Origin: an uncultured Verrucomicrobiales bacterium | GTDB taxonomy: Bacteria > Verrucomicrobiota > Verrucomicrobiia > Limisphaerales > UBA1100 | NCBI GenBank assembly: GCA_913041895.1 | Contig: CAJWKQ010000001.1 | Location: 1-49,547 of the forward strand | Length of the DNA stretch: 49,547 nucleotides | Reading direction: 5' to 3' | Part shown: one piece after another, positions 1-49,547 of the stretch | How the letters are laid out: the number at the start of each line of letters is the position of its first letter | Position numbering within the stretch: position 1 is the stretch's first letter | The notes under the pieces: model-generated | Databases searched by the model: none | Told to the model about the DNA's origin: nothing | What the model saw: only the letters and a program-made list of their open reading frames with translations | Program-made: the position numbers and the translations under genes

Positions 1-257
1 GGCAGACGTCGCGGATTAATTAGGCCGCGAGAGCCAATTCTTCGTTGGCAGTTGTTTTTTTGGTAAGGATGATTTACGAGGCACCAAACCGCCCTCGGCA
101 TGCAACCCATGACGCGTCTACCCAGTCGAATCCGGAACGCCCCCTGATTGACATATCATTATCGTTCAAAAACAGCCTCTGGTCAAGGTTAGCACCCTTA
201 AATAAGGGCCTTTTGCTTGATTTTTGGCCTTTTTGAGCTGAAAACACCTTTCTCTTC

Positions 258-1976
258 ATGAGTAAGAAATCCAAGAAACAAAACAACTTACGCCCGCACT
301 CAGCCATCATGTTAGATGGTCCGGACCGAGCCCCCAGTCGAGCCATGCTTTACCCCACGGGTTTCAAGGCCGGTGATTTCAAAAAGCCCATCATCGGCAT
401 AGCCTCAACCTGGAGTAATGTCACCCCTTGCAACATGCATATTGACCTACTCGCGCAGGAATCCGAACGCGGTGCCAATAAGGCAGGTGGAAAGGCCATT
501 ATATTTAATACCATCACCATCTCTGATGGCATCTCCATGGGTACTGAAGGCATGAAATACTCTTTAGTAAGTCGTGAAGTAATTGCTGACTCCATAGAGA
601 CAGTCGTTGGTTGTGAGTGTATGGATGGGTTTGTGGCGATTGGGGGTTGTGATAAGAACATGCCCGCCTGTGTGATGGCTATGGCGCGCATGAACCGCCC
701 CAGTGTGTTTGTTTATGGCGGCACCATTCTGCCGGGTTGCATCACAGGAGATACCCGCAAGCTGGATATCGTCTCTGTCTTTGAAGCAGTGGGGGCTCAT
801 GCAAATGATAAACTCAATGACAAGAGCTTACAGCAGATAGAAAGTTGTGCCATTCCCGGACCGGGTTCCTGTGGCGGCATGTACACTGCCAACACCATGG
901 CCAGCGCCATTGAAGCAATGGGGATGAGTTTGCCCGGCAGCAGCGCACAGGCTGCAGTCGGTAATGCCAAAAAGAAAGATAGCCGGGAAGCCGGTGCAGC
1001 TGTCTTGAATTTACTGCAAAAAGGTATTCGGCCGCGCGATATCATGACCAAAAAGGCATTTGAAAATGCCATCACTGTAGTGATTGCACTGGGGGGATCG
1101 ACCAATGCAGTATTGCACTTACTAGCTATGGCCAGTGCTGCCAAGGTGAAGCTTTCCATCGATGACTTTACCCGCATAGGCAAAAAGGTCCCGGTCATCG
1201 CTGATCTCAAACCCAGTGGGAAATACTTGATGAGTGAACTCGTTGCCATTGGGGGGATACAACCCATGATGAAAACCCTCCTACGAGCAGGTCTTCTTCA
1301 CGGAGACTGTTTAACAGTGACCGGTAAAACGATGGCCCAAAATCTTGCCTCAGTAAAACCCTACCCCAAGGGGCAGAAAATTATTCAACCACTCAAAAAA
1401 CCAATCAAAAAAGACAGCCATCTGGTAGTGCTTTACGGAAATCTCGCACCTGAAGGTGCAGTGGCCAAGATTACAGGCAAAGAAGGCTTAAGCTTTACTG
1501 GTACTGCCCGCCCCTTTGATTCGGAGGAAAAGGCGATGAAAGCCATTCTAGCTGGCCGCATCAAAAAGGGTGATGTAATTGTCATTCGTTATGAAGGCCC
1601 CAAGGGCGGACCCGGTATGCGCGAGATGCTTGGCCCCACTGGAGCCATTATGGGAGCAGGCTTGGGTGATGATGTGGCTCTCATTACTGATGGCCGTTTC
1701 TCTGGTGGAACTCACGGCTTTGTGGTGGGTCACATTACCCCTGAAGCTTATAATGGAGGTCCCCTTGCAATGGTAAAGGACGGAGATAAAATTACGATTG
1801 ATGCCGAAAGCCGTCAGTTAAAGCTGGCCATCACCAAGGCTGAACTAAAGAGGCGAACCCATGCGTGGCGTAAGCCCAAACCCCGTTACACTGCCGGTGT
1901 ACTAGCCAAATATGCCCACCTCACCACCAGCGCTTCTGAAGGTGCGGTTACAGACGCAAATCTTGATTTACATTAA
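258..1976 (+). CDS. ilvD: dihydroxy-acid dehydratase
   Basis: 572-aa ORF that looks like IlvD/Edd along its whole length. Motifs: [59 protein letters not shown]. Confidence 0.95.
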
Positions 1977-2002
1977 GACCCTAAAAGAAGTCTGGTCTAA
2001 CG

Positions 2003-3847
2003 ATGCCCGAAACAGAAACCAATAATAAATATAATGGAGTAAAAGGATGGCTGCTATTCCTTTGCATCATTTTGGTCTTTCTACTGCCAATCATAAAAGC
2101 AGGCACCACACTCTACACCTTAGCCATGGGGCACAACATTTCAAAGATGGCAACAGGACTGGAAGAAGTTGTTCAATTTTATAGTGAGGAAGCAGGTCCA
2201 CAAGGCTTTGAGACTGAAGAGGAATGGAAATCCATAATGACCTTAAAACCGATGGTCCCGGACCTAAAAAAGTGCATGAACGGATTTTCTTCATGGTTAG
2301 TACTTTTATTTGGGTCAAAATCGATCTGCACTCTCATGGGGTTCTGCTGCGGCATTCTCCTGTGGATGAAAAAGCCTTTCGGAGCGAAGCTATTAATAAT
2401 TTATCCGATTGCAATTTTACTGGGCGTTTTTGTGTGTTTTATCTCTTTAATCTACTGGAAGTCCAACCATCCAGTTTTATTCTCACTTCAGGAGCTTTCA
2501 GGAACATTGGGAGGCCCTGCCGGTGGAGGCACATTAATTGAAAGTGTGCTTACCTCCCCTAATCTGTTGGTCGTGGGCGTTTTATTTGTGGTGGTTGCAC
2601 CATCAGTTCTGTGGGCAAGTGTTGTTTTTATTTATTCGAGAAGATCAAAACGGATGCATGCAACCTACCCTGAGGCATACAAAACCAATGGACAAAATGA
2701 TGTTGCTCATGAAGCAAAGCAGATTGATGACGCATCAATAGAAAGCTCCCTCAAGACCAAAACAACCGCGAGCTCGGTTAAAGCCGACAATCACTCGACT
2801 CCAGTTGCAATTAGCTCCTTCAGGCCGATCGCAATTTTTGGTGGCGGCATCCTTGCGTTCATCCTCTTCTCCATCCTCTTCATTTTTGTCGCCGGGAAGG
2901 CAGGTGCTAATAAACGTGTCCTATTAAATGAACGGGTAAAAAACAATCAAATGGCATTGAATGAACAGATTGAAAATATCGAGAAAATGAGGAGCCTCAA
3001 GTTTACTACCCAAATGGTGAAGGAAGCCTACGAACTTTTTGCCGCCAAGATGAATGAAGACGAGGCAGCCAGTCTTTTGGCAGCCAGTCTTTTGAGAATA
3101 GCAAACTCACCTGAAGAATTGAAACGGGGAACCGAAAAGCTCAACCGTGATGTGGCTAGTGGGGCCGTGATAATCGAGGAAGCCTCGGCCAAAGCTCTCT
3201 TCAATTACATACTTCGGAGTAAACGAAAGGCCAACCGTAACAAGTGCGTGTATAATCTTGGATCCATTGGTAAAGGGCTAACTGGGTTTGCCATAGACAA
3301 TGATGACCGGCTGCCGTGGCAGCTCACCCCAGCACAACAGGCAATTCATAAGTTTGAAGGCAGTAATATTGGTATTAATTCTGCAGGCTCCATTGCCAAT
3401 ATCGGATCCATGCGCAATGAATTACAAACACCTAAGATACTACAATCCCCCTGTGACCCGGCCCGTGCAGAGGGCAACGAGCTTTTACAATCAAACTGGA
3501 GAAAGGCTACAGCAGAACAAGTTAATAAGGGCATGAGCTATGGATTTTGTGTTGGAGGTGATGCACAACGTCCCTCCACTGTTCTGGCCCTAACAGCTAA
3601 TATCCGAACCAGCGACCTCGCCACAGGTGACTGGACTGGAATCGATGAAACACCTGTTCCCTTCCAAGCATTCGGGGGCTTAAATATAGGCCAAGGACAG
3701 CTCGTGAATGCTGACGGTTCGGCCAAACAATCCACTAATGCGGATATCGGTCGTAATGGAGGAATCACCAAGGCTCACATAAACAGCCGAGGTGGTCATA
3801 GTAGGGGTAACTCGAAAACCGGTTTAATTTTGCCGCGTTGGAATTAG
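2003..3847 (+). CDS. polytopic membrane protein with a C-terminal DUF1559-like (pseudopilin H-X9-DG-type) globular domain
   Basis: 614-aa ORF with an ATG start 26 nt after ilvD. Several hydrophobic helices lie in the first ~215 aa, and one more TM segment follows (PIAIFGGGILAFILFSILFIFVAG). Next comes a helical stretch, then RSKRKANRNKCVYNLGSIGKGLTGFAIDNDDRLPW ... ILQSPCDP ... LVNADGSAKQ, which resembles the post-helix core of DUF1559 pseudopilin-like proteins. There is no G/FTLIE prepilin cleavage motif. Confidence 0.6.
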   Translation: MPETETNNKYNGVKGWLLFLCIILVFLLPIIKAGTTLYTLAMGHNISKMATGLEEVVQFYSEEAGPQGFETEEEWKSIMTLKPMVPDLKKCMNGFSSWLVLLFGSKSICTLMGFCCGILLWMKKPFGAKLLIIYPIAILLGVFVCFISLIYWKSNHPVLFSLQELSGTLGGPAGGGTLIESVLTSPNLLVVGVLFVVVAPSVLWASVVFIYSRRSKRMHATYPEAYKTNGQNDVAHEAKQIDDASIESSLKTKTTASSVKADNHSTPVAISSFRPIAIFGGGILAFILFSILFIFVAGKAGANKRVLLNERVKNNQMALNEQIENIEKMRSLKFTTQMVKEAYELFAAKMNEDEAASLLAASLLRIANSPEELKRGTEKLNRDVASGAVIIEEASAKALFNYILRSKRKANRNKCVYNLGSIGKGLTGFAIDNDDRLPWQLTPAQQAIHKFEGSNIGINSAGSIANIGSMRNELQTPKILQSPCDPARAEGNELLQSNWRKATAEQVNKGMSYGFCVGGDAQRPSTVLALTANIRTSDLATGDWTGIDETPVPFQAFGGLNIGQGQLVNADGSAKQSTNADIGRNGGITKAHINSRGGHSRGNSKTGLILPRWN

Positions 3848-3887
3848 CTTATACCTGAGAAACAGATTTATATACATTTCAATCATA

Positions 3888-4361
3888 ATGGATAAAAGAT
3901 CTGTTATTCTTAAAATCATTGAATCACTTCAGTCAGAACTGGAGACCTATATCCGCGCAGCAAAATCTTCCCATGCTGAAGCTACAGCCGATGAGAACCG
4001 TGCCGAAAACAAATACGATACACGCGGGCTGGAAGCCTCTTATCTTGCTGCCGGCCAAGCCAATAAGGCCTCTGAATTGGAATCCGCCATTACTGCCTTT
4101 AAAGATCTAATAAACCAAACCACCCACGATGCAATAGAGGTAGGTTCCCTAATCGAACTGGATCAGGAGGGTTTCACTGAATTTTATTTTATCGGCCCGA
4201 CTGCCGGCGGGACTGAGGTGGAAGTTGAAGGCACTGAGATTCTTGTTATCACCTCAGAATCTCCACTGGGAAGCCAGCTTATCAGCCTGAAACCAGGCCA
4301 AAAGAGCACTCTGGATTTAGCCGGCCGCAAACAGAAGGTCCAAGTTAAATCGCTTGTCTAA
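3888..4361 (+). CDS. GreA/GreB-family transcription elongation factor-like protein (short form)
   Basis: 157-aa ORF. The N-terminal coiled region contains ENRAENKYDTRGLEASYLAAGQA. The C-terminal part (VGSLIELD..FYFIGPTAGG..ILVITSESPLGSQLISLKPGQ) is typical of the GreA_GreB C-terminal domain family. Confidence 0.75.
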   Translation: MDKRSVILKIIESLQSELETYIRAAKSSHAEATADENRAENKYDTRGLEASYLAAGQANKASELESAITAFKDLINQTTHDAIEVGSLIELDQEGFTEFYFIGPTAGGTEVEVEGTEILVITSESPLGSQLISLKPGQKSTLDLAGRKQKVQVKSLV

Positions 4362-4458
4362 TCACCGTTTTCCAACCTATTGATTTTCAATCAGCAAGCC
4401 AACACACGAACAAAACAATCAGTGATATTAAAATACCCAGCGCTTTCAAATATTGCCT

Positions 4459-6441
4459 CTAAGCGGCAGCTGATTCACTGGAGCTACCGCTGGTAACATT
4501 TCTGGGAGTACCTTTTATTTGCGCAACAACTGACTCCACGGTCAGTCCGTATTTTTCACGTAATTCACCAACTGAAGAAGCGTGCTCTATAAATTGATCA
4601 GGCCAACCGATGCGAACCACTGGTGTGTGAATCTCTTTTGCAACCAGTAGTTCCGATACAAGACTACCATACCCACCTGCTAACACGTGATCTTCTAGGG
4701 TCACAATCGTGTCAGCAGTTTTTGCAAAATATTCTGTAGTAGCCTCGTCGATAGGCTTAGTGAAACGCGGATCAACCAGTGCACAATCAAAGTCCTCTCC
4801 CAACTCATTAGCAGCCGCCTCAGCCACGCTAAACATAGGCCCAAGCCCAAAGAACACCACTTTCCGTTTCCCGTTATCCGCAAAATTTTTAACCACCTCG
4901 GCTTGGCCGATCTCCAGCATATCCGGCTCCTCTTTGATTGCCACTCCTTCCGCTGCGCCACGCGGGTAGCGAATAAATACCGGGTGTGTCTGACGTGATG
5001 CTGTAAACATCATGTCGGCCAATTGATCTTCATTCCGTGGCGCCATTGCTATGATATTTGGAATGCACCGTAGGTAGGAGATATCAAAAAGCCCATGATG
5101 AGTCGGCCCGTCATTGGCTGATAAACCTGCACGGTCCATACAGAAAATCACCGGCAAATCTTGAAGAGCCACATCATGAATGATGCAATCATAGGCACGC
5201 TGCAGAAAAGTGGAATAGATAGCGACTACAGGCCGATAATCCATCGTTGCCATACCGGCTGCAAAAATCACTGCATGTTCCTCCGCAATTCCCACATCAA
5301 AATAACGGTCAGGCATTTCATCACGCAGACTTTTAAGCCCAGTTCCACTAGGCATGGCTGCAGTAATTCCCACCAGTCTATTGTCCCGATTACATAGCTT
5401 TACAATCTGTTCGCCAAATACGTCCTGCCAATTGGGAGCTGTTCCGGGCGTGGAGGAGGGGGTTTCCCCTGTCTTGGCATTATAAGGCCCCAACCCATGG
5501 AATTTTTCTGGTTGCTTGAGTGCCGCATTATAGCCCTTCCCTTTTTTAGTCAACACATGCAGAACTATCGGATGATCACAATTTTTCGCGTACTCTAGTG
5601 ACTTGATCATTAGAGGCAGATTATGACCATCCAACGGACCTATGTAACGTATTCCAAGTTCCTCGAAGAGAACGCTGCTTGCAGTTCCTCCTCGACCATC
5701 GGTAAGAACTGGCGGTTCATGGGCCAGAGAACTTTCGGCTACCTCAGCCTTTAAGGCCCCTTCAGCACGCGATCCAAGCCGCACGGCAAAATCACCTTTG
5801 GGTAATTTCTTTACCAAGTTTGCCAGATCATCATGAATCCGATTGTAGCCGGGATTGGTTATGATTTTATTGAGATACTTTGAAATAGCCCCGACATTTT
5901 TATCAATGCTCCACTCATTATCATTGAGAATTCCGATAAATTTGTTGGTCGTGTGTTCAATATTATTCAGGGCTTCGAAAGAAATTCCATTTGTCAGAGC
6001 AGCATCACCAAACACACAAACCACATCCTCATCCCCACCTTTCTGATCTCGTCCCGCACACATACCCAAAGCCGCAGAGAGAGCTGTCCCAGCATGCCCT
6101 GCCCCAAAGCTGTCATGCTCGCTTTCAGTACGCAGTGCAAACCCATTCAAGCCGCCGCTTTGCCGGATCTTGGAAAATTTTGCCTTTCGGCCAGTCAAAA
6201 GCTTGTGAACATAACATTGATGGCTCACATCCCATACAAACTTGTCCTTGGGGGTAGAGAAGACCTTATGCATCGCAATCGTTAATTCAACTACGCCCAG
6301 GTTCGGCCCCAAATGACCACCGGTCTTGGACAATGTAGAAATCAACTCTTCTCGCACCTCCTTGGCCAACTCTTCAAGTTGAGCTACAGTCAATTTCTTG
6401 ACATGCGCCGACTCACTTATCATTTCAAGATATGCACCCAT
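4459..6441 (-). CDS. dxs: 1-deoxy-D-xylulose-5-phosphate synthase
   Basis: 660-aa ORF with the transketolase-like layout. Motifs: GGHLGPNLGVVELT, GAGHAGTALSAALGM, FGDAALTNG, IAEEHAV. The start is ATG at 6441 or the in-frame ATG at 6423 (MISESAH). Confidence 0.95.
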   Translation of the reverse strand: MGAYLEMISESAHVKKLTVAQLEELAKEVREELISTLSKTGGHLGPNLGVVELTIAMHKVFSTPKDKFVWDVSHQCYVHKLLTGRKAKFSKIRQSGGLNGFALRTESEHDSFGAGHAGTALSAALGMCAGRDQKGGDEDVVCVFGDAALTNGISFEALNNIEHTTNKFIGILNDNEWSIDKNVGAISKYLNKIITNPGYNRIHDDLANLVKKLPKGDFAVRLGSRAEGALKAEVAESSLAHEPPVLTDGRGGTASSVLFEELGIRYIGPLDGHNLPLMIKSLEYAKNCDHPIVLHVLTKKGKGYNAALKQPEKFHGLGPYNAKTGETPSSTPGTAPNWQDVFGEQIVKLCNRDNRLVGITAAMPSGTGLKSLRDEMPDRYFDVGIAEEHAVIFAAGMATMDYRPVVAIYSTFLQRAYDCIIHDVALQDLPVIFCMDRAGLSANDGPTHHGLFDISYLRCIPNIIAMAPRNEDQLADMMFTASRQTHPVFIRYPRGAAEGVAIKEEPDMLEIGQAEVVKNFADNGKRKVVFFGLGPMFSVAEAAANELGEDFDCALVDPRFTKPIDEATTEYFAKTADTIVTLEDHVLAGGYGSLVSELLVAKEIHTPVVRIGWPDQFIEHASSVGELREKYGLTVESVVAQIKGTPRNVTSGSSSESAAA

Positions 6442-6446
6442 AGCCC

Positions 6447-6716
6447 TTAATTATCCTCTCCGTCCAAATCTGCCTGACGCGCCAATAAATCACCTTCAAT
6501 ACTACAATCAAGCTGTATAATTCGCTTTTCTGCCGATTGCAATTTCTCTCCGCAGATCTTGCAAAGTTTCGCTGCTTCTTCGTAATGAACAACAAGTTTG
6601 TCCAAAGGCAAATCATCAGATTCAATTGATTCCAATATAGACTCCAATTTCTCGGCTGCATCCTCATAAGACATTTCCTTGTCTTTCTTGGATGGTTTTT
6701 TGGCCCTTGCCGGCAT
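6447..6716 (-). CDS. xseB: exodeoxyribonuclease VII small subunit
   Basis: The ORF track begins at a TTG (6734). The ATG at 6716 gives MPARAKKPSKKDKEMSYEDAAEKLESILESIESDDLPLDKL..., which matches the XseB pattern (basic N-terminus, then the LE.IV..LE.GDLPL helix). The gene lies directly downstream of xseA. Confidence 0.85.
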   Translation of the reverse strand: MPARAKKPSKKDKEMSYEDAAEKLESILESIESDDLPLDKLVVHYEEAAKLCKICGEKLQSAEKRIIQLDCSIEGDLLARQADLDGEDN

Positions 6717-6762
6717 CGGCAAACAATACTTCAACTCCCTCCTCTGAGTCGAGTTTGAAGGG

Positions 6763-8145
6763 CTAATTTATAGTGCTTTCAATGTCTCCATCAGACATTT
6801 GAGTTATTATTATTTGCCCAGCATGAGTCTTTTTGACTGAACGCAATATCCTGCCGGTTTTTGCATCAGTGGTAATAGAATATCCACGTGAAACAATATT
6901 CTTCGGATCAAGTAAACGGAGCCTGTCATTCAACGCCTCTGTATCTTTCCTCAATTGCCCCATTCTCCCCTTTGTAATATCACAAATCTGTCGTTTTTGT
7001 TGCTCCAGCTCTTTCCTACGATCTTTCAATATTTTCGATGGTCGAACACGAACAAGGCGATCAGTAAGATTGCTCAATCGGACATCTTGCTGTTTGAAAA
7101 ATTCACGGCCCCCTCGAATTAGGTCGTCGTGCAATTCATCAACACGTTGCATCCTCTGCTGTAATTGCCGCCTTGGATGGCACCGAGCCGTACGCTCAAC
7201 ATTAGCTTCCACCTCCTTACTAATATAACGACAACGGCGTATTGCCACTCGTTTTAGTCGTTCGGCAATTGAGACCAGTTTCTCCTGAATCATGACTCCA
7301 CCTGATGTAATGATTTCTGCGGCTGCACTTGGAGTTGCCCCGCGAAAGTCAGCAACAAAATCACTAATTGTATAATCGATTTCATGACCTACTGCAGAGA
7401 CAACTGGAACAACCGAACTAAAAATGGAGCGGGCAAGAGACTCCTCGTTAAAAGCCCATAAATCCTCAATGGACCCGCCACCACGGGTAATCAAAATCAG
7501 ATCCAATGGCTCACTTCTTGCCCAACTGTTAAGCCATTCAATTCCCTTAATAATTTCTGCTTCTGCACCCTCTCCTTGAACTCGGCTATCCACGAGAACA
7601 ATTTCAAGGGTTGGTTGTCGCCTTTGGACTACATGCAATATATCCCGTAACGCTGCACCGCTTAATGAAGTAACAATTCCAATTCGCTCATTAACACTAG
7701 GCAACTTACGTTTTCGAGCCGCATCAAAAAGCCCTTCCTCATTTAAGCTAGTTTTGAGGCGTTCAAATTTCACCTGAAGCGCTCCAACTCCTTGCAGCTC
7801 CACTGCCTTTACATTTAATTGATATTGTCCGCGCGCCTCATAAACCGTCAGGTCTCCCTGCAATACCACTTTTTGGCCATCCTCAATCGTTTCCTTTTGA
7901 GGCACACGGGTGCCTCGAAAGAGCACACAACTTAACTGTGTGCTATCATCTTTGATTGAAAAATAAATATGCCCAGATGATTGACGCCGTAAATTGGTGA
8001 TTTCGCCTTCTACCCAAACCTGACCTAAACCCTCCTCTAATTGACGCTTAACCTTCTTGGTCAGCTCAGAAACACTGAATACTCGGCGAGTTTCCTCTTT
8101 TGGAAACAACTCACCAAAATCCCACTGGTTTTGGGGCTCAGCCAC
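6763..8145 (-). CDS. xseA: exodeoxyribonuclease VII large subunit
   Basis: 460-aa ORF with a GTG start. It has the N-terminal OB-fold (VWVEGEITNLRRQSSGHIYFSIKD), a catalytic core (IGIVTSLSGAALRDI, ITRGGGSIEDLWAFN) and a long C-terminal coiled coil. Confidence 0.93.
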   Translation of the reverse strand: MAEPQNQWDFGELFPKEETRRVFSVSELTKKVKRQLEEGLGQVWVEGEITNLRRQSSGHIYFSIKDDSTQLSCVLFRGTRVPQKETIEDGQKVVLQGDLTVYEARGQYQLNVKAVELQGVGALQVKFERLKTSLNEEGLFDAARKRKLPSVNERIGIVTSLSGAALRDILHVVQRRQPTLEIVLVDSRVQGEGAEAEIIKGIEWLNSWARSEPLDLILITRGGGSIEDLWAFNEESLARSIFSSVVPVVSAVGHEIDYTISDFVADFRGATPSAAAEIITSGGVMIQEKLVSIAERLKRVAIRRCRYISKEVEANVERTARCHPRRQLQQRMQRVDELHDDLIRGGREFFKQQDVRLSNLTDRLVRVRPSKILKDRRKELEQQKRQICDITKGRMGQLRKDTEALNDRLRLLDPKNIVSRGYSITTDAKTGRILRSVKKTHAGQIIITQMSDGDIESTIN

Positions 8146-8147
8146 AA

Positions 8148-9350
8148 CTAAAGATCTACCTTTTCAGCCACTTGTTGCACATCTTTATCTCCCCGGCCCG
8201 ATAAATTACAAATAATGATCTGATTCTGGGACATTTTTGGAGCACGGGCGATTACTTCAGCAACTGCATGTGATGATTCCAATGCAGGAATAATTCCCTC
8301 CAATTTAGACAATTTAAAAAAGGCTTCTAAAGCTTTTTCATCTGTCGCATAGGTGTAATCCACTCTTTCCTGATCGCGCAACCAAGCATGCTCCGGCCCA
8401 ACGGCCGCATAATCCAATCCAGCCGAAACACTATGGGTTAGCTGAATTTGCCCATCTTCATCCTGCAAAAGAAAAGATCGGGTCCCCTGCAGAACTCCCA
8501 AAGAGCCTCCCTGAAAACGTGCTGCGTGTTTTTCAGGAATAATACCCTCTCCGCCCGCCTCAACGCCCACCATTGAAACCGATTGATCTTCAAGAAATGG
8601 ATAAAAGAGACCTATTGCATTGGACCCTCCTCCCACACAAGCAGCCAGTAAGTCGGGTAATTGCTCTTCCTGTTTCATTATTTGCCGCCGAGCCTCATCT
8701 CCGATCACTCTATGAAAGTTACGCACCATTACTGGATAAGGATGGGCCCCATAAGCAGTACCGAGAATATAATGCGTACTTCGCACGTTAGTCACCCAAT
8801 CGCGCATGGCCTCATTAACCGCTTCCTTTAAGGTCTTCTGCCCGGCCTCCACCGGCACTACATCCGCTCCCAACATGCGCATCCGATAAACATTCAAACG
8901 TTGTCGTTCACAGTCATGCGCCCCCATGTAAACAACACATTCCAAGCCAAACATCGCCGCCACAGTAGCCGTTGCCACACCGTGCTGACCTGCACCGGTT
9001 TCAGCAATAATCCGGGTTTTCCCCATACGTTTGGCCAGCAAGATTTGGCCCATGGCGTTATTGATTTTATGGGCGCCAGTATGCAGAAGGTCCTCACGTT
9101 TGAGGTAAATTTTTGCGCCGCCCAAGTCTTCAGTCAGGCGTTGTGCAAAATAGAGCGGAGTCGGGCGCCCGCAAAATTCGCGAAGATAATAATCCAGTTC
9201 CTTCTGAAATTCAGGATCCTGTTGAGCCTTAAAGTATTCATCCTCCAACTGCTGAAGCGGATAAACCAGAGTTTCAGGCACATAACGTCCCCCATAGGGC
9301 CCAAACCGACCTGCCGCATCGGGAACCTGCTCACTGGCAATGCTGCTCAT
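8148..9350 (-). CDS. trpB: tryptophan synthase beta chain
   Basis: It carries the PLP-lysine motif [15 protein letters not shown] plus GGGSNAIG and [15 protein letters not shown]. The ORF track starts at a TTG (9386). I prefer the ATG at 9350 (MSSIASEQ), 32 nt after the trpF stop. Confidence 0.93.
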
Positions 9351-9382
9351 TGGCCTCAAGCTACCACGACGAGCCCAAACCC

Positions 9383-10006
9383 TCAAGCCAGTGCACTTTT
9401 TGCTGACTCTACAAATGCCTGCATTTTTACAGGATCCTTTTTGCCAGGCTCACACTCCACGCCGCTGGAAACATCCACCGCGAAAGGTTGCACTTTTTGC
9501 ACGGCTTCAGATACATTATCAGGCGTTAATCCCCCAGCAAGAAACACTGGCTTGCCCAGCTCATTTGCTTGCACGGCTAAATCCCAATTAAAAGCTTCAC
9601 CGGTCCCCCCCCTTGCCACCTTCGAATAAGCATCCAGCAAAAACCCCGCAGTTGAATACGCTTTCATCTGCTCTAGAGTTTCTACCCCCTTCACACGAAA
9701 TGCCTTGAGGGTCATTACCGGAAAACGGATACAATCTTCAGGCGTTTCATCACCATGAAACTGCAGAATGTTTAATAGGCATTCGTTAAGCGCCCGATTA
9801 ATGAAGGACTCTTCAGCATTTACAAACACACCTACCCGCATGATATGAGGAGGGAGCGCACTGGATATTTTTTTTGCCTGCTCAAGGGTGATATACCGTG
9901 GGCTCTCTTCAAAAAACATCAGGCCGATAGCGTCAACTCCTGCTGCTGCTGCTGCAAGCCCATCAGCTTCACTGGTAATACCACAAACTTTGACCGTAAC
10001 ACTCAC
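9383..10006 (-). CDS. trpF: phosphoribosylanthranilate isomerase
   Basis: 207-aa ORF with a GTG start. VKVCGITS at the N-terminus, [11 protein letters not shown] and AVDVSSGVE are typical of TrpF. Confidence 0.88.
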
Positions 10007-11095
10007 CTAACGATCCCGCCCCAACCCAATTTTTCGACAATATCGAATACTACGTTCAATATCACTCTTCTGGAATTGCTGTTGGGCCTTTTTACGATCC
10101 ACTCCCGCAGGCGGCTTAAAAGTGCCGATAGATTTTCCCCGCTTAGCAAACGCTTCAAATTTATCATAACCCTTCGGCTTGCCCTTAGGCCAAACCTTCC
10201 AGAAAGCGTCCTGCTTTACTTTTAACTCGTGATTGAAACCCGAGATCGTCTCAATACATACTGGTGCTTCTGGACATACTTTTCTGTAGTAAGCAAAATA
10301 CTTCTTCCAATCCACCAAACCTTCGCCCATTGCAGTCCACGCTGCAGTGTAACCATTTGCACTAGGCCATGCCATAGTGTCTCGCAAACTGGTTGTTAAC
10401 ACGTAAGGCGCAAGGTTCTTCAGATTTTCCATGGGATCCTCCAGAGTCCAAACAGCATTGCCTGAATCCATATTCACCCCGACCCAGTCCTTGCCTGCCT
10501 CCTCTACCAAGCGCACCAGTTCCAATGAATGCATATCCCCCGCATGATTTTCCATGGCAATCTTGATTCCAGCGTCAACGGCGATACTTTTGTTTTCTTT
10601 GAGAAACTTCACTGTGTCATCAATTCGCGCATCAATGCCTCCTTCGGTCATTCGATCCTTGCGTGACCCTAGAATTACGCGAAATGCTGACGAACCAAGG
10701 GCCTTAGAAATCCGAACCCCCAATTCCAGATGCTCAGCTGCATTTCCCCAATCATTTTTAAAAGTTACTGAAGTCGGACAAATACTCCAGGATCCCACAT
10801 AAAGTTTTATACTCTTGTCATCAGCGTAATTCTTCAACCCCTTAAGATAACGTCCAGTAAAGCTCTGGAAAGGGCCAAGGTCAGTGATAAATAAGCAGTC
10901 ACAACGCAATACCTTGGCGTAATCAATCAGCTCTCTGGCATTCCAGCCCATAGCCCGAACCGCAAAATTATCTATACCGAGCCGTAAAGGCTGTTGCTCT
11001 TGATCTTTTGCAGCACTGGCAGGCAGAACTGAAGTGGCTGCAACAGCTGCAGAAGCAGCTAAAAAATCGCGTCTTTTCATGGACTGTAATTGCAT
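10007..11095 (-). CDS. Tat-exported sugar phosphate isomerase/epimerase (xylose isomerase-like TIM barrel)
   Basis: The ORF continues upstream to 11434, but that extension overlaps the divergent HAD gene. The ATG at 11095 (or 11080) gives MQLQSMKRRDFLAASAAVAATSVLPASA, a twin-arginine signal. The body (KIAMENHAGD, NMDSGN) fits AP_endonuc_2 / xylose isomerase-like TIM proteins. Confidence 0.75.
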   Translation of the reverse strand: MQLQSMKRRDFLAASAAVAATSVLPASAAKDQEQQPLRLGIDNFAVRAMGWNARELIDYAKVLRCDCLFITDLGPFQSFTGRYLKGLKNYADDKSIKLYVGSWSICPTSVTFKNDWGNAAEHLELGVRISKALGSSAFRVILGSRKDRMTEGGIDARIDDTVKFLKENKSIAVDAGIKIAMENHAGDMHSLELVRLVEEAGKDWVGVNMDSGNAVWTLEDPMENLKNLAPYVLTTSLRDTMAWPSANGYTAAWTAMGEGLVDWKKYFAYYRKVCPEAPVCIETISGFNHELKVKQDAFWKVWPKGKPKGYDKFEAFAKRGKSIGTFKPPAGVDRKKAQQQFQKSDIERSIRYCRKIGLGRDR

Positions 11096-11186
11096 GAACC
11101 CATTGGGAAACAGCTTTTGCTTTGAATCAAGACTCTTTCTCTTCGCAGGCTTGTTTTTTTGTCTCAAAGCGCATTGACTCCTCGCT

Positions 11187-12014
11187 GTGTCTGGCACAAT
11201 AGACCAACTGAGCATCCAATTTCTCCCTTCTTTTGTACCCCACCCAAATGCCACGCATGTGATATTTGATTTTGATGGCACACTTTCCTGGATACGCCAT
11301 GGATGGCCAGAGATCATGCAAACGGTAATGGGCCCACGTTTCCCCTTGAAAGAAGGAGAAACAAATAAGGATATCCGCGAGTATTTATTTGAGCAAATGT
11401 ACCGTTTTAACGGCCGACCCACACCACTTTTCATGGAAGAGATGGCTCGAGAAATTCAATCACGCTCAGGTGAAGCGGATTCCGATAAAATGTTTCAAGC
11501 CTTTCTATCTGTACTCAATAAAGAAGCCCTAGCACGGCACGAAAATATCCGGTCAAAAAAATGTCCCCCGGATGACTACATTGTTTATGGAGGACGCGCA
11601 TTCATTGAAACTTTGATTGAAGCTGGCCTTAAGGTGATTATCCTTAGCGGAAATCCACATGATCAAGTTAATGAAGAAGCAGATTTACTAGACCTCTCAC
11701 GCTATTGCCAAGGCCATGTCTATGGCCACACACATGCGGAGAATTTCTGCAAACAATCGATCATGGAAAAGCTGATGAAAGACGAAGGCTTTTCAGGCGA
11801 AAACCTTATCGCCATCGGTGATGGAGCTGCTGAGATCAAGGCAGCCAAAGCCTTGGGTGGACTTGCCGTTGCCATATGCAGTGATGAAGAAGTCAATGGA
11901 TCTGGGGTAATTGATGAAAATAAACTACCCATCCTACTGGATGGAGGCGCAGACTGCGTGATTGCCGATTACCGCGAACCGACTACCCTGTACAATCTAC
12001 TAACAGGCAAATGA
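11187..12014 (+). CDS. HAD-superfamily hydrolase
   Basis: 275-aa ORF with a GTG start (start uncertain). HAD motif I is VIFDFDGTLS, and there is a late GDGAAEI motif. The stop overlaps the start of the next gene (ATGA at 12011-12014). Confidence 0.7.
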   Translation: MSGTIDQLSIQFLPSFVPHPNATHVIFDFDGTLSWIRHGWPEIMQTVMGPRFPLKEGETNKDIREYLFEQMYRFNGRPTPLFMEEMAREIQSRSGEADSDKMFQAFLSVLNKEALARHENIRSKKCPPDDYIVYGGRAFIETLIEAGLKVIILSGNPHDQVNEEADLLDLSRYCQGHVYGHTHAENFCKQSIMEKLMKDEGFSGENLIAIGDGAAEIKAAKALGGLAVAICSDEEVNGSGVIDENKLPILLDGGADCVIADYREPTTLYNLLTGK

Positions 12015-13111
12015 AAAATATCGATCTTTCCAAACTCAAAACTTATCCGTTAGCCCAGCGCAAGAGTATGTCGACCATAGAGGAAACCCTCATCGACCCT
12101 GCTTCCCCTCCTCCAAGTCTCTCGTCCGCAAACCAAGAGCACGTTGCACGTTGTGCAGCCAATATTCGAAGTGCTCGCGAATCCGATTCCAGTGTTATCT
12201 ATATTTATGGCGCTCATCTCATTAAAAATGGCGCACACCTGCTTCTGGATGAACTCATGAATGGGGGCTGGATCACTCACTTGGCCACAAATGGAGCGGG
12301 AGTCATCCATGACTGGGAATGGGCATTTCACGGCAAATCTACTGAATGTGTCCGTTCCAACGTAGCCACAGGCACATTTGGCACCTGGGAGGAAACCGGA
12401 CATTACATTCACCTATCCCTTCTGGCAGGAGCAATAAATAACGAAGGTTTTGGGCAGAGCATTGGCCGCATGATCACTGAAGAAAACCTTTACCTCCCCT
12501 CAAAAACTGAACTGGAAAGCCAGTTGCGTGAAGCCCCCGCCCACCCGCTGTCACCAGCACGTGCCGAACTCTTGCAAACCATGACTCAGCATGACCTTAA
12601 GGATGGCCCCCAAGAAATCCCACACCCATGGAAATCTTCCTGCGTACTGGCCAATGCCATTAAACACAATATCCCCCTAACGGTGCACCCTGGAATCGGT
12701 TATGACATCATCTCAAATCACCCCATGTTTAATGGAGCAGCCTTGGGGCGTGCTGCACAGATAGATTTTTCGAGTTTTGGAGATTCAGTGGAAGGACTTG
12801 ATAACGGCGTCGTCCTTTCAGTAGGTAGCGCCATCATGGGACCGCAGGTGTTTGAGAAAAGCATATCGTGTGTGAATAATCTGCGACTACAGAACGAGCG
12901 GGCGACTGTCAAAGACCATGCCATTTATGTCGTCGATATTCAGGATGGTGGAAACTGGGACTGGAGCCAAGGCGAACCTCCCAAGGATAATCCTGCCTAT
13001 TACTTACGTTTCTGCAAAAGTTATGATCGAATGGGAGGTTCCATGTACTACGCTCAGTGTGACAACATTACGTTCACCTATCATCTTCTGAATGAACTTA
13101 AGTCGTTTTGA
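12011..13111 (+). CDS. deoxyhypusine synthase-like (DHS-like NAD-binding fold) protein, function unknown
   Basis: 366-aa ORF. The segment IYIYGAHLIKNGAHLLLDELMNGGWITHLATNGAGVIHDWEWAF..GKSTE..GTFGTWEETG resembles the bacterial/archaeal DHS-like family as I remember it. This was not verified by search. Confidence 0.45.
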   Translation: MKNIDLSKLKTYPLAQRKSMSTIEETLIDPASPPPSLSSANQEHVARCAANIRSARESDSSVIYIYGAHLIKNGAHLLLDELMNGGWITHLATNGAGVIHDWEWAFHGKSTECVRSNVATGTFGTWEETGHYIHLSLLAGAINNEGFGQSIGRMITEENLYLPSKTELESQLREAPAHPLSPARAELLQTMTQHDLKDGPQEIPHPWKSSCVLANAIKHNIPLTVHPGIGYDIISNHPMFNGAALGRAAQIDFSSFGDSVEGLDNGVVLSVGSAIMGPQVFEKSISCVNNLRLQNERATVKDHAIYVVDIQDGGNWDWSQGEPPKDNPAYYLRFCKSYDRMGGSMYYAQCDNITFTYHLLNELKSF

Positions 13112-14087
13112 GGAAATTACCTCCCGCTACAGTGAGCTGCGTATTGCTGTAGTAGGTGATTATAGTTGTGATCGGTATCTGGAAATTGATCCCTCCAAGG
13201 AGGAACTTTCCATCGAAACCAATCTAGCGGTACATAATATCACCAATGTGCGCGCCCAACCTGGAGCCTCTGGCACGGTTCTCAACAACCTTGTAGCATT
13301 GGGTGTAACTGAACTTTGGCCTGTTGGCTTTTGTGGGAGTGATGGAGAAGGCTTTGAGCTGCAACGTGCAATAGAGGCATTGCACGGTGTAAAAATGGAT
13401 TATTTCTTCGAAAACGAAAATCAGCACACCTTTACCTATTGTAAACCTATTGTCATGGAAGAGGGTCAGTCTCCGCGTGAACTCAGCCGGTTAGACAGCA
13501 AGAACTGGCATATCACTCCGGGGCCTCTACAAGAACAAATGGCTGGTGCAATTAAAGAATTAGCCAGGAAAGTAGACGCCATGATCGTGCTCGATCAGGT
13601 TGATGAACCTGAGACTGGAGTAGTCACACCGCTCGTGCTTTCTACAATAAATGAAATTCGTGATCAAACCCTGATTATCGGAGACAGCCGAAAAGGCCTG
13701 AAAGGCTGGCCCGATATCATCTACAAAATGAATGAATCAGAGCTCATAAAACTAACTGGAAAACCTGCGACCATGGCCAAGGATGCCGCAAGCCAATTGG
13801 CACAGGAGTCCGGCCAACCTGTTTTCGTAACCTTGGCGGAGGACGGAATGATCGGGGCAACACCTAACTCAGAAGTATTTCACAGTCCTGCCCTTTCTGT
13901 GAAGGGTGAAATTGATATTGTGGGAGCCGGGGACGCAGTAACGGCAAATCTCGCAACTGCCATGATCAGCGGCTCTGAAATTAGTGAAGCACTAGAATTG
14001 GCCAATGCTGCTGCTTCAGTCGTGATTCACAAACTAGGAACAACCGGAAATGCCTCAATCGAGGAAATAGAATCCTCACTAGACTGA
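13092..14087 (+). CDS. PfkB-family carbohydrate kinase (RfaE domain I / heptose-7-phosphate kinase-like)
   Basis: 331-aa ORF. The N-terminus is LRIAVVGDYSCDRYL, and the ATP/anion-hole motif DIVGAGDAVTANLA lies near the C-terminus. It overlaps the upstream gene by 20 nt. Confidence 0.75.
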   Translation: MNLSRFEEITSRYSELRIAVVGDYSCDRYLEIDPSKEELSIETNLAVHNITNVRAQPGASGTVLNNLVALGVTELWPVGFCGSDGEGFELQRAIEALHGVKMDYFFENENQHTFTYCKPIVMEEGQSPRELSRLDSKNWHITPGPLQEQMAGAIKELARKVDAMIVLDQVDEPETGVVTPLVLSTINEIRDQTLIIGDSRKGLKGWPDIIYKMNESELIKLTGKPATMAKDAASQLAQESGQPVFVTLAEDGMIGATPNSEVFHSPALSVKGEIDIVGAGDAVTANLATAMISGSEISEALELANAAASVVIHKLGTTGNASIEEIESSLD

Positions 14088-14090
14088 AAA

Positions 14091-15167
14091 TCACCACCCT
14101 TTCCAATAACGCGAGGGAGTTACACGCGGGACCCCTTCGGCCAGTTCCATGATTAAAACCTGTAGCTTCCTTGTTTCGGCAAACTGCAGACCTTCCTCCT
14201 TACCCAATACGCAAATAGCCGTTGCATAACAATCAGACAGGGTCGACGACGCAGAAATAACCGAGACCTGAATCCGATTAGTAAGGCCAATGCCATTGCG
14301 TGGATCGACGATATGAGAAAAAACAGTCCCATTTATTTCGACAAACTGCTCGGTATCACCCGATGTTGAAAGGGCACTATTATTCAAGTAAATCGTACGC
14401 GGATAAATGTTTCCAAATTCGTCCACATCACGAATCTCTATCTTCCAGCCAGACCTACCTAAAGGGGCACGACTAACAAGTATGTCACCACTCGCAGCAA
14501 CAAAGGCGCGGTTTATTCCTTTTCTTTTGAGGATCTGCATAGCCTCATCAACCGCATAACCCTTTGCAATACCTCCCAAATCCAGCTGCAAATCTGGGGC
14601 AGTCAGTGTAACAGTTTTATTGTTATTATTTAATTTTAGCTGATTGAAACCCACTCGTTTTTGAGCAGATCTCAATTGGTCCAAACTTAGAACCTTATCA
14701 GGATTCTTCTCGCGCTCCCTCCTGAGTTCTCTCCAAAGACGAACGCTAGCGCCTGCTGTAACATCAAACGCGCCACGGGTTTGCTGCGAAAGTTTATGCG
14801 CTATTAAAAGCACTTCAAAAAGCTCACCACTAACCTTGACTGGAACTCCCACAGGAGCTCGGCTAAGACGACTGAGCTCACTATCCGGCTCATAATCAGA
14901 AAAAATATAGTTTAGCTCCTCTACCCGTGAATAAACAGACTTGGCAACACGCTCAGCTCTGGCCTCGCTCGAAGCATAAAATTTGAGCTTAAAGTTCACA
15001 CCCATCTCAGATTCTACATATTCAAAGCGTTGCCATTTCGATTCCGGTGTAAAAACATGGCAACCTGTTGAAAACACTAACAACGTTAGAAAAAAAATGA
15101 ACACCTGCACAACCCGGAGAGTGCGGTCGCTGACCCTATAGGGCAATCTGTTAAATGAACGTATCAC
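14091..15167 (-). CDS. apbE: FAD:protein FMN transferase (ApbE family lipoprotein)
   Basis: It carries DLGGIAKGYAVD and other ApbE-like blocks. The ORF track start (15212) lies inside the terminator hairpin of the upstream gene. The GTG at 15167 gives (M)IRSFNRLPYRVSDRTLRVVQVFIFFLTLLVFSTGC, an arginine-rich n-region followed by a lipobox-like Cys. GTGs at 15110 and 15104 are alternatives. Confidence 0.8.
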   Translation of the reverse strand: MIRSFNRLPYRVSDRTLRVVQVFIFFLTLLVFSTGCHVFTPESKWQRFEYVESEMGVNFKLKFYASSEARAERVAKSVYSRVEELNYIFSDYEPDSELSRLSRAPVGVPVKVSGELFEVLLIAHKLSQQTRGAFDVTAGASVRLWRELRREREKNPDKVLSLDQLRSAQKRVGFNQLKLNNNNKTVTLTAPDLQLDLGGIAKGYAVDEAMQILKRKGINRAFVAASGDILVSRAPLGRSGWKIEIRDVDEFGNIYPRTIYLNNSALSTSGDTEQFVEINGTVFSHIVDPRNGIGLTNRIQVSVISASSTLSDCYATAICVLGKEEGLQFAETRKLQVLIMELAEGVPRVTPSRYWKGW

Positions 15168-15194
15168 CTGAACTCTCTCGCCAATAATTTCACA

Positions 15195-15221
15195 CAAAAA
15201 AAACCGCCCCATGAGGGCGGC
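15195..15221 (-). terminator. intrinsic terminator after the Gfo/Idh/MocA gene
   Basis: The minus strand reads GCCGCCCTCATGGGGCGG followed by TTTTTTTT. The stem is CCGCCC/GGGCGG (15204-15209 with 15215-15220) and the T-run covers 15196-15203. It begins about 26 nt after the stop codon at 15247. Confidence 0.8.
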
Positions 15222-15246
15222 ATTGGTTTTAATTAAAAGATACTAG

Positions 15247-16593
15247 CTAGGCAAACGGATTCCAAATTCCAGGGCGTGGAACAGGGTATTTACCGTCAGG
15301 GCCCTTCATTGCCGGTGGCTCAGTATCCACAGTCCAGTTATCGATGCCGGGACAATAATCTCGTCCTTTTTCAAGAAGATCATCCCACTTAATCTGACGC
15401 CCTGAGTAGCAAGCTTCGCGACCAAGAATCGCCGTAAAGGTTGCTTTGGCTCCGTATTCGCCCTCGTTATAAATCTCACCCTTCATCAAAGCCTCAATGA
15501 GATCGGTTTGTTCCTGCTGATGGCCGCCGCCTTTGCCGGTTATCCTAATAGGATTACCATCAAACGGAACAATGGCCGAAGCCAGCCTGCATGTGCCCTT
15601 GCTACCATGCGCGTATTCAGCTACGTGTCCGAAGGTTGCATTACCCCCGAGATGACGGCCTTGGCTATACATTTTGTGACCATTGGCATAGGTGTACTCA
15701 ACAAAAGTGTGATCGTAAATCTGAGTCTTGGTGCGGTCACCATAGGTTTTCCCAACTTGGCGCATCTCGCCACCACCCATACCGTTTGCCATAATAGGAT
15801 AGCCCTGCATGACCCAGTTACCTACATCAAGGTTATGGATGTGTTGCTCGCAAATTTGATCACCACTGGCCCAAATAAAGTGGTACCAGTTGTTGCATTG
15901 GAAAGCCATTTCAGATTGGCCCGGCTGGCGGTCCCGATACCAAATTCCGCGTCCATTCCAATAAACACGCATTAGGTTTATCTCACCTATCGCCCCATCA
16001 TGAAGCATCTTCACGTTGTTGATATAGCGTTCTTCATGACGACGCTGCAGACCAATACCTACCATGAGGTTCTTCTTTTTAGCCTCTTGAGCAGCTGCCA
16101 ATACACGCCGCACCCCTGGAGTATCAGAAGCAACAGGTTTTTCACAGAAAATGTGTTTATTTTGCTTAACCGCATACTCAAACTGTTGAGGCTTGAAACC
16201 TGGAGGAGTCGCAATAACAACCAGGCCATCTTTCCCTGCTGCGTCGATCGCCGACTTATAACCATTAAGGCCGCCAAAAACCCTGTCTTCCGGAACATCG
16301 ACCCAATCATTGAACTGTTTTCTATAGCCCGCGACCCTATCCTTGGCCTTCTTAGGGTCCACGTCTGCCACAGCAACTAGCTTAGTATTCCCTTTGGTGT
16401 TCCTTATCTGGCTAATAGCACCACTACCACGACCGCCACACCCCACAAGGGCAACACTCACTGTGTCACTACCTGCAGCATGTGCCACACGTTCTATCGG
16501 CAACTGGCTAAGTGCCGCACTTGCAGCTACTGCCGAACCGGATGTTTTAAGGAATTTGCGCCGACTTGGGGCGTTATCAGATTTTTTACTCAT
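15247..16593 (-). CDS. Tat-exported Gfo/Idh/MocA-family oxidoreductase
   Basis: 448-aa ORF with the twin-arginine signal SRRKFLKTSGSAVAASAA, the Rossmann motif VALVGCGGRGSGA and the EKP motif (FCEKPVA). Confidence 0.85.
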   Translation of the reverse strand: MSKKSDNAPSRRKFLKTSGSAVAASAALSQLPIERVAHAAGSDTVSVALVGCGGRGSGAISQIRNTKGNTKLVAVADVDPKKAKDRVAGYRKQFNDWVDVPEDRVFGGLNGYKSAIDAAGKDGLVVIATPPGFKPQQFEYAVKQNKHIFCEKPVASDTPGVRRVLAAAQEAKKKNLMVGIGLQRRHEERYINNVKMLHDGAIGEINLMRVYWNGRGIWYRDRQPGQSEMAFQCNNWYHFIWASGDQICEQHIHNLDVGNWVMQGYPIMANGMGGGEMRQVGKTYGDRTKTQIYDHTFVEYTYANGHKMYSQGRHLGGNATFGHVAEYAHGSKGTCRLASAIVPFDGNPIRITGKGGGHQQEQTDLIEALMKGEIYNEGEYGAKATFTAILGREACYSGRQIKWDDLLEKGRDYCPGIDNWTVDTEPPAMKGPDGKYPVPRPGIWNPFA

Positions 16594-16665
16594 AAAATAA
16601 AAAGGGGTGTTTGGGTCTAAAATCGGTACGGAAACTCTAACGTTTTCTGCTGGGTTGTCCAGAGA

Positions 16666-18108
16666 TCAATCTATGGGAGTATCATATTCCACCTCATTAT
16701 TCCAATAGGCCTTCATTTCCTCTTTGGATGGAACTTCCAGAGGTCGCACAATTCGCATCCCCAGAAATGTAGCATCTGTAAGATACCAAATACTCTTTGG
16801 AAGTTGTGGATCTTGTTGTTTCCACTGAGGTCCAGAGAAGATACGAGCAGCACTACGCAGCTTGGATAGCGGCATTTGGTCATGAAACGAACCACCACGG
16901 GCCACGTGGGGATAAGGCTTGGTTCCTTTCACCCAAGGGTTTACGAGCAGGTCTTTGGAAGCCTTATATGGCGCGTAACCATCTAAAACCCATTCAGCAA
17001 CATTACCATGGATGTCATACAACCCCCATGGATTAGGATTTTTACCACCAACAGGGCGATAGCGTGATTCAAATGTAATGGGGTCAAAAACATTTTTTTG
17101 GTTCCAGGTTCTTGAATTGAGTGTTGCCTGATCATCCTCATCACCCCAAGAGTACGCGGTAGTAGTTCCAGCCCTAGCAGCGTATTCCCATTCAGCTTCA
17201 GTCGGCAAACGGTAGAAATGTCCTGTTTTGGAACTCAACCATTGGCAGTATTTATTGGCCGCATGCTGTGTCATACAAATAGCCGGATGCTTTCCGGTGC
17301 CCATCCCAAAATCCATATTCACATAAGGCTTTGTTGGAGTAGCTACTGCATCCAAATAGTATTCAGAAGATCCATCCTTCAAAGAATTGTTTCTCCCATA
17401 GTACATGAACTTATGGTATTCATCCCAGGTCACCTCATACTTGCCCATCCAGAAAGGGGAAACTTTAACCTTTCGCTGAGGCCCTTCATCCTCGTTTCTT
17501 CCTTTTTCACTCTCAGGACTACCCATCAGGAAAGCGCCGCCCTTAATCGGCACCATTTCGTAATCAACCAAAGTATCAGGAATCCTTTTTTTATAGGGCT
17601 TCATTGAAGATTCATTTGCCTTGTTATGATTAGCCGAAATTTTGTCATAAATGGCTGTAATAATCTTTTCTTCATCCTCTCCCTTCATGATTTTCTTTTT
17701 TGGTTTGAGTTGTAATCCCTCAGGCCAAGAGGCTCCCTGATCGATCCATAGGGCAACCAACTCAATCTCCTCCTTTGTTGGCCTTTGGCTTTTTTCCTTT
17801 GGCGGCATCACCAACTCATCATCCAGAGGCAAAGTCATGAATTCCCAAACAGTACTGGATTCATGATCTCCAGGCTTAACCCCTGTTCCTTCACGCCTCC
17901 CTTTAAAGGTCAATTCCTTAACATCCATCCGGTAAGCCCCTCCGGACTCTTTTGCAAAACCTTCTCTGTGGCAACCCACACAATTATACTCAAGAATAGG
18001 CTGTATTTCCTTTACGAAATCTACCTTGCGCGGCTTTTTTACAGCAGCCTCGACCGAAAAGCTAATAACCACACAAAGAGCTAATATTCCTGTAAATTTA
18101 GGCTTCAT
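16666..18108 (-). CDS. secreted cytochrome-c-domain / formylglycine-generating-enzyme (FGE-sulfatase) family fusion protein
   Basis: 480-aa ORF with a signal peptide and an N-terminal CXXCH (NCVGCHR) in a PSCyt-like context. The C-terminal SUMF1/FGE motifs are [29 protein letters not shown] and RGGSF. Confidence 0.8.
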
Positions 18109-18226
18109 ATTTCAGGTAATGAACGTGAGTCATAGCCAAAAGTCAATCTTAGGGAACCTCCACAGATCTTAGACGCTTTTATTAAAATAAATCTTCAGCA
18201 AATTAATTACTCAGAAACTCTCAATT

Positions 18227-19837
18227 CTATTTCTTTTCATTGGCCCCACCCAAGGTAACACTGATTTTGTATTTGCTTTGGAGATGGGCATGAGCGCGGC
18301 TTGCCTGACTAGTCTTGGGATAAAGCTTACAGGTTTGCTGGAACCATTTAATGGCATTCTCACGTGCGCCAGATTGCTCATATGTTTCTGCTATCTGTTT
18401 AGTAGCTTCTGGAGCTGAACTCTTATCCGCTCGCGCCTGATGATATAAGACCAACGCCTCCTTATATTGCTTTAAACGGCGATGGCATGAAGCCATTGCA
18501 AAATATACACTGGGATACCTATCAGACTGCCGATAACTCTGAATGGCCTCTTTTAGGCGTCCGCTCCGTTCATAGCAATCAGCTATCCCCCAATACCAGT
18601 CACCAAATTTCCCCGCTTCCACAGTAAGTAGTATTTGGTAAGCAGCAATCGCTTTATCCCATTGTCCAGCCTTTCGCCAGACTCCAACAATCGACTGTTG
18701 CCATTGACCTTCTTTATCTTTGTCCATTCCAATGAGTTGATTATATATGTTAACCGATTCCTTCCACTTTTTTTCCTCGTACCACGAATTCGCGATTGCT
18801 GCCAATCCTGCTTCTCGGTTCTTATACTGACTGTAAATCCTCCGAGCTTCGTCGTAACGCTTTCGGCTTCGGTGCCAGGAAGCTTGTTTGCCCCGAAGCC
18901 CATCATCGACCCCAATCAACTTGCCTAAAGTCTCATAAGCCGCTAGCCCCTCATTATCCCGGCGAGCATTGCCGTGTATAGCGGCTATTGTATAGTAATA
19001 GTCACGAGTTAACGAAATGTTGGCATCTTTGGTGAAATCCTGTGGGATCTGTTCCAAGATATAGGAAATGAGTTCATCAGCCAATTTTGTGCCAGTTGGT
19101 GACTTTTCTTGACTACCCGTTAGGGAACTGATCGGACTCGAGGCGTATCGGTATAACTGACTGATCAAGCTTTTACCTTTATATGTCGTTGCAAATGCTT
19201 TGAATGCATTTTGAAAATCGCCCGCATAAAAATGGTGCTGACCGAGGTAAATAGAGGCATGGGTTGTCTGATAATTGTTTTCTTTTGTTCGTTTGGTTTT
19301 GTAAGTCAAATCTTCCCAAATTTTAACCCGCTTTACCGTATCTTTACGAATACGGTAAACCTCAGCTAACTCCCATTTAGATAACACGCTCGTTTGGTGT
19401 TTGGGATGGGTGGTAATCGCCTGAATATATGCCTTCTCGGCATTCTGCAGTTCTCCTGCAGATTGATAACTACGACCTATAAGGTATCCGGACAACATGG
19501 CCTCATGTGAATCAGGCCAATAATCGATAACCGACTGAAATCCATCCCTTATAGCCGTATAAACCCTTCGTTGTTTAACCAGACAGTGGCTCCACATCAA
19601 CTGAGCATACGGAGCGGCCAAGCTTCTTTCATACAAAGTAAGAAATTTCTCGTACTCAGAAGCCGCAATCTTGTATTCGCCCTTGACATAAAATTTCTCG
19701 GCAACTTTCAGCTGGAACCGCTCTACTTCCCGCATTTTTGCAAATGTCTCCACCGGAATTTGTTCCAGATAACCCAACTGTGCGTAAACCGAAAAAGAAC
19801 ATACCAGTACTACTAGAGCCGATAACCTTATCTTCAT
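18227..19837 (-). CDS. secreted TPR-repeat protein (last gene of the ExbBD-linked operon)
   Basis: 536-aa ORF with the signal peptide MKIRLSALVVLVCSFSVYA. TPR-like helical repeats run throughout (..Y..A...Y..). Its ATG overlaps the stop of the upstream gene (ATGA, 19834-19837). Confidence 0.8.
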   Translation of the reverse strand: MKIRLSALVVLVCSFSVYAQLGYLEQIPVETFAKMREVERFQLKVAEKFYVKGEYKIAASEYEKFLTLYERSLAAPYAQLMWSHCLVKQRRVYTAIRDGFQSVIDYWPDSHEAMLSGYLIGRSYQSAGELQNAEKAYIQAITTHPKHQTSVLSKWELAEVYRIRKDTVKRVKIWEDLTYKTKRTKENNYQTTHASIYLGQHHFYAGDFQNAFKAFATTYKGKSLISQLYRYASSPISSLTGSQEKSPTGTKLADELISYILEQIPQDFTKDANISLTRDYYYTIAAIHGNARRDNEGLAAYETLGKLIGVDDGLRGKQASWHRSRKRYDEARRIYSQYKNREAGLAAIANSWYEEKKWKESVNIYNQLIGMDKDKEGQWQQSIVGVWRKAGQWDKAIAAYQILLTVEAGKFGDWYWGIADCYERSGRLKEAIQSYRQSDRYPSVYFAMASCHRRLKQYKEALVLYHQARADKSSAPEATKQIAETYEQSGARENAIKWFQQTCKLYPKTSQASRAHAHLQSKYKISVTLGGANEKK

Positions 19838-21510
19838 TTTTTATCTTCCTTTTTTCGAGATTGAAGCCATTTGCTGTATTCTGCATGAGCGTAGAGAATG
19901 ACATTCCCGCCCAGTCTATAACAAGCCTCATAAATTTGACCCGGCACACCTGCATGACCATCGGCCCATGCATCCCCAATATCACCGGGATGATAATAAG
20001 CAACCATGCGACTTTCAACCACCCAGCCATAAGCAACTCTTCCACCGTGCGGAGCAACAATCGGCAGAAATGGCATCCCATTGTGCACCGGATGATCCAA
20101 CGGAACCTTGATCGGCTCCACCCCTGGCAAAACCTGCCGCATCAAACTAAAAAACTGGCTGTGCCAATTGGAACTACCGCCATTATCTGCAAAAAGCATA
20201 CCGTGCTTATCAGTAAGATATTCACGCAGAACCTCCTTATCCTTGGATGAAATACTTCCCAAGGATTTTTGACCCGTCATGTATACTAGGGGGGGGCTTT
20301 TGCCGATTGGAAAATTTTTCAACTGGTTGATCGTGCGTACCTCCGGTTTGGGGGCAGTTTCGTGTCCTGTGTTAGCTGAATACCATAGGAGCATATTTAA
20401 GTCAGAGTGAAGATCCAAATCCTGATCCCAGTCACCTCCAGCGTACTTGAGACGGATAAACCGCACCTTCCCTCGCTTGGTTCCGCCGGCAAACCCAGCT
20501 CCTTTCCCTTCGCCGTGGCCCGGCTTATAGACATGCTTAGTCAGCTCCAATAGCTGGAGTTTAATTTTCTCTATAGGGGGAGGATTAAACAAAATAGCAC
20601 TGTAAGGGTTTATTACATACTTCTTTTGGATAACTTTTTTTATCTTCACTATCTTTTGCTTCAGCATCTCTTCACCACCACCAGCTGGCAGTTCATAAAC
20701 CTCCCGGCATCCACTCAAGCTAAGAATCAACATCACCATACAAACAAATATAATCGTGTAACTGAAAATGGCATTAAACGATTGTTTCAGCTTTTGCCTA
20801 CTCTTACCATAATACCACGCATCCTGATCAAACGGGTCCCAAGGCTTTATCGCCGGAATAGCCACTGATTGATTCATGGCCTCCAATGGCCCCACCTGAC
20901 CCAGCATCTTTTGTTTACCAGCATAACGCTGTCGTTGCAGTTTCCGAGAACGTCGCTCAACCCCCCACACCACCCATAAAAGCCCACTAATAAAGGCCAA
21001 ACACATACCTCCCTGTGCACACGCAATACGCACCTTTACCCACCCTAAATAATTAGCCCCAAATACCAATCCCTGCCAAATCGGGTAAATACTAATTGTC
21101 AATGCCAACCAATACGTCCAAACAGGCCAATCTCTTTGTTGTTGTTCGACCCTAAAGGTAAAACACACTACCAAGGCCACCGTCGAGCTAGTCGAAAAGA
21201 AAATCAAGAGACCCTGTTCATTTAGATCACTGGCAAATGCCCATTGAATCCAAAGGCCAACCCAAGCGATCCCAAAAGTAACTAAAAATACACCAAGGTA
21301 GATCACAAGACCGGAATTCAAATCTGTTCCGCTAATTTTGTTTCGCAATTTACTCCGCCATAAAACCTCCGTAAGAATTATCCCAAAAAAACCCATCACA
21401 CCTACCCAAAAAGGCCAATCTCGAATAAGGACAGCCTCCACAATTAAGCCGACCCAACAGAACCCCATGAAGAGCGCCCACAAGACCGGAATTTGACGCC
21501 ACTGGCCCAT
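19834..21510 (-). CDS. polytopic membrane protein with a C-terminal DUF4159 domain
   Basis: 558-aa ORF. About 6 hydrophobic helices lie in residues 1-190, and one more (FSYTIIFVCMVMLILSL) follows. Then comes VRFIRLKYAGGDWDQD ... PLVYMTGQKSL..S.KDKEVLREYL..HGMLFADNGG, which matches the DUF4159 pattern as I remember it. Its ATG shares one nucleotide with the upstream TAA stop (21510). Confidence 0.7.
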   Translation of the reverse strand: MGQWRQIPVLWALFMGFCWVGLIVEAVLIRDWPFWVGVMGFFGIILTEVLWRSKLRNKISGTDLNSGLVIYLGVFLVTFGIAWVGLWIQWAFASDLNEQGLLIFFSTSSTVALVVCFTFRVEQQQRDWPVWTYWLALTISIYPIWQGLVFGANYLGWVKVRIACAQGGMCLAFISGLLWVVWGVERRSRKLQRQRYAGKQKMLGQVGPLEAMNQSVAIPAIKPWDPFDQDAWYYGKSRQKLKQSFNAIFSYTIIFVCMVMLILSLSGCREVYELPAGGGEEMLKQKIVKIKKVIQKKYVINPYSAILFNPPPIEKIKLQLLELTKHVYKPGHGEGKGAGFAGGTKRGKVRFIRLKYAGGDWDQDLDLHSDLNMLLWYSANTGHETAPKPEVRTINQLKNFPIGKSPPLVYMTGQKSLGSISSKDKEVLREYLTDKHGMLFADNGGSSNWHSQFFSLMRQVLPGVEPIKVPLDHPVHNGMPFLPIVAPHGGRVAYGWVVESRMVAYYHPGDIGDAWADGHAGVPGQIYEACYRLGGNVILYAHAEYSKWLQSRKKEDKK

Positions 21511-22196
21511 TAATCAATTTTTAACTCACCCAGAGGATCATCGTTATTTTCAAATGGATTTACCTCTACAGGCTTACCCGTTTTTTCTGTATTTACCCCC
21601 AAGACATCGGGAGGATTTACAGCTGGCACTGTTGGAGTCTTGTCAGAAGGATTAACGTTGGCTTCTTTACCATTCATATCGGACTCCAATGTCTTGCTAA
21701 TGGATTCCAGCTTATTCAACATTTTTTTCTGAGCTTCAACGGCCTTCACTTCGGCCCCTTTTTTAACAATACCATATGTGTAGGGTGCAACTGTTAGAAC
21801 TACGAGGAGCAAAAAAATGATACCCGAGGACACTAAGGTACTTAAAACCAATGAACTCTGCGCAACCGCCCCAAGCATTTCACGTGGTGTTTTACCACGC
21901 ATTTCTCGCATAAATGTGCGCAACTCATCAACAGTGACAGAGCTATTTTGCTTAACGTTCTTTAAATCGCGAGAAATACTAGCCATCGATTGCAGCCCTG
22001 ATCCGGCGCTTTCTGGATCAAGGGATACTGCATCGGGAAGTTTTGCAAACAATTCAACGGTGCTCCATTTCTCATCACCTTCACGCAGAGCAGGTGTATC
22101 GGGCTGGATTTGACCTGCCTTTAATAATCCCCTCAACTCACTGGAGGTCAACGGTCCGCGCTGCTCTCCATCAATCACTACGAATATATTGTTCAT
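21510..22196 (-). CDS. GYF-domain (GYF_2/DUF4339-like) single-pass membrane protein in the TonB position
   Basis: 228-aa ORF. The N-terminus IFVVIDGEQRGPLTSSELRGLLKAGQIQPDTPALREGDEKWSTVELF is GYF_2-like. One TM helix spans about residues 112-139. The ~85-aa C-terminal tail has a Pro-containing stretch (KTPTVPAVNPPDV) but no recognisable TonB C-terminal domain. Its ATG overlaps the ExbD stop (ATGA, 22193-22196). Confidence 0.65.
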   Translation of the reverse strand: MNNIFVVIDGEQRGPLTSSELRGLLKAGQIQPDTPALREGDEKWSTVELFAKLPDAVSLDPESAGSGLQSMASISRDLKNVKQNSSVTVDELRTFMREMRGKTPREMLGAVAQSSLVLSTLVSSGIIFLLLVVLTVAPYTYGIVKKGAEVKAVEAQKKMLNKLESISKTLESDMNGKEANVNPSDKTPTVPAVNPPDVLGVNTEKTGKPVEVNPFENNDDPLGELKID

Positions 22197-22600
22197 CTCT
22201 GTTTATATTCCTCCAATATGTGGTGCAACTCTCCTCCTGCTTCGCTGATGGCCTCAATGACGGGTTCAAAATATACAGCTGTCACTTCGTGATGCACCTT
22301 CAGCAACACAGTCCGCCTGCCTGCAACGTTCTCGCCTAAAATAACCTTTAACTCTTCAGATAAAGTAGAAATGGGAATTTCCCGACCATTCAAGTGCGTC
22401 ACGTTGTATTTATCAATCACTACACTCGCGTTCATAGTGGCAGGCCTCACCAATTCAACCCCTTCGGCAGGCTTCCATTGCAAGTGACTATCATCACGTG
22501 CACGCGCCAGAATTACGAAGAAAATTAGTAATAAAAAAGCTATATCCCCCATTGCCATTGCGGGCACCGAAGCATTCATCTGTCTGCGTTTGACAATCAT
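22193..22600 (-). CDS. exbD: biopolymer transport protein ExbD/TolR (paralogue 2)
   Basis: 135-aa ORF. The TM helix carries the conserved Asp (MGDIAFLLLIFFVIL). The periplasmic domain resembles ExbD. There is an ATGA overlap with the upstream exbD. Confidence 0.85.
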   Translation of the reverse strand: MIVKRRQMNASVPAMAMGDIAFLLLIFFVILARARDDSHLQWKPAEGVELVRPATMNASVVIDKYNVTHLNGREIPISTLSEELKVILGENVAGRRTVLLKVHHEVTAVYFEPVIEAISEAGGELHHILEEYKQR

Positions 22601-23019
22601 TGGACCTGTACCGTTTGTTCTTCCTCAAGTTGCAATGTGATCACCCCTCCGGCATCTTCAATAATACCTGTAATATCCATCCAATGACTGTAAGGAACTT
22701 CCTTACGACTTTTTACTGCTACAATCTTGTCTTCTTCGCGTGCTTTATCTGCCAACTTAAGGATAATCGTTTTAACAAAGGTTTCCTTTGGAAGAGGGTT
22801 TCCATTCATTATCACTGCATCCCGAGTTAGCTCTACTTCTATATTCTGGCTTTGCTTGTCTTTTTGTGGCTCCGGTTCACTACGAGGCAGAGTCTGGGCC
22901 CTGCCTTTATCAGGCTCCACCGAAGCGCAAACCAAAAAAAACACAATGAGAATAAAGGCAATATCACTAGTCGCACTAGCTGGCGGCTCAACCAATAATT
23001 TTGTCCGTTTCAGTTTCAA
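22597..23019 (-). CDS. exbD: biopolymer transport protein ExbD/TolR (paralogue 1)
   Basis: 140-aa ORF. The TM helix carries the conserved Asp (TSDIAFILIVFFLV). The TTG start overlaps the ExbB TGA stop (cTTGAaa at 23016-23019). No in-frame ATG lies near the N-terminus. Confidence 0.82.
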   Translation of the reverse strand: MKLKRTKLLVEPPASATSDIAFILIVFFLVCASVEPDKGRAQTLPRSEPEPQKDKQSQNIEVELTRDAVIMNGNPLPKETFVKTIILKLADKAREEDKIVAVKSRKEVPYSHWMDITGIIEDAGGVITLQLEEEQTVQVQ

Positions 23020-23876
23020 GATTCAGGTTTATCTTCTGAATTCAATGTTAATTGCAGAGTAACCGCCTCCATCAATTCTGCAGCGCTTTCCTCTACCTCC
23101 AGCACAAAATTATTTATCACACTAGAAAAATAATTAAACGCCATAAAGGCCGGGATCCCCACCATGAGGCCGAAACACGTCGTTAAAAGAGCCACTTCAA
23201 TCCCTGCGGCAGCTGCCTGAATAATATTGCCTCCACCTGTCTTATCCATTTCCACAATATTATGAAACGCTACAATCATTCCCTGAACAGTGCCGAGAAA
23301 CCCAAGCATCGGCGCAACACTCGACACGATGGCCAATACTGGTAAATGACGCTCTAATGCAGCTACGATGTGAACCCCATAGCTTTCCATGCTCTTAACC
23401 ACCTGTTCTTCCAATCGTGCCGGATCATAATTAAGCCGACTCAAAACCAAATACTTTCGTAACCCATTGGCCAAAATGGCAGCAACCGGCCCGCGCTCCC
23501 TATCACACCGCGCCAAGGCATCTTCAATACGGTCGTTAGTCAGGTCTTCTAAAACAGCCTGACGCAAGGCCTCATTATCAGTATCCAACATCTTGAGGCT
23601 GCGCCATCTTTCAATAATTACAGCCAAAGCCAAGATAGCCATAATTAAAATGGGCCACATAAAAATCCCACCATCAATCAGCAAACCAATGGCCCCTGAA
23701 TCAAAAAATTCTGCAACTGCAGAAGGCTCAGAAGCCGCCTCTAGAGCCTCCTCATTTAAAGCTTCAGTGTTCTGATCCGGATTTGCTTCTGAAGGACCGT
23801 CATTGGTTCCCGATGAATTAGTGGATGCCGCATTTACCTCTGAGATATTAGTCACTTGAGCAAAAAACGGTAACAT
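23016..23876 (-). CDS. exbB: MotA/TolQ/ExbB proton-channel protein
   Basis: 286-aa ORF. A ~55-aa acidic, low-complexity N-terminal extension precedes three TM segments. The signature APMLGFLGTVQGMIVAF is present. Confidence 0.88.
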   Translation of the reverse strand: MLPFFAQVTNISEVNAASTNSSGTNDGPSEANPDQNTEALNEEALEAASEPSAVAEFFDSGAIGLLIDGGIFMWPILIMAILALAVIIERWRSLKMLDTDNEALRQAVLEDLTNDRIEDALARCDRERGPVAAILANGLRKYLVLSRLNYDPARLEEQVVKSMESYGVHIVAALERHLPVLAIVSSVAPMLGFLGTVQGMIVAFHNIVEMDKTGGGNIIQAAAAGIEVALLTTCFGLMVGIPAFMAFNYFSSVINNFVLEVEESAAELMEAVTLQLTLNSEDKPES

Positions 23877-23923
23877 TTAACTATAAGCCTTTTGATTCCG
23901 AAACAGGTTGTGAAATGGATACA

Positions 23924-26900
23924 TCAATTATCATCGTCTATGGAATTAGCCTCACTCTCAAATTGGGCCAACATTTCAGGTAAAGCCAAACGACCTCTTG
24001 CATATTTGGCAGCCTCGCTTTCAGGAAAGTCCCACCGACAGCGATTATACCTACGAAAAGCAAATGAAACATTGTTAGCCCCTCTGAAACTTTCCCCAGC
24101 CCAAAAGAGAGACTGAGCAGTCAGTCCGTCATCCGGAAACTTCTTGGTAAACAAATCGAAAACCACTCCTGCCTCGGCAAACTTTTCAGCCTTGTAATGG
24201 CATTGGCCCCACCGGAAACACATTTTTGGAGCAAATTCATGATCCGCAAATCGATCCATAAATTTTTCAGCAACTTTTGCTGCCACCGCATAATTCTCAC
24301 GTTTGTAGAAATACTCATTTATTCGTATCATTACATTGGGAATCAAGGGGCTCTTTGGATAGGTTGCAGCTAAAGTGACGTACTCCTCTAAAGCACGATC
24401 AAAGTCATTAGCCTCTTCATAACACTGGGCCAGCTTATACTGTGCATCAGCTGCTAGGGTATGATTCGGATATTGTCTCACGATTAATGCATAGCTGTTA
24501 GCTGCCGCATTCCAGTCCTGCAATTCTTGGGAAAACTGTCCGCTAAGATAAGCAATTCGAGGCAAGTATTTTGGGTCTGGATAATCAACCATGATCTCTT
24601 TGAGAATACGGCGCCCCGCCTTCAAAGCCTTTTGGCTCTCATCTTTTCTCTCCAGTTTAAGGTTATTTTTAAACAACTCAAAATAGCTTTCAGCGATATG
24701 AAATTGCGTTTGGACGGCCAGCTGCTGATTGCCAAATATTTTGCTAAATGCCGAAACAATACCGTCCGTTCCTATAGCAACAGGCAGTTCAATTGTATGA
24801 TCACCAGACGTCTCCACATCCCTCGCGGACTCATCCGAGTACTCAGCAGTAATTTTATCACCAAAGAAACATTCAATCTCCTTATCAATCTCACTAAAAT
24901 TGGCCGGTGTTGGCTTTTCCCGAGCTTTGAGCTCAAATGAGCCGGTAAATATCCCGCTGTGACTTAAGGTCTCATTGAGTTTCACTGATTCCTTTTCTCC
25001 ACTTTCGCTTTGAATAACGATGCTTGAAAAATCCCGCTCATCAGAAATGTCCAAATCTGGATCTGCAACCATCACAAAAAGCTTTTCTCCAACATGCAAT
25101 ATTTCAACTTTTTCATCATAACCCTCATTGGTAACAGATAGACTCCCATTTGTTTTTAATACAGCCTGATCAGATAAATCCAGCTCCTCTCCTCCTGGGC
25201 GCACCTTATCTTGATAGGATGCATTCAAAATCGATTTACCATTTACATTTAGCACAGTATCTAACAAATCATCTCCATTCTGTTCCTCTTCTTCTTCACC
25301 AGCAGGACGCACTCGACCAATCAACCCATTGCCACTACCCAAGCCGCGCGGCAGTTTTACGGGACTCCCTTCTCCTCCCAGTTGCATTTTAACCTGCCCC
25401 ACAAACCTTCCCATTCGTAATGCAGGGTTTGCCTGACCTTCATCAGTTCCTGAAAAATCTCCAAACTGCGTAGAAAGTGTACAGATAACTTCAACTGCAT
25501 TAGTCGTTCCAGCATTAATTAAAACCTTAACCTTACTTAAACTATCCTTTGCAGCATCTGGATCAATGACTTCAACAGTCAATGGAACAAAATAATCGAC
25601 ACCAACAGGACCTTCCTGTCCTTCCATTCGACGAAGATAGACCGGCTGAGGTAAACCCTCTGAACCCGCTGGCGGCTGTGTGCGGCTCGTGCCAATGATG
25701 CGCACCAGTCCTTCAGTAGGTTCATTGGCAAAAACCACTCCTTCGCGAACCACCGAATGCCCTGGAAAAGTGTTTTGCAAATCTGAATATCGGCAAAAAA
25801 TACTGTCACCTGGCTTGATTCGAAGTTTGTCAGTCTCTTCTAAAGTTGAGGTCTCCACTTCGACACGAAAAATCCCGGAATATTCCTCAGTCTCCGTAGC
25901 CTCCATATTCTTCCATTTGTTCCCGTTTAGCCAAATTTCCACAGGCACAGTATCGCGCTGATCAGTTTGATCCATGTCATAATCAACCACCTCAAAGGTA
26001 ATCCGATCTCCCGCATCCACTCTAAGCAACTCCTTACGAGTCTGAGCAACGCCACCTCCTGAATTTCTAGCGAAATCAAACCCTATAGGCACCACCCGGG
26101 CATCATTGTAAGTTGCCTGCAGGTTTTGAGTGAGCAACCGGCTGCCTCCCTTGGTCGCCACTGCAGTTTCATCAGTGTAACTAGCAAGAACCACGTCTCC
26201 CCCAGCAATTTCCAGCGTCTTATTCTCTGCAAGCTTACTGACGTCCACCTCGGTAGGAATGAAAACACTATTCTTATTTGCCACCTCAATATGATTAACC
26301 GCAACCGAATCTCCAAGATATTCATCTATCTGAAAACGTGCATAACGCAACTGGATAGGCTTAAAAAAGAACTCCCACTCTCGGTCACGCTGTATCACTC
26401 CTGCTCCTGAAGCCGGGCGCAACTCGATGCCGGACAAATCCATAAGGACAGCTCCCACAATTTCCAATGGTTTAATGGTAAGGATTTGTGATCCCGCCGC
26501 ATCAACCTGCACCAATCCCACCCGTTGCCAAGCAAAACGGTGAGGGTCACCGGTTTTTTGCACCGTTGCCTCTATCATCTGATCTCCGAATTCCAAACGG
26601 AACAGTGAGCCTCCCTCGATATGCGCTGAATTCACCCAAACCTCATAAGCACCGGGTTGTTGGGCATTAAAGGCCCATTTGAGCCAATCACCAGGCTTTT
26701 GCCAATGATGAACCCTTTTAACCTTATTTAGTTCACCAGCAGCAAACTCCTCCGTTTCCTTTTGCAACTCCACCTTATCTAAATCCATCACCAATGTTGT
26801 AGCTTTGGAACCATTTCTCTCAGGCTCATTACCAAAATATTTCTTGGCTGCCTCAAGGTCGAAATCAGCCTTATTAAAAGGTTTCAATTGGGGCTGTGCA

Positions 26901-29900
26901 CTACTTGAATTGGCCCGCGCACGAGTAGCCGAAAGACCAGATGACCCTTTTTTTGCCGCGGCAAAAATCGTAAGGTCATGGATGCCTGCAGTTAGCCATA
27001 CATCCACTTGTTTGATTTCACTGGATGGAGCTAGCTGAACCTTTCCATCCACAGCCACAGCCACTAAATCACCCTTTACTCCGATACGCACCGCCCCTTC
27101 ACGCGGCTGGATCAACTTTCCGGCCCATATTGCCGCAACCGGTTTGACACCATTTTCATCCCCTTCTTCCGGGTTCCAGGATAACTCTAAAACCTCATTT
27201 GTAGTCGCCTGTGTTGTACGCGCCAATCGGGCAACTTGCGCCCAAGTCGTGTATGAGGTATGGTCCCCCTTGTAGATCATTTGTTTCATCACTCCGGACT
27301 TTTCCAAAACAGTCTGCGCGTCTTGAATTCGAGGCTGAGCTGCCAAGGTAAACCAAAAGACCCCATCATGACTGCCTAACAACCGTCCTCGTACTGGAGC
27401 ATGGTCTCCCGCATTAGGCGTATTTATTCTTATTCTCGAAATCTCATGAAGTTGCTTCATGTCAACGGTTAAAGCCTTTGGTGTTTGACCATCTGGCTCA
27501 CTCTGCCAGTAGGATTCTCGACTATGATCTATTGCCATCAACGGATTGTGGTCAATGGCACTATCGGAAGCGGAAGCACCCGCTGGAAGTTCAGCAGTCG
27601 GAATAGCTGCACGAAACTCCCCGGTATGCGGCCCGGTTTCCTTTAATTCCACCTGCACCTGATCACCACTATCCGCCCTTAATGTCACCGTTAAGAGATC
27701 TTCTTGATCTCCAAAATCCCGATCCTTATCGCGAATACGTAGAAAAATCCGGTTACCTGGCTTCACCTCATTTGCAGGCCTGCCTTGAGAAACGCGCCTG
27801 TCCTCCTCAGCTTCCTCTTTTTGTTCCCTTTCGAGCTGTTTAGTCAGAGTTTCCTCTTCTTTATCAACGATCTCACTACTGGCCACATCAAACTCCCCAT
27901 CTGCAGCCACACGAATCTCGACGTCACTTAAGGGAACAGTTCTAAACTGCTTTTTAAAATCATCTGGATAATCACTCAAAATGACATCCTTTCCAGTTAT
28001 CTGTAAAACACCATCCTCAGGAGCTACAGAACCCAATCCCGTATCTATCTCTCCTCTAAATAGCCCTTTACCTGCGCCAGAACTACTCCGCAACAAGACC
28101 TTCTCTCTATCACCCCCTGGCTTTGTCGTAACAATAACCGGAATGGTATTTTGCCCGCGGCTGACACCTAAATCTCGATCGTGAACTACAATCGATAAAG
28201 CATTTCCGGGAATATGAAGCCTTTTACTGCTTTGGCCCAATCGACCAACGGTACGTAGTAAATTTAATTGCTGAAGATACCGTTGTTCGAGCCCATATAT
28301 TTCCGACAAGCTAAAAAGAGTGCGATTGGCCAGCTCCACATCGGGCACACGTTCTAGAATATGTTGAAACTTTTCACGAGCTTCATCGCGTTGATCCTGA
28401 CGAAACGCCAATAAGCCTGTTAAAAACTCTGCTCGAATGGAAATTTGCTGATCAGGATTTTCCTCGAGCACCTTAAAAGCCTCTGCGGCTTTATCATAAA
28501 TCTTTTGCGCCATGAAAGACTCTCCAATACCAAACTTGGCCTCAATGGCATGAGGCGTCCCACTATAGCGGTTAGTTACCGTAGAATACTCTACTCGAGC
28601 CACATCAAATCGCTGCCCTTTGAAGTAACTCTTGGCCAAGAGAAGCTGTAAGCGCGCCTTTGCATCTTCACTTTGTTGTTTACTCTCGGGCTTTTCAGGA
28701 TCGGTAAACTTGATGAGCCAACCCCTCAAAATATCTTCCACAGCTGTCAAGCGCTCCTCATCCCCGCCAGTCATAAGATAGTTGCAAACGAACTCAATCA
28801 GGTCGGGCGGAAGGTCATTGCGGTGTTTTTTAAATAACTCCACATTTGACTGATATAATTCCAAAGCCTTCTCACGGTCCCCCAAACGGAGGTACAAGGC
28901 TGCCTGCAACAGAGGCGCCATCGGACTATCTTCGTCAATTGTCAAACCTACCGCACCCATTCGGGAATGTGCCCTTAAGACAGCACTACGACCTTCGCTC
29001 TTGCTTTCCTTTGATACACTAGATACATGCGCCAGTGCACCGGTCAATAATGTCGCACTCTCCATATACCTTTCCTGTTCAAACGCCTTTTGTGCATAAC
29101 TACGGAAAGTATTCCAGCGATTCTGGTCGTTATGAGTATACTTGGTAGCCCTAAAGAGGCGCTGCAAACGGGCTACAGGCAACTCCTTATCAGCACCGCC
29201 TCCCAATAAATGGTCACAAGCCGCCCATGCAGAATAATCAGAACCTCTTAAATCCTGAATAGCCTGATAGACTGAAAGCTTTTGACCATCATCCAGCTTT
29301 TTGAAATTCTTGTAGGCTGGATTATCCCCTTCTGTATAAGTCTTATTGTTTAGAGCGAACTCCCTCCAAGTCCCAGCAAATCCCCGCCAGTCCTCATTTA
29401 CAAAAGGTAAATCCGAAGCCGTCTGCTGGATCTGAGTGATAGCTCTGGAAAAACCAGCTGCATCCCCTTGTAATCGTAAAATATCAGTAGCCTTGTGAGC
29501 CGCCACTCGAAGAGTTAACTCCGGCCAGCGATTCTCTACATGTTCGCGCCATGTTGCAGGAGGATTTCCTCCGTTAACCAAAAAGCGTTCAGCACAGGTT
29601 CGCTCCTCTGACCGCCCTTGTGTAGGCATCTGGGAAATTCGCTTCCACCAGTCCAAAGCCTGTTTTTTTTGATTCAATTTCCACAATACATCGCCGGTGT
29701 AATCTGCATAAATTGAGCTCAAATCTCCCTTGATAGCCCATTGATATATCTGGTTAGCAAGATTGGCATCCTGAAGACGTTCGGCCACCTGCATTAAGTC
29801 TCGTTGAAAAGAATAATTAACCCGACCTTTGGCTGGCGGCATGCGCAAAGCTTGTTGCACAATCTTCTTGGCCTCACTTTTATCTTCATCACTGCCACCC

Positions 29901-31873
29901 ATGTATAATGATAAAAACCCGTGAGCCGCATCATGATTCTTGGGATGTTTTTGCCATAGCGTTCGAGCTATAGCGCGAGCAGTCACAGGATCCTTCTTCT
30001 TGACATAGGCAACCAGCGCATGCCTTTGAGTTCCAACTAAACGCAACTGATTCGCGGAACTCAAACTATTAAACTGCTTCAATGCTTCTGCACGAAGCGG
30101 AACGGCCTTAGCTGGATTATCTTGTGGGCGGGGATATTTCAGCAACGCCTGAACCAATGACTCTCTATTCTGAGCGGCCAACTGATCGCCCACAAACTTG
30201 GCTTTAGCACGTTGATCCTTGTTGCTCTTCATCGAAGAAACCCAGTTGCTGACATAATCCCGATAATAGGTGGTCGTCAGATAATCGCGCCGCTCTTTAA
30301 GCAGCATTGCAACATCCTTACGAAACTGATCACCATCTGGCTGACCAGTAAGTAAATCATTAATGAGGGTCTGCTGATTAGAGCTATACAAATGAGTTTC
30401 TCTGGAAACTTCACGCGCATGAGCAAGCGCTTTGGCCTCATCCTTCACGCGTTCACGGTAGAGCGTACGCGACAAGGCATAGCGCAAAGCCAGAATAGCA
30501 CCATAATTCTTAGATGCCTTAGCCTTACCGACAGCTGTATTTAAAGCACGATCGGAATCGGTCACTTGTTTGCGAAATTTAGCCTCTGCATCACGAGCTG
30601 AAGCTTGCGCCTTTTGCAACTCTTGTTGTCGCTGCTGAACCAGTTTAGTCGCCTCAACCAAAGCTGTCTGGGCAGCTTTCCTAGCCTCTGGACTACCTGC
30701 TTTATTGAAAGTATCACGCTTGGATTTTTCATCAGTCTTCGCATTTTCGAGATTCTTTTGGGCTTCAGCTTGAGCGCTCACAGCCTTGCCTCGGGCAGCA
30801 TTAGCCTCATCCACCATCCAAAGAACGTAATAGTAGGCCATATTCCCGGAATTGGCTGCGTTAGCCAAAGCTGGCTGAATCGATCCGGCAGCTAAAGTGG
30901 GGTTATTTTCACGTGCATGAGCATGGCCTACATACAAAAGAACCTCCCACCTTCGTCGATCATTTGGGAATTTAGCCGCCATACCTCGTGCTTCACTCTC
31001 GATTTGTTGAGGCTTCAAGCCTGCGTTATGCATGTATGATATTTGTGCTGCATAAAGAGCGGAATCGTCCTTAAAGCTGCGCGCCTTTCGCATACTTTCC
31101 ACTGCATTGGCCCATTGACTTTGTGAGGCGTAACTTTGCGCCATTAAATGATGCAGTTCGAACTGCTGGGTGCGGTTTAATGGCAAACGTTTTTGAATTA
31201 GTTTTTGCGCAGCTTGATTAGACTCTGCCCAACGCGAAATAGCCCTGTATTCGGTAATTGCCCTAAACCCCGCCCGTACGGTGTAGGGACTGGCTGGAAG
31301 CTTTTCCATCATGCTCCCACACAGCTCAGCCGAACGAATTCTCAAACGAGTATTCCCTTCCTGCCCGTAAAGCTCAGAAGCCCTTTCGGCGGCCTTACGG
31401 TTACCGACCCCAGGTTTGTGTTCCCACAAAAGCCGCAACACATCTGCCGCTTGGGATCGTTTACGATCACGCTCCAATCCATCAGAGACACGCAAAGCAA
31501 CATCAAGGGCTTCAGTTGAATCCGGATAACGAGTAAGATACTGCCGGCCTATGGTTATAAGCTCATCTCGTCGCCCCATGATCTCCAGCCCATCGACCAA
31601 TTTCAACATTACCTGACGATGCTGGGCGTGACGGCTTTGAGCCTTCACAAAACGCTCAGATACTCGCACCAAACCAAACACACGCCCCTCATTATAATAC
31701 AAGTCCACGAGCTCAATCATGACCTTCGCCCCCTCTACAGAGGTGTCGAGCGACTTGTTCAATTGAGCTTCAAGAGCCGTAGCCTTTTTATCGATAGCAC
31801 TCGGCTCATTCTTGTCCACAGCCATTGAAAGCAATGGCATGAGTAATAGAAAAATAGTTATTGGTTTTATCAT
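23924..31873 (-). CDS. secreted giant (2649 aa) TPR / beta-module / TPR protein
   Basis: A single uninterrupted ORF with the signal peptide MIKPITIFLLLMPLLSMA. An all-helical TPR-like region of about 1210 aa spans 31873 to ~28230. A beta-rich region of about 1160 aa (~28225-24740) contains discoidin (F5/8 type C)-like, PA14-like and CBM-like stretches plus repeated acidic modules. The C-terminal ~270 aa are YbgF/CpoB-like TPRs (LIVRQYPNHTLAADAQYKLAQCY, LAATYPKSPL, FTKKFPDD). Confidence 0.85.
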   Translation of the reverse strand: MIKPITIFLLLMPLLSMAVDKNEPSAIDKKATALEAQLNKSLDTSVEGAKVMIELVDLYYNEGRVFGLVRVSERFVKAQSRHAQHRQVMLKLVDGLEIMGRRDELITIGRQYLTRYPDSTEALDVALRVSDGLERDRKRSQAADVLRLLWEHKPGVGNRKAAERASELYGQEGNTRLRIRSAELCGSMMEKLPASPYTVRAGFRAITEYRAISRWAESNQAAQKLIQKRLPLNRTQQFELHHLMAQSYASQSQWANAVESMRKARSFKDDSALYAAQISYMHNAGLKPQQIESEARGMAAKFPNDRRRWEVLLYVGHAHARENNPTLAAGSIQPALANAANSGNMAYYYVLWMVDEANAARGKAVSAQAEAQKNLENAKTDEKSKRDTFNKAGSPEARKAAQTALVEATKLVQQRQQELQKAQASARDAEAKFRKQVTDSDRALNTAVGKAKASKNYGAILALRYALSRTLYRERVKDEAKALAHAREVSRETHLYSSNQQTLINDLLTGQPDGDQFRKDVAMLLKERRDYLTTTYYRDYVSNWVSSMKSNKDQRAKAKFVGDQLAAQNRESLVQALLKYPRPQDNPAKAVPLRAEALKQFNSLSSANQLRLVGTQRHALVAYVKKKDPVTARAIARTLWQKHPKNHDAAHGFLSLYMGGSDEDKSEAKKIVQQALRMPPAKGRVNYSFQRDLMQVAERLQDANLANQIYQWAIKGDLSSIYADYTGDVLWKLNQKKQALDWWKRISQMPTQGRSEERTCAERFLVNGGNPPATWREHVENRWPELTLRVAAHKATDILRLQGDAAGFSRAITQIQQTASDLPFVNEDWRGFAGTWREFALNNKTYTEGDNPAYKNFKKLDDGQKLSVYQAIQDLRGSDYSAWAACDHLLGGGADKELPVARLQRLFRATKYTHNDQNRWNTFRSYAQKAFEQERYMESATLLTGALAHVSSVSKESKSEGRSAVLRAHSRMGAVGLTIDEDSPMAPLLQAALYLRLGDREKALELYQSNVELFKKHRNDLPPDLIEFVCNYLMTGGDEERLTAVEDILRGWLIKFTDPEKPESKQQSEDAKARLQLLLAKSYFKGQRFDVARVEYSTVTNRYSGTPHAIEAKFGIGESFMAQKIYDKAAEAFKVLEENPDQQISIRAEFLTGLLAFRQDQRDEAREKFQHILERVPDVELANRTLFSLSEIYGLEQRYLQQLNLLRTVGRLGQSSKRLHIPGNALSIVVHDRDLGVSRGQNTIPVIVTTKPGGDREKVLLRSSSGAGKGLFRGEIDTGLGSVAPEDGVLQITGKDVILSDYPDDFKKQFRTVPLSDVEIRVAADGEFDVASSEIVDKEEETLTKQLEREQKEEAEEDRRVSQGRPANEVKPGNRIFLRIRDKDRDFGDQEDLLTVTLRADSGDQVQVELKETGPHTGEFRAAIPTAELPAGASASDSAIDHNPLMAIDHSRESYWQSEPDGQTPKALTVDMKQLHEISRIRINTPNAGDHAPVRGRLLGSHDGVFWFTLAAQPRIQDAQTVLEKSGVMKQMIYKGDHTSYTTWAQVARLARTTQATTNEVLELSWNPEEGDENGVKPVAAIWAGKLIQPREGAVRIGVKGDLVAVAVDGKVQLAPSSEIKQVDVWLTAGIHDLTIFAAAKKGSSGLSATRARANSSSAQPQLKPFNKADFDLEAAKKYFGNEPERNGSKATTLVMDLDKVELQKETEEFAAGELNKVKRVHHWQKPGDWLKWAFNAQQPGAYEVWVNSAHIEGGSLFRLEFGDQMIEATVQKTGDPHRFAWQRVGLVQVDAAGSQILTIKPLEIVGAVLMDLSGIELRPASGAGVIQRDREWEFFFKPIQLRYARFQIDEYLGDSVAVNHIEVANKNSVFIPTEVDVSKLAENKTLEIAGGDVVLASYTDETAVATKGGSRLLTQNLQATYNDARVVPIGFDFARNSGGGVAQTRKELLRVDAGDRITFEVVDYDMDQTDQRDTVPVEIWLNGNKWKNMEATETEEYSGIFRVEVETSTLEETDKLRIKPGDSIFCRYSDLQNTFPGHSVVREGVVFANEPTEGLVRIIGTSRTQPPAGSEGLPQPVYLRRMEGQEGPVGVDYFVPLTVEVIDPDAAKDSLSKVKVLINAGTTNAVEVICTLSTQFGDFSGTDEGQANPALRMGRFVGQVKMQLGGEGSPVKLPRGLGSGNGLIGRVRPAGEEEEEQNGDDLLDTVLNVNGKSILNASYQDKVRPGGEELDLSDQAVLKTNGSLSVTNEGYDEKVEILHVGEKLFVMVADPDLDISDERDFSSIVIQSESGEKESVKLNETLSHSGIFTGSFELKAREKPTPANFSEIDKEIECFFGDKITAEYSDESARDVETSGDHTIELPVAIGTDGIVSAFSKIFGNQQLAVQTQFHIAESYFELFKNNLKLERKDESQKALKAGRRILKEIMVDYPDPKYLPRIAYLSGQFSQELQDWNAAANSYALIVRQYPNHTLAADAQYKLAQCYEEANDFDRALEEYVTLAATYPKSPLIPNVMIRINEYFYKRENYAVAAKVAEKFMDRFADHEFAPKMCFRWGQCHYKAEKFAEAGVVFDLFTKKFPDDGLTAQSLFWAGESFRGANNVSFAFRRYNRCRWDFPESEAAKYARGRLALPEMLAQFESEANSIDDDN

Positions 31874-31891
31874 TTACTGTTGCATCAAAGA

Positions 31892-34267
31892 TTAAAATCC
31901 GGATTTGGCTAAAGCTTGGGAAATGCGCTTGGCTTCTGGTGCAAGTTGACTCTCAGGAAATTCATCGATCAATTGATCGAAGCGCTTACGTGCCTCAGCA
32001 CGACGGTCTAGCCGAAACAAACACCGACCGTAGTTAAAGAGAATTACATCTAGAAAATTTGCATCTGGATGGTCAGAAAGAACTTTTTCAAAAACATCGA
32101 CTGCCCGCCCATAGTCTTTCTTTTGATAATAGAAGCTGGCCATTTTTGCCACCGCATCACCCACTCTTCCGCTTTCGGGATGTTGGTCAAATACCATCTT
32201 GTAAGCCTGAAAGGCACGTTCATACATTTGCTCAGCATTTCCTCGCGCAGCCTTGGCCATATCTTCATAACATTCCCCAATTCCATACTGCCCTTCCCCG
32301 CGCAGTTGACTTTTAGTCAAACGGGTAAGATTCGTATATAAGGCAATCGCCCGGGCAAAGTCGCCTGACTTCTGTGCAACACGAGCCTGTTGCAAAATGG
32401 CCTCGTCCAAATAGATGCTTTCAGGAAATTCACGCTGCAACCTAAGGCTCATTGCGGCAGCTAGATTGAGTCGATCCATGGCGAAATAAATCCGCCATAA
32501 TTGGACATACGTTTCCTCGAGTAACCCGCCGCCAATCTTGCGCGCTTCAGCAGCAATTTCCTCGCAAACGCCCAATGCCTCCTCGTATTTCCGCTGAGCC
32601 TTATCATCCAGTCCAAAATCCCGATATTGTGTTCCTATTTGAGTCAAAGCACTGGCAGTTTTTAATTTGGTTTTTAATGCCAATTCCGCATCTCCAATTT
32701 CAGTGCGAGTCACTCGGACCCCCCCTAGATTACCTTCAACACATTTGGCTGCTGCAAACAGATCACGGGGACCAGCAGAAATATTAAGAGCATCCTGATA
32801 GCTCACCCGAATCAAATCACCAGATTGAGCCTGCAGCTTGGCATCATCATTCACAACGTTGGACTCAGACTCTACGGGTATTGTGCCACGAAAAAGTCCC
32901 GTATGAATCGTCCCATCCTTCTGCTCCTGATTAATCTCTTCAACCAAATCATCACCTAATCCTGGAGTCTTGGCTGTCTGCGCAGGAGGCTCGGCAGGAG
33001 TATCTTCAGGCTCCCTCTGTCCCGAATCTACAGGTTTAGTAATAACTTTTTCCTCAGGTTTCTTTTCGGACTCCTTCAAGATCATTTCCACTGTATCCAC
33101 GACCTTGAACGGGTCGACTTGCACTTGTTCCTCAACTGGCTCAACTCCCGGAACAACCGGTGCAACAGGTTTCTCCACTGGAGCTGGAGACACAATTGCT
33201 CCTTCTGCAATGAGTTTTGCCTTTTCTTCTTCTATTTCTACAGGAGTTTTTTGTCGGAGCACCTGCACTTTGACTTTTATAACGTCTGATTTATCACTGA
33301 CATCACGATCAGCATCGCTGACTTGAATGTTTGCTTCCTTGCCCAATACGACCCCCTGAAGTGCTTCAGAAAATGCTCCGTCCATTACCTGAACCAATGC
33401 GTTCCCGACCACAGTCACTGCTTTTTTACGATCCACATTAAAAGCACGGTCTGCTGTATGAGAGTCCACGTAATCAACCTGAACCTTAGCCGTGCCAGTC
33501 ACTTCAATGATCCCATTACCTTTTCTGGCCTTGCCTAGTCTTGTGGGGATAGAACCTAAAACCACTCGAACATTACGACCCACCGGAAGACATTCAACGG
33601 TTTCCTCATCTCCCTGAGAAGTTCGCACCTTAATGGGCACTGTTTCATTTTTTTCAAGAATCGCCAAATCAGCATCCTCGATTTTTACGAAGAAACGTTT
33701 CCCTGCCTCGAGTTTTTCGGCATTCTGATCCTTCTGCCCCACAGCAGTCCCCACTTTTTCCAAGGCTGATATCGACCGGCCATAATGACCCTGTTTGAAA
33801 TGGCCAAGACCAATATAGTAATAAGCCTCATTAACCTGTTCAGCCACGGGAAATTCTTCAATCACCTTACGCATCACCTTAAAGCATTGGCCATAGTGTC
33901 TGCCTTCAAAAAGACATACGCCCATCTTCAATGTCGCTAAAGCGCGTTGTTCGGTGTCTGTGTTTTCCTCTCCAGCAACTGTTTCAAAATGAGCGCGCGC
34001 CTTGTCATAGGCATTGCCCTTGGTTAAATGATGTTCACCAAGCTTCAGGTGCGCTTGATACCTAACCTTACTGCGCGGATAACGCTCAACCACCGATTGC
34101 CAAATCTCCAAGGCTTTCTCCTGCTCCCCCGCATCATAACGCAAATCACCTGCTTGAAGGAGCTTACGTGCTGCTCGATCCTCAACAATGGAACCTCTAA
34201 CCGGAGCTCCAGCCTGAAGACTCAATGAAAGACAAAAGGCAAAGAGAATTAAAACCCTTGAAATCAT
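31892..34267 (-). CDS. secreted TPR / beta-module / Pro-rich linker / TPR protein (first gene of the operon)
   Basis: The ORF track starts at a TTG (34372). The ATG at 34267 gives the signal peptide MISRVLILFAFCLSLSLQA. YbgF/CpoB-like TPRs occur at both ends (VVERYPRSKVRYQAHLKLG; VFDQHPESGRVGDA; LSDHPDANF; LIDEFPESQLAPEA). The centre holds beta modules and a Pro/Glu/Lys/Val-rich linker. The stop lies 18 nt before the start of the giant gene. Confidence 0.8.
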   Translation of the reverse strand: MISRVLILFAFCLSLSLQAGAPVRGSIVEDRAARKLLQAGDLRYDAGEQEKALEIWQSVVERYPRSKVRYQAHLKLGEHHLTKGNAYDKARAHFETVAGEENTDTEQRALATLKMGVCLFEGRHYGQCFKVMRKVIEEFPVAEQVNEAYYYIGLGHFKQGHYGRSISALEKVGTAVGQKDQNAEKLEAGKRFFVKIEDADLAILEKNETVPIKVRTSQGDEETVECLPVGRNVRVVLGSIPTRLGKARKGNGIIEVTGTAKVQVDYVDSHTADRAFNVDRKKAVTVVGNALVQVMDGAFSEALQGVVLGKEANIQVSDADRDVSDKSDVIKVKVQVLRQKTPVEIEEEKAKLIAEGAIVSPAPVEKPVAPVVPGVEPVEEQVQVDPFKVVDTVEMILKESEKKPEEKVITKPVDSGQREPEDTPAEPPAQTAKTPGLGDDLVEEINQEQKDGTIHTGLFRGTIPVESESNVVNDDAKLQAQSGDLIRVSYQDALNISAGPRDLFAAAKCVEGNLGGVRVTRTEIGDAELALKTKLKTASALTQIGTQYRDFGLDDKAQRKYEEALGVCEEIAAEARKIGGGLLEETYVQLWRIYFAMDRLNLAAAMSLRLQREFPESIYLDEAILQQARVAQKSGDFARAIALYTNLTRLTKSQLRGEGQYGIGECYEDMAKAARGNAEQMYERAFQAYKMVFDQHPESGRVGDAVAKMASFYYQKKDYGRAVDVFEKVLSDHPDANFLDVILFNYGRCLFRLDRRAEARKRFDQLIDEFPESQLAPEAKRISQALAKSGF

Positions 34268-34422
34268 GGCTACTTGGACGTGAAAAAATAGTCTGTTTAT
34301 CACTTTATTTACGAATAGGCGGCACCGTTTTATATGCAAACCGGGTGCGGCATTAATTCTAGCCTCAGCCAAACCAAAGGCAACCTAAACCCCCCTACTT
34401 ATTGCTGAAATATATTGAAAAT

Positions 34423-34454
34423 AAAAAGCCCCGCCTATGAAACAGCAGGGCTTT
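34423..34454 (-). terminator. intrinsic terminator after the DUF1501 gene
   Basis: The minus strand reads AAAGCCCTGCTGTTTCATAGGCGGGGCTTTTT. This gives a stem of about 11 bp (including two G-U pairs) followed by a T-run, 18 nt after the stop at 34472. It separates the DUF1549/DUF1501 unit from the TPR/ExbBD operon. Confidence 0.8.
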
Positions 34455-34471
34455 AAAGACGGAGTATAATT

Positions 34472-35734
34472 CTATCCAAAGAGCTCTATAACCGGCTTAG
34501 CTCCCTCACTCACGAGTCTCATGGGCCTACCGAGGGGCGTTTCCACTTCCTTCGAATGATCAATACCCAATGCATAGCAGATACTCGCATGCAAATCATG
34601 AGGGTTAACTGGCCTTTCAGCAGGCATTATGGCGTCCTCATCAGATTTACCAATAACCTGCCCACCTTTAATTCCCCCACCAGCCATGAAGCAACTAAAA
34701 CAACGGGCATGATGATCTCGCCCCGCATTGCTGTTAATTCTTGGAGTACGCCCAAATTCACTGAGAACAATTACCATGGTTTTTTCGAGTTTCCCACTGG
34801 CAGCCAAATCCTCCACTAGCGAGGCCAAGGCTGGATCCATAATATCCCCATGGTTTTGCATCGCAGGAAAGTTGTTATTATGGGTATCAAACCCACCCCT
34901 GTTTACCTGCACAAAACGCACGCCAGTCTCTACCAATCGTCGTGCCAAAAGTGCTCCCCGACCAAAATCCGTATCACCATATCGGGCAATAGTCTTGGCA
35001 TCTTCCCCATTAAGCTCGAAGGCCTTTAATGCAGGGCTGCGCATCAAATTGACCGCTTCCTTGGTTGCCGTATTGACTGACTTGGACTCTTCCACACTAA
35101 GATTGCGTGCATTGCGCAAATTCATTTTGGCTAGCACATCCAGCCGTTTATTTCCGCGCATCTGAGTAATACCCGCAGGGAACGCTAGATAAGGATCCTT
35201 CTCACCAGGACGGCCCACATAATACGCCTCACACTTTTGGCCTAAATAGCCAGCGCGCCGCGCATTGCCACTAACGGTAATAAAAGCAGGCAAATCACCA
35301 AGACGCTCCTTTTCATGAGTCACGATAGAGCCAATTCCCGGATGAACCAGATTACCACTCTCGTTATAACTGGTTTGCAACTGATAAGACGCACGCCCAT
35401 GGGCCCCATTTGTTCCCGCAATAGATCTAATTAGTGCAGCGTGATGCATCTGCTTGGCCAGCTTAGGGAAAATGCCACTAATTTGGATGCCATCTGCAGA
35501 TGTACTAATTGGATCAAATTCCCCGGCAACCGGACGACCGGGCTTAGGATCCCATGTATCAATATGGCTCATGCCGCCACCACACCAAAAAAGAATGACG
35601 TGCTCGGCATTGGCCTGTTTTGCTTCACCAGCACGGGCTAACATTTGAGCTATGGGCATTCCGAGCAATGTCGCACTCGAGAGCCCCAGCATGCGCCGGC
35701 GGGTCATTTGGTAATCAAGGCATCCTTGGTTCAT
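34472..35734 (-). CDS. Tat-exported DUF1501 (sulfatase-fold) protein
   Basis: 420-aa ORF with the twin-arginine signal MTRRRMLGLSSATLLG. DUF1501-type motifs are present (DTWDPKPG, GGFDTHNN, NAGRDHH). An alternative ATG lies at 35707. Confidence 0.82.
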   Translation of the reverse strand: MNQGCLDYQMTRRRMLGLSSATLLGMPIAQMLARAGEAKQANAEHVILFWCGGGMSHIDTWDPKPGRPVAGEFDPISTSADGIQISGIFPKLAKQMHHAALIRSIAGTNGAHGRASYQLQTSYNESGNLVHPGIGSIVTHEKERLGDLPAFITVSGNARRAGYLGQKCEAYYVGRPGEKDPYLAFPAGITQMRGNKRLDVLAKMNLRNARNLSVEESKSVNTATKEAVNLMRSPALKAFELNGEDAKTIARYGDTDFGRGALLARRLVETGVRFVQVNRGGFDTHNNNFPAMQNHGDIMDPALASLVEDLAASGKLEKTMVIVLSEFGRTPRINSNAGRDHHARCFSCFMAGGGIKGGQVIGKSDEDAIMPAERPVNPHDLHASICYALGIDHSKEVETPLGRPMRLVSEGAKPVIELFG

Positions 35735-35761
35735 ATATGTTCCGTTTCGTTTATTTAAATT

Positions 35762-37888
35762 TTATGGGATATACCGGAATTCATTACTGTTAAGTAACGC
35801 CCAACGCAAATCAGCCATTCCATCAAGGGCTGGTTTTCCTGTGCCCACAATCTCGCGGGCAAATTTTATTTCCTGCGAATCGGGCTCGCGAGTCAGAATT
35901 TCCATGTAAGCCAAGTTAATTGCCTTATCAATATTCTGCTTCCCCTTACCTAGGAGCGTATACATCGGCTCCAGCGTTCCCACACGAGCCGCCTCATGTG
36001 TTGCCTTGCCATTCAGCATCATTAATTGCTGGCGCATGCTTGGGTTGTGCTCGCGGAAGTTGGCCAAACTATCACGAGCAGGCTGACCAAAAACCCGAAG
36101 AAAATGAGCTGGAGGCGCCGGAGTTGCCATTCTCATGGTACTTCCAAACTTCGGATTATCGTCCACTTTCCGTTCAACTTGAATATACTTATATTTCATT
36201 CGTGGCCCATTGTTCGGACGGGCCATATTTTGCTCCATCTGTTGTTGACGCTGCAACTGGGCATCACTCATCATCTTCATTGATGCCAGATCTTTTTGTA
36301 ACTCACTCTTGAGAAGCTCATCAAAGTTTAATGCAATCTGACCCTCCAAATCATATCCGCCGCCGCCCATAGGTTTAGCCATCATATTGGGCGCCATGTT
36401 AGGTTGAGGTGTTGGATTAGCAGCAGGCGAGGAGCTGCCTTCGATCACACCATCGGCAACGCGGACACGTTCGGTATAGGTTTTAATATTTTCACCGGGC
36501 GACCACTTGTGCTCAGCAAGGTGACCGGAAACTACAATACTATCATAAAGCGCCTCACTAACCATTCGGCGCGATTTTGCTGCAGCGAAGTTTTCAACCG
36601 CTGCCTTTTGGTCTGCCAAAGGAAGACTTGGATCGGCATGGCCCAAGGCATAAGTATCTGTGAGCAAAATCATTTTGATCAGCGCCTTGATATCGTAGCC
36701 GGTAGCCACAAATTCATCGGCCAAATAGTCCATAGCTTCACGGTGAACAACAATATCCTGAAAATCATCAACAGGCTCATAAAAGCCGTGGCCCATTAAT
36801 TCAGCCCACATGCGGTTTACCATGTTGCGTGCAAAATACCGGTTGTACGGGCTAGTCACCTTCTGAGCCAACTCAGCACGCTGCTGACTTTGGCGATAAA
36901 GATCTCCCTCAATATCCAGAGCCTTCGTAGCAGCCTTTGCTTCTTTGGTAACAGCCAAACCAAAACCCTTATCCTTGTTAAAGGCAGCTGAGGTATCAGC
37001 AGCATCCAATAGATCATCAATACTTTTACCCGCTTCGGCACCTGAAGCAGCAAGGGCTTCAGCTTCACGTTTGGCTTCCAGTCGTTTTACATATTCAGGA
37101 GACGCAGAGGCATCCTCTAATTCAAAGGGGAACTTGGGTAAAACCGGATTACGGGTTGGCGGCTTTCGCCTTTCAGGCGGCCAGAGAACCGTAGTATCTT
37201 TCCCCTCAGTGGTGTAAACGCGGCGGGAGAATTGATTTTCTATACGACGAGTTTTTCCAAAGTAAGTTGCCAGCTCATAAAACTGTTTCTGCTTCCAAAC
37301 ATCAAAAGGATGATTATGACACTGGGCACACTGCATCCTCACGCCAAGAAACATCTGACTGGTTGCCGCGGCCATCGCCATAGCATCAACCTCTTCGCCC
37401 AAAATCAAACCTACAGCCGGCACCTTGCCTGAGGAACCATTGGCACTGAGCATCTCACGACTCATTACATCCCAAGGACGGTTCTCACGAAGATTTTTGT
37501 GGAGGTAAGCTAAAAAGGCATTACCCCCTGTGGCATTGGAGCGAATACGCAGGATGTCAGAGAAAAATACAGTCCACCTATCTGCATAGCGGGGATCAAC
37601 CAAAAGCTTATCTATTAATTTAGAACGGCGCTCTTTAGCGGGCCATTTCTGAAATTGCTTTACCTCCTCATAAGTGGGGATTCTCCCAATGACATCCACG
37701 CTGACTCTGCGCAAAAAAGTAAGATCATCAATAACTTCAGCCTTTTTGATGGGCTTTTCTGCCTTGGAATTCTGCTGGGCAAGCAACTGATCTATCTTGG
37801 CCGATTTAGCATGCGCAAATAAGCCGGCGCATAGGAACGAAACAGTGAATAAGACTCTGATAAAACAAGGATTAAATTTCATATTCAC
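35762..37888 (-). CDS. secreted DUF1549/DUF1553 (PSD1-type) protein
   Basis: 708-aa ORF with a signal peptide. DUF1549-type blocks include LRRVSVDVIGRIPT and CAQCHNHPFDVW. The DUF1553-type C-terminus ends in ALLNSNEFRYIP. It lies 27 nt upstream of its usual DUF1501 partner. Confidence 0.82.
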   Translation of the reverse strand: MNMKFNPCFIRVLFTVSFLCAGLFAHAKSAKIDQLLAQQNSKAEKPIKKAEVIDDLTFLRRVSVDVIGRIPTYEEVKQFQKWPAKERRSKLIDKLLVDPRYADRWTVFFSDILRIRSNATGGNAFLAYLHKNLRENRPWDVMSREMLSANGSSGKVPAVGLILGEEVDAMAMAAATSQMFLGVRMQCAQCHNHPFDVWKQKQFYELATYFGKTRRIENQFSRRVYTTEGKDTTVLWPPERRKPPTRNPVLPKFPFELEDASASPEYVKRLEAKREAEALAASGAEAGKSIDDLLDAADTSAAFNKDKGFGLAVTKEAKAATKALDIEGDLYRQSQQRAELAQKVTSPYNRYFARNMVNRMWAELMGHGFYEPVDDFQDIVVHREAMDYLADEFVATGYDIKALIKMILLTDTYALGHADPSLPLADQKAAVENFAAAKSRRMVSEALYDSIVVSGHLAEHKWSPGENIKTYTERVRVADGVIEGSSSPAANPTPQPNMAPNMMAKPMGGGGYDLEGQIALNFDELLKSELQKDLASMKMMSDAQLQRQQQMEQNMARPNNGPRMKYKYIQVERKVDDNPKFGSTMRMATPAPPAHFLRVFGQPARDSLANFREHNPSMRQQLMMLNGKATHEAARVGTLEPMYTLLGKGKQNIDKAINLAYMEILTREPDSQEIKFAREIVGTGKPALDGMADLRWALLNSNEFRYIP

Positions 37889-37968
37889 TAAATAAAAAGA
37901 TGCCTCACTTTATGACTGCAAGCAACCTAAAAGAAATTCACTATTATTCGCAAAATCGAGGTTAAAAA

Positions 37969-38046
37969 TGGTCGGACCGGGGAGATTTGAACTCCCGACC
38001 TCCACACCCCCAGTGTGGCGCGCTAACCAGGCTGCGCTACGGTCCG
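37969..38046 (-). tRNA. tRNA-Pro (anticodon GGG), 3' CCA encoded
   Basis: The minus strand reads CGGACCGTAGCGCAGCCTGGTTAGCGCGCCACACTGGGGGTGTGGAGGTCGGGAGTTCAAATCTCCCCGGTCCGACCA. It folds by hand into a cloverleaf: 7-bp acceptor stem CGGACCG/CGGTCCG, D arm GCGC/GCGC, anticodon stem CCACA/TGTGG with loop CTGGGGG (anticodon GGG), and T arm GGGAG-TTCAAAT-CTCCC. Confidence 0.92.
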
Positions 38047-38110
38047 CCAAGAGAGGGACGCATGCTACCGTTTGCCCATCGAAAAACAATCATTTAACAC
38101 ATCTTAAGCA

Positions 38111-39256
38111 TCAATCGACCTTAAGCACAATTGTGGTAAAATCATCAGGTTGATGGTTGGCTGCCTCATGAGAGCGCCCCGCTTCATGAAGCCCGGCAAC
38201 AATTTCAGCGGCAGATTCCACCTGATGACTGCCCAAGGTTTGAATCATGCGTTCCTTGCCAAAGAGTTCTCCATCCTCAGCAGTGGATTCCTCAACACCA
38301 TCAGTCATAAGAGCCAACAAATCTCCGGAGTCCAATGGCAGATCTTCACTAACCTTATATTGAGTGTCGGCCCTGACACCCAAGGCGATACCTGTTCGTT
38401 TTAATTCCTTTTTTAATTTCCCATCCCGATCCAGCCACAAAGCAGGCGGGTGCCCCGCACTAGCATAGGTCAGGGAACGGGCGGAAGGATTGAATCTCAC
38501 AAAAAGAAGGGTCACAAACCGCTCCGAACCCGTGTCTTCATTCAACACTCGATTGGCCCGAGTGAGAATCTCACTCACATCATCAAAGTCCGCAGCCAAA
38601 ATTCTCAAGTAGGCTCGCGTTTCAGCCATGAGCAAAGCCGGACCAATCCCGTGGCCGGTAACATCCCCCACTACCAATCCGTAATCCCCCCCCGACATCG
38701 GAATAAAATCATAATAGTCACCACCGGTTTCCTCAGCACTTTCAGTCAAACCCGCCAAATCATACCCTTTCAAATCAGGAGCATCCTTCGGAAAAAGACG
38801 TTGTTGTATCTCCCGAGCAATGCGCATTTGTTCATTGGCTGCATGGAGTGCAGTCTCAGCCTCACGGTGACGCGTGCGGTCCCTTGCTTCTCGTACTTCA
38901 CGTTCCACTGCCGGAACCAATCGAGCCAAATTACCTTTCATCAGGTAATCGTGTGCGCCCGATTTCATAATTTGCACCGCCAAGTCCTCTCCAATACCTC
39001 CACTGATGACAATAAAGGGAACATCCTGACCACTTTCCTGTAACAGTTTCAACCCTTCTGCCCCGTTGAATTCGGGTAAATTATAATCGGCCAATATGAC
39101 ATCCCACTTCTCATTATCTAAAGCAGTAATAAATTCTTTACTCGTTTCAACCCGTTCACTGGTTACTTCATAGCCTCCAGCTTTAACCAAGCCTACCAGC
39201 ACCTTTGCATCCAGTGCTGAATCCTCAATAATTAGAACTTTTAATGGTTCGCTCAT
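38111..39256 (-). CDS. response regulator receiver fused to a PP2C/SpoIIE-family phosphatase (RsbU-like)
   Basis: The REC domain is visible (KVLIIEDS..., phosphoacceptor context VILADYNLPEFNG, SGAHDYLMK). A coiled linker follows, then the PP2C/SpoIIE motifs GGDYYDF, VVGDVTGHG and LMTDGV. The ATG at 39256 lies 2 nt after the trpC stop. The GTG at 39262 is an alternative. Confidence 0.85.
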   Translation of the reverse strand: MSEPLKVLIIEDSALDAKVLVGLVKAGGYEVTSERVETSKEFITALDNEKWDVILADYNLPEFNGAEGLKLLQESGQDVPFIVISGGIGEDLAVQIMKSGAHDYLMKGNLARLVPAVEREVREARDRTRHREAETALHAANEQMRIAREIQQRLFPKDAPDLKGYDLAGLTESAEETGGDYYDFIPMSGGDYGLVVGDVTGHGIGPALLMAETRAYLRILAADFDDVSEILTRANRVLNEDTGSERFVTLLFVRFNPSARSLTYASAGHPPALWLDRDGKLKKELKRTGIALGVRADTQYKVSEDLPLDSGDLLALMTDGVEESTAEDGELFGKERMIQTLGSHQVESAAEIVAGLHEAGRSHEAANHQPDDFTTIVLKVD

Positions 39257-39258
39257 TC

Positions 39259-40047
39259 TCACCCTATCAATTCTTCAACTTTTGCCGCAATATTATCCAC
39301 ACGCATCAGGGATTCGCCTATGAGAACAGCCTTAGCTCCGCAAGTTTTCAAACGCTCCACATCCTCTCGGGTATGAATACCGCTTTCAGCCACTAAAAGA
39401 GTCTGATCTGCGTCCAGTTGCCCGGCCAACGACTCAGTCGTTTCAAGATCTACTGAAAATGTTTTCAGATTACGATTATTAACCCCTATCAAAGGCGCAT
39501 CAATTGCGAGTGCACGCGATAGCTCTTTTGAATCATGCACCTCCACCAGCACAGACAACCCTGCTTCCGAAGCCAAATGATGAAATCCTGAAAGCTGATC
39601 ATCATTTAGTATCGCCGCAATCAATAAAATTGCATCAGCACCCCAATCAATCGCCTCTGCAATCTGTCTTGAATCAACAACAAAATCTTTTCTCAAGAGC
39701 GGCAAATCCACTGCATCCCTAATAGCCTTTAAGTAATCAGGAGAACCTTGAAAAAACTTTTCATCGGTTAACACTGAAAGACAACTCGCTCCAGCACTTT
39801 CGTATTGATTGGCAATATCCACAGGATCGAAGTCAGCCCGGATAATCCCCGCAGATGGAGAAGCTTTTTTGACTTCAGCAATTAACCCAATATCTCCAAC
39901 GCGTGGGTTTTCCAATGCCTGCCTGAAATCCCTGACACCACCACGCTTTTCAACGGCCGTGCGCAGGGAGTCCACTGAAACCTCAAACTCCGGTAAACCA
40001 GCAAGTTCCTTCTCTTTATGCGCAACTATTTCATCTAGAATATTCAT
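39259..40047 (-). CDS. trpC: indole-3-glycerol phosphate synthase
   Basis: 262-aa ORF with [29 protein letters not shown] and IGVNNRNL. There is an ATGA overlap with the prfB stop. Confidence 0.92.
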
Positions 40048-41181
40048 TCCTCATCGGCCCCCGCAATACGCTTGGTGGGGCAGCCAGCCTGAAGCCAACC
40101 GTTAACAAAGTTATCCAAATCACCGTCCATAACCTCCTGGACATTTCCACTCTGAATTCCGGTGCGTAAATCCTTCACCATCTGATAGGGCTGAAAAACA
40201 TAACTGCGAATCTGGTTCCCCCAACCAATGGCCCCCTTGTCGCTGTAGAAACGCTCCATTTCAGATTTTTTTTCGTCTTCCCGCTTGGCATGTAATTTGG
40301 CGAGTAAAAGCTTCATGGCTCCTGCACGGTTCTGGTGCTGGCTACGCTGCGTCTGACAAGCGGCAACAATCCCAGTGGGGACATGGGTGATCCGAACAGC
40401 CGTTTCTACCTTGTTTACGTTTTGCCCACCCTTACCCCCGCTTCTATATGTATCCACCCGTAACTCGGAAGGATCGACTTCAATATCGCCTTCATCCTCA
40501 ATTTCAGCAATCACATCCACACTAGCGAAACTGGTATGCCGACGGCTATTTGAGTCAAAAGGAGATATTCGCACTAATCTATGCACTCCCCGTTCAGCCT
40601 TGCTGTAGCCAAAGGCATTTTCGCCGGAAATGGTTAAGGTGACACTTTTCACTCCTGCAACTTCCCCAGGCATAAGATCCTGTATCACAACCTTCCATCC
40701 CCGGCGTTCCCCCCAGCGCTGGTACATCCGCATGAGCATATCAGCCCAGTCACAGCTTTCAGTTCCACCTGCACCCGCATTAATAGAAAGAATACAATTG
40801 CACTTATCCTGCGGACCGGAAAGTAAAGCAGCTAATTCAAGTTCGTCCAAAGAATCAACGAATCTATCGGTATCCACACTTAGCTCTTCAGCCAAATCCG
40901 ATTGGGTTGCTTCATCTTCCTCTGCCCCAAGCTCCAACATTCCCTGAAGGTCTGCCAGTTGATTCTCTGCCTTACGATAAGGATCAATTCGTTTACGTAA
41001 TGCAGAAGCTTCCTCTACGAACTTCTGCGCATTTTCCCGATCGTCCCAAAAGTTATCCGCCGACATTAACTTCTCAATCTCAGCCAGACGGGTTTCACTC
41101 TTGGCAATGTCAAAGAAACCTCCGCAACTTCTCCAAACGAGACTCTGTTTCAGTTAACCTAGCTTGAACCGCATCAAACAT
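40044..41181 (-). CDS. prfB: peptide chain release factor 2 (two frames joined by a programmed +1 frameshift)
   Basis: Frame 0 runs 41181..41113 and encodes [23 protein letters not shown], followed by an in-frame TGA at 41112..41110. The +1 frame runs 41111..40044 and continues [24 protein letters not shown]... It carries the RF2 SPF motif (RISPFDS) and the GGQ motif ([16 protein letters not shown]). Confidence 0.93.
41109..41120 (-). promoter_or_regulatory. RF2 autoregulatory +1 frameshift site (GGAGG spacer CTT TGA C)
   Basis: The minus strand reads cGGAGGTTTCTTTGAC. This is the canonical CTT-TGA-C slippery/stop context, with an internal Shine-Dalgarno-like GGAGG 3 nt upstream of CTT. Confidence 0.9.
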
Positions 41182-41188
41182 ACGGGCT

Positions 41189-42880
41189 TCATTTAGCCGG
41201 ATCATCACCCAATTCCGAGTCATTTTTCTCGGCACCATCTGAATGCCGTACACGTAGTAAGGCTAAAACCCCGCATACAAAAACTGACCCCCAAGACACC
41301 CAATCACCTGTACGCTGATAAAAAGTGGGGGAATGTGGCCCCTCCCTCAGGGGAACTTCAACCATTCGCACCCCTTCCGAATGTACCAGCTCTCCGACCC
41401 CATGAAACTGTCCGTACTCATCCACCCATCCGGTAATACCGTTATTGCAGCAACGGATTAACGGGCGCTGGGTTTCAATCGCCCGCCATGCCGCGCTACG
41501 AGCGTGTTGCCATTGTTGGTGGCTGTCACCGAACCACCCGTCATTAGTCATGTTCAGCAGAAAATCCACCTCAGGAGTTGCTGCCCGCCTTGCCAATTTC
41601 GGCACTACATCTTCAAAGCAAATTAATAATGAGGTTTTAGCCATTCCCAAATCGAAAGTTACAGGCCCACTACCGCGCCCGAAATTACCTACAGGGGCAA
41701 GCTTCTTGAGAAAGGGTAACTGCTCTGAAAAAGGTACGTATTCCCCAAACATAACCAAATGCCGCTTGGCATATGTAGGCCAGGGCATTCGCTGTAATTC
41801 ACGAAGAAACTTATCTTCGGGCGGTATTAATAATGCGCTATTAAAAGGTACGTTGTTGGTCCACGTATCGGTTCCCCAAACGCGCCATACATTGTGCTTC
41901 TCAATTGCTTCTTCCAATTTCTTGAATCGCTTTACCACATTGGTTGCATTTAATCTGCCCAATGGGGGTAGAGAAGCTTCTGGCCAAACCAACAGTTTAG
42001 GTTTTTGAGCAACCGCACTGTCCGAAAGATCCATCATTTGCTCAAACCGCTCAGTCTGAGATTCGACGTCTGTGACACTCCAAAGCACTGTTTGCTCTAT
42101 ACTAGGCTGAATCAGGGCAATGGAAAATGTGTCGCGTTCTTTTGCTAAGGGCTTCGATAAGGCGATATGACCTAAAACCAAGACCACTACAAACAACGTG
42201 ACGGGCCCCACCAAATTCTTGAGCAAAGCTGGAGCAAGCCGATCCTGCTCGCGCCAACAATAAAACATCAATAAAGCCCCTATCGAACCCCAAGCCACAA
42301 CTAGGGATACACCTAATACACCTGTGTACTGCGCAAGCATAGCCAATGAAGTGAAATCCAACTGAGATCCTCCCAGATAATTCCAGGGAAAACCGGTAAT
42401 CACCCAACCACGCAGACATTCTTGAGCCACCCAAGCTACAGCACAGGCCGCGCCCCATCCTAGACGTTTTTTGAACTCCATGCAGAGAATTGACCCTCCC
42501 GCTTGCCTCACATCGCCAGGAAAAATCCACCAACAAAACGCCGACCAGAGGGCTGGGTAAATCGAACAATAACCTGCTAAAGCGACCCACCCGACAATGT
42601 TACTACCCGCAACGGGAATATAAAGCACCCAACTGAGCGAAGAGAAGAAATGTGCCACCCCAACAATGTACCCCAAACAAAAAGCACGCTTGGGCTTAGC
42701 TGCACTTGCCCACAGAACCAAGGCAGGGGCCAGCCAAGCAGCAGGCTCACACTGCAAAGGGGCAAAGGCACAAAACCAAACCAAACCGGCAAAGATCGCC
42801 TTTATCCAATCACGCTTGTTATCCACTGCTGAGAGTCTGATCAATGGAGGCTCCAAGGCAAGCGCACCCTGTTCACGCAT
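41189..42880 (-). CDS. lnt: apolipoprotein N-acyltransferase
   Basis: 563-aa ORF. The polytopic N-terminal half is followed by a CN-hydrolase domain (LLVWPEASLP, KRHLVMFGEYVP, LICFEDVVP). prfB starts 8 nt after its stop. Confidence 0.88.
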   Translation of the reverse strand: MREQGALALEPPLIRLSAVDNKRDWIKAIFAGLVWFCAFAPLQCEPAAWLAPALVLWASAAKPKRAFCLGYIVGVAHFFSSLSWVLYIPVAGSNIVGWVALAGYCSIYPALWSAFCWWIFPGDVRQAGGSILCMEFKKRLGWGAACAVAWVAQECLRGWVITGFPWNYLGGSQLDFTSLAMLAQYTGVLGVSLVVAWGSIGALLMFYCWREQDRLAPALLKNLVGPVTLFVVVLVLGHIALSKPLAKERDTFSIALIQPSIEQTVLWSVTDVESQTERFEQMMDLSDSAVAQKPKLLVWPEASLPPLGRLNATNVVKRFKKLEEAIEKHNVWRVWGTDTWTNNVPFNSALLIPPEDKFLRELQRMPWPTYAKRHLVMFGEYVPFSEQLPFLKKLAPVGNFGRGSGPVTFDLGMAKTSLLICFEDVVPKLARRAATPEVDFLLNMTNDGWFGDSHQQWQHARSAAWRAIETQRPLIRCCNNGITGWVDEYGQFHGVGELVHSEGVRMVEVPLREGPHSPTFYQRTGDWVSWGSVFVCGVLALLRVRHSDGAEKNDSELGDDPAK

Positions 42881-42931
42881 AATTTTGTTTTACCCAAGGG
42901 TTATAGCTCCATTAGCATCGACCCAACACCA

Positions 42932-43867
42932 ATGAAAGAAGTCCGAATTGGTAAAAGTACGTTAAAGGGATCGCGGTTGGCCTTTGGCTGCTGGCGTATT
43001 GCAGGCACTTGGGAGGCTCGAAAGGTAAACGCCAAAGCCCGTGAATCAGGCCTGAAAGCAATACTGGCAGCTTACGAAACTGGATACACCCTTTTTGATT
43101 TGGCCGATATTTATTGTGAAGGAATTTCCGAAGAACTGTTTGGGTTAGCACTTAAACAATCTAAAAGCCTGAAGAAATCTGCGCTAATCGCCACAAAATG
43201 CGGTATTCGCATCCCTGAAGCCGGCGAGACCTATCGATATGATCTTTCAGCCGATTACATTATTCAATCATGTGAAAATTCATTGCAACGACTAGGAGTA
43301 GATTGTTTGGATATATACCAGCTACACAGGCCCGACTGGCTAATGGACCCAAATGAAGTGGCCAAAGCTTTTGCCAAACTAAAAAAAACCGGCAAAGTGA
43401 AACATTTTGGGGTCAGTAATTTTAAACCATCACAAGTAAGTCTCCTTCAAAGTGCACTTAAGGATTCTCTGGTCGTCAATCAAATCGAAATCAGCCTGCT
43501 TCAATTGGCTTCATTTGAAGATGGAACGTTAGATCAATGCCAACAACATAAAATAACTCCAATGGCCTGGAGTCCGCTGGCGGGCGGCTATCTCGGCAAC
43601 GGCAAAAGCAATGTTCTTCCTTCACAGGAAAAATACAAACCTATCAAAATACGACGGCGATTGGACTCCCTTGCACGTGAATTCAGCACAAGTCGCTCAG
43701 CAATTGCACTAGCGTGGCTGCTAAAACACCCCTCAGGCATTATCCCAATTATAGGAACCACCAAGCCTTCTCGCATTCGCGAATTGGCTGAAGCTGATCA
43801 AATCGACCTCTCCCATGAACAGTGGTACACACTCTTAACCTCCGCCTTAAAGGAGGATCTTCCCTGA
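42932..43867 (+). CDS. aldo/keto reductase family oxidoreductase
   Basis: 311-aa ORF with the AKR pattern (LFDLADIYCEG, ATKCG, LDIYQLHRPD, HFGVSNF, ALAWLL). Confidence 0.85.
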   Translation: MKEVRIGKSTLKGSRLAFGCWRIAGTWEARKVNAKARESGLKAILAAYETGYTLFDLADIYCEGISEELFGLALKQSKSLKKSALIATKCGIRIPEAGETYRYDLSADYIIQSCENSLQRLGVDCLDIYQLHRPDWLMDPNEVAKAFAKLKKTGKVKHFGVSNFKPSQVSLLQSALKDSLVVNQIEISLLQLASFEDGTLDQCQQHKITPMAWSPLAGGYLGNGKSNVLPSQEKYKPIKIRRRLDSLAREFSTSRSAIALAWLLKHPSGIIPIIGTTKPSRIRELAEADQIDLSHEQWYTLLTSALKEDLP

Positions 43868-43893
43868 CCAGCCCAACTCAACTCGGTTTCCGA

Positions 43894-44877
43894 ATGCCGG
43901 CCGAGTGGGAACCTCATATCGGAACGTGGCTAACATGGCCTCGACCTGAATGCATTAGTTTCCCCGATATTTATGAACGCATCCCGCCGGTGATGGCGAA
44001 AATGGTACGCGCACTATCCGCGGGAGAAAAGGTGTTCATTAATGTTTGGGATAGTGAAATGGAGGATCAAGTCCGAAAGCAGCTAGAAAAAAACCATGCT
44101 CTAAACAACGATGTAGAATTTTACCATCACCAAGCCTATGAACCTTGGTGCAGAGACCACGGGCCGATATTCGTAAAAAACAAAAGTAACCGAGCAGTTA
44201 TTAACTGGAGATATAATGCTTGGGGAAATAAATATCCACCTTACAACTTGGATAACCTTATTCCTGAGCAGATCGCCAAAACCCGTGGAATCGAATGTTA
44301 CGATGGAGGAATGATACTTGAAGGAGGTTCAATTGAAGTTAATGGAGCCGGAACCCTAATCACCACTGAGAGCTGTCTGCTTAATCAAAATCGAAATCCA
44401 GAACTTTCGCGCCATCAAATTGAGGATCAATTATGCAAGATGTTGGGTGTATCCAATATCATTTGGCTGGGAGAAGGCATCGTCGGAGATGATACTGATG
44501 GACACATTGATAACATGACGCGATTTATTGATGCCCACACCGTTTTGACTACTGTCGAAGAAAATGCTCAAGACATCAATTACGCACCTCTGAAGGCCAA
44601 TTTAGGACGACTCCAAAAAACCGGCTTAAACATCATTAAACTTCCCATGCCCGAACCCGTCACATTCAGAGGCCAACGACTCCCGGCAAGTTATGCCAAT
44701 TTTTACATAGGTAATTCAGTCGTTCTCCTTCCAACTTTCCAGCAACCCAAAGATAAACTGGCAGCTAACATACTTGGCAAAGCCTTCCCCGACCGTGAGA
44801 TCGTAGCAATTGATTCGACTGATTTAATCTGGGGTCAGGGTTCTTTCCATTGCCTCACGCAGCAGGAACCGGATTAA
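43894..44877 (+). CDS. aguA: agmatine deiminase (PAD_porph family)
   Basis: The N-terminus is MPAEWEPHIGTWLTWP and the catalytic Cys motif GSFHCLTQQEP lies at the C-terminus. The ORF track start (43822) overlaps the AKR gene, so I prefer the ATG at 43894. Confidence 0.88.
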   Translation: MPAEWEPHIGTWLTWPRPECISFPDIYERIPPVMAKMVRALSAGEKVFINVWDSEMEDQVRKQLEKNHALNNDVEFYHHQAYEPWCRDHGPIFVKNKSNRAVINWRYNAWGNKYPPYNLDNLIPEQIAKTRGIECYDGGMILEGGSIEVNGAGTLITTESCLLNQNRNPELSRHQIEDQLCKMLGVSNIIWLGEGIVGDDTDGHIDNMTRFIDAHTVLTTVEENAQDINYAPLKANLGRLQKTGLNIIKLPMPEPVTFRGQRLPASYANFYIGNSVVLLPTFQQPKDKLAANILGKAFPDREIVAIDSTDLIWGQGSFHCLTQQEPD

Positions 44878-44953
44878 ACTCACTATAAATCCAGCTCATT
44901 TTTGGAATCGAATTGCCTTGCAGCAAAGCAGGTCGGCTGGGTTCAATTCGCCC

Positions 44954-45802
44954 ATGAGTTCGGTAGATCAATTCGCCAGTGTTTTCAATGCCGCTACTAA
45001 AACGATATTTCAACACAAACCCCCTGTATTCAATAACGCCCTTACGGTGACAGACCTCGCCAAGGAGGCTGCTGATAAATATACAGAGACTTCAAAATCA
45101 TTTTTTTCTTCAGTGAAGGCAACTTGGGAATCGATCGGGCAGGAGGATTTTAATTCAGTAAAAGAACTGCTAGATATCGTAGAACAAAGGAAACCTGATC
45201 TAATCGTTACCTACCGCCATTTATACAGTGAAGCATGGCGGTGGCCACATAGCCTCGGGGAACATCTGGATGTTTTAATTCAGGTAACGGACCCTCCTGT
45301 GGCAATCATGCCTCACCCCGATCGCGAAGGTATACCTGAACATGCCATGAAAAATACTGACAATGTAATTGTCATCAATGATCATCTCACAGGAGAAGAT
45401 TGCCTTATAAATCATGCCGCCTACGTAACACGTCCAAATGGTAATCTTCATTTAACCCACATTGAGAACGGTTCAGTCTTTGAACGTTATATGGAGGTTA
45501 TCAGTAAAATTCCAGAAATCGATACGGACATCGCTCGCGAAACTATACAAGCGCAGCTTTTGAATGAACCATCAGCGTATATTGACTCGGTCGAAGAAGC
45601 TCTTTCGAAAGAGATTCCAGACCTCCAAGTTATTAAGCATATTGCCCAGGGCAAGCAACTCGATGAATACCGAAAAGCCGTTGAACGACACAATGCTGAT
45701 TTAGTTGTCCTGCAGTCACACGATCCAGATCAACAGGCAATGAACGCCACAGCTTATTCTCTGGCCGTAGAACTACGGACTACGCCATTATTAATTGTGT
45801 GA
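44954..45802 (+). CDS. tandem universal-stress-protein-like domain protein (degenerate nucleotide-binding motifs)
   Basis: Two halves both end in USP-like strands (PDLIVTYRH...PPVAIMP and ADLVVLQSHD...TPLLIV), but neither shows a clear G-x2-G-x9-G(S/T) ATP motif. The ORF track starts at a TTG (44918), so I prefer the ATG at 44954. The family assignment is tentative. Confidence 0.5.
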   Translation: MSSVDQFASVFNAATKTIFQHKPPVFNNALTVTDLAKEAADKYTETSKSFFSSVKATWESIGQEDFNSVKELLDIVEQRKPDLIVTYRHLYSEAWRWPHSLGEHLDVLIQVTDPPVAIMPHPDREGIPEHAMKNTDNVIVINDHLTGEDCLINHAAYVTRPNGNLHLTHIENGSVFERYMEVISKIPEIDTDIARETIQAQLLNEPSAYIDSVEEALSKEIPDLQVIKHIAQGKQLDEYRKAVERHNADLVVLQSHDPDQQAMNATAYSLAVELRTTPLLIV

Positions 45803-45814
45803 GGAGGAATTTTC

Positions 45815-47344
45815 ATGAGCGAAGCCACAGAATCTGCACCGTACAAGAAGAAACTCCACAACCCCCTGCACGTCACCATTGTAGCAGTACTGGTAACAGG
45901 ACTGTGCGCCTTTTTGCTGCATAATGACACGGAACAGAAATACGTCTTCGGCATCCTGCTCGCCGTCACTCTTGGCATGCTCGCGCTGGAGAAGATCAAT
46001 AAAGCTATCCTCGTGCTGCTAGGCGCCGGCATCGCGCTACTGCTGGCCACATGGAAAGGAATAATCATCGGCGGAGAAATGCACGATGGGCATTACCTTC
46101 CGACTTATATTCAGATGGTCGATTGGGGTACGATCGGTATTATCATCGGTTCCACCATTTTTGTGGAACTCATTTCCCGCAGCGGCTTGTTCGCTTGGAT
46201 TAGTGTTAAAATCCTAAAAGTCTCCAAGGGTGATCCATTTAAGCTCTTGATTTGTTTCTCCGGACTTACGGTGGTGTTCAGTGCTTTCCTAAACAATGTC
46301 ACCGCCATGATCATTGTGGGCTCACTCACCATTGTGGCCTGCAAGAAACTCAAGCTCTCCGCCATGCCTTTCCTGTTGGCTGAGGGCATCTACACCAATA
46401 TTGGCGGCCTACTGACGCTTATTTCATCCATCCCTAATATCATTGTAGGCACCGCAGCTGGCATCGGCTACACTCAGTTCCTGTTTGTCGCGGGCCCTTA
46501 CTGTATAATTGCCTTTGTGGCTACGCTCTATCTGGTGCGTTGGTTATTCAAGATCAAGCCGCTCACCGACGATACCTCCAAAGCTGAGGCCAATGCAATG
46601 GTCGATGCCTTTGATGAATGGGAAACGGTCAAGGATCGGCGATTCTTTTATCTCTCCGCTATAGTGCTAGGCAGCATCATCCTTGGCTTCGCCCTGCATT
46701 CATCTATTCCTGTGCTCAAAGATATGGGACTCGAGGTAGTAGCCCTAATTGGGGCCACTGTAATGCTAGTGATATACCCAACCGATGTGGAAGGCGTACT
46801 CAATGAAGTGGAATGGACTTTGGTCCTTTTCTTTATTGGTCTCTTTGCCCTACTAGGTGTCATGGGAAAAGCCGATGTGTTGGCAATGATCGGTGAATGG
46901 CTGCAATCACCGCTCAGTTCCGGCTCCTATTCCGGCCCAATAGCCATGATGTGGAGTAGCGCCTTCTTTAGCGGCCTCACCGACAACATCCCACTAGCTG
47001 CCGTACTGGCCAAAGTACTGGGAGGATTTCAAGCTGAAATCCTGAACCCAGAATATACTTGGTTTGCTGATTATGGACACATGCTCTGGTGGGCACTTAT
47101 TTTCGGAGCCGGTCTTGGAGGGAATTTCACACCCATAGGCAGTGCATCTACAGTGGTTGCAATAGGCATTCTTAAGAAGGAAGGCCACAACATCACCTTC
47201 ATGCAATATGTGAAAATAGGTGCCATTGTAGTTCTCGTGCAGCTTGCATTGGCTACCGGCTATCTATTTGGCGCTGAAAAAATAGGCCTAATAAAGAAAC
47301 TAGATCCATCCAAGGTCAAAATTGAACAGACTCCGGAACATTGA
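45815..47344 (+). CDS. ArsB/NhaD-superfamily (SLC13/CitMHS-like) ion permease
   Basis: 509-aa ORF with about 11-13 hydrophobic helices and an internal hydrophilic loop. The pattern (FLNNVTAMII, TDNIPLAAV, GGNFTPIGSAS) is typical of this superfamily. It starts 12 nt after the USP-like gene. Confidence 0.75.
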   Translation: MSEATESAPYKKKLHNPLHVTIVAVLVTGLCAFLLHNDTEQKYVFGILLAVTLGMLALEKINKAILVLLGAGIALLLATWKGIIIGGEMHDGHYLPTYIQMVDWGTIGIIIGSTIFVELISRSGLFAWISVKILKVSKGDPFKLLICFSGLTVVFSAFLNNVTAMIIVGSLTIVACKKLKLSAMPFLLAEGIYTNIGGLLTLISSIPNIIVGTAAGIGYTQFLFVAGPYCIIAFVATLYLVRWLFKIKPLTDDTSKAEANAMVDAFDEWETVKDRRFFYLSAIVLGSIILGFALHSSIPVLKDMGLEVVALIGATVMLVIYPTDVEGVLNEVEWTLVLFFIGLFALLGVMGKADVLAMIGEWLQSPLSSGSYSGPIAMMWSSAFFSGLTDNIPLAAVLAKVLGGFQAEILNPEYTWFADYGHMLWWALIFGAGLGGNFTPIGSASTVVAIGILKKEGHNITFMQYVKIGAIVVLVQLALATGYLFGAEKIGLIKKLDPSKVKIEQTPEH

Positions 47345-47380
47345 CCAAAGCTACTTTTCCTGCTAGAAAAGGGCTGAACA

Positions 47381-47464
47381 ATGCCTAACCTACTCGTGCA
47401 GATTTGCGGTTTATTGGGGGTGCCCGTGGCACTCACCGAGGTTTCTGGTCACTGTCGATGTTAG
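47381..47464 (+). CDS. candidate ilvB leader peptide (27 aa, Leu/Val/Ile-rich)
   Basis: An ATG-to-TAG mini-ORF encodes MPNLLVQICGLLGVPVALTEVSGHCRC. Ten of its 27 codons are Leu, Val or Ile. It ends 17 nt before an intrinsic terminator that sits directly upstream of ilvB. The Shine-Dalgarno signal is weak (aaaaggg). Confidence 0.35.
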   Translation: MPNLLVQICGLLGVPVALTEVSGHCRC

Positions 47465-47480
47465 TATGAATTTCGACAAG

Positions 47481-47513
47481 GACCCGCGACCAAAAACGGT
47501 CGTGGGTCTTTTT
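47481..47513 (+). terminator. intrinsic terminator / candidate attenuator upstream of ilvB
   Basis: The sequence is GACCCGCGACC-AAAAAC-GGTCGTGGGTC-TTTTT, an 11-bp stem with one G-U pair. It lies 137 nt after the permease stop and 37 nt before the ilvB start. Confidence 0.8.
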
Positions 47514-47549
47514 ATTGCAACCGGACAAACTCAATAACTTGAAGCAAGT

Positions 47550-49397
47550 ATGAAAATTAAACCCAGCAAAACAAAAAAGCCTCGCCGAAAACTAGGTAAA
47601 CCTATGAAAGGCTGCGAGATACTTGTAGCCGCGCTGGAGCGTGAAGGTGTAGACACTATTTTCGCCTACCCCGGCGGGGCCAGCATGGAACTCCACCAAG
47701 CTCTTACTTATTCGAAAAAAATCCGCACTATACTGCCCCGGCATGAACAAGGCGGTGCTTTCGCCGCAGAAGGCTATGCCCGCGCCACTGGCAAGGCGGG
47801 TGTATGTATGGCAACCAGTGGACCCGGCGCAACCAATCTTGTTACTGGAATTGCCGACGCGTGGATGGACAGCACGCCATTAGTTGCCCTTACAGGTCAA
47901 GTCCCTCAAGCCATGATTGGAAAAGGTGCATTTCAAGAAACCGATTTCTATGGAATGACATTGGGTATAGTCAAACACAGCTACCTTATCACCGATATTG
48001 CTGAAATCCCGCGAGTTATAAAAGAAGCCTTTTATATCGCTCAAACCGGACGCCCGGGACCAGTGATTATCGATTTTCCAAAAAATATCCAGCAACAAAA
48101 AACCCAACCTATTTGGCCCAACAAAATTGATCTACCCGGCTATCATCCCTGCCCCAAGGCGGAGGATCTGGAACTAAACGAAATAATTGGACTCATCGAA
48201 AAATCAGAAAGGCCCGTCCTTTATGTCGGTGGAGGTATCATAACAGCAAACGCCTCGAAAGAATTACGTTCTTTTTCTGAAGCCACTAAGATTCCGGTGA
48301 CTACAACCATTATGGGTGTGGGAGCATTTCCAGAAAATCACAAACTTTCCCTCCGGTGGCTCGGCATGCATGGGGCCGCCTACGCCAATTGGGCTGTTAG
48401 CGGTGAACTCCGAAAGGATACCAAAGGAAAAATCCGCAAGATTGCCGATGGTGCTGATCTTTTACTCGCCTTTGGAGTACGTTTCGATGACCGAGTTACA
48501 GGGAAGGTAGAAAAATTCTGCGAACACGGCATAATTGTTCATGTTGACCTCGATCGCTCTGAACATAATAAGAACAGGCATGTCCAATTGCCCGTTCACA
48601 GTGAAGTGAAATATGCATTGGGCAAACTCTTGAAGATGGTTAAAGCACGCCCGATCAAGGCGCGGTTTACCAAATGGCATAAACAGATTGCTGAATGGAA
48701 ACAACGCGCACCTTTGGGATATGAGGTCACTAATGAGGTCATGAATTCCTCCCACATGAAAGATCATCTTAAAGGGCAGAAAGATCAGGTCATCCTCCCT
48801 CAGCATGCCATTGCAACACTCTTTAAGGAAAGCAAGGGCAATGCAATTATTACCACTGGCGTAGGTCAACACCAAATGTGGGCTGGCCAACATTACGTAT
48901 ACAAACATCCAAGACAACTCATAACCAGTGCTGGCTTAGGGGCAATGGGTTTCGGGTATCCGGCCGCATTGGGTGTTAAAGTCGCACACCCAAATAAAGA
49001 AGTAGTGGATATTGATGGTGATGGATCTTTCCTGATGAACATTCAAGAATTAGCCACTGCAAAAATAGAGAAAATAAATGCCAAAGCTATAATTTTGAAT
49101 AACCAGCATCTTGGGATGGTGGTACAATGGGAAGACCGCTTTTACAAAGGCAACCGTGGCCACACTTACCTCGGTGATCCAGATAACCCGAAATCCATAT
49201 ACCCAGACTATCCCGCCATGTGTGAAGGTTTTGGTGTTAAGTGTGAACGGGTAATATATAAGAGAGACTTAAAAGCAGCTATGCGACGTATGCTGTCAGC
49301 AAAAGAACCTTACGTACTAGAAGTCATTACCCCATACACAGAACACGTCCTTCCATTTATCCCTGCTGGCCATACTGTTGCAGATATGATCTACTAA
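47550..49397 (+). CDS. ilvB: acetolactate synthase (acetohydroxy-acid synthase) large subunit
   Basis: 615-aa ORF with [44 protein letters not shown] and the ThDP motif [16 protein letters not shown]...[12 protein letters not shown]. An alternative start is the ATG at 47604 (MKGCEIL). Confidence 0.93.
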
Positions 49398-49402
49398 GAG
49401 AA

Positions 49403-49547
49403 ATGAGGCTAATTTTCCTGATTACTCTTGTCTGTTTTCACACACATACAGCCGGCAACCCTCTGGCGTTAAGTAAACAGAAAATAGGAGAATACCCATC
49501 TGGATTCCAATTGATCCATGTCGGCCCTGGAAAACCAGGAAGCGCAA
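49403..49547 (+). CDS. 5' fragment of an ORF with a signal-peptide-like N-terminus (runs off the window)
   Basis: The ATG at 49403 gives MRLIFLITLVCFHTHTAGNPLALSKQKIGEYPSGFQLIHVGPGKPGSA with no stop before the window ends. It does not resemble IlvN. Only 48 codons are visible. Confidence 0.3.
   Translation, partial: MRLIFLITLVCFHTHTAGNPLALSKQKIGEYPSGFQLIHVGPGKPGSA

Follow-up and report, generated by a model that had tools for sequence, protein, structure and literature searches.

A gene cluster conserved in PVC bacteria resembles an undescribed envelope machine with a Tol/Ton-type proton motor

Which proteins would a Tol/Ton-type stator act on when its genes lie among those of giant exported TPR proteins, and neither TonB nor TolA is encoded beside it? 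The question is raised by eight genes, all on the minus strand, at positions 18227-34267 of a 49,547-nucleotide stretch from an uncultured Verrucomicrobiales bacterium, here called the window. The cluster looks like an undescribed envelope machine that pairs a Tol/Ton-type proton motor with unfamiliar partners in the place of TonB/TolA.

Gene content and conservation of the block

The gene order, domains and overlapping junctions given in a preliminary description of this DNA agree with the ORF calls, with the Pfam domains (MotA_ExbB, two ExbD, GYF_2 and DUF4159, and TPR in three proteins) and with a direct reading of the junctions (Table 1). The last five junctions are start/stop overlaps (TTGA, three times ATGA, and TAATG), gaps of 18 nt and 47 nt separate TPR-790 from the giant and the giant from ExbB, and the genes of the block are translationally coupled. 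Terminator-like matches within the block are at the level of shuffled sequence (16 versus 15.8 expected), consistent with the earlier statement that no terminator is visible between the eight genes.

Table 1. Features of the block and its upstream region (positions in the window).
Feature	Position	Strand	Evidence
Exported TPR protein TPR-536, 536 aa	18227..19837	-	Pfam TPR; after DUF4159 gene in 61/66 loci
7-TM protein with periplasmic DUF4159 domain, 558 aa	19834..21510	-	Pfam; AF2 model
Bitopic adaptor, 228 aa	21510..22196	-	Pfam GYF_2; family conservation
TolR/ExbD-like paralogue 2, 135 aa	22193..22600	-	Pfam; invariant Asp19
TolR/ExbD-like paralogue 1, 140 aa, TTG start	22597..23019	-	Pfam; invariant Asp19
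TolQ/ExbB-like stator subunit, 286 aa, 3 TM helices	23016..23876	-	Pfam MotA_ExbB; PDB TolQ match
Giant exported protein, 2649 aa	23924..31873	-	Pfam; NCBIfam; AF2 model
Exported TPR protein TPR-790, 791 aa, CpoB/YbgF-type TPR at both ends, β-rich middle	31892..34267	-	Pfam; NCBIfam
Intrinsic-terminator-like hairpin, 11 bp and T-run, in the 204-nt DUF1501/TPR-790 gap	34425..34454	-	
DUF1501 protein, 420 aa, Tat signal (MTRRRMLG)	34472..35734	-	Pfam E=8e-104; Tat motif
PSCyt2/PSD1 (DUF1549/DUF1553) exported protein, 708 aa, CAQCH haem-c motif	35762..37888	-	Pfam; signal peptide

Relatives of the block were found in 375 species genomes, mostly MAGs sampled from marine or lake water. Among the informative loci, the giant is retained in 44/51, ExbB in 51/56, ExbD1 in 55/59, ExbD2 in 59/63, the adaptor in 60/65 and TPR-536 in 61/66, and the order giant-TolQ-TolR-TolR-adaptor-DUF4159-TPR is common to Verrucomicrobiota, Planctomycetota and Kiritimatiellia. 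This adjacency is far beyond chance, and Verrucomicrobia, Planctomycetes and Kiritimatiellia have conserved the block as a genuine gene cluster; a fortuitous neighbourhood of exbBD and TPR genes, which had been considered at the outset, was not seen in the survey. The half from ExbD to TPR-536 is located apart from the ExbB and giant genes in L001, L052 and L063, and in L005/L006, from a relative in Opitutae, a second cluster with the order TPR-ExbB-ExbD-PD40 adjoins the block.

The PSCyt2/PSD1 and DUF1501 families are greatly expanded in PVC genomes, and a gene pair of this type lies upstream of TPR-790. The DUF1501 orthologue is the immediate upstream neighbour in 56/65 loci (58-98% identity) and ranks with the best-conserved genes of the block, with identities of 58-72% between phyla; ordinary DUF1501 paralogues are only about 30% identical. 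The PSCyt2/PSD1 orthologue (42-97% identity) is present in 42 of the 48 loci whose upstream sequence exceeds 4 kb, all 42 containing both genes, and the pair is missing upstream in 9/65 loci. The preliminary description placed the edge of the system at a terminator upstream of TPR-790. The hairpin with its T-run is present, and at least 140 nt also separate DUF1501 from TPR-790 in the related loci that were read gene by gene, but the pair beyond it is conserved, and the terminator is therefore not the boundary of the system. The conserved block consists of ten genes, the eight described and the upstream pair, which probably serves the machine as a client or partner in the periplasm. The pair has exactly the two-gene architecture of the modules of Kamneva et al. 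2012 (PMC3542564), a DUF1501 protein with a Tat signal and a PSCyt2-PSD1 protein, but in the present block a particular orthologous pair accompanies a stator cluster, and a term search of that paper returned no mention of ExbB, ExbD, TolQ, biopolymer transport or TPR. PSCyt/PSD/DUF1501 modules have been linked to carbohydrate-binding domains, with their function stressed as unknown (PMC3542564, PMC5615132).

The stator and its candidate inner-membrane partners

The Pfam matches to MotA_ExbB and ExbD exceed the gathering cutoffs and identify the three proteins as Ton/Tol stator subunits. The TolQ-like subunit is nearer to TolQ (E=4e-15) than to ExbB (E=1e-10) in the PDB, aligns with solved TolQ structures over all three TM helices, and conserves the TolQ Thr and the P-x-LG-x-LGTV motif. 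The two ExbD paralogues have diverged so far that neither matches a solved ExbD or TolR by sequence, and as previously noted both retain the transmembrane Asp, which is invariant in the two families (Asp19).

The usual partners of such a stator were sought by profile searches, which agree with the earlier reading that TonB_C, TolA_III, a barrel, TolB and Pal are lacking. None of the eight proteins matched TonB_C (PF03544) at E<=0.01, TolA_III, PD40/TolB_N and OmpA were not matched in the cluster and its flanks, and no ORF in the window contained a TonB_C, TolA, TolB/PD40, OmpA/Pal or TBDT domain; a canonical TonB/TolA C-terminal domain, which together with a conserved partner TBDT or Pal would have spoken for a conventional system, was thus not among the matches in the window. 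Pfam identified no outer-membrane barrel domain in the cluster, and a search of the window and the annotated related loci for TBDT and plug domains gave none, a result that refers to these loci. The related loci read gene by gene contained no TonB_C, TolA_III, TBDT, other barrel domain or Pal, and their sole PD40 gene belongs to the separate cluster adjoining the block in L005/L006.

TonB and TolA use an SHLS/His motif for stator binding. The 7-TM DUF4159 protein, overlooked as a transducer in the first reading, is the best candidate for a force transducer, although TM7 shows neither a conserved His nor an SHLS motif in the alignment. Its AF2 model (pLDDT 79.8) places TM7 at residues 239-265, a strand at 290-295 within a low-confidence linker, and an α/β domain at 350-557. 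Residues Q243, Y251 and F255 in TM7 are invariant, S244 is nearly so, G267 and C268 are also conserved, and conservation is strong in the segment VVKVQKVIKKKFVINP as well. As modelled, this succession of a conserved helix, a predicted linker β-strand and a globular domain is a TonB-like layout. The best Foldseek match of the DUF4159 domain was 4i66 (E=9e-7, TM 0.78), followed by the glutamine-amidotransferase subunit of GMP synthase, and the domain is predicted to have a class-I glutamine-amidotransferase-like fold; a vWA fold was also considered, and Foldseek gave no vWA match. TM7 ends in an invariant lipobox motif, L-S-G-C268, that is internal and follows six TM helices; in bacterial lipoproteins the lipobox belongs to a signal peptide and has the consensus [LVI][ASTG][GAS]C. 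Among 92 sequences, G at -1 and C at +1 are found in all 92, L/V/I/M at -3 in 89 and G/S/T/A at -2 in 79, and a K/R-rich stretch precedes the helix. Judging from this motif, the DUF4159 domain could be cleaved off as a lipoprotein, and the mechanics would then change.

The second candidate partner is the adaptor, whose conserved core consists of a cytoplasmic helix (ELRxFLxxxRGKSPxEMLG), a TM helix that has no conserved His in the alignment, a Pro/Ala-rich linker and an acidic C-terminal peptide (NPLDxxxDDLLxxL). The 150 family members listed of 301 representatives are 84-269 aa long, and none of these is long enough for a globular C-terminal domain. The GYF domain is optional and confined to a verrucomicrobial subset; it is absent from orthologues in Planctomycetes, Kiritimatiellia and many Opitutales/Akkermansiaceae, and is accessory.

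Exported TPR proteins and the proposed mechanism

All three TPR proteins have Sec signal peptides, as first described. The start codon of TPR-790 is the ATG at 34267, giving the signal peptide MISRVLILFAFCLSLSLQAG. When the ORF is called mechanically, from the TTG at 34372, the protein has 826 aa; the homologues have 780-810 aa. Between phyla the homologues share 54-59% identity, and JGI annotates some of them as “TolA-binding protein”. The assignment of CpoB/YbgF-type repeats to the two big proteins is borne out by TIGR02795 in NCBIfam (127.5 bits for the giant and 101.4 bits for TPR-790; cutoff 90.1), and their TPR modules match the solved CpoB structure 6g5s (PDB, E=3e-6). The CpoB-like TPRs are domains within much larger proteins, of 791 and 2649 aa, and not a CpoB orthologue. 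The giant consists of about 1220 aa of α-helical/TPR sequence, about 1150 aa of a β-sandwich array with discoidin, and a C-terminal CpoB-like TPR, and Pfam identifies F5/8-type-C and DUF5077 modules. Residues 1230-2420 are nearly all β in the AF2 model (pLDDT 83), and Foldseek matched this region best, though with low TM-scores, to S-layer proteins and to multi-domain β-sandwich proteins of the α2-macroglobulin/complement type.

From the gene content, conservation, stator residues, folds and absences observed, we infer who may contact whom and to what physiological output. We favour, with some reserve, the reading that the block encodes a PVC-specific, PMF-driven trans-envelope machine of the Tol/Ton type, with the adaptor and the DUF4159 protein as partners that dock on the TPR proteins. 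A TolQ-like pentamer would surround a heterodimer of the two TolR-like paralogues, forming a 5:2 proton-driven stator that would act not via TonB/TolA but on the two inner-membrane partners encoded directly downstream. The DUF4159 protein would present the invariant face of its last helix and, in its flexible linker, a conserved Lys-rich β-strand resembling the “motor box” that in TonB/TolA contacts ExbD/TolR (PMC12204202), the linker ending in the globular periplasmic α/β domain; the motor box is assigned from a single predicted strand, where the confidence of the model is low. The small bitopic adaptor would contribute an extended Pro/Ala linker and its acidic peptide. Both partners may engage the three exported TPR proteins, on whose C-terminal CpoB-like modules the adaptor peptide could plausibly dock, and the β-sandwich/discoidin array of the giant could reach or scaffold the wall or the outer membrane. 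Our best guess at the output is envelope maintenance/tethering, or an energised handling of periplasmic glycans. The dedicated stator-plus-TPR machine of the preliminary description is supported by a cross-phyla block without TonB, TolA, TolB, Pal or TBDT, but its edge, the role of GYF and the transducer had to be corrected. Against our reading count the lack of SHLS/His in either candidate transducer, the single low-confidence strand behind the motor box, the lack of significant profile similarity to the published vWA transducer, the lipobox with the cleavage it could imply, the few genomes in which the ExbD-to-TPR-536 half stands apart, and the hairpin and long gap before the DUF1501 pair.

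A more far-reaching version, which we put forward tentatively, is a PVC-specific third kind of trans-envelope force transduction besides Ton and Tol, with a 5:1:1 TolQ/TolR-like motor pulling on a lipobox-bearing 7-TM DUF4159 transducer and on the peptide-tailed adaptor, both docked into giant TPR/β-sandwich scaffolds, and with coupling of the PMF to the exceptionally conserved PSCyt2/PSD1-DUF1501 pair. If true, it could tether the outer membrane in Planctomycetes that lack Pal, or handle periplasmic macromolecules independently of TonB.

Known systems and alternative explanations

The nearest precedent, from a different family, is the PVC “vWA force transducer” cluster (MBE 2025, PMC12204202). 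In that paper, non-TonB transducers are predicted beside TPR-tolQ-tolR-tolR genes in PVC bacteria, as in Tichowtungia aerotolerans, where a TPR gene is followed by a tolQ-like gene, two heterologous tolR-like genes and the vWA transducer; these clusters are predictions, with no phenotype reported. The likeness includes the superphylum, the TPR gene, the one TolQ-like and two differing TolR-like genes, and the membrane-anchored proteins that follow, which combine a flexible linker with a periplasmic globular domain not of the TonB type. However, the vWA transducer has a single TM helix, SHLS/His35 and a C-terminal vWA domain, whereas the DUF4159 protein has seven TM helices and a lipobox but lacks a conserved His, and the parts of the paper that were read describe no counterpart of the small acidic-tail adaptor, the giant or the DUF1501/PSD1 pair. 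Pfam gave no DUF4159 match in the Tichowtungia protein, and the alignment of the DUF4159 protein with Tichowtungia transducer 2 in hhalign covered only 17 columns and was not significant (E=0.14).

Among the alternatives, the one that survives best, though we think it unlikely, is a periplasmic system, energised by the PMF, for processing or uptake, for example for TonB-independent handling of macromolecules in PVC cells. In it the PSCyt2/PSD1-DUF1501 pair would be the working part, acting on glycans captured by the discoidin/β-sandwich array of the giant. The high identity of the DUF1501 orthologues between phyla, the F5/8-type-C and DUF5077 modules and the published link of such families to carbohydrate-binding domains (PMC3542564, PMC5615132) are in its favour, but the pair is set off by a hairpin and a long gap and is not upstream in every locus, and the block contains no transporter or outer-membrane channel.

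The block could also encode an ordinary Ton/Tol stator whose TonB/TolA and outer-membrane partners are located elsewhere, the TPR, adaptor and DUF4159 proteins being accessory or unrelated neighbours. The tonB gene is usually placed after exbD, and TtpD-type TPR genes adjoin some exbBD-tonB clusters. Like the Ton system, the block has a MotA_ExbB/ExbD stator and, after exbD, a gene for a bitopic protein with a Pro-rich spacer; like Tol-Pal with CpoB, it has a subunit whose nearest relative is TolQ, the TolR-like TM Asp and CpoB/YbgF-type TPRs. Verrucomicrobia also carry TBDTs and other TolQ/ExbB-ExbD sets (PMC5615132, PMC13274419), and the second stator cluster in the Opitutae relative points the same way. 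However, the adaptor lacks TonB_C and a conserved TM His, no TBDT is linked to the cluster, TolA, TolB and Pal are absent here, the two TolR paralogues differ, and the CpoB-like TPRs lie inside big proteins. In three phyla the same set of seven to ten genes is kept together, with overlaps of 4 nt, the related loci with called genes that were read carry no TonB_C, TBDT or Pal, the slot after exbD is always filled by the adaptor and DUF4159 genes, and both ExbD paralogues diverge from solved ExbD/TolR, all of which makes the ordinary stator improbable.

The preliminary description also drew attention to the Agl-Glt machinery of Myxococcus, where AglR/Q/S comprise one TolQ-like and two TolR-like subunits and GltG and GltJ have a TonB_C domain. 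A gliding or surface-motility machine of this kind, with the GYF adaptor as GltJ and the TPR giants as GltD/E/C, would account for the one TolQ-like and two TolR-like subunits, the inner-membrane GYF protein and the TPR-rich periplasmic partners, and the GYF domain weakly matches region 150-202 of the GltJ model (E=7e-4). It is nevertheless very improbable, as this match scores 18.8 bits against a cutoff of 450 and covers the GYF region only, most orthologues outside one verrucomicrobial group have no GYF, the cluster has no GltA/B/H/K outer-membrane barrel, no TonB_C of the kind that GltJ/GltG-type proteins combine with GYF/ZnR domains and no cytoplasmic platform gene, and most carriers are MAGs from marine or lake water. 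With GYF in a subset only and no Glt barrel, the resemblance therefore reduces to TolQ/TolR/TolR and TPR partners, and it is an analogy, not homology.

Organization and conservation of the gene block

The eight consecutive minus-strand open reading frames were found in the window at the coordinates of the preliminary description. Their junctions, read directly, overlap in TTGA, ATGA (three times) and TAATG or are separated by gaps of 18 nt and 47 nt, as previously described. The start of the first TPR gene was set at the ATG at 34267 rather than at a TTG that would give 826 aa; the ATG yields a clean signal peptide and a protein of 791 aa (TPR-790), and homologs of 780-810 aa fit this start. 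Terminator-like matches occur within the block no more often than in shuffled controls.

Features in the window and the number of informative loci in which the gene is in place
Feature	Coordinates	Strand	Basis or remark	In place/informative loci
trpB-like and trpF	8148-10006	-	Trp biosynthesis	
FGE-sulfatase/PSCyt1 protein	16666-18108	-	CVGCH motif, signal peptide	
TPR families, three genes	18227-19837, 23924-31873, 31892-34372	-	Pfam	giant, 44/51; TPR-536, 61/66
DUF4159, C-terminus of 7-TM protein	19834-21510	-	Pfam	
GYF_2, N-terminus of adaptor	21510-22196	-	Pfam	adaptor, 60/65
ExbD, two genes	22597-23019 and 22193-22600	-	Pfam	ExbD1, 55/59; ExbD2, 59/63
MotA_ExbB	23016-23876	-	Pfam	51/56
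PSCyt2/PSD1 (CAQCH motif) and Tat-signal DUF1501 pair	34472-37888	-	Upstream of first TPR gene	
trpC	39259-40047	-	Trp biosynthesis	
Release factor 2, ORF	40044-41066			
Release factor 2, frameshift site	41109-41181	-	Programmed +1	

By its flanking genes (PSCyt, PSD1, DUF1501) and best database matches, the window comes from a marine Verrucomicrobiales bacterium. Close relatives of the DUF4159 protein number in the hundreds, and a scan with one genome per species placed relatives in at least 375 species genomes. Their spread was judged from 80 relatives fetched out of the 375 species, and includes Verrucomicrobiales, Pedosphaera/Limisphaerales, Opitutia and Akkermansiaceae in the Verrucomicrobiota, and Pirellulales, Planctomycetaceae and Phycisphaerae in the Planctomycetota, while one contig bears both Omnitrophota and Kiritimatiellia labels. 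To assess synteny, we performed tblastn searches with the window proteins and counted as informative those loci that were long enough to judge. Gene order and strand are preserved in nearly all of them, and the gene calls of independent assemblies agree with this order. Between phyla, the first TPR protein retains 54-59% identity, and its gene lies before that for the giant, the 2649-aa TPR protein. The genes thus co-occur as a block across several phyla, and the synteny counts rule out that they are adjacent by chance.

In some Pirellulales/Planctomycetaceae genomes (loci L001, L052 and L063), neither an ExbB nor a giant gene precedes the ExbD-ExbD-adaptor-DUF4159-TPR half, and in the rearranged L063, PSD1-DUF1501-TPR-giant stays together but is placed after that half, which indicates that the block can be split or permuted. 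An Opitutae relative (L005, 13841-22028; L006, 13841-20129) contains a second, divergently oriented cluster directly after the TPR-536 homolog, with the order TPR (~1048 aa), ExbB, ExbD, a PD40 (TolB-like) protein of 1268-1299 aa and a 143-aa protein, which may represent a separate Tol-like system.

The PSCyt2/PSD1-DUF1501 pair upstream was surveyed in loci fetched through the first TPR protein. In 56 of the 65 informative loci, a DUF1501 ortholog directly precedes the first TPR gene on its strand, and both members of the pair are present in 42/48. These DUF1501 orthologs are 58-98% identical, as compared to approximately 30% for ordinary paralogs, and the PSCyt2/PSD1 orthologs are 42-97% identical. 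Since the pair is co-conserved with the first TPR gene, the conserved unit comprises ten genes. The preliminary description placed the operon boundary at a strong terminator. The 11-bp hairpin with a T-run is present (34454-34425), but it stands between the conserved pair and the first TPR gene and does not mark the edge of the system, so the boundary was moved upstream. Together with a gap of at least 140 nt at this position, the hairpin looks like internal punctuation. PVC genomes are rich in members of the DUF1501/PSCyt/PSD families, whose function is still called unknown (PMC3542564, PMC5615132). A term search of Kamneva et al. (PMC3542564), who described DUF1501/PSCyt/PSD modules, returned no mention of ExbB, ExbD, TolQ or TPR, and no paper with both DUF1501 and DUF1553 was found in the literature searched.

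Stator, membrane partners and exported proteins

The stator encoded in the block is intact and of the TolQ/TolR type, and it has two TolR-like subunits that differ from each other. Across 53-69 orthologs, the signature motifs of the TolQ-like protein are preserved, and Asp19, the transmembrane aspartate noted previously, is invariant in both TolR-like paralogs. Neither ExbD paralog matched a solved structure in a sequence search. Two conserved inner-membrane partners, the adaptor (228 aa) and the DUF4159 protein (558 aa), are translationally coupled to the stator genes, and the block also encodes three exported TPR proteins alongside the co-conserved Tat/Sec-exported DUF1501/PSCyt2-PSD1 pair.

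The preliminary description had the stator drive, or be scaffolded by, the very large TPR proteins. This identity of the likely transducer needs revision, and the best candidate is the DUF4159 protein, whose three parts are arranged as in TonB and TolA. In an AlphaFold2 model from 92 sequences (pLDDT 79.8), six N-terminal transmembrane helices and a seventh helix, TM7 (239-265), are followed by a low-confidence linker containing a predicted strand at 290-295, and then by an α/β domain at 350-557. The sole strong structural match of this domain is 4i66, a structural-genomics entry from Haliangium (E=9e-7, TM 0.78), followed by weak matches to a glutamine-amidotransferase subunit, and the domain does not have a vWA fold. 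The DUF4159 family profile matched no solved structure in a sequence search, and in the searchable literature DUF4159 is named in the Pfam database paper alone.

Q243, S244, Y251 and F255 are conserved in TM7, and the helix terminates in a lipobox, with L/V/I/M at position -3 in 89/92 sequences, G/S/T/A at -2 in 79/92 and Gly-Cys268 in all 92. Residues 240-268, preceded by a K/R-rich stretch, resemble an internal lipoprotein-type signal after six transmembrane helices. The segment after the lipobox, EIYEMPAGGGE...VVKVQKVIKKKFVINP..., is among the best-conserved parts of the protein. With this internal lipobox, which is invariant across the 92 homologs, LspA could conceivably cleave the DUF4159 domain off as a free lipoprotein.

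Four elements are common to 71 adaptor orthologs: a cytoplasmic helix, ELRxFLxxxRGKSPxEMLG, directly preceding the lone transmembrane helix; that helix itself; a periplasmic low-complexity stretch rich in Pro/Ala/Thr; and a conserved acidic peptide, LGxGExKxxxPxxNPLDxxxDDLLxxL, at the extreme C-terminus. The GYF domain is limited to one verrucomicrobial group. Among 1.84 billion representative proteins, searched exhaustively, 301 relatives were identified, and the 150 listed are 84-269 aa long, so that no fusion to TonB_C or another globular C-terminal domain is seen among them.

The CpoB/YbgF-type TPRs recognized previously were recovered with NCBIfam in the giant (127.5 bits) and the first TPR protein (101.4 bits), against a curated cutoff of 90.1, and among solved structures the C-terminus of the giant matches CpoB (6g5s, E=3e-6). 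Residues 1230-2420 of the giant are almost purely β in a confident model (pLDDT 83.1); on one side of them lie about 1220 aa of helical/TPR sequence and on the other the C-terminal CpoB-like TPR. This β region includes a discoidin domain as well as a DUF5077 module. With Foldseek, the centre of the giant showed only a generic likeness, with low TM-scores, to multi-domain β-sandwich proteins of the S-layer and α2-macroglobulin types, which does not support a functional inference. The isolated β-modules of the giant and TPR-790 gave only F5/8-type-C and DUF5077 in Pfam. Both proteins share a repeated β-module ending in [ST]GxFxG (giant, ~1417 and ~2306; TPR-790, ~455, or 491 from the TTG start), for which no Pfam family was found, only weak matches to the anammox Kustd1514 S-layer model.

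Comparison with known systems and proposed output

When all sizeable ORFs of the window were searched against Pfam and NCBIfam, no TonB_C, TolA, TolB, OmpA/Pal or TBDT domain was identified, in agreement with the preliminary description. The block does not belong to the Agl-Glt systems, to which it had been likened with emphasis on GYF; this weight needs revision, as GYF is not conserved in the family, the GltJ match reaches 18.8 bits versus a cutoff of 450, and the barrels are absent. It is not a Tol-Pal system, lacking TolA, TolB and Pal, nor a Ton system, lacking TonB_C and TBDT.

The nearest precedent is a PVC cluster predicted from Tichowtungia (PMC12204202) with the order TPR, tolQ-like, two tolR-like and a vWA transducer. 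According to that paper, TonB and TolA, like the predicted vWA transducers, consist of a transmembrane helix, a disordered linker with a "motor box", a β-strand contacting ExbD/TolR, and a globular domain. The DUF4159 protein shares this layout but lacks the SHLS/His motif, whereas the Tichowtungia transducer, reconstructed from the supplement of that paper, has one SHLS/His helix. Homology between the two was rejected: hhalign aligned only 17 columns over the Lys-rich strand of the linker (E=0.14, not significant), and Pfam found neither VWA nor DUF4159 in the transducer. The present block is thus a sister design and distinct from the Tichowtungia system.

The comparative genomics supports a dedicated TonB-less energised envelope machine, as first proposed. 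Proton flow through the stator would move the DUF4159 protein and/or the adaptor. The former would provide the transmembrane helix, a disordered linker with a β-strand as putative motor box, and a globular domain, and the latter would be a TonB-like protein without a head. TPR domains bind C-terminal peptides and CpoB binds TolA, and the acidic C-terminal peptide of the adaptor is therefore a plausible ligand of the CpoB-like TPR modules. The β-array and discoidin domain of the giant may contact wall or glycan material. As candidate output, we favour envelope maintenance or tethering, followed by the energised handling of glycans in the periplasm via the DUF1501/PSCyt pair.

The cluster is conserved and uncharacterised within the family of 5:2-motor envelope systems, and no description of it was found in the literature searched. 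The exbB/exbD genes of R. baltica (RB12053/RB12055), which may or may not belong to this cluster, are salt-induced. Planctomycetes are reported to lack Pal in the supplement of PMC12204202. The cluster would offer a genetic handle on the role of 5:2 proton motors without an attached TonB or TolA, on the function of the DUF1501/PSCyt/PSD families in PVC bacteria, and on how Planctomycetes organise or energise their outer envelope. Being widespread, strongly conserved and compact, it is experimentally approachable in a tractable planctomycete or verrucomicrobium.

Other genes in the window

Downstream of TPR-536, the FGE-sulfatase/PSCyt1 gene begins after 118 nt that include no terminator-like site. 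The two genes are also neighbours in a 91%-identical relative (L009), but loci that are more distant do not preserve this arrangement. A classical programmed frameshift site is present in the release factor 2 gene, where a short frame-0 leader runs from 41181 to a terminal GGAGG TTT CTT TGA C (CTT 41115-41113, TGA 41112-41110), which explains why the mechanically called ORF lacks the N-terminus. The Trp biosynthesis genes are scattered rather than in one operon, and trpC overlaps two neighbours, prfB and, at its other end, a response-regulator/SpoIIE phosphatase gene.

Follow-up and report, generated by a model that had tools for sequence, protein, structure and literature searches.

Introduction

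Outer-membrane processes are driven by 5:2 motors of the ExbB/TolQ type, which act through adaptors of the TonB, TolA or GltG type. In clusters of the ExbB-ExbD-ExbD-TonB kind, and likewise with TolA, the gene for the transducer follows the motor genes. Both TonB and TolA bind ExbB/TolQ through the SHLS histidine of their transmembrane (TM) helix. The composition of domain II in TolA and TonB is fluid, and there are PVC species in which neither protein is recognisable (PMC12204202). The extended domain II of TolA is also the part of the protein that is bound by the TPR repeats of CpoB (PMC7391070). Clusters of the order TPR - tolQ - tolR - tolR - vWA force transducer have been described in PVC bacteria (Williams-Jones et al., Mol Biol Evol 2025, PMC12204202).

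A further point of reference is the Agl-Glt gliding machine of Myxococcus. Its GltJ subunit carries a cytosolic ZnR-linker-GYF region, within which the GYF domain binds AglZ through a proline-rich sequence of the latter, and for ZnR-GYF modules a role as switches has been proposed (PMC11135422). In bacteria, GYF proteins most often have a GYF_2 domain at the N-terminus and a membrane segment behind it, and signalling across the membrane has been suggested for them (PMC11135422). In the Agl-Glt model it is GltG alone, and not the GYF-bearing GltJ, that is predicted to bind the motor, while GltG binds GltD, a TPR protein, through a periplasmic segment that is disordered (PMC11761067).

What, then, occupies the transducer position in a Verrucomicrobiales cluster that has the motor genes and a GYF domain protein directly behind them? 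The gene in question, here called X, lies on a stretch of 49,547 nucleotides from an uncultured Verrucomicrobiales bacterium (contig CAJWKQ010000001.1), which is referred to below as the window.

The gene and its cluster

Gene X (21510..22196, like all the features given here on the minus strand) encodes a protein of 228 amino acids in which a GYF domain, a juxtamembrane motif, a TM helix, a tether and a C-terminal motif follow one another, and 90 homologues were found. The gene is real. Its ATG overlaps the stop codon of exbD2 as ATGA, at the same coordinates as those originally given, its own stop overlaps the start of the DUF4159 gene as TAATG, and the ATG is preceded at a distance of 12 nt by a GGAGGA Shine-Dalgarno sequence. 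Nearly all of the 90 homologues are full-length (200-245 aa), the few shorter calls being probably partial, and the two tail strings reported earlier, KTPTVPAVNPPDV and KPVEVNPFENNDDP, are both found in the protein. From exbB to the downstream TPR gene the successive genes are spaced at -4, -4, -4, -1 and -4 nt, and because start and stop codons overlap throughout, X is taken to be part of one operon with them.

Upstream of X lie the three motor genes. The ExbB/TolQ-type proton-channel subunit (286 aa, 23016..23876) matches Pfam MotA_ExbB (PF01618) with E 3.4e-25, and among NCBIfam models it scores best with tolQ (107.6 bits, against 66 bits for exbB). It is followed by two ExbD/TolR paralogues, the first (140 aa, 22597..23019) matching Pfam ExbD (PF02472) at E 4.2e-13 with tolR as its best NCBIfam model, and the second (135 aa, 22193..22600) matching the same Pfam family at E 3.2e-9. 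Both paralogues keep the TM aspartate (D19), so that with the MotA_ExbB subunit the hallmarks of a 5:2 motor are present.

The motor genes and X are flanked by large TPR proteins. Further upstream are a giant protein of 2649 aa with a signal peptide and an F5/8 type C domain (23924..31873), and one of up to 826 aa (31892..34372) whose likely start is internal, at a signal peptide beginning MISRVLILFA. Each ends in a CpoB/YbgF-type TPR module, with TIGR02795 scores of 127.5 and 101.4 bits, respectively (cut-off 90.1). Downstream, a TPR protein of 536 aa with a signal peptide (18227..19837) matches Pfam TPR families and has CpoB/YbgF-like repeats below the cut-off (tol_pal_ybgF 65.6 bits, cut-off 90.1). 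The CpoB/YbgF-type module is thus present in the cluster, within multi-domain giants that are not CpoB orthologues. As the TPR proteins have signal peptides, any contact between them and X would be made by the periplasmic tail of X and not by its GYF domain.

Between X and the downstream TPR gene is the gene for a DUF4159 membrane protein (558 aa, 19834..21510; Pfam DUF4159 E 3.6e-25, AF2 model, alignment A3). It has about six poorly conserved TM helices and a cytoplasmic loop, and its last TM helix ends in an invariant LSGC, after which come a conserved linker and the globular DUF4159 domain, both predicted to be periplasmic. Foldseek places 4i66 first (E 5e-7), followed by GATase1-like folds and glutamine amidotransferases. 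A literature search on DUF4159 returned a Pfam database paper as its sole result. With its TM helix, linker and globular domain, and with much better conservation than X, this protein could itself be the real force transducer, a matter taken up below.

The arrangement is conserved well beyond this contig. Across 27 loci from Verrucomicrobiales, Pedosphaera-like MAGs, Opitutae, Planctomycetaceae, Phycisphaera and Rhodopirellula, X directly follows ExbD1-ExbD2 in every case, with ExbB upstream in 26, and the DUF4159 gene comes next in all but one locus (L015), whose contig ends after X. Most loci with enough contig also encode TPR proteins with signal peptides and TPR modules that match CpoB/YbgF, and in the other loci the conserved neighbours consist solely of TPR and DUF4159 proteins. 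The placing of X in the TonB/TolA slot behind exbB-exbD-exbD is borne out. The original prediction had taken ExbB-ExbD-ExbD-TonB clusters as its reference, and this needs correction. By the profile matches the neighbourhood looks Tol-like rather than Ton-like: tolQ is the best model for ExbB, two of the TPR proteins score above the tol_pal_ybgF cut-off, and the window holds no gene for a TonB-dependent receptor. It does not amount to a Tol-Pal system, as the cluster lacks TolB and Pal, with no PD40, TolB_N or OmpA family in any cluster protein.

The conserved core of X

A profile search with the core of X recovers 506 clusters at 50% identity, 438 of them at E<=1e-10, and X belongs to an unannotated family of about 500 such clusters that has no Pfam or NCBIfam model. 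The family statistics given here cover the best 150 of the 506 representatives, retrieved with a profile biased towards Planctomycetota sequences. Within this set lengths run from 146 to 296 aa, most members having 150-190 aa and no GYF domain. Only one, P0220 (296 aa), exceeds 248 aa; it was rejected as a member with an extra C-terminal domain, as it is likely an ExbD-X fusion or a read-through product and its extension contains no Pfam domain. The conserved columns of the family fall in the juxtamembrane motif, the TM helix and the C-terminal motif.

The probably cytoplasmic juxtamembrane motif (residues ~70-116, 21849..21989; ...SATxxELRxFxxxMRGKSPxEMLGxVAxSxL in alignments A1, A2 and A4) is the best-conserved part. 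In the best 150 of 506 representatives E91, F95, G101, G109 and S114 are at least 90% conserved, L116 is invariant and P104 is kept in 134 of the 150, and AF2 models a helix at residues 74-99. The motif runs into the TM helix (residues ~112-139, 21780..21863), which is supported by hydropathy and by column frequencies, with T135 and P138 conserved. There is one hydrophobic segment in X, with a Kyte-Doolittle peak of 2.72 at residues 116-134, in agreement with the single helix originally placed at ~112-139.

After the membrane comes a variable low-complexity tether (residues 140-195, 21612..21779), delimited by its composition and by low AF2 confidence and predicted to be periplasmic. Family-wide it spans 45-100 aa with a median of about 60, and is rich in Ala (24%) and Pro (11%) together with Thr, Lys, Glu and Asp, so that X does have a spacer of the periplasm-spanning, domain II-like type found in TonB and TolA. 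The protein then ends in a peptide motif (residues 196-228, 21513..21611), aligned as VLGVxxEKTGKPxEVNPFENxxDPLGxxKID and taking the form MGIxETKxADPKxNPxEKxLDSLLD in Planctomycetota. Its G200, N213, P214, D220 and L222 are at least 90% conserved, and without exception it is found 22-39 aa from the C-terminus (best 150 of 506). The AF2 model of X consists of the GYF domain, a helix, the TM helix and a disordered tail, with nothing folded after residue 174; the mean pLDDT is 61.9, with low confidence outside the GYF domain.

X is likely to be bitopic with its N-terminus in the cytoplasm, because it has no signal peptide, because the family shows a bias in flanking charge, and because the GYF and zinc-ribbon additions are cytoplasmic in GltJ. 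The charge bias lends mild support: the 15-aa flanks of the TM helix have, averaged over 150 members, a net charge of +1.0 N-terminally and +0.17 C-terminally. In X itself the flanks hold 4 and 5 K/R residues, respectively, which is ambiguous under the positive-inside rule.

A GYF domain in some members

The first ~50 residues of X had been predicted to be a GYF_2 domain, and three lines of evidence agree. Pfam GYF_2 (PF14237) matches residues 5-49 (22050..22184) at E 1.5e-10 and 41.1 bits, above the gathering cut-off of 25.8; AF2 folds residues 1-51 with pLDDT 82-88 into a GYF fold; and Foldseek against the PDB gives as its top match the GYF domain of GltJ, 7z3c (E 7e-4, prob 1.00), followed by the eukaryotic GYF domains of GIGYF, Smy2 and CD2BP2. 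GltJ does have a cytoplasmic GYF domain, as originally stated (PMC11135422). Within the family the domain is patchy. Among the best 150 of 506 representatives Pfam finds GYF_2 in 5, inspection by eye finds GYF in 7, and one has a zinc ribbon, with the remainder having a short N-terminus only. The GYF domain occurs in the Verrucomicrobiota members seen, and the Planctomycetota orthologues seen are all without it. The occupant of the slot is not defined by GYF: what is conserved is the core without it, to which GYF would be an optional cytoplasmic input.

From the large cytoplasmic GYF domain it had been reasoned that X is coupled to a proline-rich cytoplasmic partner. The location holds, in that the domain is probably cytoplasmic, but motif scans of the cluster and of the whole window turned up no cytoplasmic protein with a proline-rich or PPG motif, the sole PPGF in the window being within a GFO/IDH/MocA oxidoreductase. 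A GYF ligand encoded nearby is accordingly rejected, and a proline-rich partner is hypothetical.

Comparison with Agl-Glt, vWA clusters and GYF_2 membrane proteins

Several features are shared with Agl-Glt. In both, a bitopic protein is associated with a TolQ-like channel and with a pair of non-identical TolR-like subunits, its periplasmic segment is long and disordered, and large periplasmic TPR proteins are part of the system. The resemblance to GltJ extends to the cytosolic GYF domain, whose best PDB match is that of GltJ, and to the zinc ribbon of one family member, the zinc ribbon being the other N-terminal domain of GltJ. However, X lacks both the ZnR-linker switch and the TonB-CTD-like domain, and so does not have the full-length GltJ series of ZnR, linker, GYF, TM helix and TonB-CTD-like domain. 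The NCBIfam GltJ equivalog NF033761 scores 18.8 bits (cut-off 450) and aligns over model positions 150-202 only, the part of the model that holds GYF. At E<=0.01 neither the giant nor the 826-aa TPR protein shows similarity to GltD or GltE, and the 536-aa TPR protein reaches only E 0.01 with GltE. No AglZ-like or MglA partners were seen in the window, and no Glt outer-membrane components nearby. Membership of Agl-Glt was rejected, with the GltJ model matching GYF only and no GltD/GltE similarity at E<=0.01 in the giant and 826-aa proteins, and the system is kept as an analogy.

The vWA clusters share the upstream genes TPR-tolQ-tolR-tolR and likewise have a non-TonB protein in the transducer position. 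Their transducers, however, combine a C-terminal vWA domain and a motor box with an SHLS TM helix whose histidine is conserved. X has neither that domain nor the histidine, no motor box is recognisable in it, and the globular protein encoded downstream is here DUF4159 (GATase1-like) and not vWA. The DUF4159 protein was considered as the published vWA force transducer and rejected, since AF2 and Foldseek give a DUF4159/GATase1-like fold (4i66). With bacterial GYF_2 membrane proteins X shares the layout of a GYF_2 domain at the N-terminus and a membrane segment after it; the difference is that the family of X is built on a motor-linked core which is conserved by itself and to which GYF is optionally added.

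A proposed motor-associated adaptor and its alternatives

The reading that we favour, with a probability of roughly 0.55, is that X is a small bitopic adaptor or tether associated with the motor of a Tol-like PMF machine in the PVC bacteria seen (Verrucomicrobiota, Planctomycetota). The machine would comprise a channel of the TolQ/ExbB pentamer type, a heterologous ExbD1/ExbD2 pair, X, the DUF4159 protein and periplasmic CpoB-like TPR proteins. X would insert with its N-terminus in the cytoplasm, its juxtamembrane and TM helices would dock it to the ExbB/ExbD stator, and the Ala/Pro-rich tether of 45-100 residues would cross the periplasm, allowing the terminal peptide of 30 residues to dock onto a partner. 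A CpoB-type TPR module would be the likeliest partner, with the DUF4159 domain or the periplasmic domain of ExbD as alternatives. X would in this way do the job of domains I and II of TolA/TonB, with a short linear motif in place of the globular domain III. In Verrucomicrobiota the added GYF domain would bind protein on the cytoplasmic side and so localise or gate the machine, in the manner of the GltJ GYF domain in Agl-Glt. In favour of this reading are the overlapping genes, the gene order kept in 27 loci, the conserved core without a C-terminal domain, the signs of an N-in topology and the Tol-like profile matches, with the binding of TolA domain II by CpoB, of GltD by GltG and of AglZ by the GltJ GYF domain as precedents. 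Against it stand the missing SHLS histidine, the lack of a recognisable motor-box strand behind the TM helix, the DUF4159 protein as a possible transducer, the absence of TolB and Pal, of a GYF ligand encoded nearby, and the low AF2 confidence outside GYF.

The alternative that fares best, although we think it rather unlikely, makes X a regulatory or assembly subunit with GYF/ZnR as a cytoplasmic control input, and gives the role of TolA/TonB-like transducer to the DUF4159 protein, which X would couple or gate. The latter has a suitable layout (TM residues 240-265, a conserved, beta-prone linker at 278-339 that is disordered in AF2 and might act as the motor box, and a globular domain of 200 aa), its identity across loci is 46-81% against 30-54% for the X core, and its gene overlaps X by 1 nt. 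The Agl-Glt model also predicts motor binding by GltG and not by GltJ. Yet the DUF4159 protein has no histidine, and hence no SHLS histidine, in its last TM helix, just as X has none in its own, the GATase1-like fold has no known role in strand-addition binding, and X has its own conserved C-terminal motif, which implies a periplasmic partner for X.

X might also be a highly diverged or truncated true homologue of TonB/TolA in which domain III and the SHLS histidine have been lost. Its gene holds the same slot after exbB-exbD-exbD, the protein is bitopic and probably N-in, its disordered Ala/Pro/Lys/Glu-rich spacer resembles a domain II whose composition is in any case fluid (PMC12204202), and CpoB/YbgF-type TPR genes lie alongside as in tol-pal. 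The searches, however, speak against this reading, which is quite improbable. As had been noted originally, X lacks the TonB C-terminal domain: Pfam gives no match at E<=1 to TonB_C (PF03544), TolA_C (PF06519) or TonB_2 (PF13103), an NCBIfam scan at E<=1 gives no TonB/TolA match, a profile search of PDB sequences at E<=10 brings up neither TonB nor TolA chains, and AF2 leaves residues 175-228 disordered. TonB_C or TolA was found by Pfam in none of the best 150 of 506 representatives, and therefore any loss would have to be ancient and complete. In its place there is, across the 150, a peptide motif of ~30 aa. The TM helix does not contain the SHLS motif (S-x3-H-x6-L-x3-S) with its essential histidine; in the best 150 of 506 His is not among the three commonest residues of any TM column, and position 118 is R, Q or K. 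Nor is there a recognisable motor box: the stretch after the TM helix is unconserved and AF2 extends a low-confidence helix into it with no strand predicted, a strand being possible in the terminal VLGV/MGI stretch, at the far end of the tether. Where TonB and TolA have a few cytoplasmic residues X has a long, conserved part, with or without GYF. We know of no described counterpart in TonB/TolA of its juxtamembrane motif. As it has neither the SHLS histidine nor the C-terminal domain, X is not assigned to TonB/TolA. That X is an independent, receptor-like GYF signalling protein merely beside motor genes, as the architecture and proposed signalling of most bacterial GYF proteins might suggest (PMC11135422), is very improbable, given its fixed place after exbD2 and before DUF4159 in two phyla, its overlaps with both genes and the absence of GYF from most members.

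Implications

Returning to X as a proposed motor-associated adaptor, a broader proposal can be made, if tentatively and as less likely than not. The set [CpoB-like giant TPR]-TolQ-TolR1-TolR2-X-DUF4159-TPR may represent an undescribed PMF-driven envelope machine, so far encountered in PVC bacteria only, in which force or a conformational signal would pass along a tether without a C-terminal domain, the terminal peptide would plug into a TPR or DUF4159 partner, and the cytoplasmic end would have repeatedly recruited GltJ modules (GYF, zinc ribbon). If true, this would reverse the arrangement in TonB/TolA, where a globular domain binds a peptide of the partner, and would point to spatial or temporal control of an envelope motor from the cytoplasm in Verrucomicrobia, comparable to bacterial focal adhesions.

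The analysis defines a family of ~500 clusters that takes the adaptor place in a gene set conserved among PVC bacteria, and whose members end in a peptide motif rather than a globular domain. Within it GYF and zinc-ribbon modules appear to have been gained independently, and these are also the modules by which the gliding machine of Myxococcus is turned on and off. This leads to testable hypotheses on the partner of the C-terminal peptide, the ligand of the GYF domain and the role of DUF4159, and it offers a handle on the envelope biology of the abundant marine Verrucomicrobiales.

Architecture of protein X

The gene for protein X (21510..22196 (-), 228 aa) starts at an ATG within the terminal ATGA of exbD paralogue 2, with GGAGGA located 12 nt upstream, and its TAA stop codon shares bases with the ATG of the next gene (TAATG). 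Residues 5-49 match the Pfam family GYF_2 (E 1.5e-10, 41.1 bits vs a gathering score of 25.8), and in an AlphaFold2 model, for which 20 homologues served as input, residues 1-51 are folded at pLDDT 82-88. The best PDB match to this part of the model is 7z3c, the NMR structure of the GYF domain of GltJ from the Myxococcus xanthus Agl-Glt gliding machine (E 7e-4, probability 1.00), followed by the GYF domains of GIGYF1/2, Smy2 and CD2BP2. One hydrophobic TM helix spans residues ~112-139, peaking at 116-134. The tail beyond it has no match to TonB_C, TolA or TonB_2 at E<=1 and is disordered in the AlphaFold2 model. The observations of the original prediction (the ORF, the ATGA overlap, the GYF_2 domain, the single TM helix and the tail strings) are borne out in every detail, including its claims that the protein starts with a GYF domain and lacks the TonB C-terminal domain.

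What, then, is most strongly retained in this protein? In an alignment of 90 homologues it is not the GYF domain that is best conserved. Homologues share a juxtamembrane stretch at residues ~70-116 (...SATxxELRxFMREMRGKSPxEMLGAxAQSxL), two positions associated with the TM helix (T135 and P138) and a C-terminal block of ~30 aa at residues 196-228 (VLGVxxEKTGKPxEVNPFENxxDPLGxxKID), which is joined to the helix by a variable, low-complexity linker.

An unannotated core family with optional N-terminal domains

The 90 homologues, from a search of 5.8 billion proteins, are nearly all full-length (200-245 aa), derive from marine and freshwater Verrucomicrobiales-type metagenomes and in most cases contain GYF_2. 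A scan of GTDB genomes also found Planctomycetaceae loci that match only X residues ~78-222. Here exbD-exbD is followed by a gene for a 153-aa protein that shares the juxtamembrane motif, the TM helix and the C-terminal motif of X but has no GYF, and the use of this protein as a query returned 35 GYF-less relatives of 143-193 aa, which align over the core with the Verrucomicrobial proteins. A profile of this core, searched against 1.84 billion representatives, matches 506 clusters at E<=1e-3, 438 of them at E<=1e-10; the best 150 of the 506 have lengths of 146-296 aa, all but one being of 248 aa or less.

A Pfam scan of 150 representatives (the window X plus 149 of the best 150; median length 168 aa) found GYF_2 in five, or seven if divergent GYF domains recognised by eye are included, and TonB_C or TolA in none. 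One representative, P0209, has an N-terminal zinc ribbon instead of GYF, in the same ExbD-X-DUF4159 context. This 224-aa protein (L028, 870-1544) carries the ribbon as CxxC...CxxC. Zinc ribbon and GYF are the two N-terminal domains of GltJ. P0220 (296 aa) was considered as a domain-extended X and rejected, as it looks like an ExbD-X fusion or read-through with no Pfam domain in the extension. Database names for X proteins are limited to 'hypothetical protein'. The X proteins are small and bitopic and form a core family that has no annotation; in Verrucomicrobiota (Verrucomicrobiales and Opitutae) a GYF domain has been added at the N-terminus.

A Tol-like gene neighbourhood

The minus-strand order is a TPR protein (of up to 826 aa), a 2649-aa TPR giant, ExbB/TolQ (23016..23876), ExbD1 (22597..23019), ExbD2 (22193..22600), X, a DUF4159 membrane protein (558 aa, 19834..21510) and a 536-aa TPR protein (18227..19837), with all junctions from exbB onwards being overlaps of 1-4 nt. 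When the window proteins were compared by tblastn with 27 related loci, the order ExbD1-ExbD2-X-DUF4159 was kept in 27/27, save for DUF4159 in L015, where it is not visible because the contig stops just past X. ExbB lies upstream in 26 of the 27, and flanking TPR genes are seen in most loci with enough contig. The loci come from Verrucomicrobiales, Pedosphaera-like MAGs, Opitutae, Planctomycetaceae, Phycisphaera and Rhodopirellula. Among the components, X is conserved least; at L019, for example, its core identity is 30% vs 49-61% for the other proteins.

The neighbourhood resembles Tol, not Ton. ExbB has TolQ and ExbD1 has TolR as its best NCBIfam match, the TM aspartate is retained in both ExbD1 and ExbD2, and no TonB_C protein, TonB-dependent receptor, TolB or Pal is encoded in the window. 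Against a tol_pal_ybgF (CpoB) cut-off of 90.1, the C-terminal TPR module of the 2649-aa protein (residues ~2420-2649) reaches 127.5 bits, that of the 826-aa protein (residues ~700-826) 101.4 bits, and the 536-aa protein 65.6 bits; all three begin with signal peptides.

Several further features of these loci can be recorded. The secreted or periplasmic 2649-aa protein (23924-31873 (-)) carries TPR arrays near both termini, together with an F5/8 type C (discoidin) domain, a DUF5077-like region and, at the C-terminus, a module of the CpoB/YbgF type. Its place upstream of exbB is conserved in Verrucomicrobiota, in Phycisphaerae and, among Planctomycetaceae, in at least one locus (L018). ExbB (23016-23876 (-)) has a 70-aa acidic extension (MLPFFAQVTNISEV...) before its first TM helix, without a clear signal peptide, and the L019 Planctomycetaceae orthologue has a signal-like MSHLLLVFALLAQ at its start. 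Either the start codon assigned to ExbB or the topology of its extension is uncertain. An Opitutae MAG (L025, 13841-22028) has a second Tol-like cluster, located ~2 kb away from that of X and on the other strand; its products are a 1048-aa TPR protein, a 257-aa ExbB, one ExbD of 138 aa, a PD40 (TolB-like repeat) protein of 1268 aa and a probable lipoprotein of 143 aa.

Elsewhere in the window, DUF1501 and PSCyt2/PSD1 (DUF1549/DUF1553) genes form a pair at 34472-37888 (-), and 16666-18108 codes for a PSCyt1-FGE-sulfatase protein; such families are characteristic of Planctomycetes-Verrucomicrobia, which agrees with a PVC origin of the window. Upstream of the X cluster, with unrelated genes in between, lies a gene (38111-39262 (-)) whose product joins a response-regulator receiver domain to a SpoIIE/PP2C phosphatase. 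A 614-aa predicted membrane protein (2003-3847 (+)) and a 157-aa protein (3888-4361 (+)) have no Pfam match at E<=1e-5.

The DUF4159 protein

Homologues of the DUF4159 protein are 45-60% identical across PVC phyla. Its layout, taken from an AF2 model and alignment, comprises ~6 TM helices of low conservation, a basic loop in the cytoplasm that contains the conserved motif NPLDxDAWYYG, and a last TM helix (240-265) ending in an invariant lipobox-like L-S-G-C268. This is followed by a highly conserved linker of ~60 residues (278-339, window 20494-20679 (-)), beta-prone in sequence (VVKVQKVIKKKxVINPxSxIxFNPPPIEEIKLQL) and unfolded in AF2 (pLDDT <50), which could serve as a 'motor box' that binds ExbD or as a segment for docking. 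The globular DUF4159 domain (residues 345-558) comes next, its best structural match being Hoch_4089 (4i66, E 5e-7) and then class-I glutamine amidotransferases; the fold is not that of vWA. In the literature searched, 'DUF4159' is mentioned only in a Pfam database paper.

The L-S-G-C motif (residues 265-268, window 20707-20718 (-)) has G267 and C268 invariant in 25/25 homologues. As a K/R-rich stretch precedes its helix, the region resembles an internal lipoprotein signal peptide; in the homologue P0363 (337 aa) no more than ~48 aa precede the Cys. The motif could mean that a polytopic protein is lipidated or processed internally.

A proposed mechanism

Architecture, family, synteny and the missing C-terminal domain are shown by the analysis; the remainder of the mechanism is inferred, and the function of X and all its contacts are predictions. 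X is likely oriented N-in, since it lacks a signal peptide, its family-wide net charge is biased (N flank +1.0 vs C flank +0.17) and the GYF and zinc-ribbon domains are cytosolic in GltJ (PMC11135422). The juxtamembrane and TM segment would bind the ExbB/ExbD1/ExbD2 stator, an Ala/Pro-rich tether of 45-100 aa would cross the periplasm, and the terminal peptide would dock on a partner. The leading candidate is a CpoB-type TPR module, with the DUF4159 domain and the periplasmic domains of ExbD1 and ExbD2 as further candidates. The TPR module is favoured by two precedents: the TPR repeats of CpoB bind the extended domain II of TolA (PMC7391070), and the Agl-Glt model places a disordered part of GltG, in the periplasm, in a groove of the TPR protein GltD (PMC11761067).

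The GYF domain would provide a cytoplasmic handle for the machine, as in GltJ. The cytoplasmic GYF domain that the original prediction ascribed to GltJ is confirmed by the literature: it binds a proline-rich sequence of AglZ, with ZnR-linker-GYF acting as a switch (PMC11135422). The original interpretation, a stator adaptor in the TonB position coupled to a cytoplasmic proline-rich partner, is partly supported; the place of the gene in the TonB position and the GltJ likeness stand, and no cytoplasmic proline-rich or PPG-motif protein is encoded in the cluster or window.

The main rival is that the DUF4159 protein could be the transducer and X its regulator: it is much better conserved than X and has its own TM helix, linker and globular domain.

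Relation to known systems

X may work like a TonB/TolA adaptor. Among the defining features of TonB/TolA (PMC12204202) it has the domain II spacer, and membership of that family is rejected, as X lacks both the globular C-terminal domain and the SHLS TM helix: no TM position in the 150 representatives has His as one of its three commonest residues. As to the beta-strand 'motor box', the stretch following the TM helix is poorly conserved and AF2 models it as a low-confidence helix with no strand, and the VLGV/MGI residues, which might form a strand, are at the distal end of the tether. With GltJ it has in common the GYF domain and the general logic, the GltJ equivalog model covering only the GYF stretch of X (18.8 bits vs a cut-off of 450). 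A 2025 paper describes PVC clusters of 'TPR - tolQ - tolR - tolR - vWA transducer', in which the transducer TM helix has SHLS with its conserved His (PMC12204202). The upstream context is the same as at the X locus, but the description fits neither X nor the DUF4159 protein, and the X cluster is therefore another solution within this lineage, apparently one not described before.

The feature is an envelope system linked to a 5:2 motor, whose adaptor lacks a C-terminal domain and in some members bears GYF or a zinc ribbon at its tip. A Tol/Ton specialist would not expect a conserved adaptor to finish in a peptide motif, nor GltJ-type cytoplasmic modules to have been recruited repeatedly.

Follow-up and report, generated by a model that had tools for sequence, protein, structure and literature searches.

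The 2,649-residue protein encoded near the middle of the window (the whole stretch of 49,547 nucleotides from an uncultured Verrucomicrobiales bacterium) probably serves as the large scaffold, located in the periplasm, of an envelope machine that is conserved across PVC bacteria and driven by a TolQ/TolR-type proton channel; in that machine a cassette of lectin-type modules would capture or hand on polysaccharide. Three elements form the conserved core of this giant protein: a block of TPRs, several Ig-like/S-layer-type domains in series and a CpoB/YbgF-type TPR domain. An earlier, sequence-only reading of the same DNA had described a mosaic of TPR and beta modules closed by further TPRs and linked to an ExbB-ExbD-ExbD operon, and both of these elements stood, whereas the two discoidin-like elements that it had separated turned out to be one, with other modules nested inside.

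Conserved core and N-terminal extension

The giant gene (23924..31873, minus strand) is one open reading frame with an ATG start and zero internal stops. Its relatives of full length (2,100-2,984 aa) are spread over many 50%-identity clusters, indicating that the 7.95-kb frame is intact as first read, and not a fusion or frameshift artefact. The first 18 residues (MIKPITIFLLLMPLLSMA, with cleavage predicted before VD; 31820..31873, minus strand) look by eye like the Sec signal peptide previously proposed, carry no lipobox cysteine in the translation and present a hydrophobic pattern that is kept in the family consensus.

The region that follows (aa 19-1216; 28226..31819, minus strand) is probably alpha-helical, as suggested by TPR similarity in hhalign. 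The many TPR-like repeats once assigned to aa 1-1210 were recovered in part: hhalign detected TPR similarity at aa ~81-200 (95%), weakly at aa 261-380 (67%) and again at aa 981-1190, the latter in agreement with Pfam, but hhalign and Pfam scans gave no TPR signal at aa 380-980. The Lys/Ala/Gln-rich stretch at aa ~360-440 falls in a segment without a consensus in the family alignment. The TPR block belonging to the conserved family core lies at aa ~985-1190 (28304..28921, minus strand), where Pfam places TPR_7 (990-1009), TPR_21 (1071-1177) and TPR_16 (1077-1140), consensus-TPR structures of the PDB match aa 1079-1198, and residues 73-190 of a 1,166-aa relative (P0268) can be aligned. The alignment of P0268 begins only at aa 1073 of the giant, and the N-terminal region, as judged from such comparisons, is an accessory extension missing from the 1,166-aa relatives, probably a helical addition of ~1,070 aa in the lineage of the window.

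Residues 1217-2366 are all-beta in the AlphaFold2 model (mean pLDDT 80.4), in line with the beta-rich central ~1160 residues described earlier, the sole helix being a charged one at aa 1343-1356. DSSP assignment of the model and a repeat motif search delimit a first Ig-like beta-sandwich at aa 1217-1331 (27881..28225, minus strand; motif V.D.D.G......V.V....G....V.L...G.F.G.) and a second repeat copy at aa 1376-1433 (27575..27748, minus strand; RIRDKDRDFGD...ETGPHTGEF), with ET[GE].H[TS]G.F ranking as one of the family's two best-conserved peptides. DSSP and Foldseek further define an array of Ig-like/S-layer-type beta-domains at aa ~1887-2366 (24776..26215, minus strand), which is conserved in P0268 and includes further copies of the repeat (aa 1960 and aa 2267; a third, at 2098, is degenerate). 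The strongest whole-model Foldseek match of the beta core was the Nitrosopumilus S-layer protein (8c8m, E 1e-21), alpha-2-macroglobulin/complement chains being also returned, and aa 2254-2353 matched the NCBIfam Kustd1514 S-layer family at E 1.5e-5, far under its cut-off. Lectin-type and Ig-like sandwiches make up the beta core, an outcome in favour of the earlier reading.

The C-terminal CpoB/YbgF-type TPR domain (aa 2372-2649 plus the stop codon; 23924..24760, minus strand) scored 127.5 bits with TIGR02795 (tol_pal_ybgF; cut-off 90.1) and matched the CpoB structure 6g5s at 3e-6, confirming an assignment made at first from the letters. Planctomycete relatives share 60-70% identity over this domain, which retrieved 310 cluster representatives at E<=1e-30 and is the most conserved part of the giant. 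The likeness to CpoB/YbgF of Tol-Pal covers these last 280 residues and the adjacent TolQ/TolR-type genes; the giant is, however, ten times larger, carries the beta core and lectin modules, and scores 54 with the full-length CpoB model NF008068 (cut-off 383).

A variable lectin cassette

The N-terminal two thirds of a discoidin (F5/8 type C) domain occupy aa 1434-1515 (27329..27574, minus strand). Pfam PF00754 (F5_F8_type_C) matches aa 1434-1512 over HMM positions 3-82, and the domain, already recognised in the first reading, passes Pfam's own threshold (31.3 bits; gathering score 28.2). PF00754 also matches 32 of 38 homologues. It is followed by a PA14-like beta domain at aa 1516-1670 (core ~1530-1655; 26864..27328, minus strand), of which a separate AlphaFold2 model reached a pLDDT of 90.9 and a pTM of 0.87. 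Nearly all of its ~45 top Foldseek matches in the PDB were PA14 domains (best E 1e-5, TM 0.63), including those of MpIBP, RsgI3, Epa/Flo and anthrax toxin. The predicted fold bears out the PA14-like nature suggested before, with no sequence-level support from Pfam, homologues or profile (hhalign probability 6.5%). The second half of the insertion is a CBM6/CBM35-type beta-sandwich (aa ~1701-1825; 26399..26773, minus strand). It, too, had been anticipated. Among PDB chains, a family profile of aa 1692-1872 matches 8zvk at 7.5e-13 and a GH29 C-terminal module at 6.9e-5; its matches to CBM35 2w1w (1.3e-3) and CBM6 2y8k/5g56 (0.02) are weaker. The only match of the window protein itself is Pfam DUF5077, below threshold. 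Among the 38 homologues, Pfam reported DUF5077 in 18, CBM_6 in 3 and CBM_35 in 2+2.

The residues at aa ~1832-1866 (IQLRYARFQIDEYLGDSVAVNHIEV; 26276..26380, minus strand) had been taken for the tail of a second discoidin. A second domain was rejected because PF00754 scores 39.6 bits over HMM positions 3-115 once these residues are spliced onto aa 1425-1528, compared with 32.5 bits over positions 3-82 without them, because the discoidin is uninterrupted in two relatives (P0034 and P0036), and because P0034 aligns with both discoidin halves of the giant, with a gap spanning the insertion. The alignments thus identify the stretch as the C-terminal strands of the first discoidin, with the PA14-like and CBM6/35 modules forming a nested insertion of ~310 aa inside a single domain.

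Among the relatives, P0034 has a discoidin alone, P0035 PA14 alone, P0193 PA14 with two discoidins, and P0268 none of these modules; this last, 1,166-aa form sits in the same operon. By this comparison the lectin block is a dispensable, lineage-variable cassette. Since lineages differ in which version they have, if any, whereas the remainder of the operon does not vary, its most probable role is to determine ligand specificity; the presence of the cassette-less form in the same operon makes a specificity module likelier than a structural tether of the machine. By fold or profile, the modules match PA14, discoidin (CBM32-like), CBM6 and CBM35 modules of adhesins and glycoside hydrolases, but here they sit in a non-enzymatic periplasmic scaffold, with PA14 and CBM nested in the discoidin. 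The PA14-like module also departs from PA14 lectins in its lack of sequence similarity and in the absence from its sequence of an Asp-Asp pair able to form their Ca2+/DcisD site; no sugar-binding residues were identified in the cassette modules.

A conserved gene cluster around the motor

The sequence comparisons place the giant gene in a conserved cluster larger than the one first noticed, which extends to PSCyt2/PSD1, DUF1501, DUF4159 and two TPR genes. Its ten genes, all on the minus strand, are ordered PSCyt2/PSD1, DUF1501, TPR, giant, ExbB, ExbD, ExbD, small membrane protein, DUF4159 and TPR. The first encodes a PSCyt2/PSD1 (DUF1549/DUF1553) protein of 708 aa with a Sec signal (35762..37888), the partner of the 420-aa DUF1501 protein (34472..35734; PF07394, 8e-104), which has a twin-arginine signal (MTRRRMLGL...). 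A terminator-like hairpin with an 11-bp stem and a T run, found by consensus scan, separates DUF1501 from the first TPR gene (34425..34454, minus strand), the total of such sites across the region being no higher than in shuffled sequence. The upstream TPR protein (31892..34372; an 826-aa ORF that probably starts with the Met at 34267, with a signal peptide after it) is, from Pfam/NCBIfam scans, a smaller paralogue-like scaffold composed of TPR, an Ig-like 'D.D.D' beta domain, a Pro/Glu linker and TPR.

On the other side of the giant gene lies a MotA/TolQ/ExbB-family proton channel of 286 aa (23016..23876; PF01618, 3.4e-25), its best NCBIfam match being tolQ at 107.6 bits, under the equivalog cut-off. 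Two ExbD/TolR-family proteins (PF02472) come next, each with a transmembrane Asp: protein 1 has 140 aa (22597..23019; SDIAFILIVFF) and protein 2, its heterologous partner, 135 aa (22193..22600; GDIAFLLLIFF). The small single-pass membrane protein (228 aa; 21510..22196; Pfam GYF_2) comprises a cytoplasmic GYF domain, one TM helix and a Lys-rich and Pro-rich periplasmic tail, a TolA/TonB/GltJ-like topology without a TonB C-terminal domain. What is conserved in it is the TM helix together with the juxtamembrane motif; planctomycete versions lack the GYF domain. The polytopic membrane protein with a periplasmic DUF4159 domain (558 aa; 19834..21510; PF13709) is highly conserved in its C-terminal domain, with 67% mean column identity over 31 loci; the DUF4159 profile gave no more than a weak match, to PDB 4i66. 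The series ends with an exported TPR protein of 536 aa with TPR and YbgF-type matches in Pfam and NCBIfam (18227..19837). From ExbB through this last gene, neighbours overlap by 1-4 nt, the giant gene being flanked by gaps of 18 and 47 nt. The cluster encodes neither a TonB/TolA C-terminal domain nor an outer-membrane barrel, TolB or Pal.

More than 543 related loci were found in species-representative genomes, and the cluster recurs in hundreds of species of Planctomycetota and Verrucomicrobiota. The synteny with exbB-exbD-exbD put forward from the window holds there and very often elsewhere, although not always: ExbB lies directly 3' of the giant gene in 43 of the 46 related loci with enough DNA downstream, where ExbD1 (38), ExbD2 (39), DUF4159 (39) and the downstream TPR gene (34) are also found. 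Upstream, a TPR gene is present in 51/52 loci, DUF1501 lies directly upstream on the same strand in 50/54 (48/62 by a second count; median identity 66%), and PSCyt2/PSD1 precedes DUF1501 in all 48 loci with that DNA visible. ExbB is the one motor gene after the giant gene in 4/46 loci, and in one paralogue MoxR and VWA genes take the place of the motor. Distant relatives at 25-38% identity keep the same gene set, and so does the 1,166-aa form.

This distribution bears on whether the giant could be a stand-alone secreted or S-layer-like adhesin that adjoins the motor incidentally. The archaeal S-layer protein as strongest structural match, the weak match to the anammox S-layer family, the discoidin, PA14 and CBM modules typical of surface adhesins and the three of 46 loci that lack motor genes would all fit such an adhesin. 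It is nevertheless the least probable of the readings considered, given a gene order kept over two phyla, down to that level of identity and in two operon arrangements, the translational coupling of the genes, TPR ends of a type known from periplasmic assembly factors, and Pfam and NCBIfam scans of the giant that found no T9SS, PEP-CTERM or autotransporter domain.

The motor proteins raise a stronger competitor, namely that the cluster is the PVC counterpart of Tol-Pal, with an oversized CpoB that would link the motor with constriction of the outer membrane or with the synthesis of peptidoglycan, and lectins that would bind peptidoglycan or another envelope glycan, as the first reading had suggested. 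TIGR02795 matches three operon proteins, exceeding its cut-off in the giant and the 826-aa protein; the channel scores higher as tolQ than as exbB (66 bits), and ExbD1 as tolR (31.5) than as ExbD (19.8). Moreover, the cluster is near-universal in sampled Planctomycetota and present in many Verrucomicrobiota, located among housekeeping genes, and a recognisable TolA/TonB is reportedly missing from some PVC species (PMC12204202). This counterpart seems unlikely all the same: TolA, TolB and Pal are missing from the cluster and from the window, every Tol equivalog score is far under its cut-off, the N-terminal trimerising coiled coil of CpoB was not detected (as the NF008068 score reflects), and a cassette swapped or absent between lineages is not expected of a structural tether.

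Nearest described systems and proposed mechanism

The nearest described systems are a PVC locus and MUL1 of Akkermansia. The locus, TPR–tolQ–tolR–tolR–transducer, was presented in 2025 as an uncharacterised TPR gene with, after it, one tolQ-like and two tolR-like genes and then a gene for a putative force transducer; the paper gives its function as unknown and notes that deletion phenotypes have yet to be reported (PMC12204202). It shares with the present cluster the taxa and the order of the genes, which runs from the TPR protein through the TolQ-like channel and two different TolR-like proteins to membrane-anchored proteins with a periplasmic globular domain. Its transducer, as portrayed in the same paper, has a vWA-fold C-terminal domain and a TM helix with an SHLS/His motif, whereas the giant's operon has the GYF-TM and DUF4159 proteins in that place, with no His in either TM helix. 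Section 8 and the Fig. 4 legend of that paper do not describe the size, beta core or lectin cassette of the TPR protein.

MUL1 is the mucin utilization locus of Akkermansia muciniphila (mul1A = Amuc_0544; Davey et al. 2023), which, according to citing papers, specifies a periplasmic protein complex needed for mucin transport and intracellular build-up of mucin products. Like the source of the window, Akkermansia muciniphila is a member of the Verrucomicrobiales. The product of Amuc_0544 (120.8 kDa; COG1729, the YbgF/TolA-binding group) is named 'TPR_2 repeat protein', as JGI also names the giant's relatives; the gene lies near ExbD/TolR (Amuc_0546) and MotA/TolQ/ExbB (Amuc_0548) genes; and an indole-3-glycerol-phosphate synthase gene is a few genes off in both genomes. 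Mul1A is, however, under half the size of the giant, the order there is TPR, hypothetical, ExbD, hypothetical, ExbB, and DUF4159 is not listed in the Amuc stretch, in which Amuc_0549 is endonuclease III. None of the searches recovered an Akkermansia protein. The likeness offers a lead on function and does not assign the giant to a family.

The Agl-Glt system of Myxococcus offers parallel parts: a motor with a TolQ-like channel and two different TolR-like subunits (AglRQS), large TPR scaffolds in the periplasm (GltD/GltE), for which a role in transmitting force across this compartment has been proposed, and a GYF-bearing single-pass protein (GltJ). The cluster could accordingly be an Agl-Glt-like machine for surface motility or adhesion delivering force to a surface adhesin, with the giant and its TPR partners as GltD/GltE, ExbB/ExbD/ExbD as AglR/Q/S and the GYF-TM protein as GltJ. 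gliding_GltJ is the best NCBIfam match of the small protein, and Tad pilus genes come after the operon in two loci (L085 and L086). Yet the GltJ match (18.8 bits, cut-off 450) covers the GYF domain only, which the planctomycete small proteins lack; GltE reaches 14.8 against 225, no NCBIfam Glt family matches the giant, and no sequence relationship was detected past generic TPR and GYF domains. The cluster is also without TonB-like C-terminal domains, the outer-membrane GltA/B/H/K barrels and a CglB-type adhesin. The taxa bearing the cluster are not known to glide, which counts further against a reading that is very improbable.

In the favoured model of a polysaccharide-handling envelope machine, proton flow through ExbB and the ExbD heterodimer would move a membrane-anchored transducer, a role that may fall to the small TM protein or the DUF4159 protein, or to the two together. 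Synteny and the CpoB-like TPR suggest that the giant interacts with the motor: its CpoB-like end would dock on the transducer by analogy with CpoB on TolA, the Ig-like string would act as a spacer long enough for crossing the periplasm, and the lectin cassette would hold the glycan. The cassette would be less a general structural tether than a device that captures or passes on polysaccharide, either in the periplasm or at the outer membrane, and its ligand is at least as likely to be an imported nutrient glycan as an envelope polymer.

The giant protein and its relatives

The giant open reading frame, 23924..31873 (-), is intact, consisting of a single frame of 2,649 codons with an ATG start and no internal stops. 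A word-indexed search recovered 36 relatives of 2,319-2,769 aa. When the last 278 residues served as query in an exhaustive search, 310 cluster representatives matched at E<=1e-30; many have 2,100-2,984 aa, with the match at their extreme C-terminus. In addition, more than 543 loci encoding relatives of the protein came out of a scan in which each species was represented by one genome. The full-length relatives, the C-terminal matches and the number of encoding loci indicate that the frame is not an assembly artefact. The nearest relatives (58-90% identity) come from Verrucomicrobiales and 'Pedosphaera' MAGs, and a central region of 1,196 residues is kept whole, at 42-49% identity, in Planctomycetota (Pirellulaceae, Planctomycetaceae, Phycisphaeraceae, Schlesneria, Rubripirellula, Fuerstiella and Anatilimnocola sp. 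NA78, the latter with a complete genome). The family is on record solely as "TPR repeat" or "TolA-binding" proteins, with no assigned function.

The anatomy proposed for this protein in the sequence-only reading proved largely right, with one structural correction that concerns the discoidin domain. The N-terminus, MIKPITIFLLLMPLLSMA followed by VD, presents by eye a Sec-like signal and no lipobox, and thus reads as that of an exported protein. The description of the following part as all-helical with many TPR-like repeats holds for some stretches and not for others. Pfam verified a TPR block at aa ~985-1190, and hhalign, run between the verified TPR blocks and windows taken along the family alignment, detected similarity to TPRs at aa 81-200 (95%), a weak one at aa 261-380 (67%) and none at aa 380-980. 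Chou-Fasman propensities computed over the family alignment were discarded as a measure of helicity, since they did not tell the known beta core from the TPR regions.

At the other end, the CpoB/YbgF-type TPR recognised by the same reading is well supported, with TIGR02795 scoring 127.5 bits (cut-off 90.1) over five stretches and the solved CpoB structure 6g5s matching at 3.3e-6. The ends of the protein are of the periplasmic-assembly-factor type. Full-length CpoB is a different object: it has about 260 aa against 2,649, and the model describing its architecture (N-terminal coiled coil plus TPR, NF008068) gave the giant 54.4 bits for a cut-off of 383. A Tol-Pal-like system serving envelope integrity or division, which the CpoB-type C-terminus brings to mind, is an unlikely reading of the locus; TolA, TolB and Pal were not found among the window ORFs scanned.

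Between the two ends lies a beta-rich region. An AlphaFold2 model of aa 1205-2400 (33 homologues, mean pLDDT 80.4) is all-beta, the sole exception being a charged helix at aa 1343-1356. The best PDB matches found by Foldseek are strings of Ig-like domains, namely the Nitrosopumilus S-layer (E 1e-21) and alpha-2-macroglobulin/complement chains. Such strings dominate the whole-core search, whose output carries no query coordinates from which individual modules could be assigned. One Ig-like repeat, with the motif V.D.D.D...D..V.V....G....V.L.ET..HSG.F.G, is present in at least four copies starting at aa 1228, 1378, 1960 and 2267, and the Ig-like string would make a long spacer.

Lectin-type modules of the central region

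In the window lineage the giant bears three lectin-type modules. The discoidin domain called from the sequence is recognised by PF00754 at aa 1434-1512 (31.3 bits, gathering cut-off 28.2), and the same family matches 32 of 38 homologous central regions. When the protein is read contiguously, the match covers merely positions 3-82 of the 127-position model. What had been taken for a second discoidin-like tail (IQLRYARFQIDEYLGDSVAVNHIEV, aa ~1832-1866) is the missing end of this same domain and not a further one. Joining aa 1827-1872 to aa 1425-1528 raised the PF00754 score from 32.5 to 39.6 bits and extended the coverage to positions 3-115. The relatives P0034 and P0036, which have no insertion, carry a contiguous discoidin (HMM 4-115), and P0034 aligns to both halves of the giant's discoidin with a gap of ~310 residues placed exactly over the PA14-like and CBM modules. 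The spliced score, the contiguity in both relatives and the position of the gap lead to the conclusion that the PA14-like and CBM6/35 modules form an insertion nested in a discoidin loop. Judged from sequence, the discoidin itself would be a complete beta-barrel with its C-terminal strands.

The PA14-like call survived as a fold and failed in every sequence test. PF07691 was absent at E<=1 from the window protein and from 38 homologues, a profile of the giant family found no PA14 chain in the PDB, and hhalign of the region against five PA14 sequences returned a probability of 6.5%. On the structural side, a separate model of aa 1516-1670 was confident (pLDDT 90.9, pTM 0.87) and its ~45 top PDB matches were nearly all PA14 domains, with query-normalised TM scores of 0.51-0.63 and probability 1.00. 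They include the Marinomonas ice-binding adhesin, an RTX adhesin, RsgI3 and the yeast Epa and Flo adhesins, as well as the PA14 inserts of GH31 and GH3 enzymes and the anthrax protective antigen. As far as the model goes, the PA14 fold predicted for aa 1516-1670 is right. The Asp-Asp pair (DcisD motif) of the Ca2+-dependent sugar site of PA14 lectins was not seen on reading aa 1529-1826, a stretch that includes the PA14-like core (~1530-1655).

For the third module, the putative CBM6/35, the window protein by itself matched only DUF5077, with 20.8 bits and under the gathering cut-off of 24.6. A profile of aa 1692-1872 built from 38 homologues and searched against the PDB matched 8zvk (7.5e-13) and a GH29 C-terminal module (6.9e-5), followed by the weaker matches of the CBM35 2w1w from a Clostridium thermocellum esterase (1.3e-3) and the CBM6 2y8k/5g56 of CtXyl5A (0.02). 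Pfam CBM_6 was detected in 3/38 homologues (best 1.8e-5) and CBM_35 in 2+2 of the 38.

The content of this cassette changes from one relative to another. P0034 has the discoidin alone, P0036 a weak discoidin match and nothing else, and the 2,984-aa P0193 two discoidins plus PA14. The distant relative P0035 carries, at about the same position in the protein, a true Pfam PA14 (72.6 bits) and no discoidin at E<=0.001; for P0212, no lectin-type family is on record. P0268 is a complete relative of 1,166 aa that aligns to residues 1073-1447 and 1859-2642 of the giant, and it has neither the N-terminal ~1,070 residues nor any part of the cassette. This short form nevertheless occupies the same operon; the family core thus comprises a single TPR block, a set of Ig-like repeats and the CpoB-like TPR at the C-terminus, and the lectin block behaves like a specificity module that can be exchanged.

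The motor operon and its neighbours

The giant gene stands in a ten-gene block on the minus strand. It is preceded by a gene for an exported TPR protein with a TPR/Ig-like beta domain/TPR layout (31892-34372, -) and followed by a MotA/TolQ/ExbB channel (23016-23876, -; PF01618, 3.4e-25), two different ExbD/TolR proteins (22597-23019 and 22193-22600, -; PF02472, 4.2e-13 and 3.2e-9), a 228-aa single-pass protein with a cytoplasmic GYF domain and a Pro-rich periplasmic tail (21510-22196, -), a polytopic membrane protein with a Pfam DUF4159 domain (19834-21510, -) and a second exported TPR protein (18227-19837, -). From ExbB onward, the coordinates of these same-strand genes overlap by 1-4 nt. The transmembrane Asp is kept in the TM segments of both ExbD proteins. 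The motor proteins of the window do not reach the equivalog cut-offs of tolQ, tolR, exbB or exbD, and are therefore regarded as a distinct subfamily.

Synteny was surveyed in 84 fetched loci by tblastn with the window proteins, downstream counts being taken from the 46 loci with >=7 kb 3' of the giant gene. The expectation that relatives adjoin exbB-exbD-exbD was borne out, with ExbB lying downstream in 43/46 loci and both ExbD genes in 38-39/46. DUF4159 follows in 38-39/46, the last TPR gene in 34/46 and the small membrane protein in 31/46, and the first TPR gene is found upstream in 51 of 52 loci. The exceptions are three of the 46 loci without motor genes and four in which ExbB is followed by unrelated genes. 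Relatives of 25-38% identity retain this set of genes in a second arrangement (giant, TPR, TPR, ExbB, ExbD, ExbD, small protein, DUF4159). The operon link of the giant is strong, and the protein belongs firmly to an operon that also encodes a TolQ/TolR-type motor and several partners that are exported or anchored in the membrane. That it would be an adhesin unrelated to this operon, a notion suggested by the adhesins among its PA14 matches, is accordingly the least probable of the readings considered.

Two further loci types deserve mention. In L001 (10001-20048), the locus of the paralogous 2,415-aa giant P0030, the upstream TPR gene is kept, and a MoxR-type AAA ATPase and a VWA protein replace ExbB/ExbD, which suggests that the scaffold can couple to another set of partners. 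In two loci encoding the 1,166-aa short form (L085, 16478-19501; L086, 14074-17097), Tad/Flp pilus genes (prepilin peptidase A24, TadE, Tad) come directly after the operon.

Directly upstream of the operon, at 34472-37888 (-), lie genes for two exported proteins, one of the DUF1501 family with a Tat signal, the other of the PSCyt2/PSD1 type (DUF1549/DUF1553) with a Sec signal. Pairs of the DUF1501/PSD1 type are massively paralogous and uncharacterised in Planctomycetes. Here, about 48-50 of 54-62 related loci have both genes upstream, on the strand of the operon, and the median DUF1501 identity of 66% points to orthologues instead of chance paralogues; the two appear to form a fixed pair of orthologues associated with the motor operon. 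A strong terminator-like hairpin (34425-34454, -; 11-bp stem with 6 G-C pairs, T run) occupies the gap between DUF1501 and the first TPR gene, so that the ten-gene block may comprise two transcription units. A scan for promoters and terminators returned no more sites than in shuffled sequence, and of its sites this hairpin alone is noteworthy.

The partner proteins present features of their own. The 826-aa upstream TPR protein repeats the build of the giant on a small scale, with a YbgF-like TPR, one or two Ig-like domains that share the giant's D.D.D...G.F.G motif, a Pro/Glu-rich linker and a TPR. Its listed TTG start is probably wrong; a Met codon lies 35 codons downstream (34267), and a signal peptide comes after it. 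The GYF domain of the small membrane protein is found only in the Verrucomicrobiota versions (206-223 aa), the planctomycete proteins being mostly 145-170 aa long and made of a juxtamembrane motif, a TM helix and a tail. No protein segment of the cluster is better conserved than the C-terminal domain of the DUF4159 protein, with a mean column identity of 67%. Against PDB sequences, the single DUF4159 sequence gave nothing of use, and the family profile gave a weak match to 4i66 (E 0.012) alone. Past its last TM helix, at aa ~245-275, there is a lipobox-like motif with a conserved mature end (LSLSGC followed by REVYEL), and a strict regular expression found GC(Q/R/S)E(I/L)YE(L/M) in the DUF4159 proteins of 22/48 loci. 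Some relatives encode a short DUF4159 form alone (358-385 aa), whose start would fall near the lipobox-like signal; in some lineages, therefore, this domain may belong to a lipoprotein. The gene downstream of the operon (16666-18108, -), for a protein that joins an FGE-sulfatase (SUMF1-like) domain to a planctomycete cytochrome c domain, was considered as a component and set aside as probably outside the system, because it adjoins the operon in merely 2/31 related loci.

Known motor systems and the possible role of the giant

Motors of the TolQR/ExbBD type are known from Ton systems, where they drive nutrient import, from Tol-Pal (envelope integrity) and from Agl-Glt (gliding). Here, a motor of this kind goes together with a very large, presumably periplasmic scaffold that bears lectin-type modules, and neither a recognisable TonB/TolA C-terminal domain nor an outer-membrane receptor is encoded in the locus. 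An Agl-Glt-like machine for motility or adhesion would share the type of motor, and the GYF part of GltJ does find a counterpart here; yet no Glt model matches the giant, and the scores (GltJ 18.8 for a cut-off of 450, from the GYF part only; GltE 14.8 for 225) do not indicate orthology to GltD, GltE or GltJ, which makes this reading very improbable.

Two published systems come closer. [quoted passage not shown] As described there, gene order coincides with that of the window, including a membrane-tethered protein with a globular periplasmic domain. The transducer in that description has a vWA-fold C-terminal domain and a SHLS/His motif in its TM helix, its window counterparts being the DUF4159 and GYF proteins; neither of these has a His in a TM helix, and the Pfam family of the membrane protein is DUF4159, not VWA.

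The second system is MUL1 of Akkermansia, a locus reported to encode a periplasmic complex on which mucin transport depends. According to the supplementary gene tables, mul1A (Amuc_0544) encodes a 120.8-kDa COG1729 TPR protein and lies beside ExbD/TolR (Amuc_0546) and MotA/TolQ/ExbB (Amuc_0548) genes. The window likewise has a COG1729-type TPR gene beside ExbB/ExbD genes, in a layout that is similar, not identical, the tables listing no DUF4159 gene for MUL1. No Akkermansia proteins appeared among the matches to the full giant, to its C-terminal TPR or to the P0268-type short form, nor among ten matches of ~1,000-1,400 aa inspected by name; most ~1,100-aa matches in the representative search are fragments of giant proteins. 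The connection is therefore best treated as a lead. An indole-3-glycerol-phosphate synthase gene is found a few genes away from the TPR/ExbBD cluster both in the window (39259-40047, -) and in A. muciniphila (Amuc_0552, MUL1 being Amuc_0543-0548), a faint hint of shared ancestry of the two neighbourhoods.

With reasonable but far from full confidence, the giant is proposed to be the periplasmic glycan-binding scaffold of a PMF-driven envelope machine. The motor would move a membrane-anchored transducer, which could be the small TM protein, the DUF4159 protein or the two together. The CpoB-like end of the giant would dock on this transducer, as CpoB docks on TolA in Tol-Pal, and the lectin cassette would hold a glycan. 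Because the cassette varies and the machine does not, capture or hand-over of a substrate is favoured over a fixed peptidoglycan tether. A bolder version, which must be considered rather doubtful, sees the ten-gene cluster as a PVC-specific PMF-driven apparatus that captures and imports whole polysaccharides or glycoproteins, with the giant as recognition arm, the cassette setting the substrate range and MUL1 as a reduced relative.

The cluster is kept as a block in hundreds of species from two phyla in which little is understood of envelope biology and polymer uptake, and the variable cassette of the proposed scaffold offers a direct experimental handle on substrate specificity. The possible MUL1 link would tie a marine and soil system to a gut-colonisation trait, mucin uptake. 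Planctomycetes take up macromolecules into an enlarged periplasm, and marine Verrucomicrobia practise 'selfish' polysaccharide uptake; if the polymer-uptake reading were true, the cluster would be the long-sought machinery for both.
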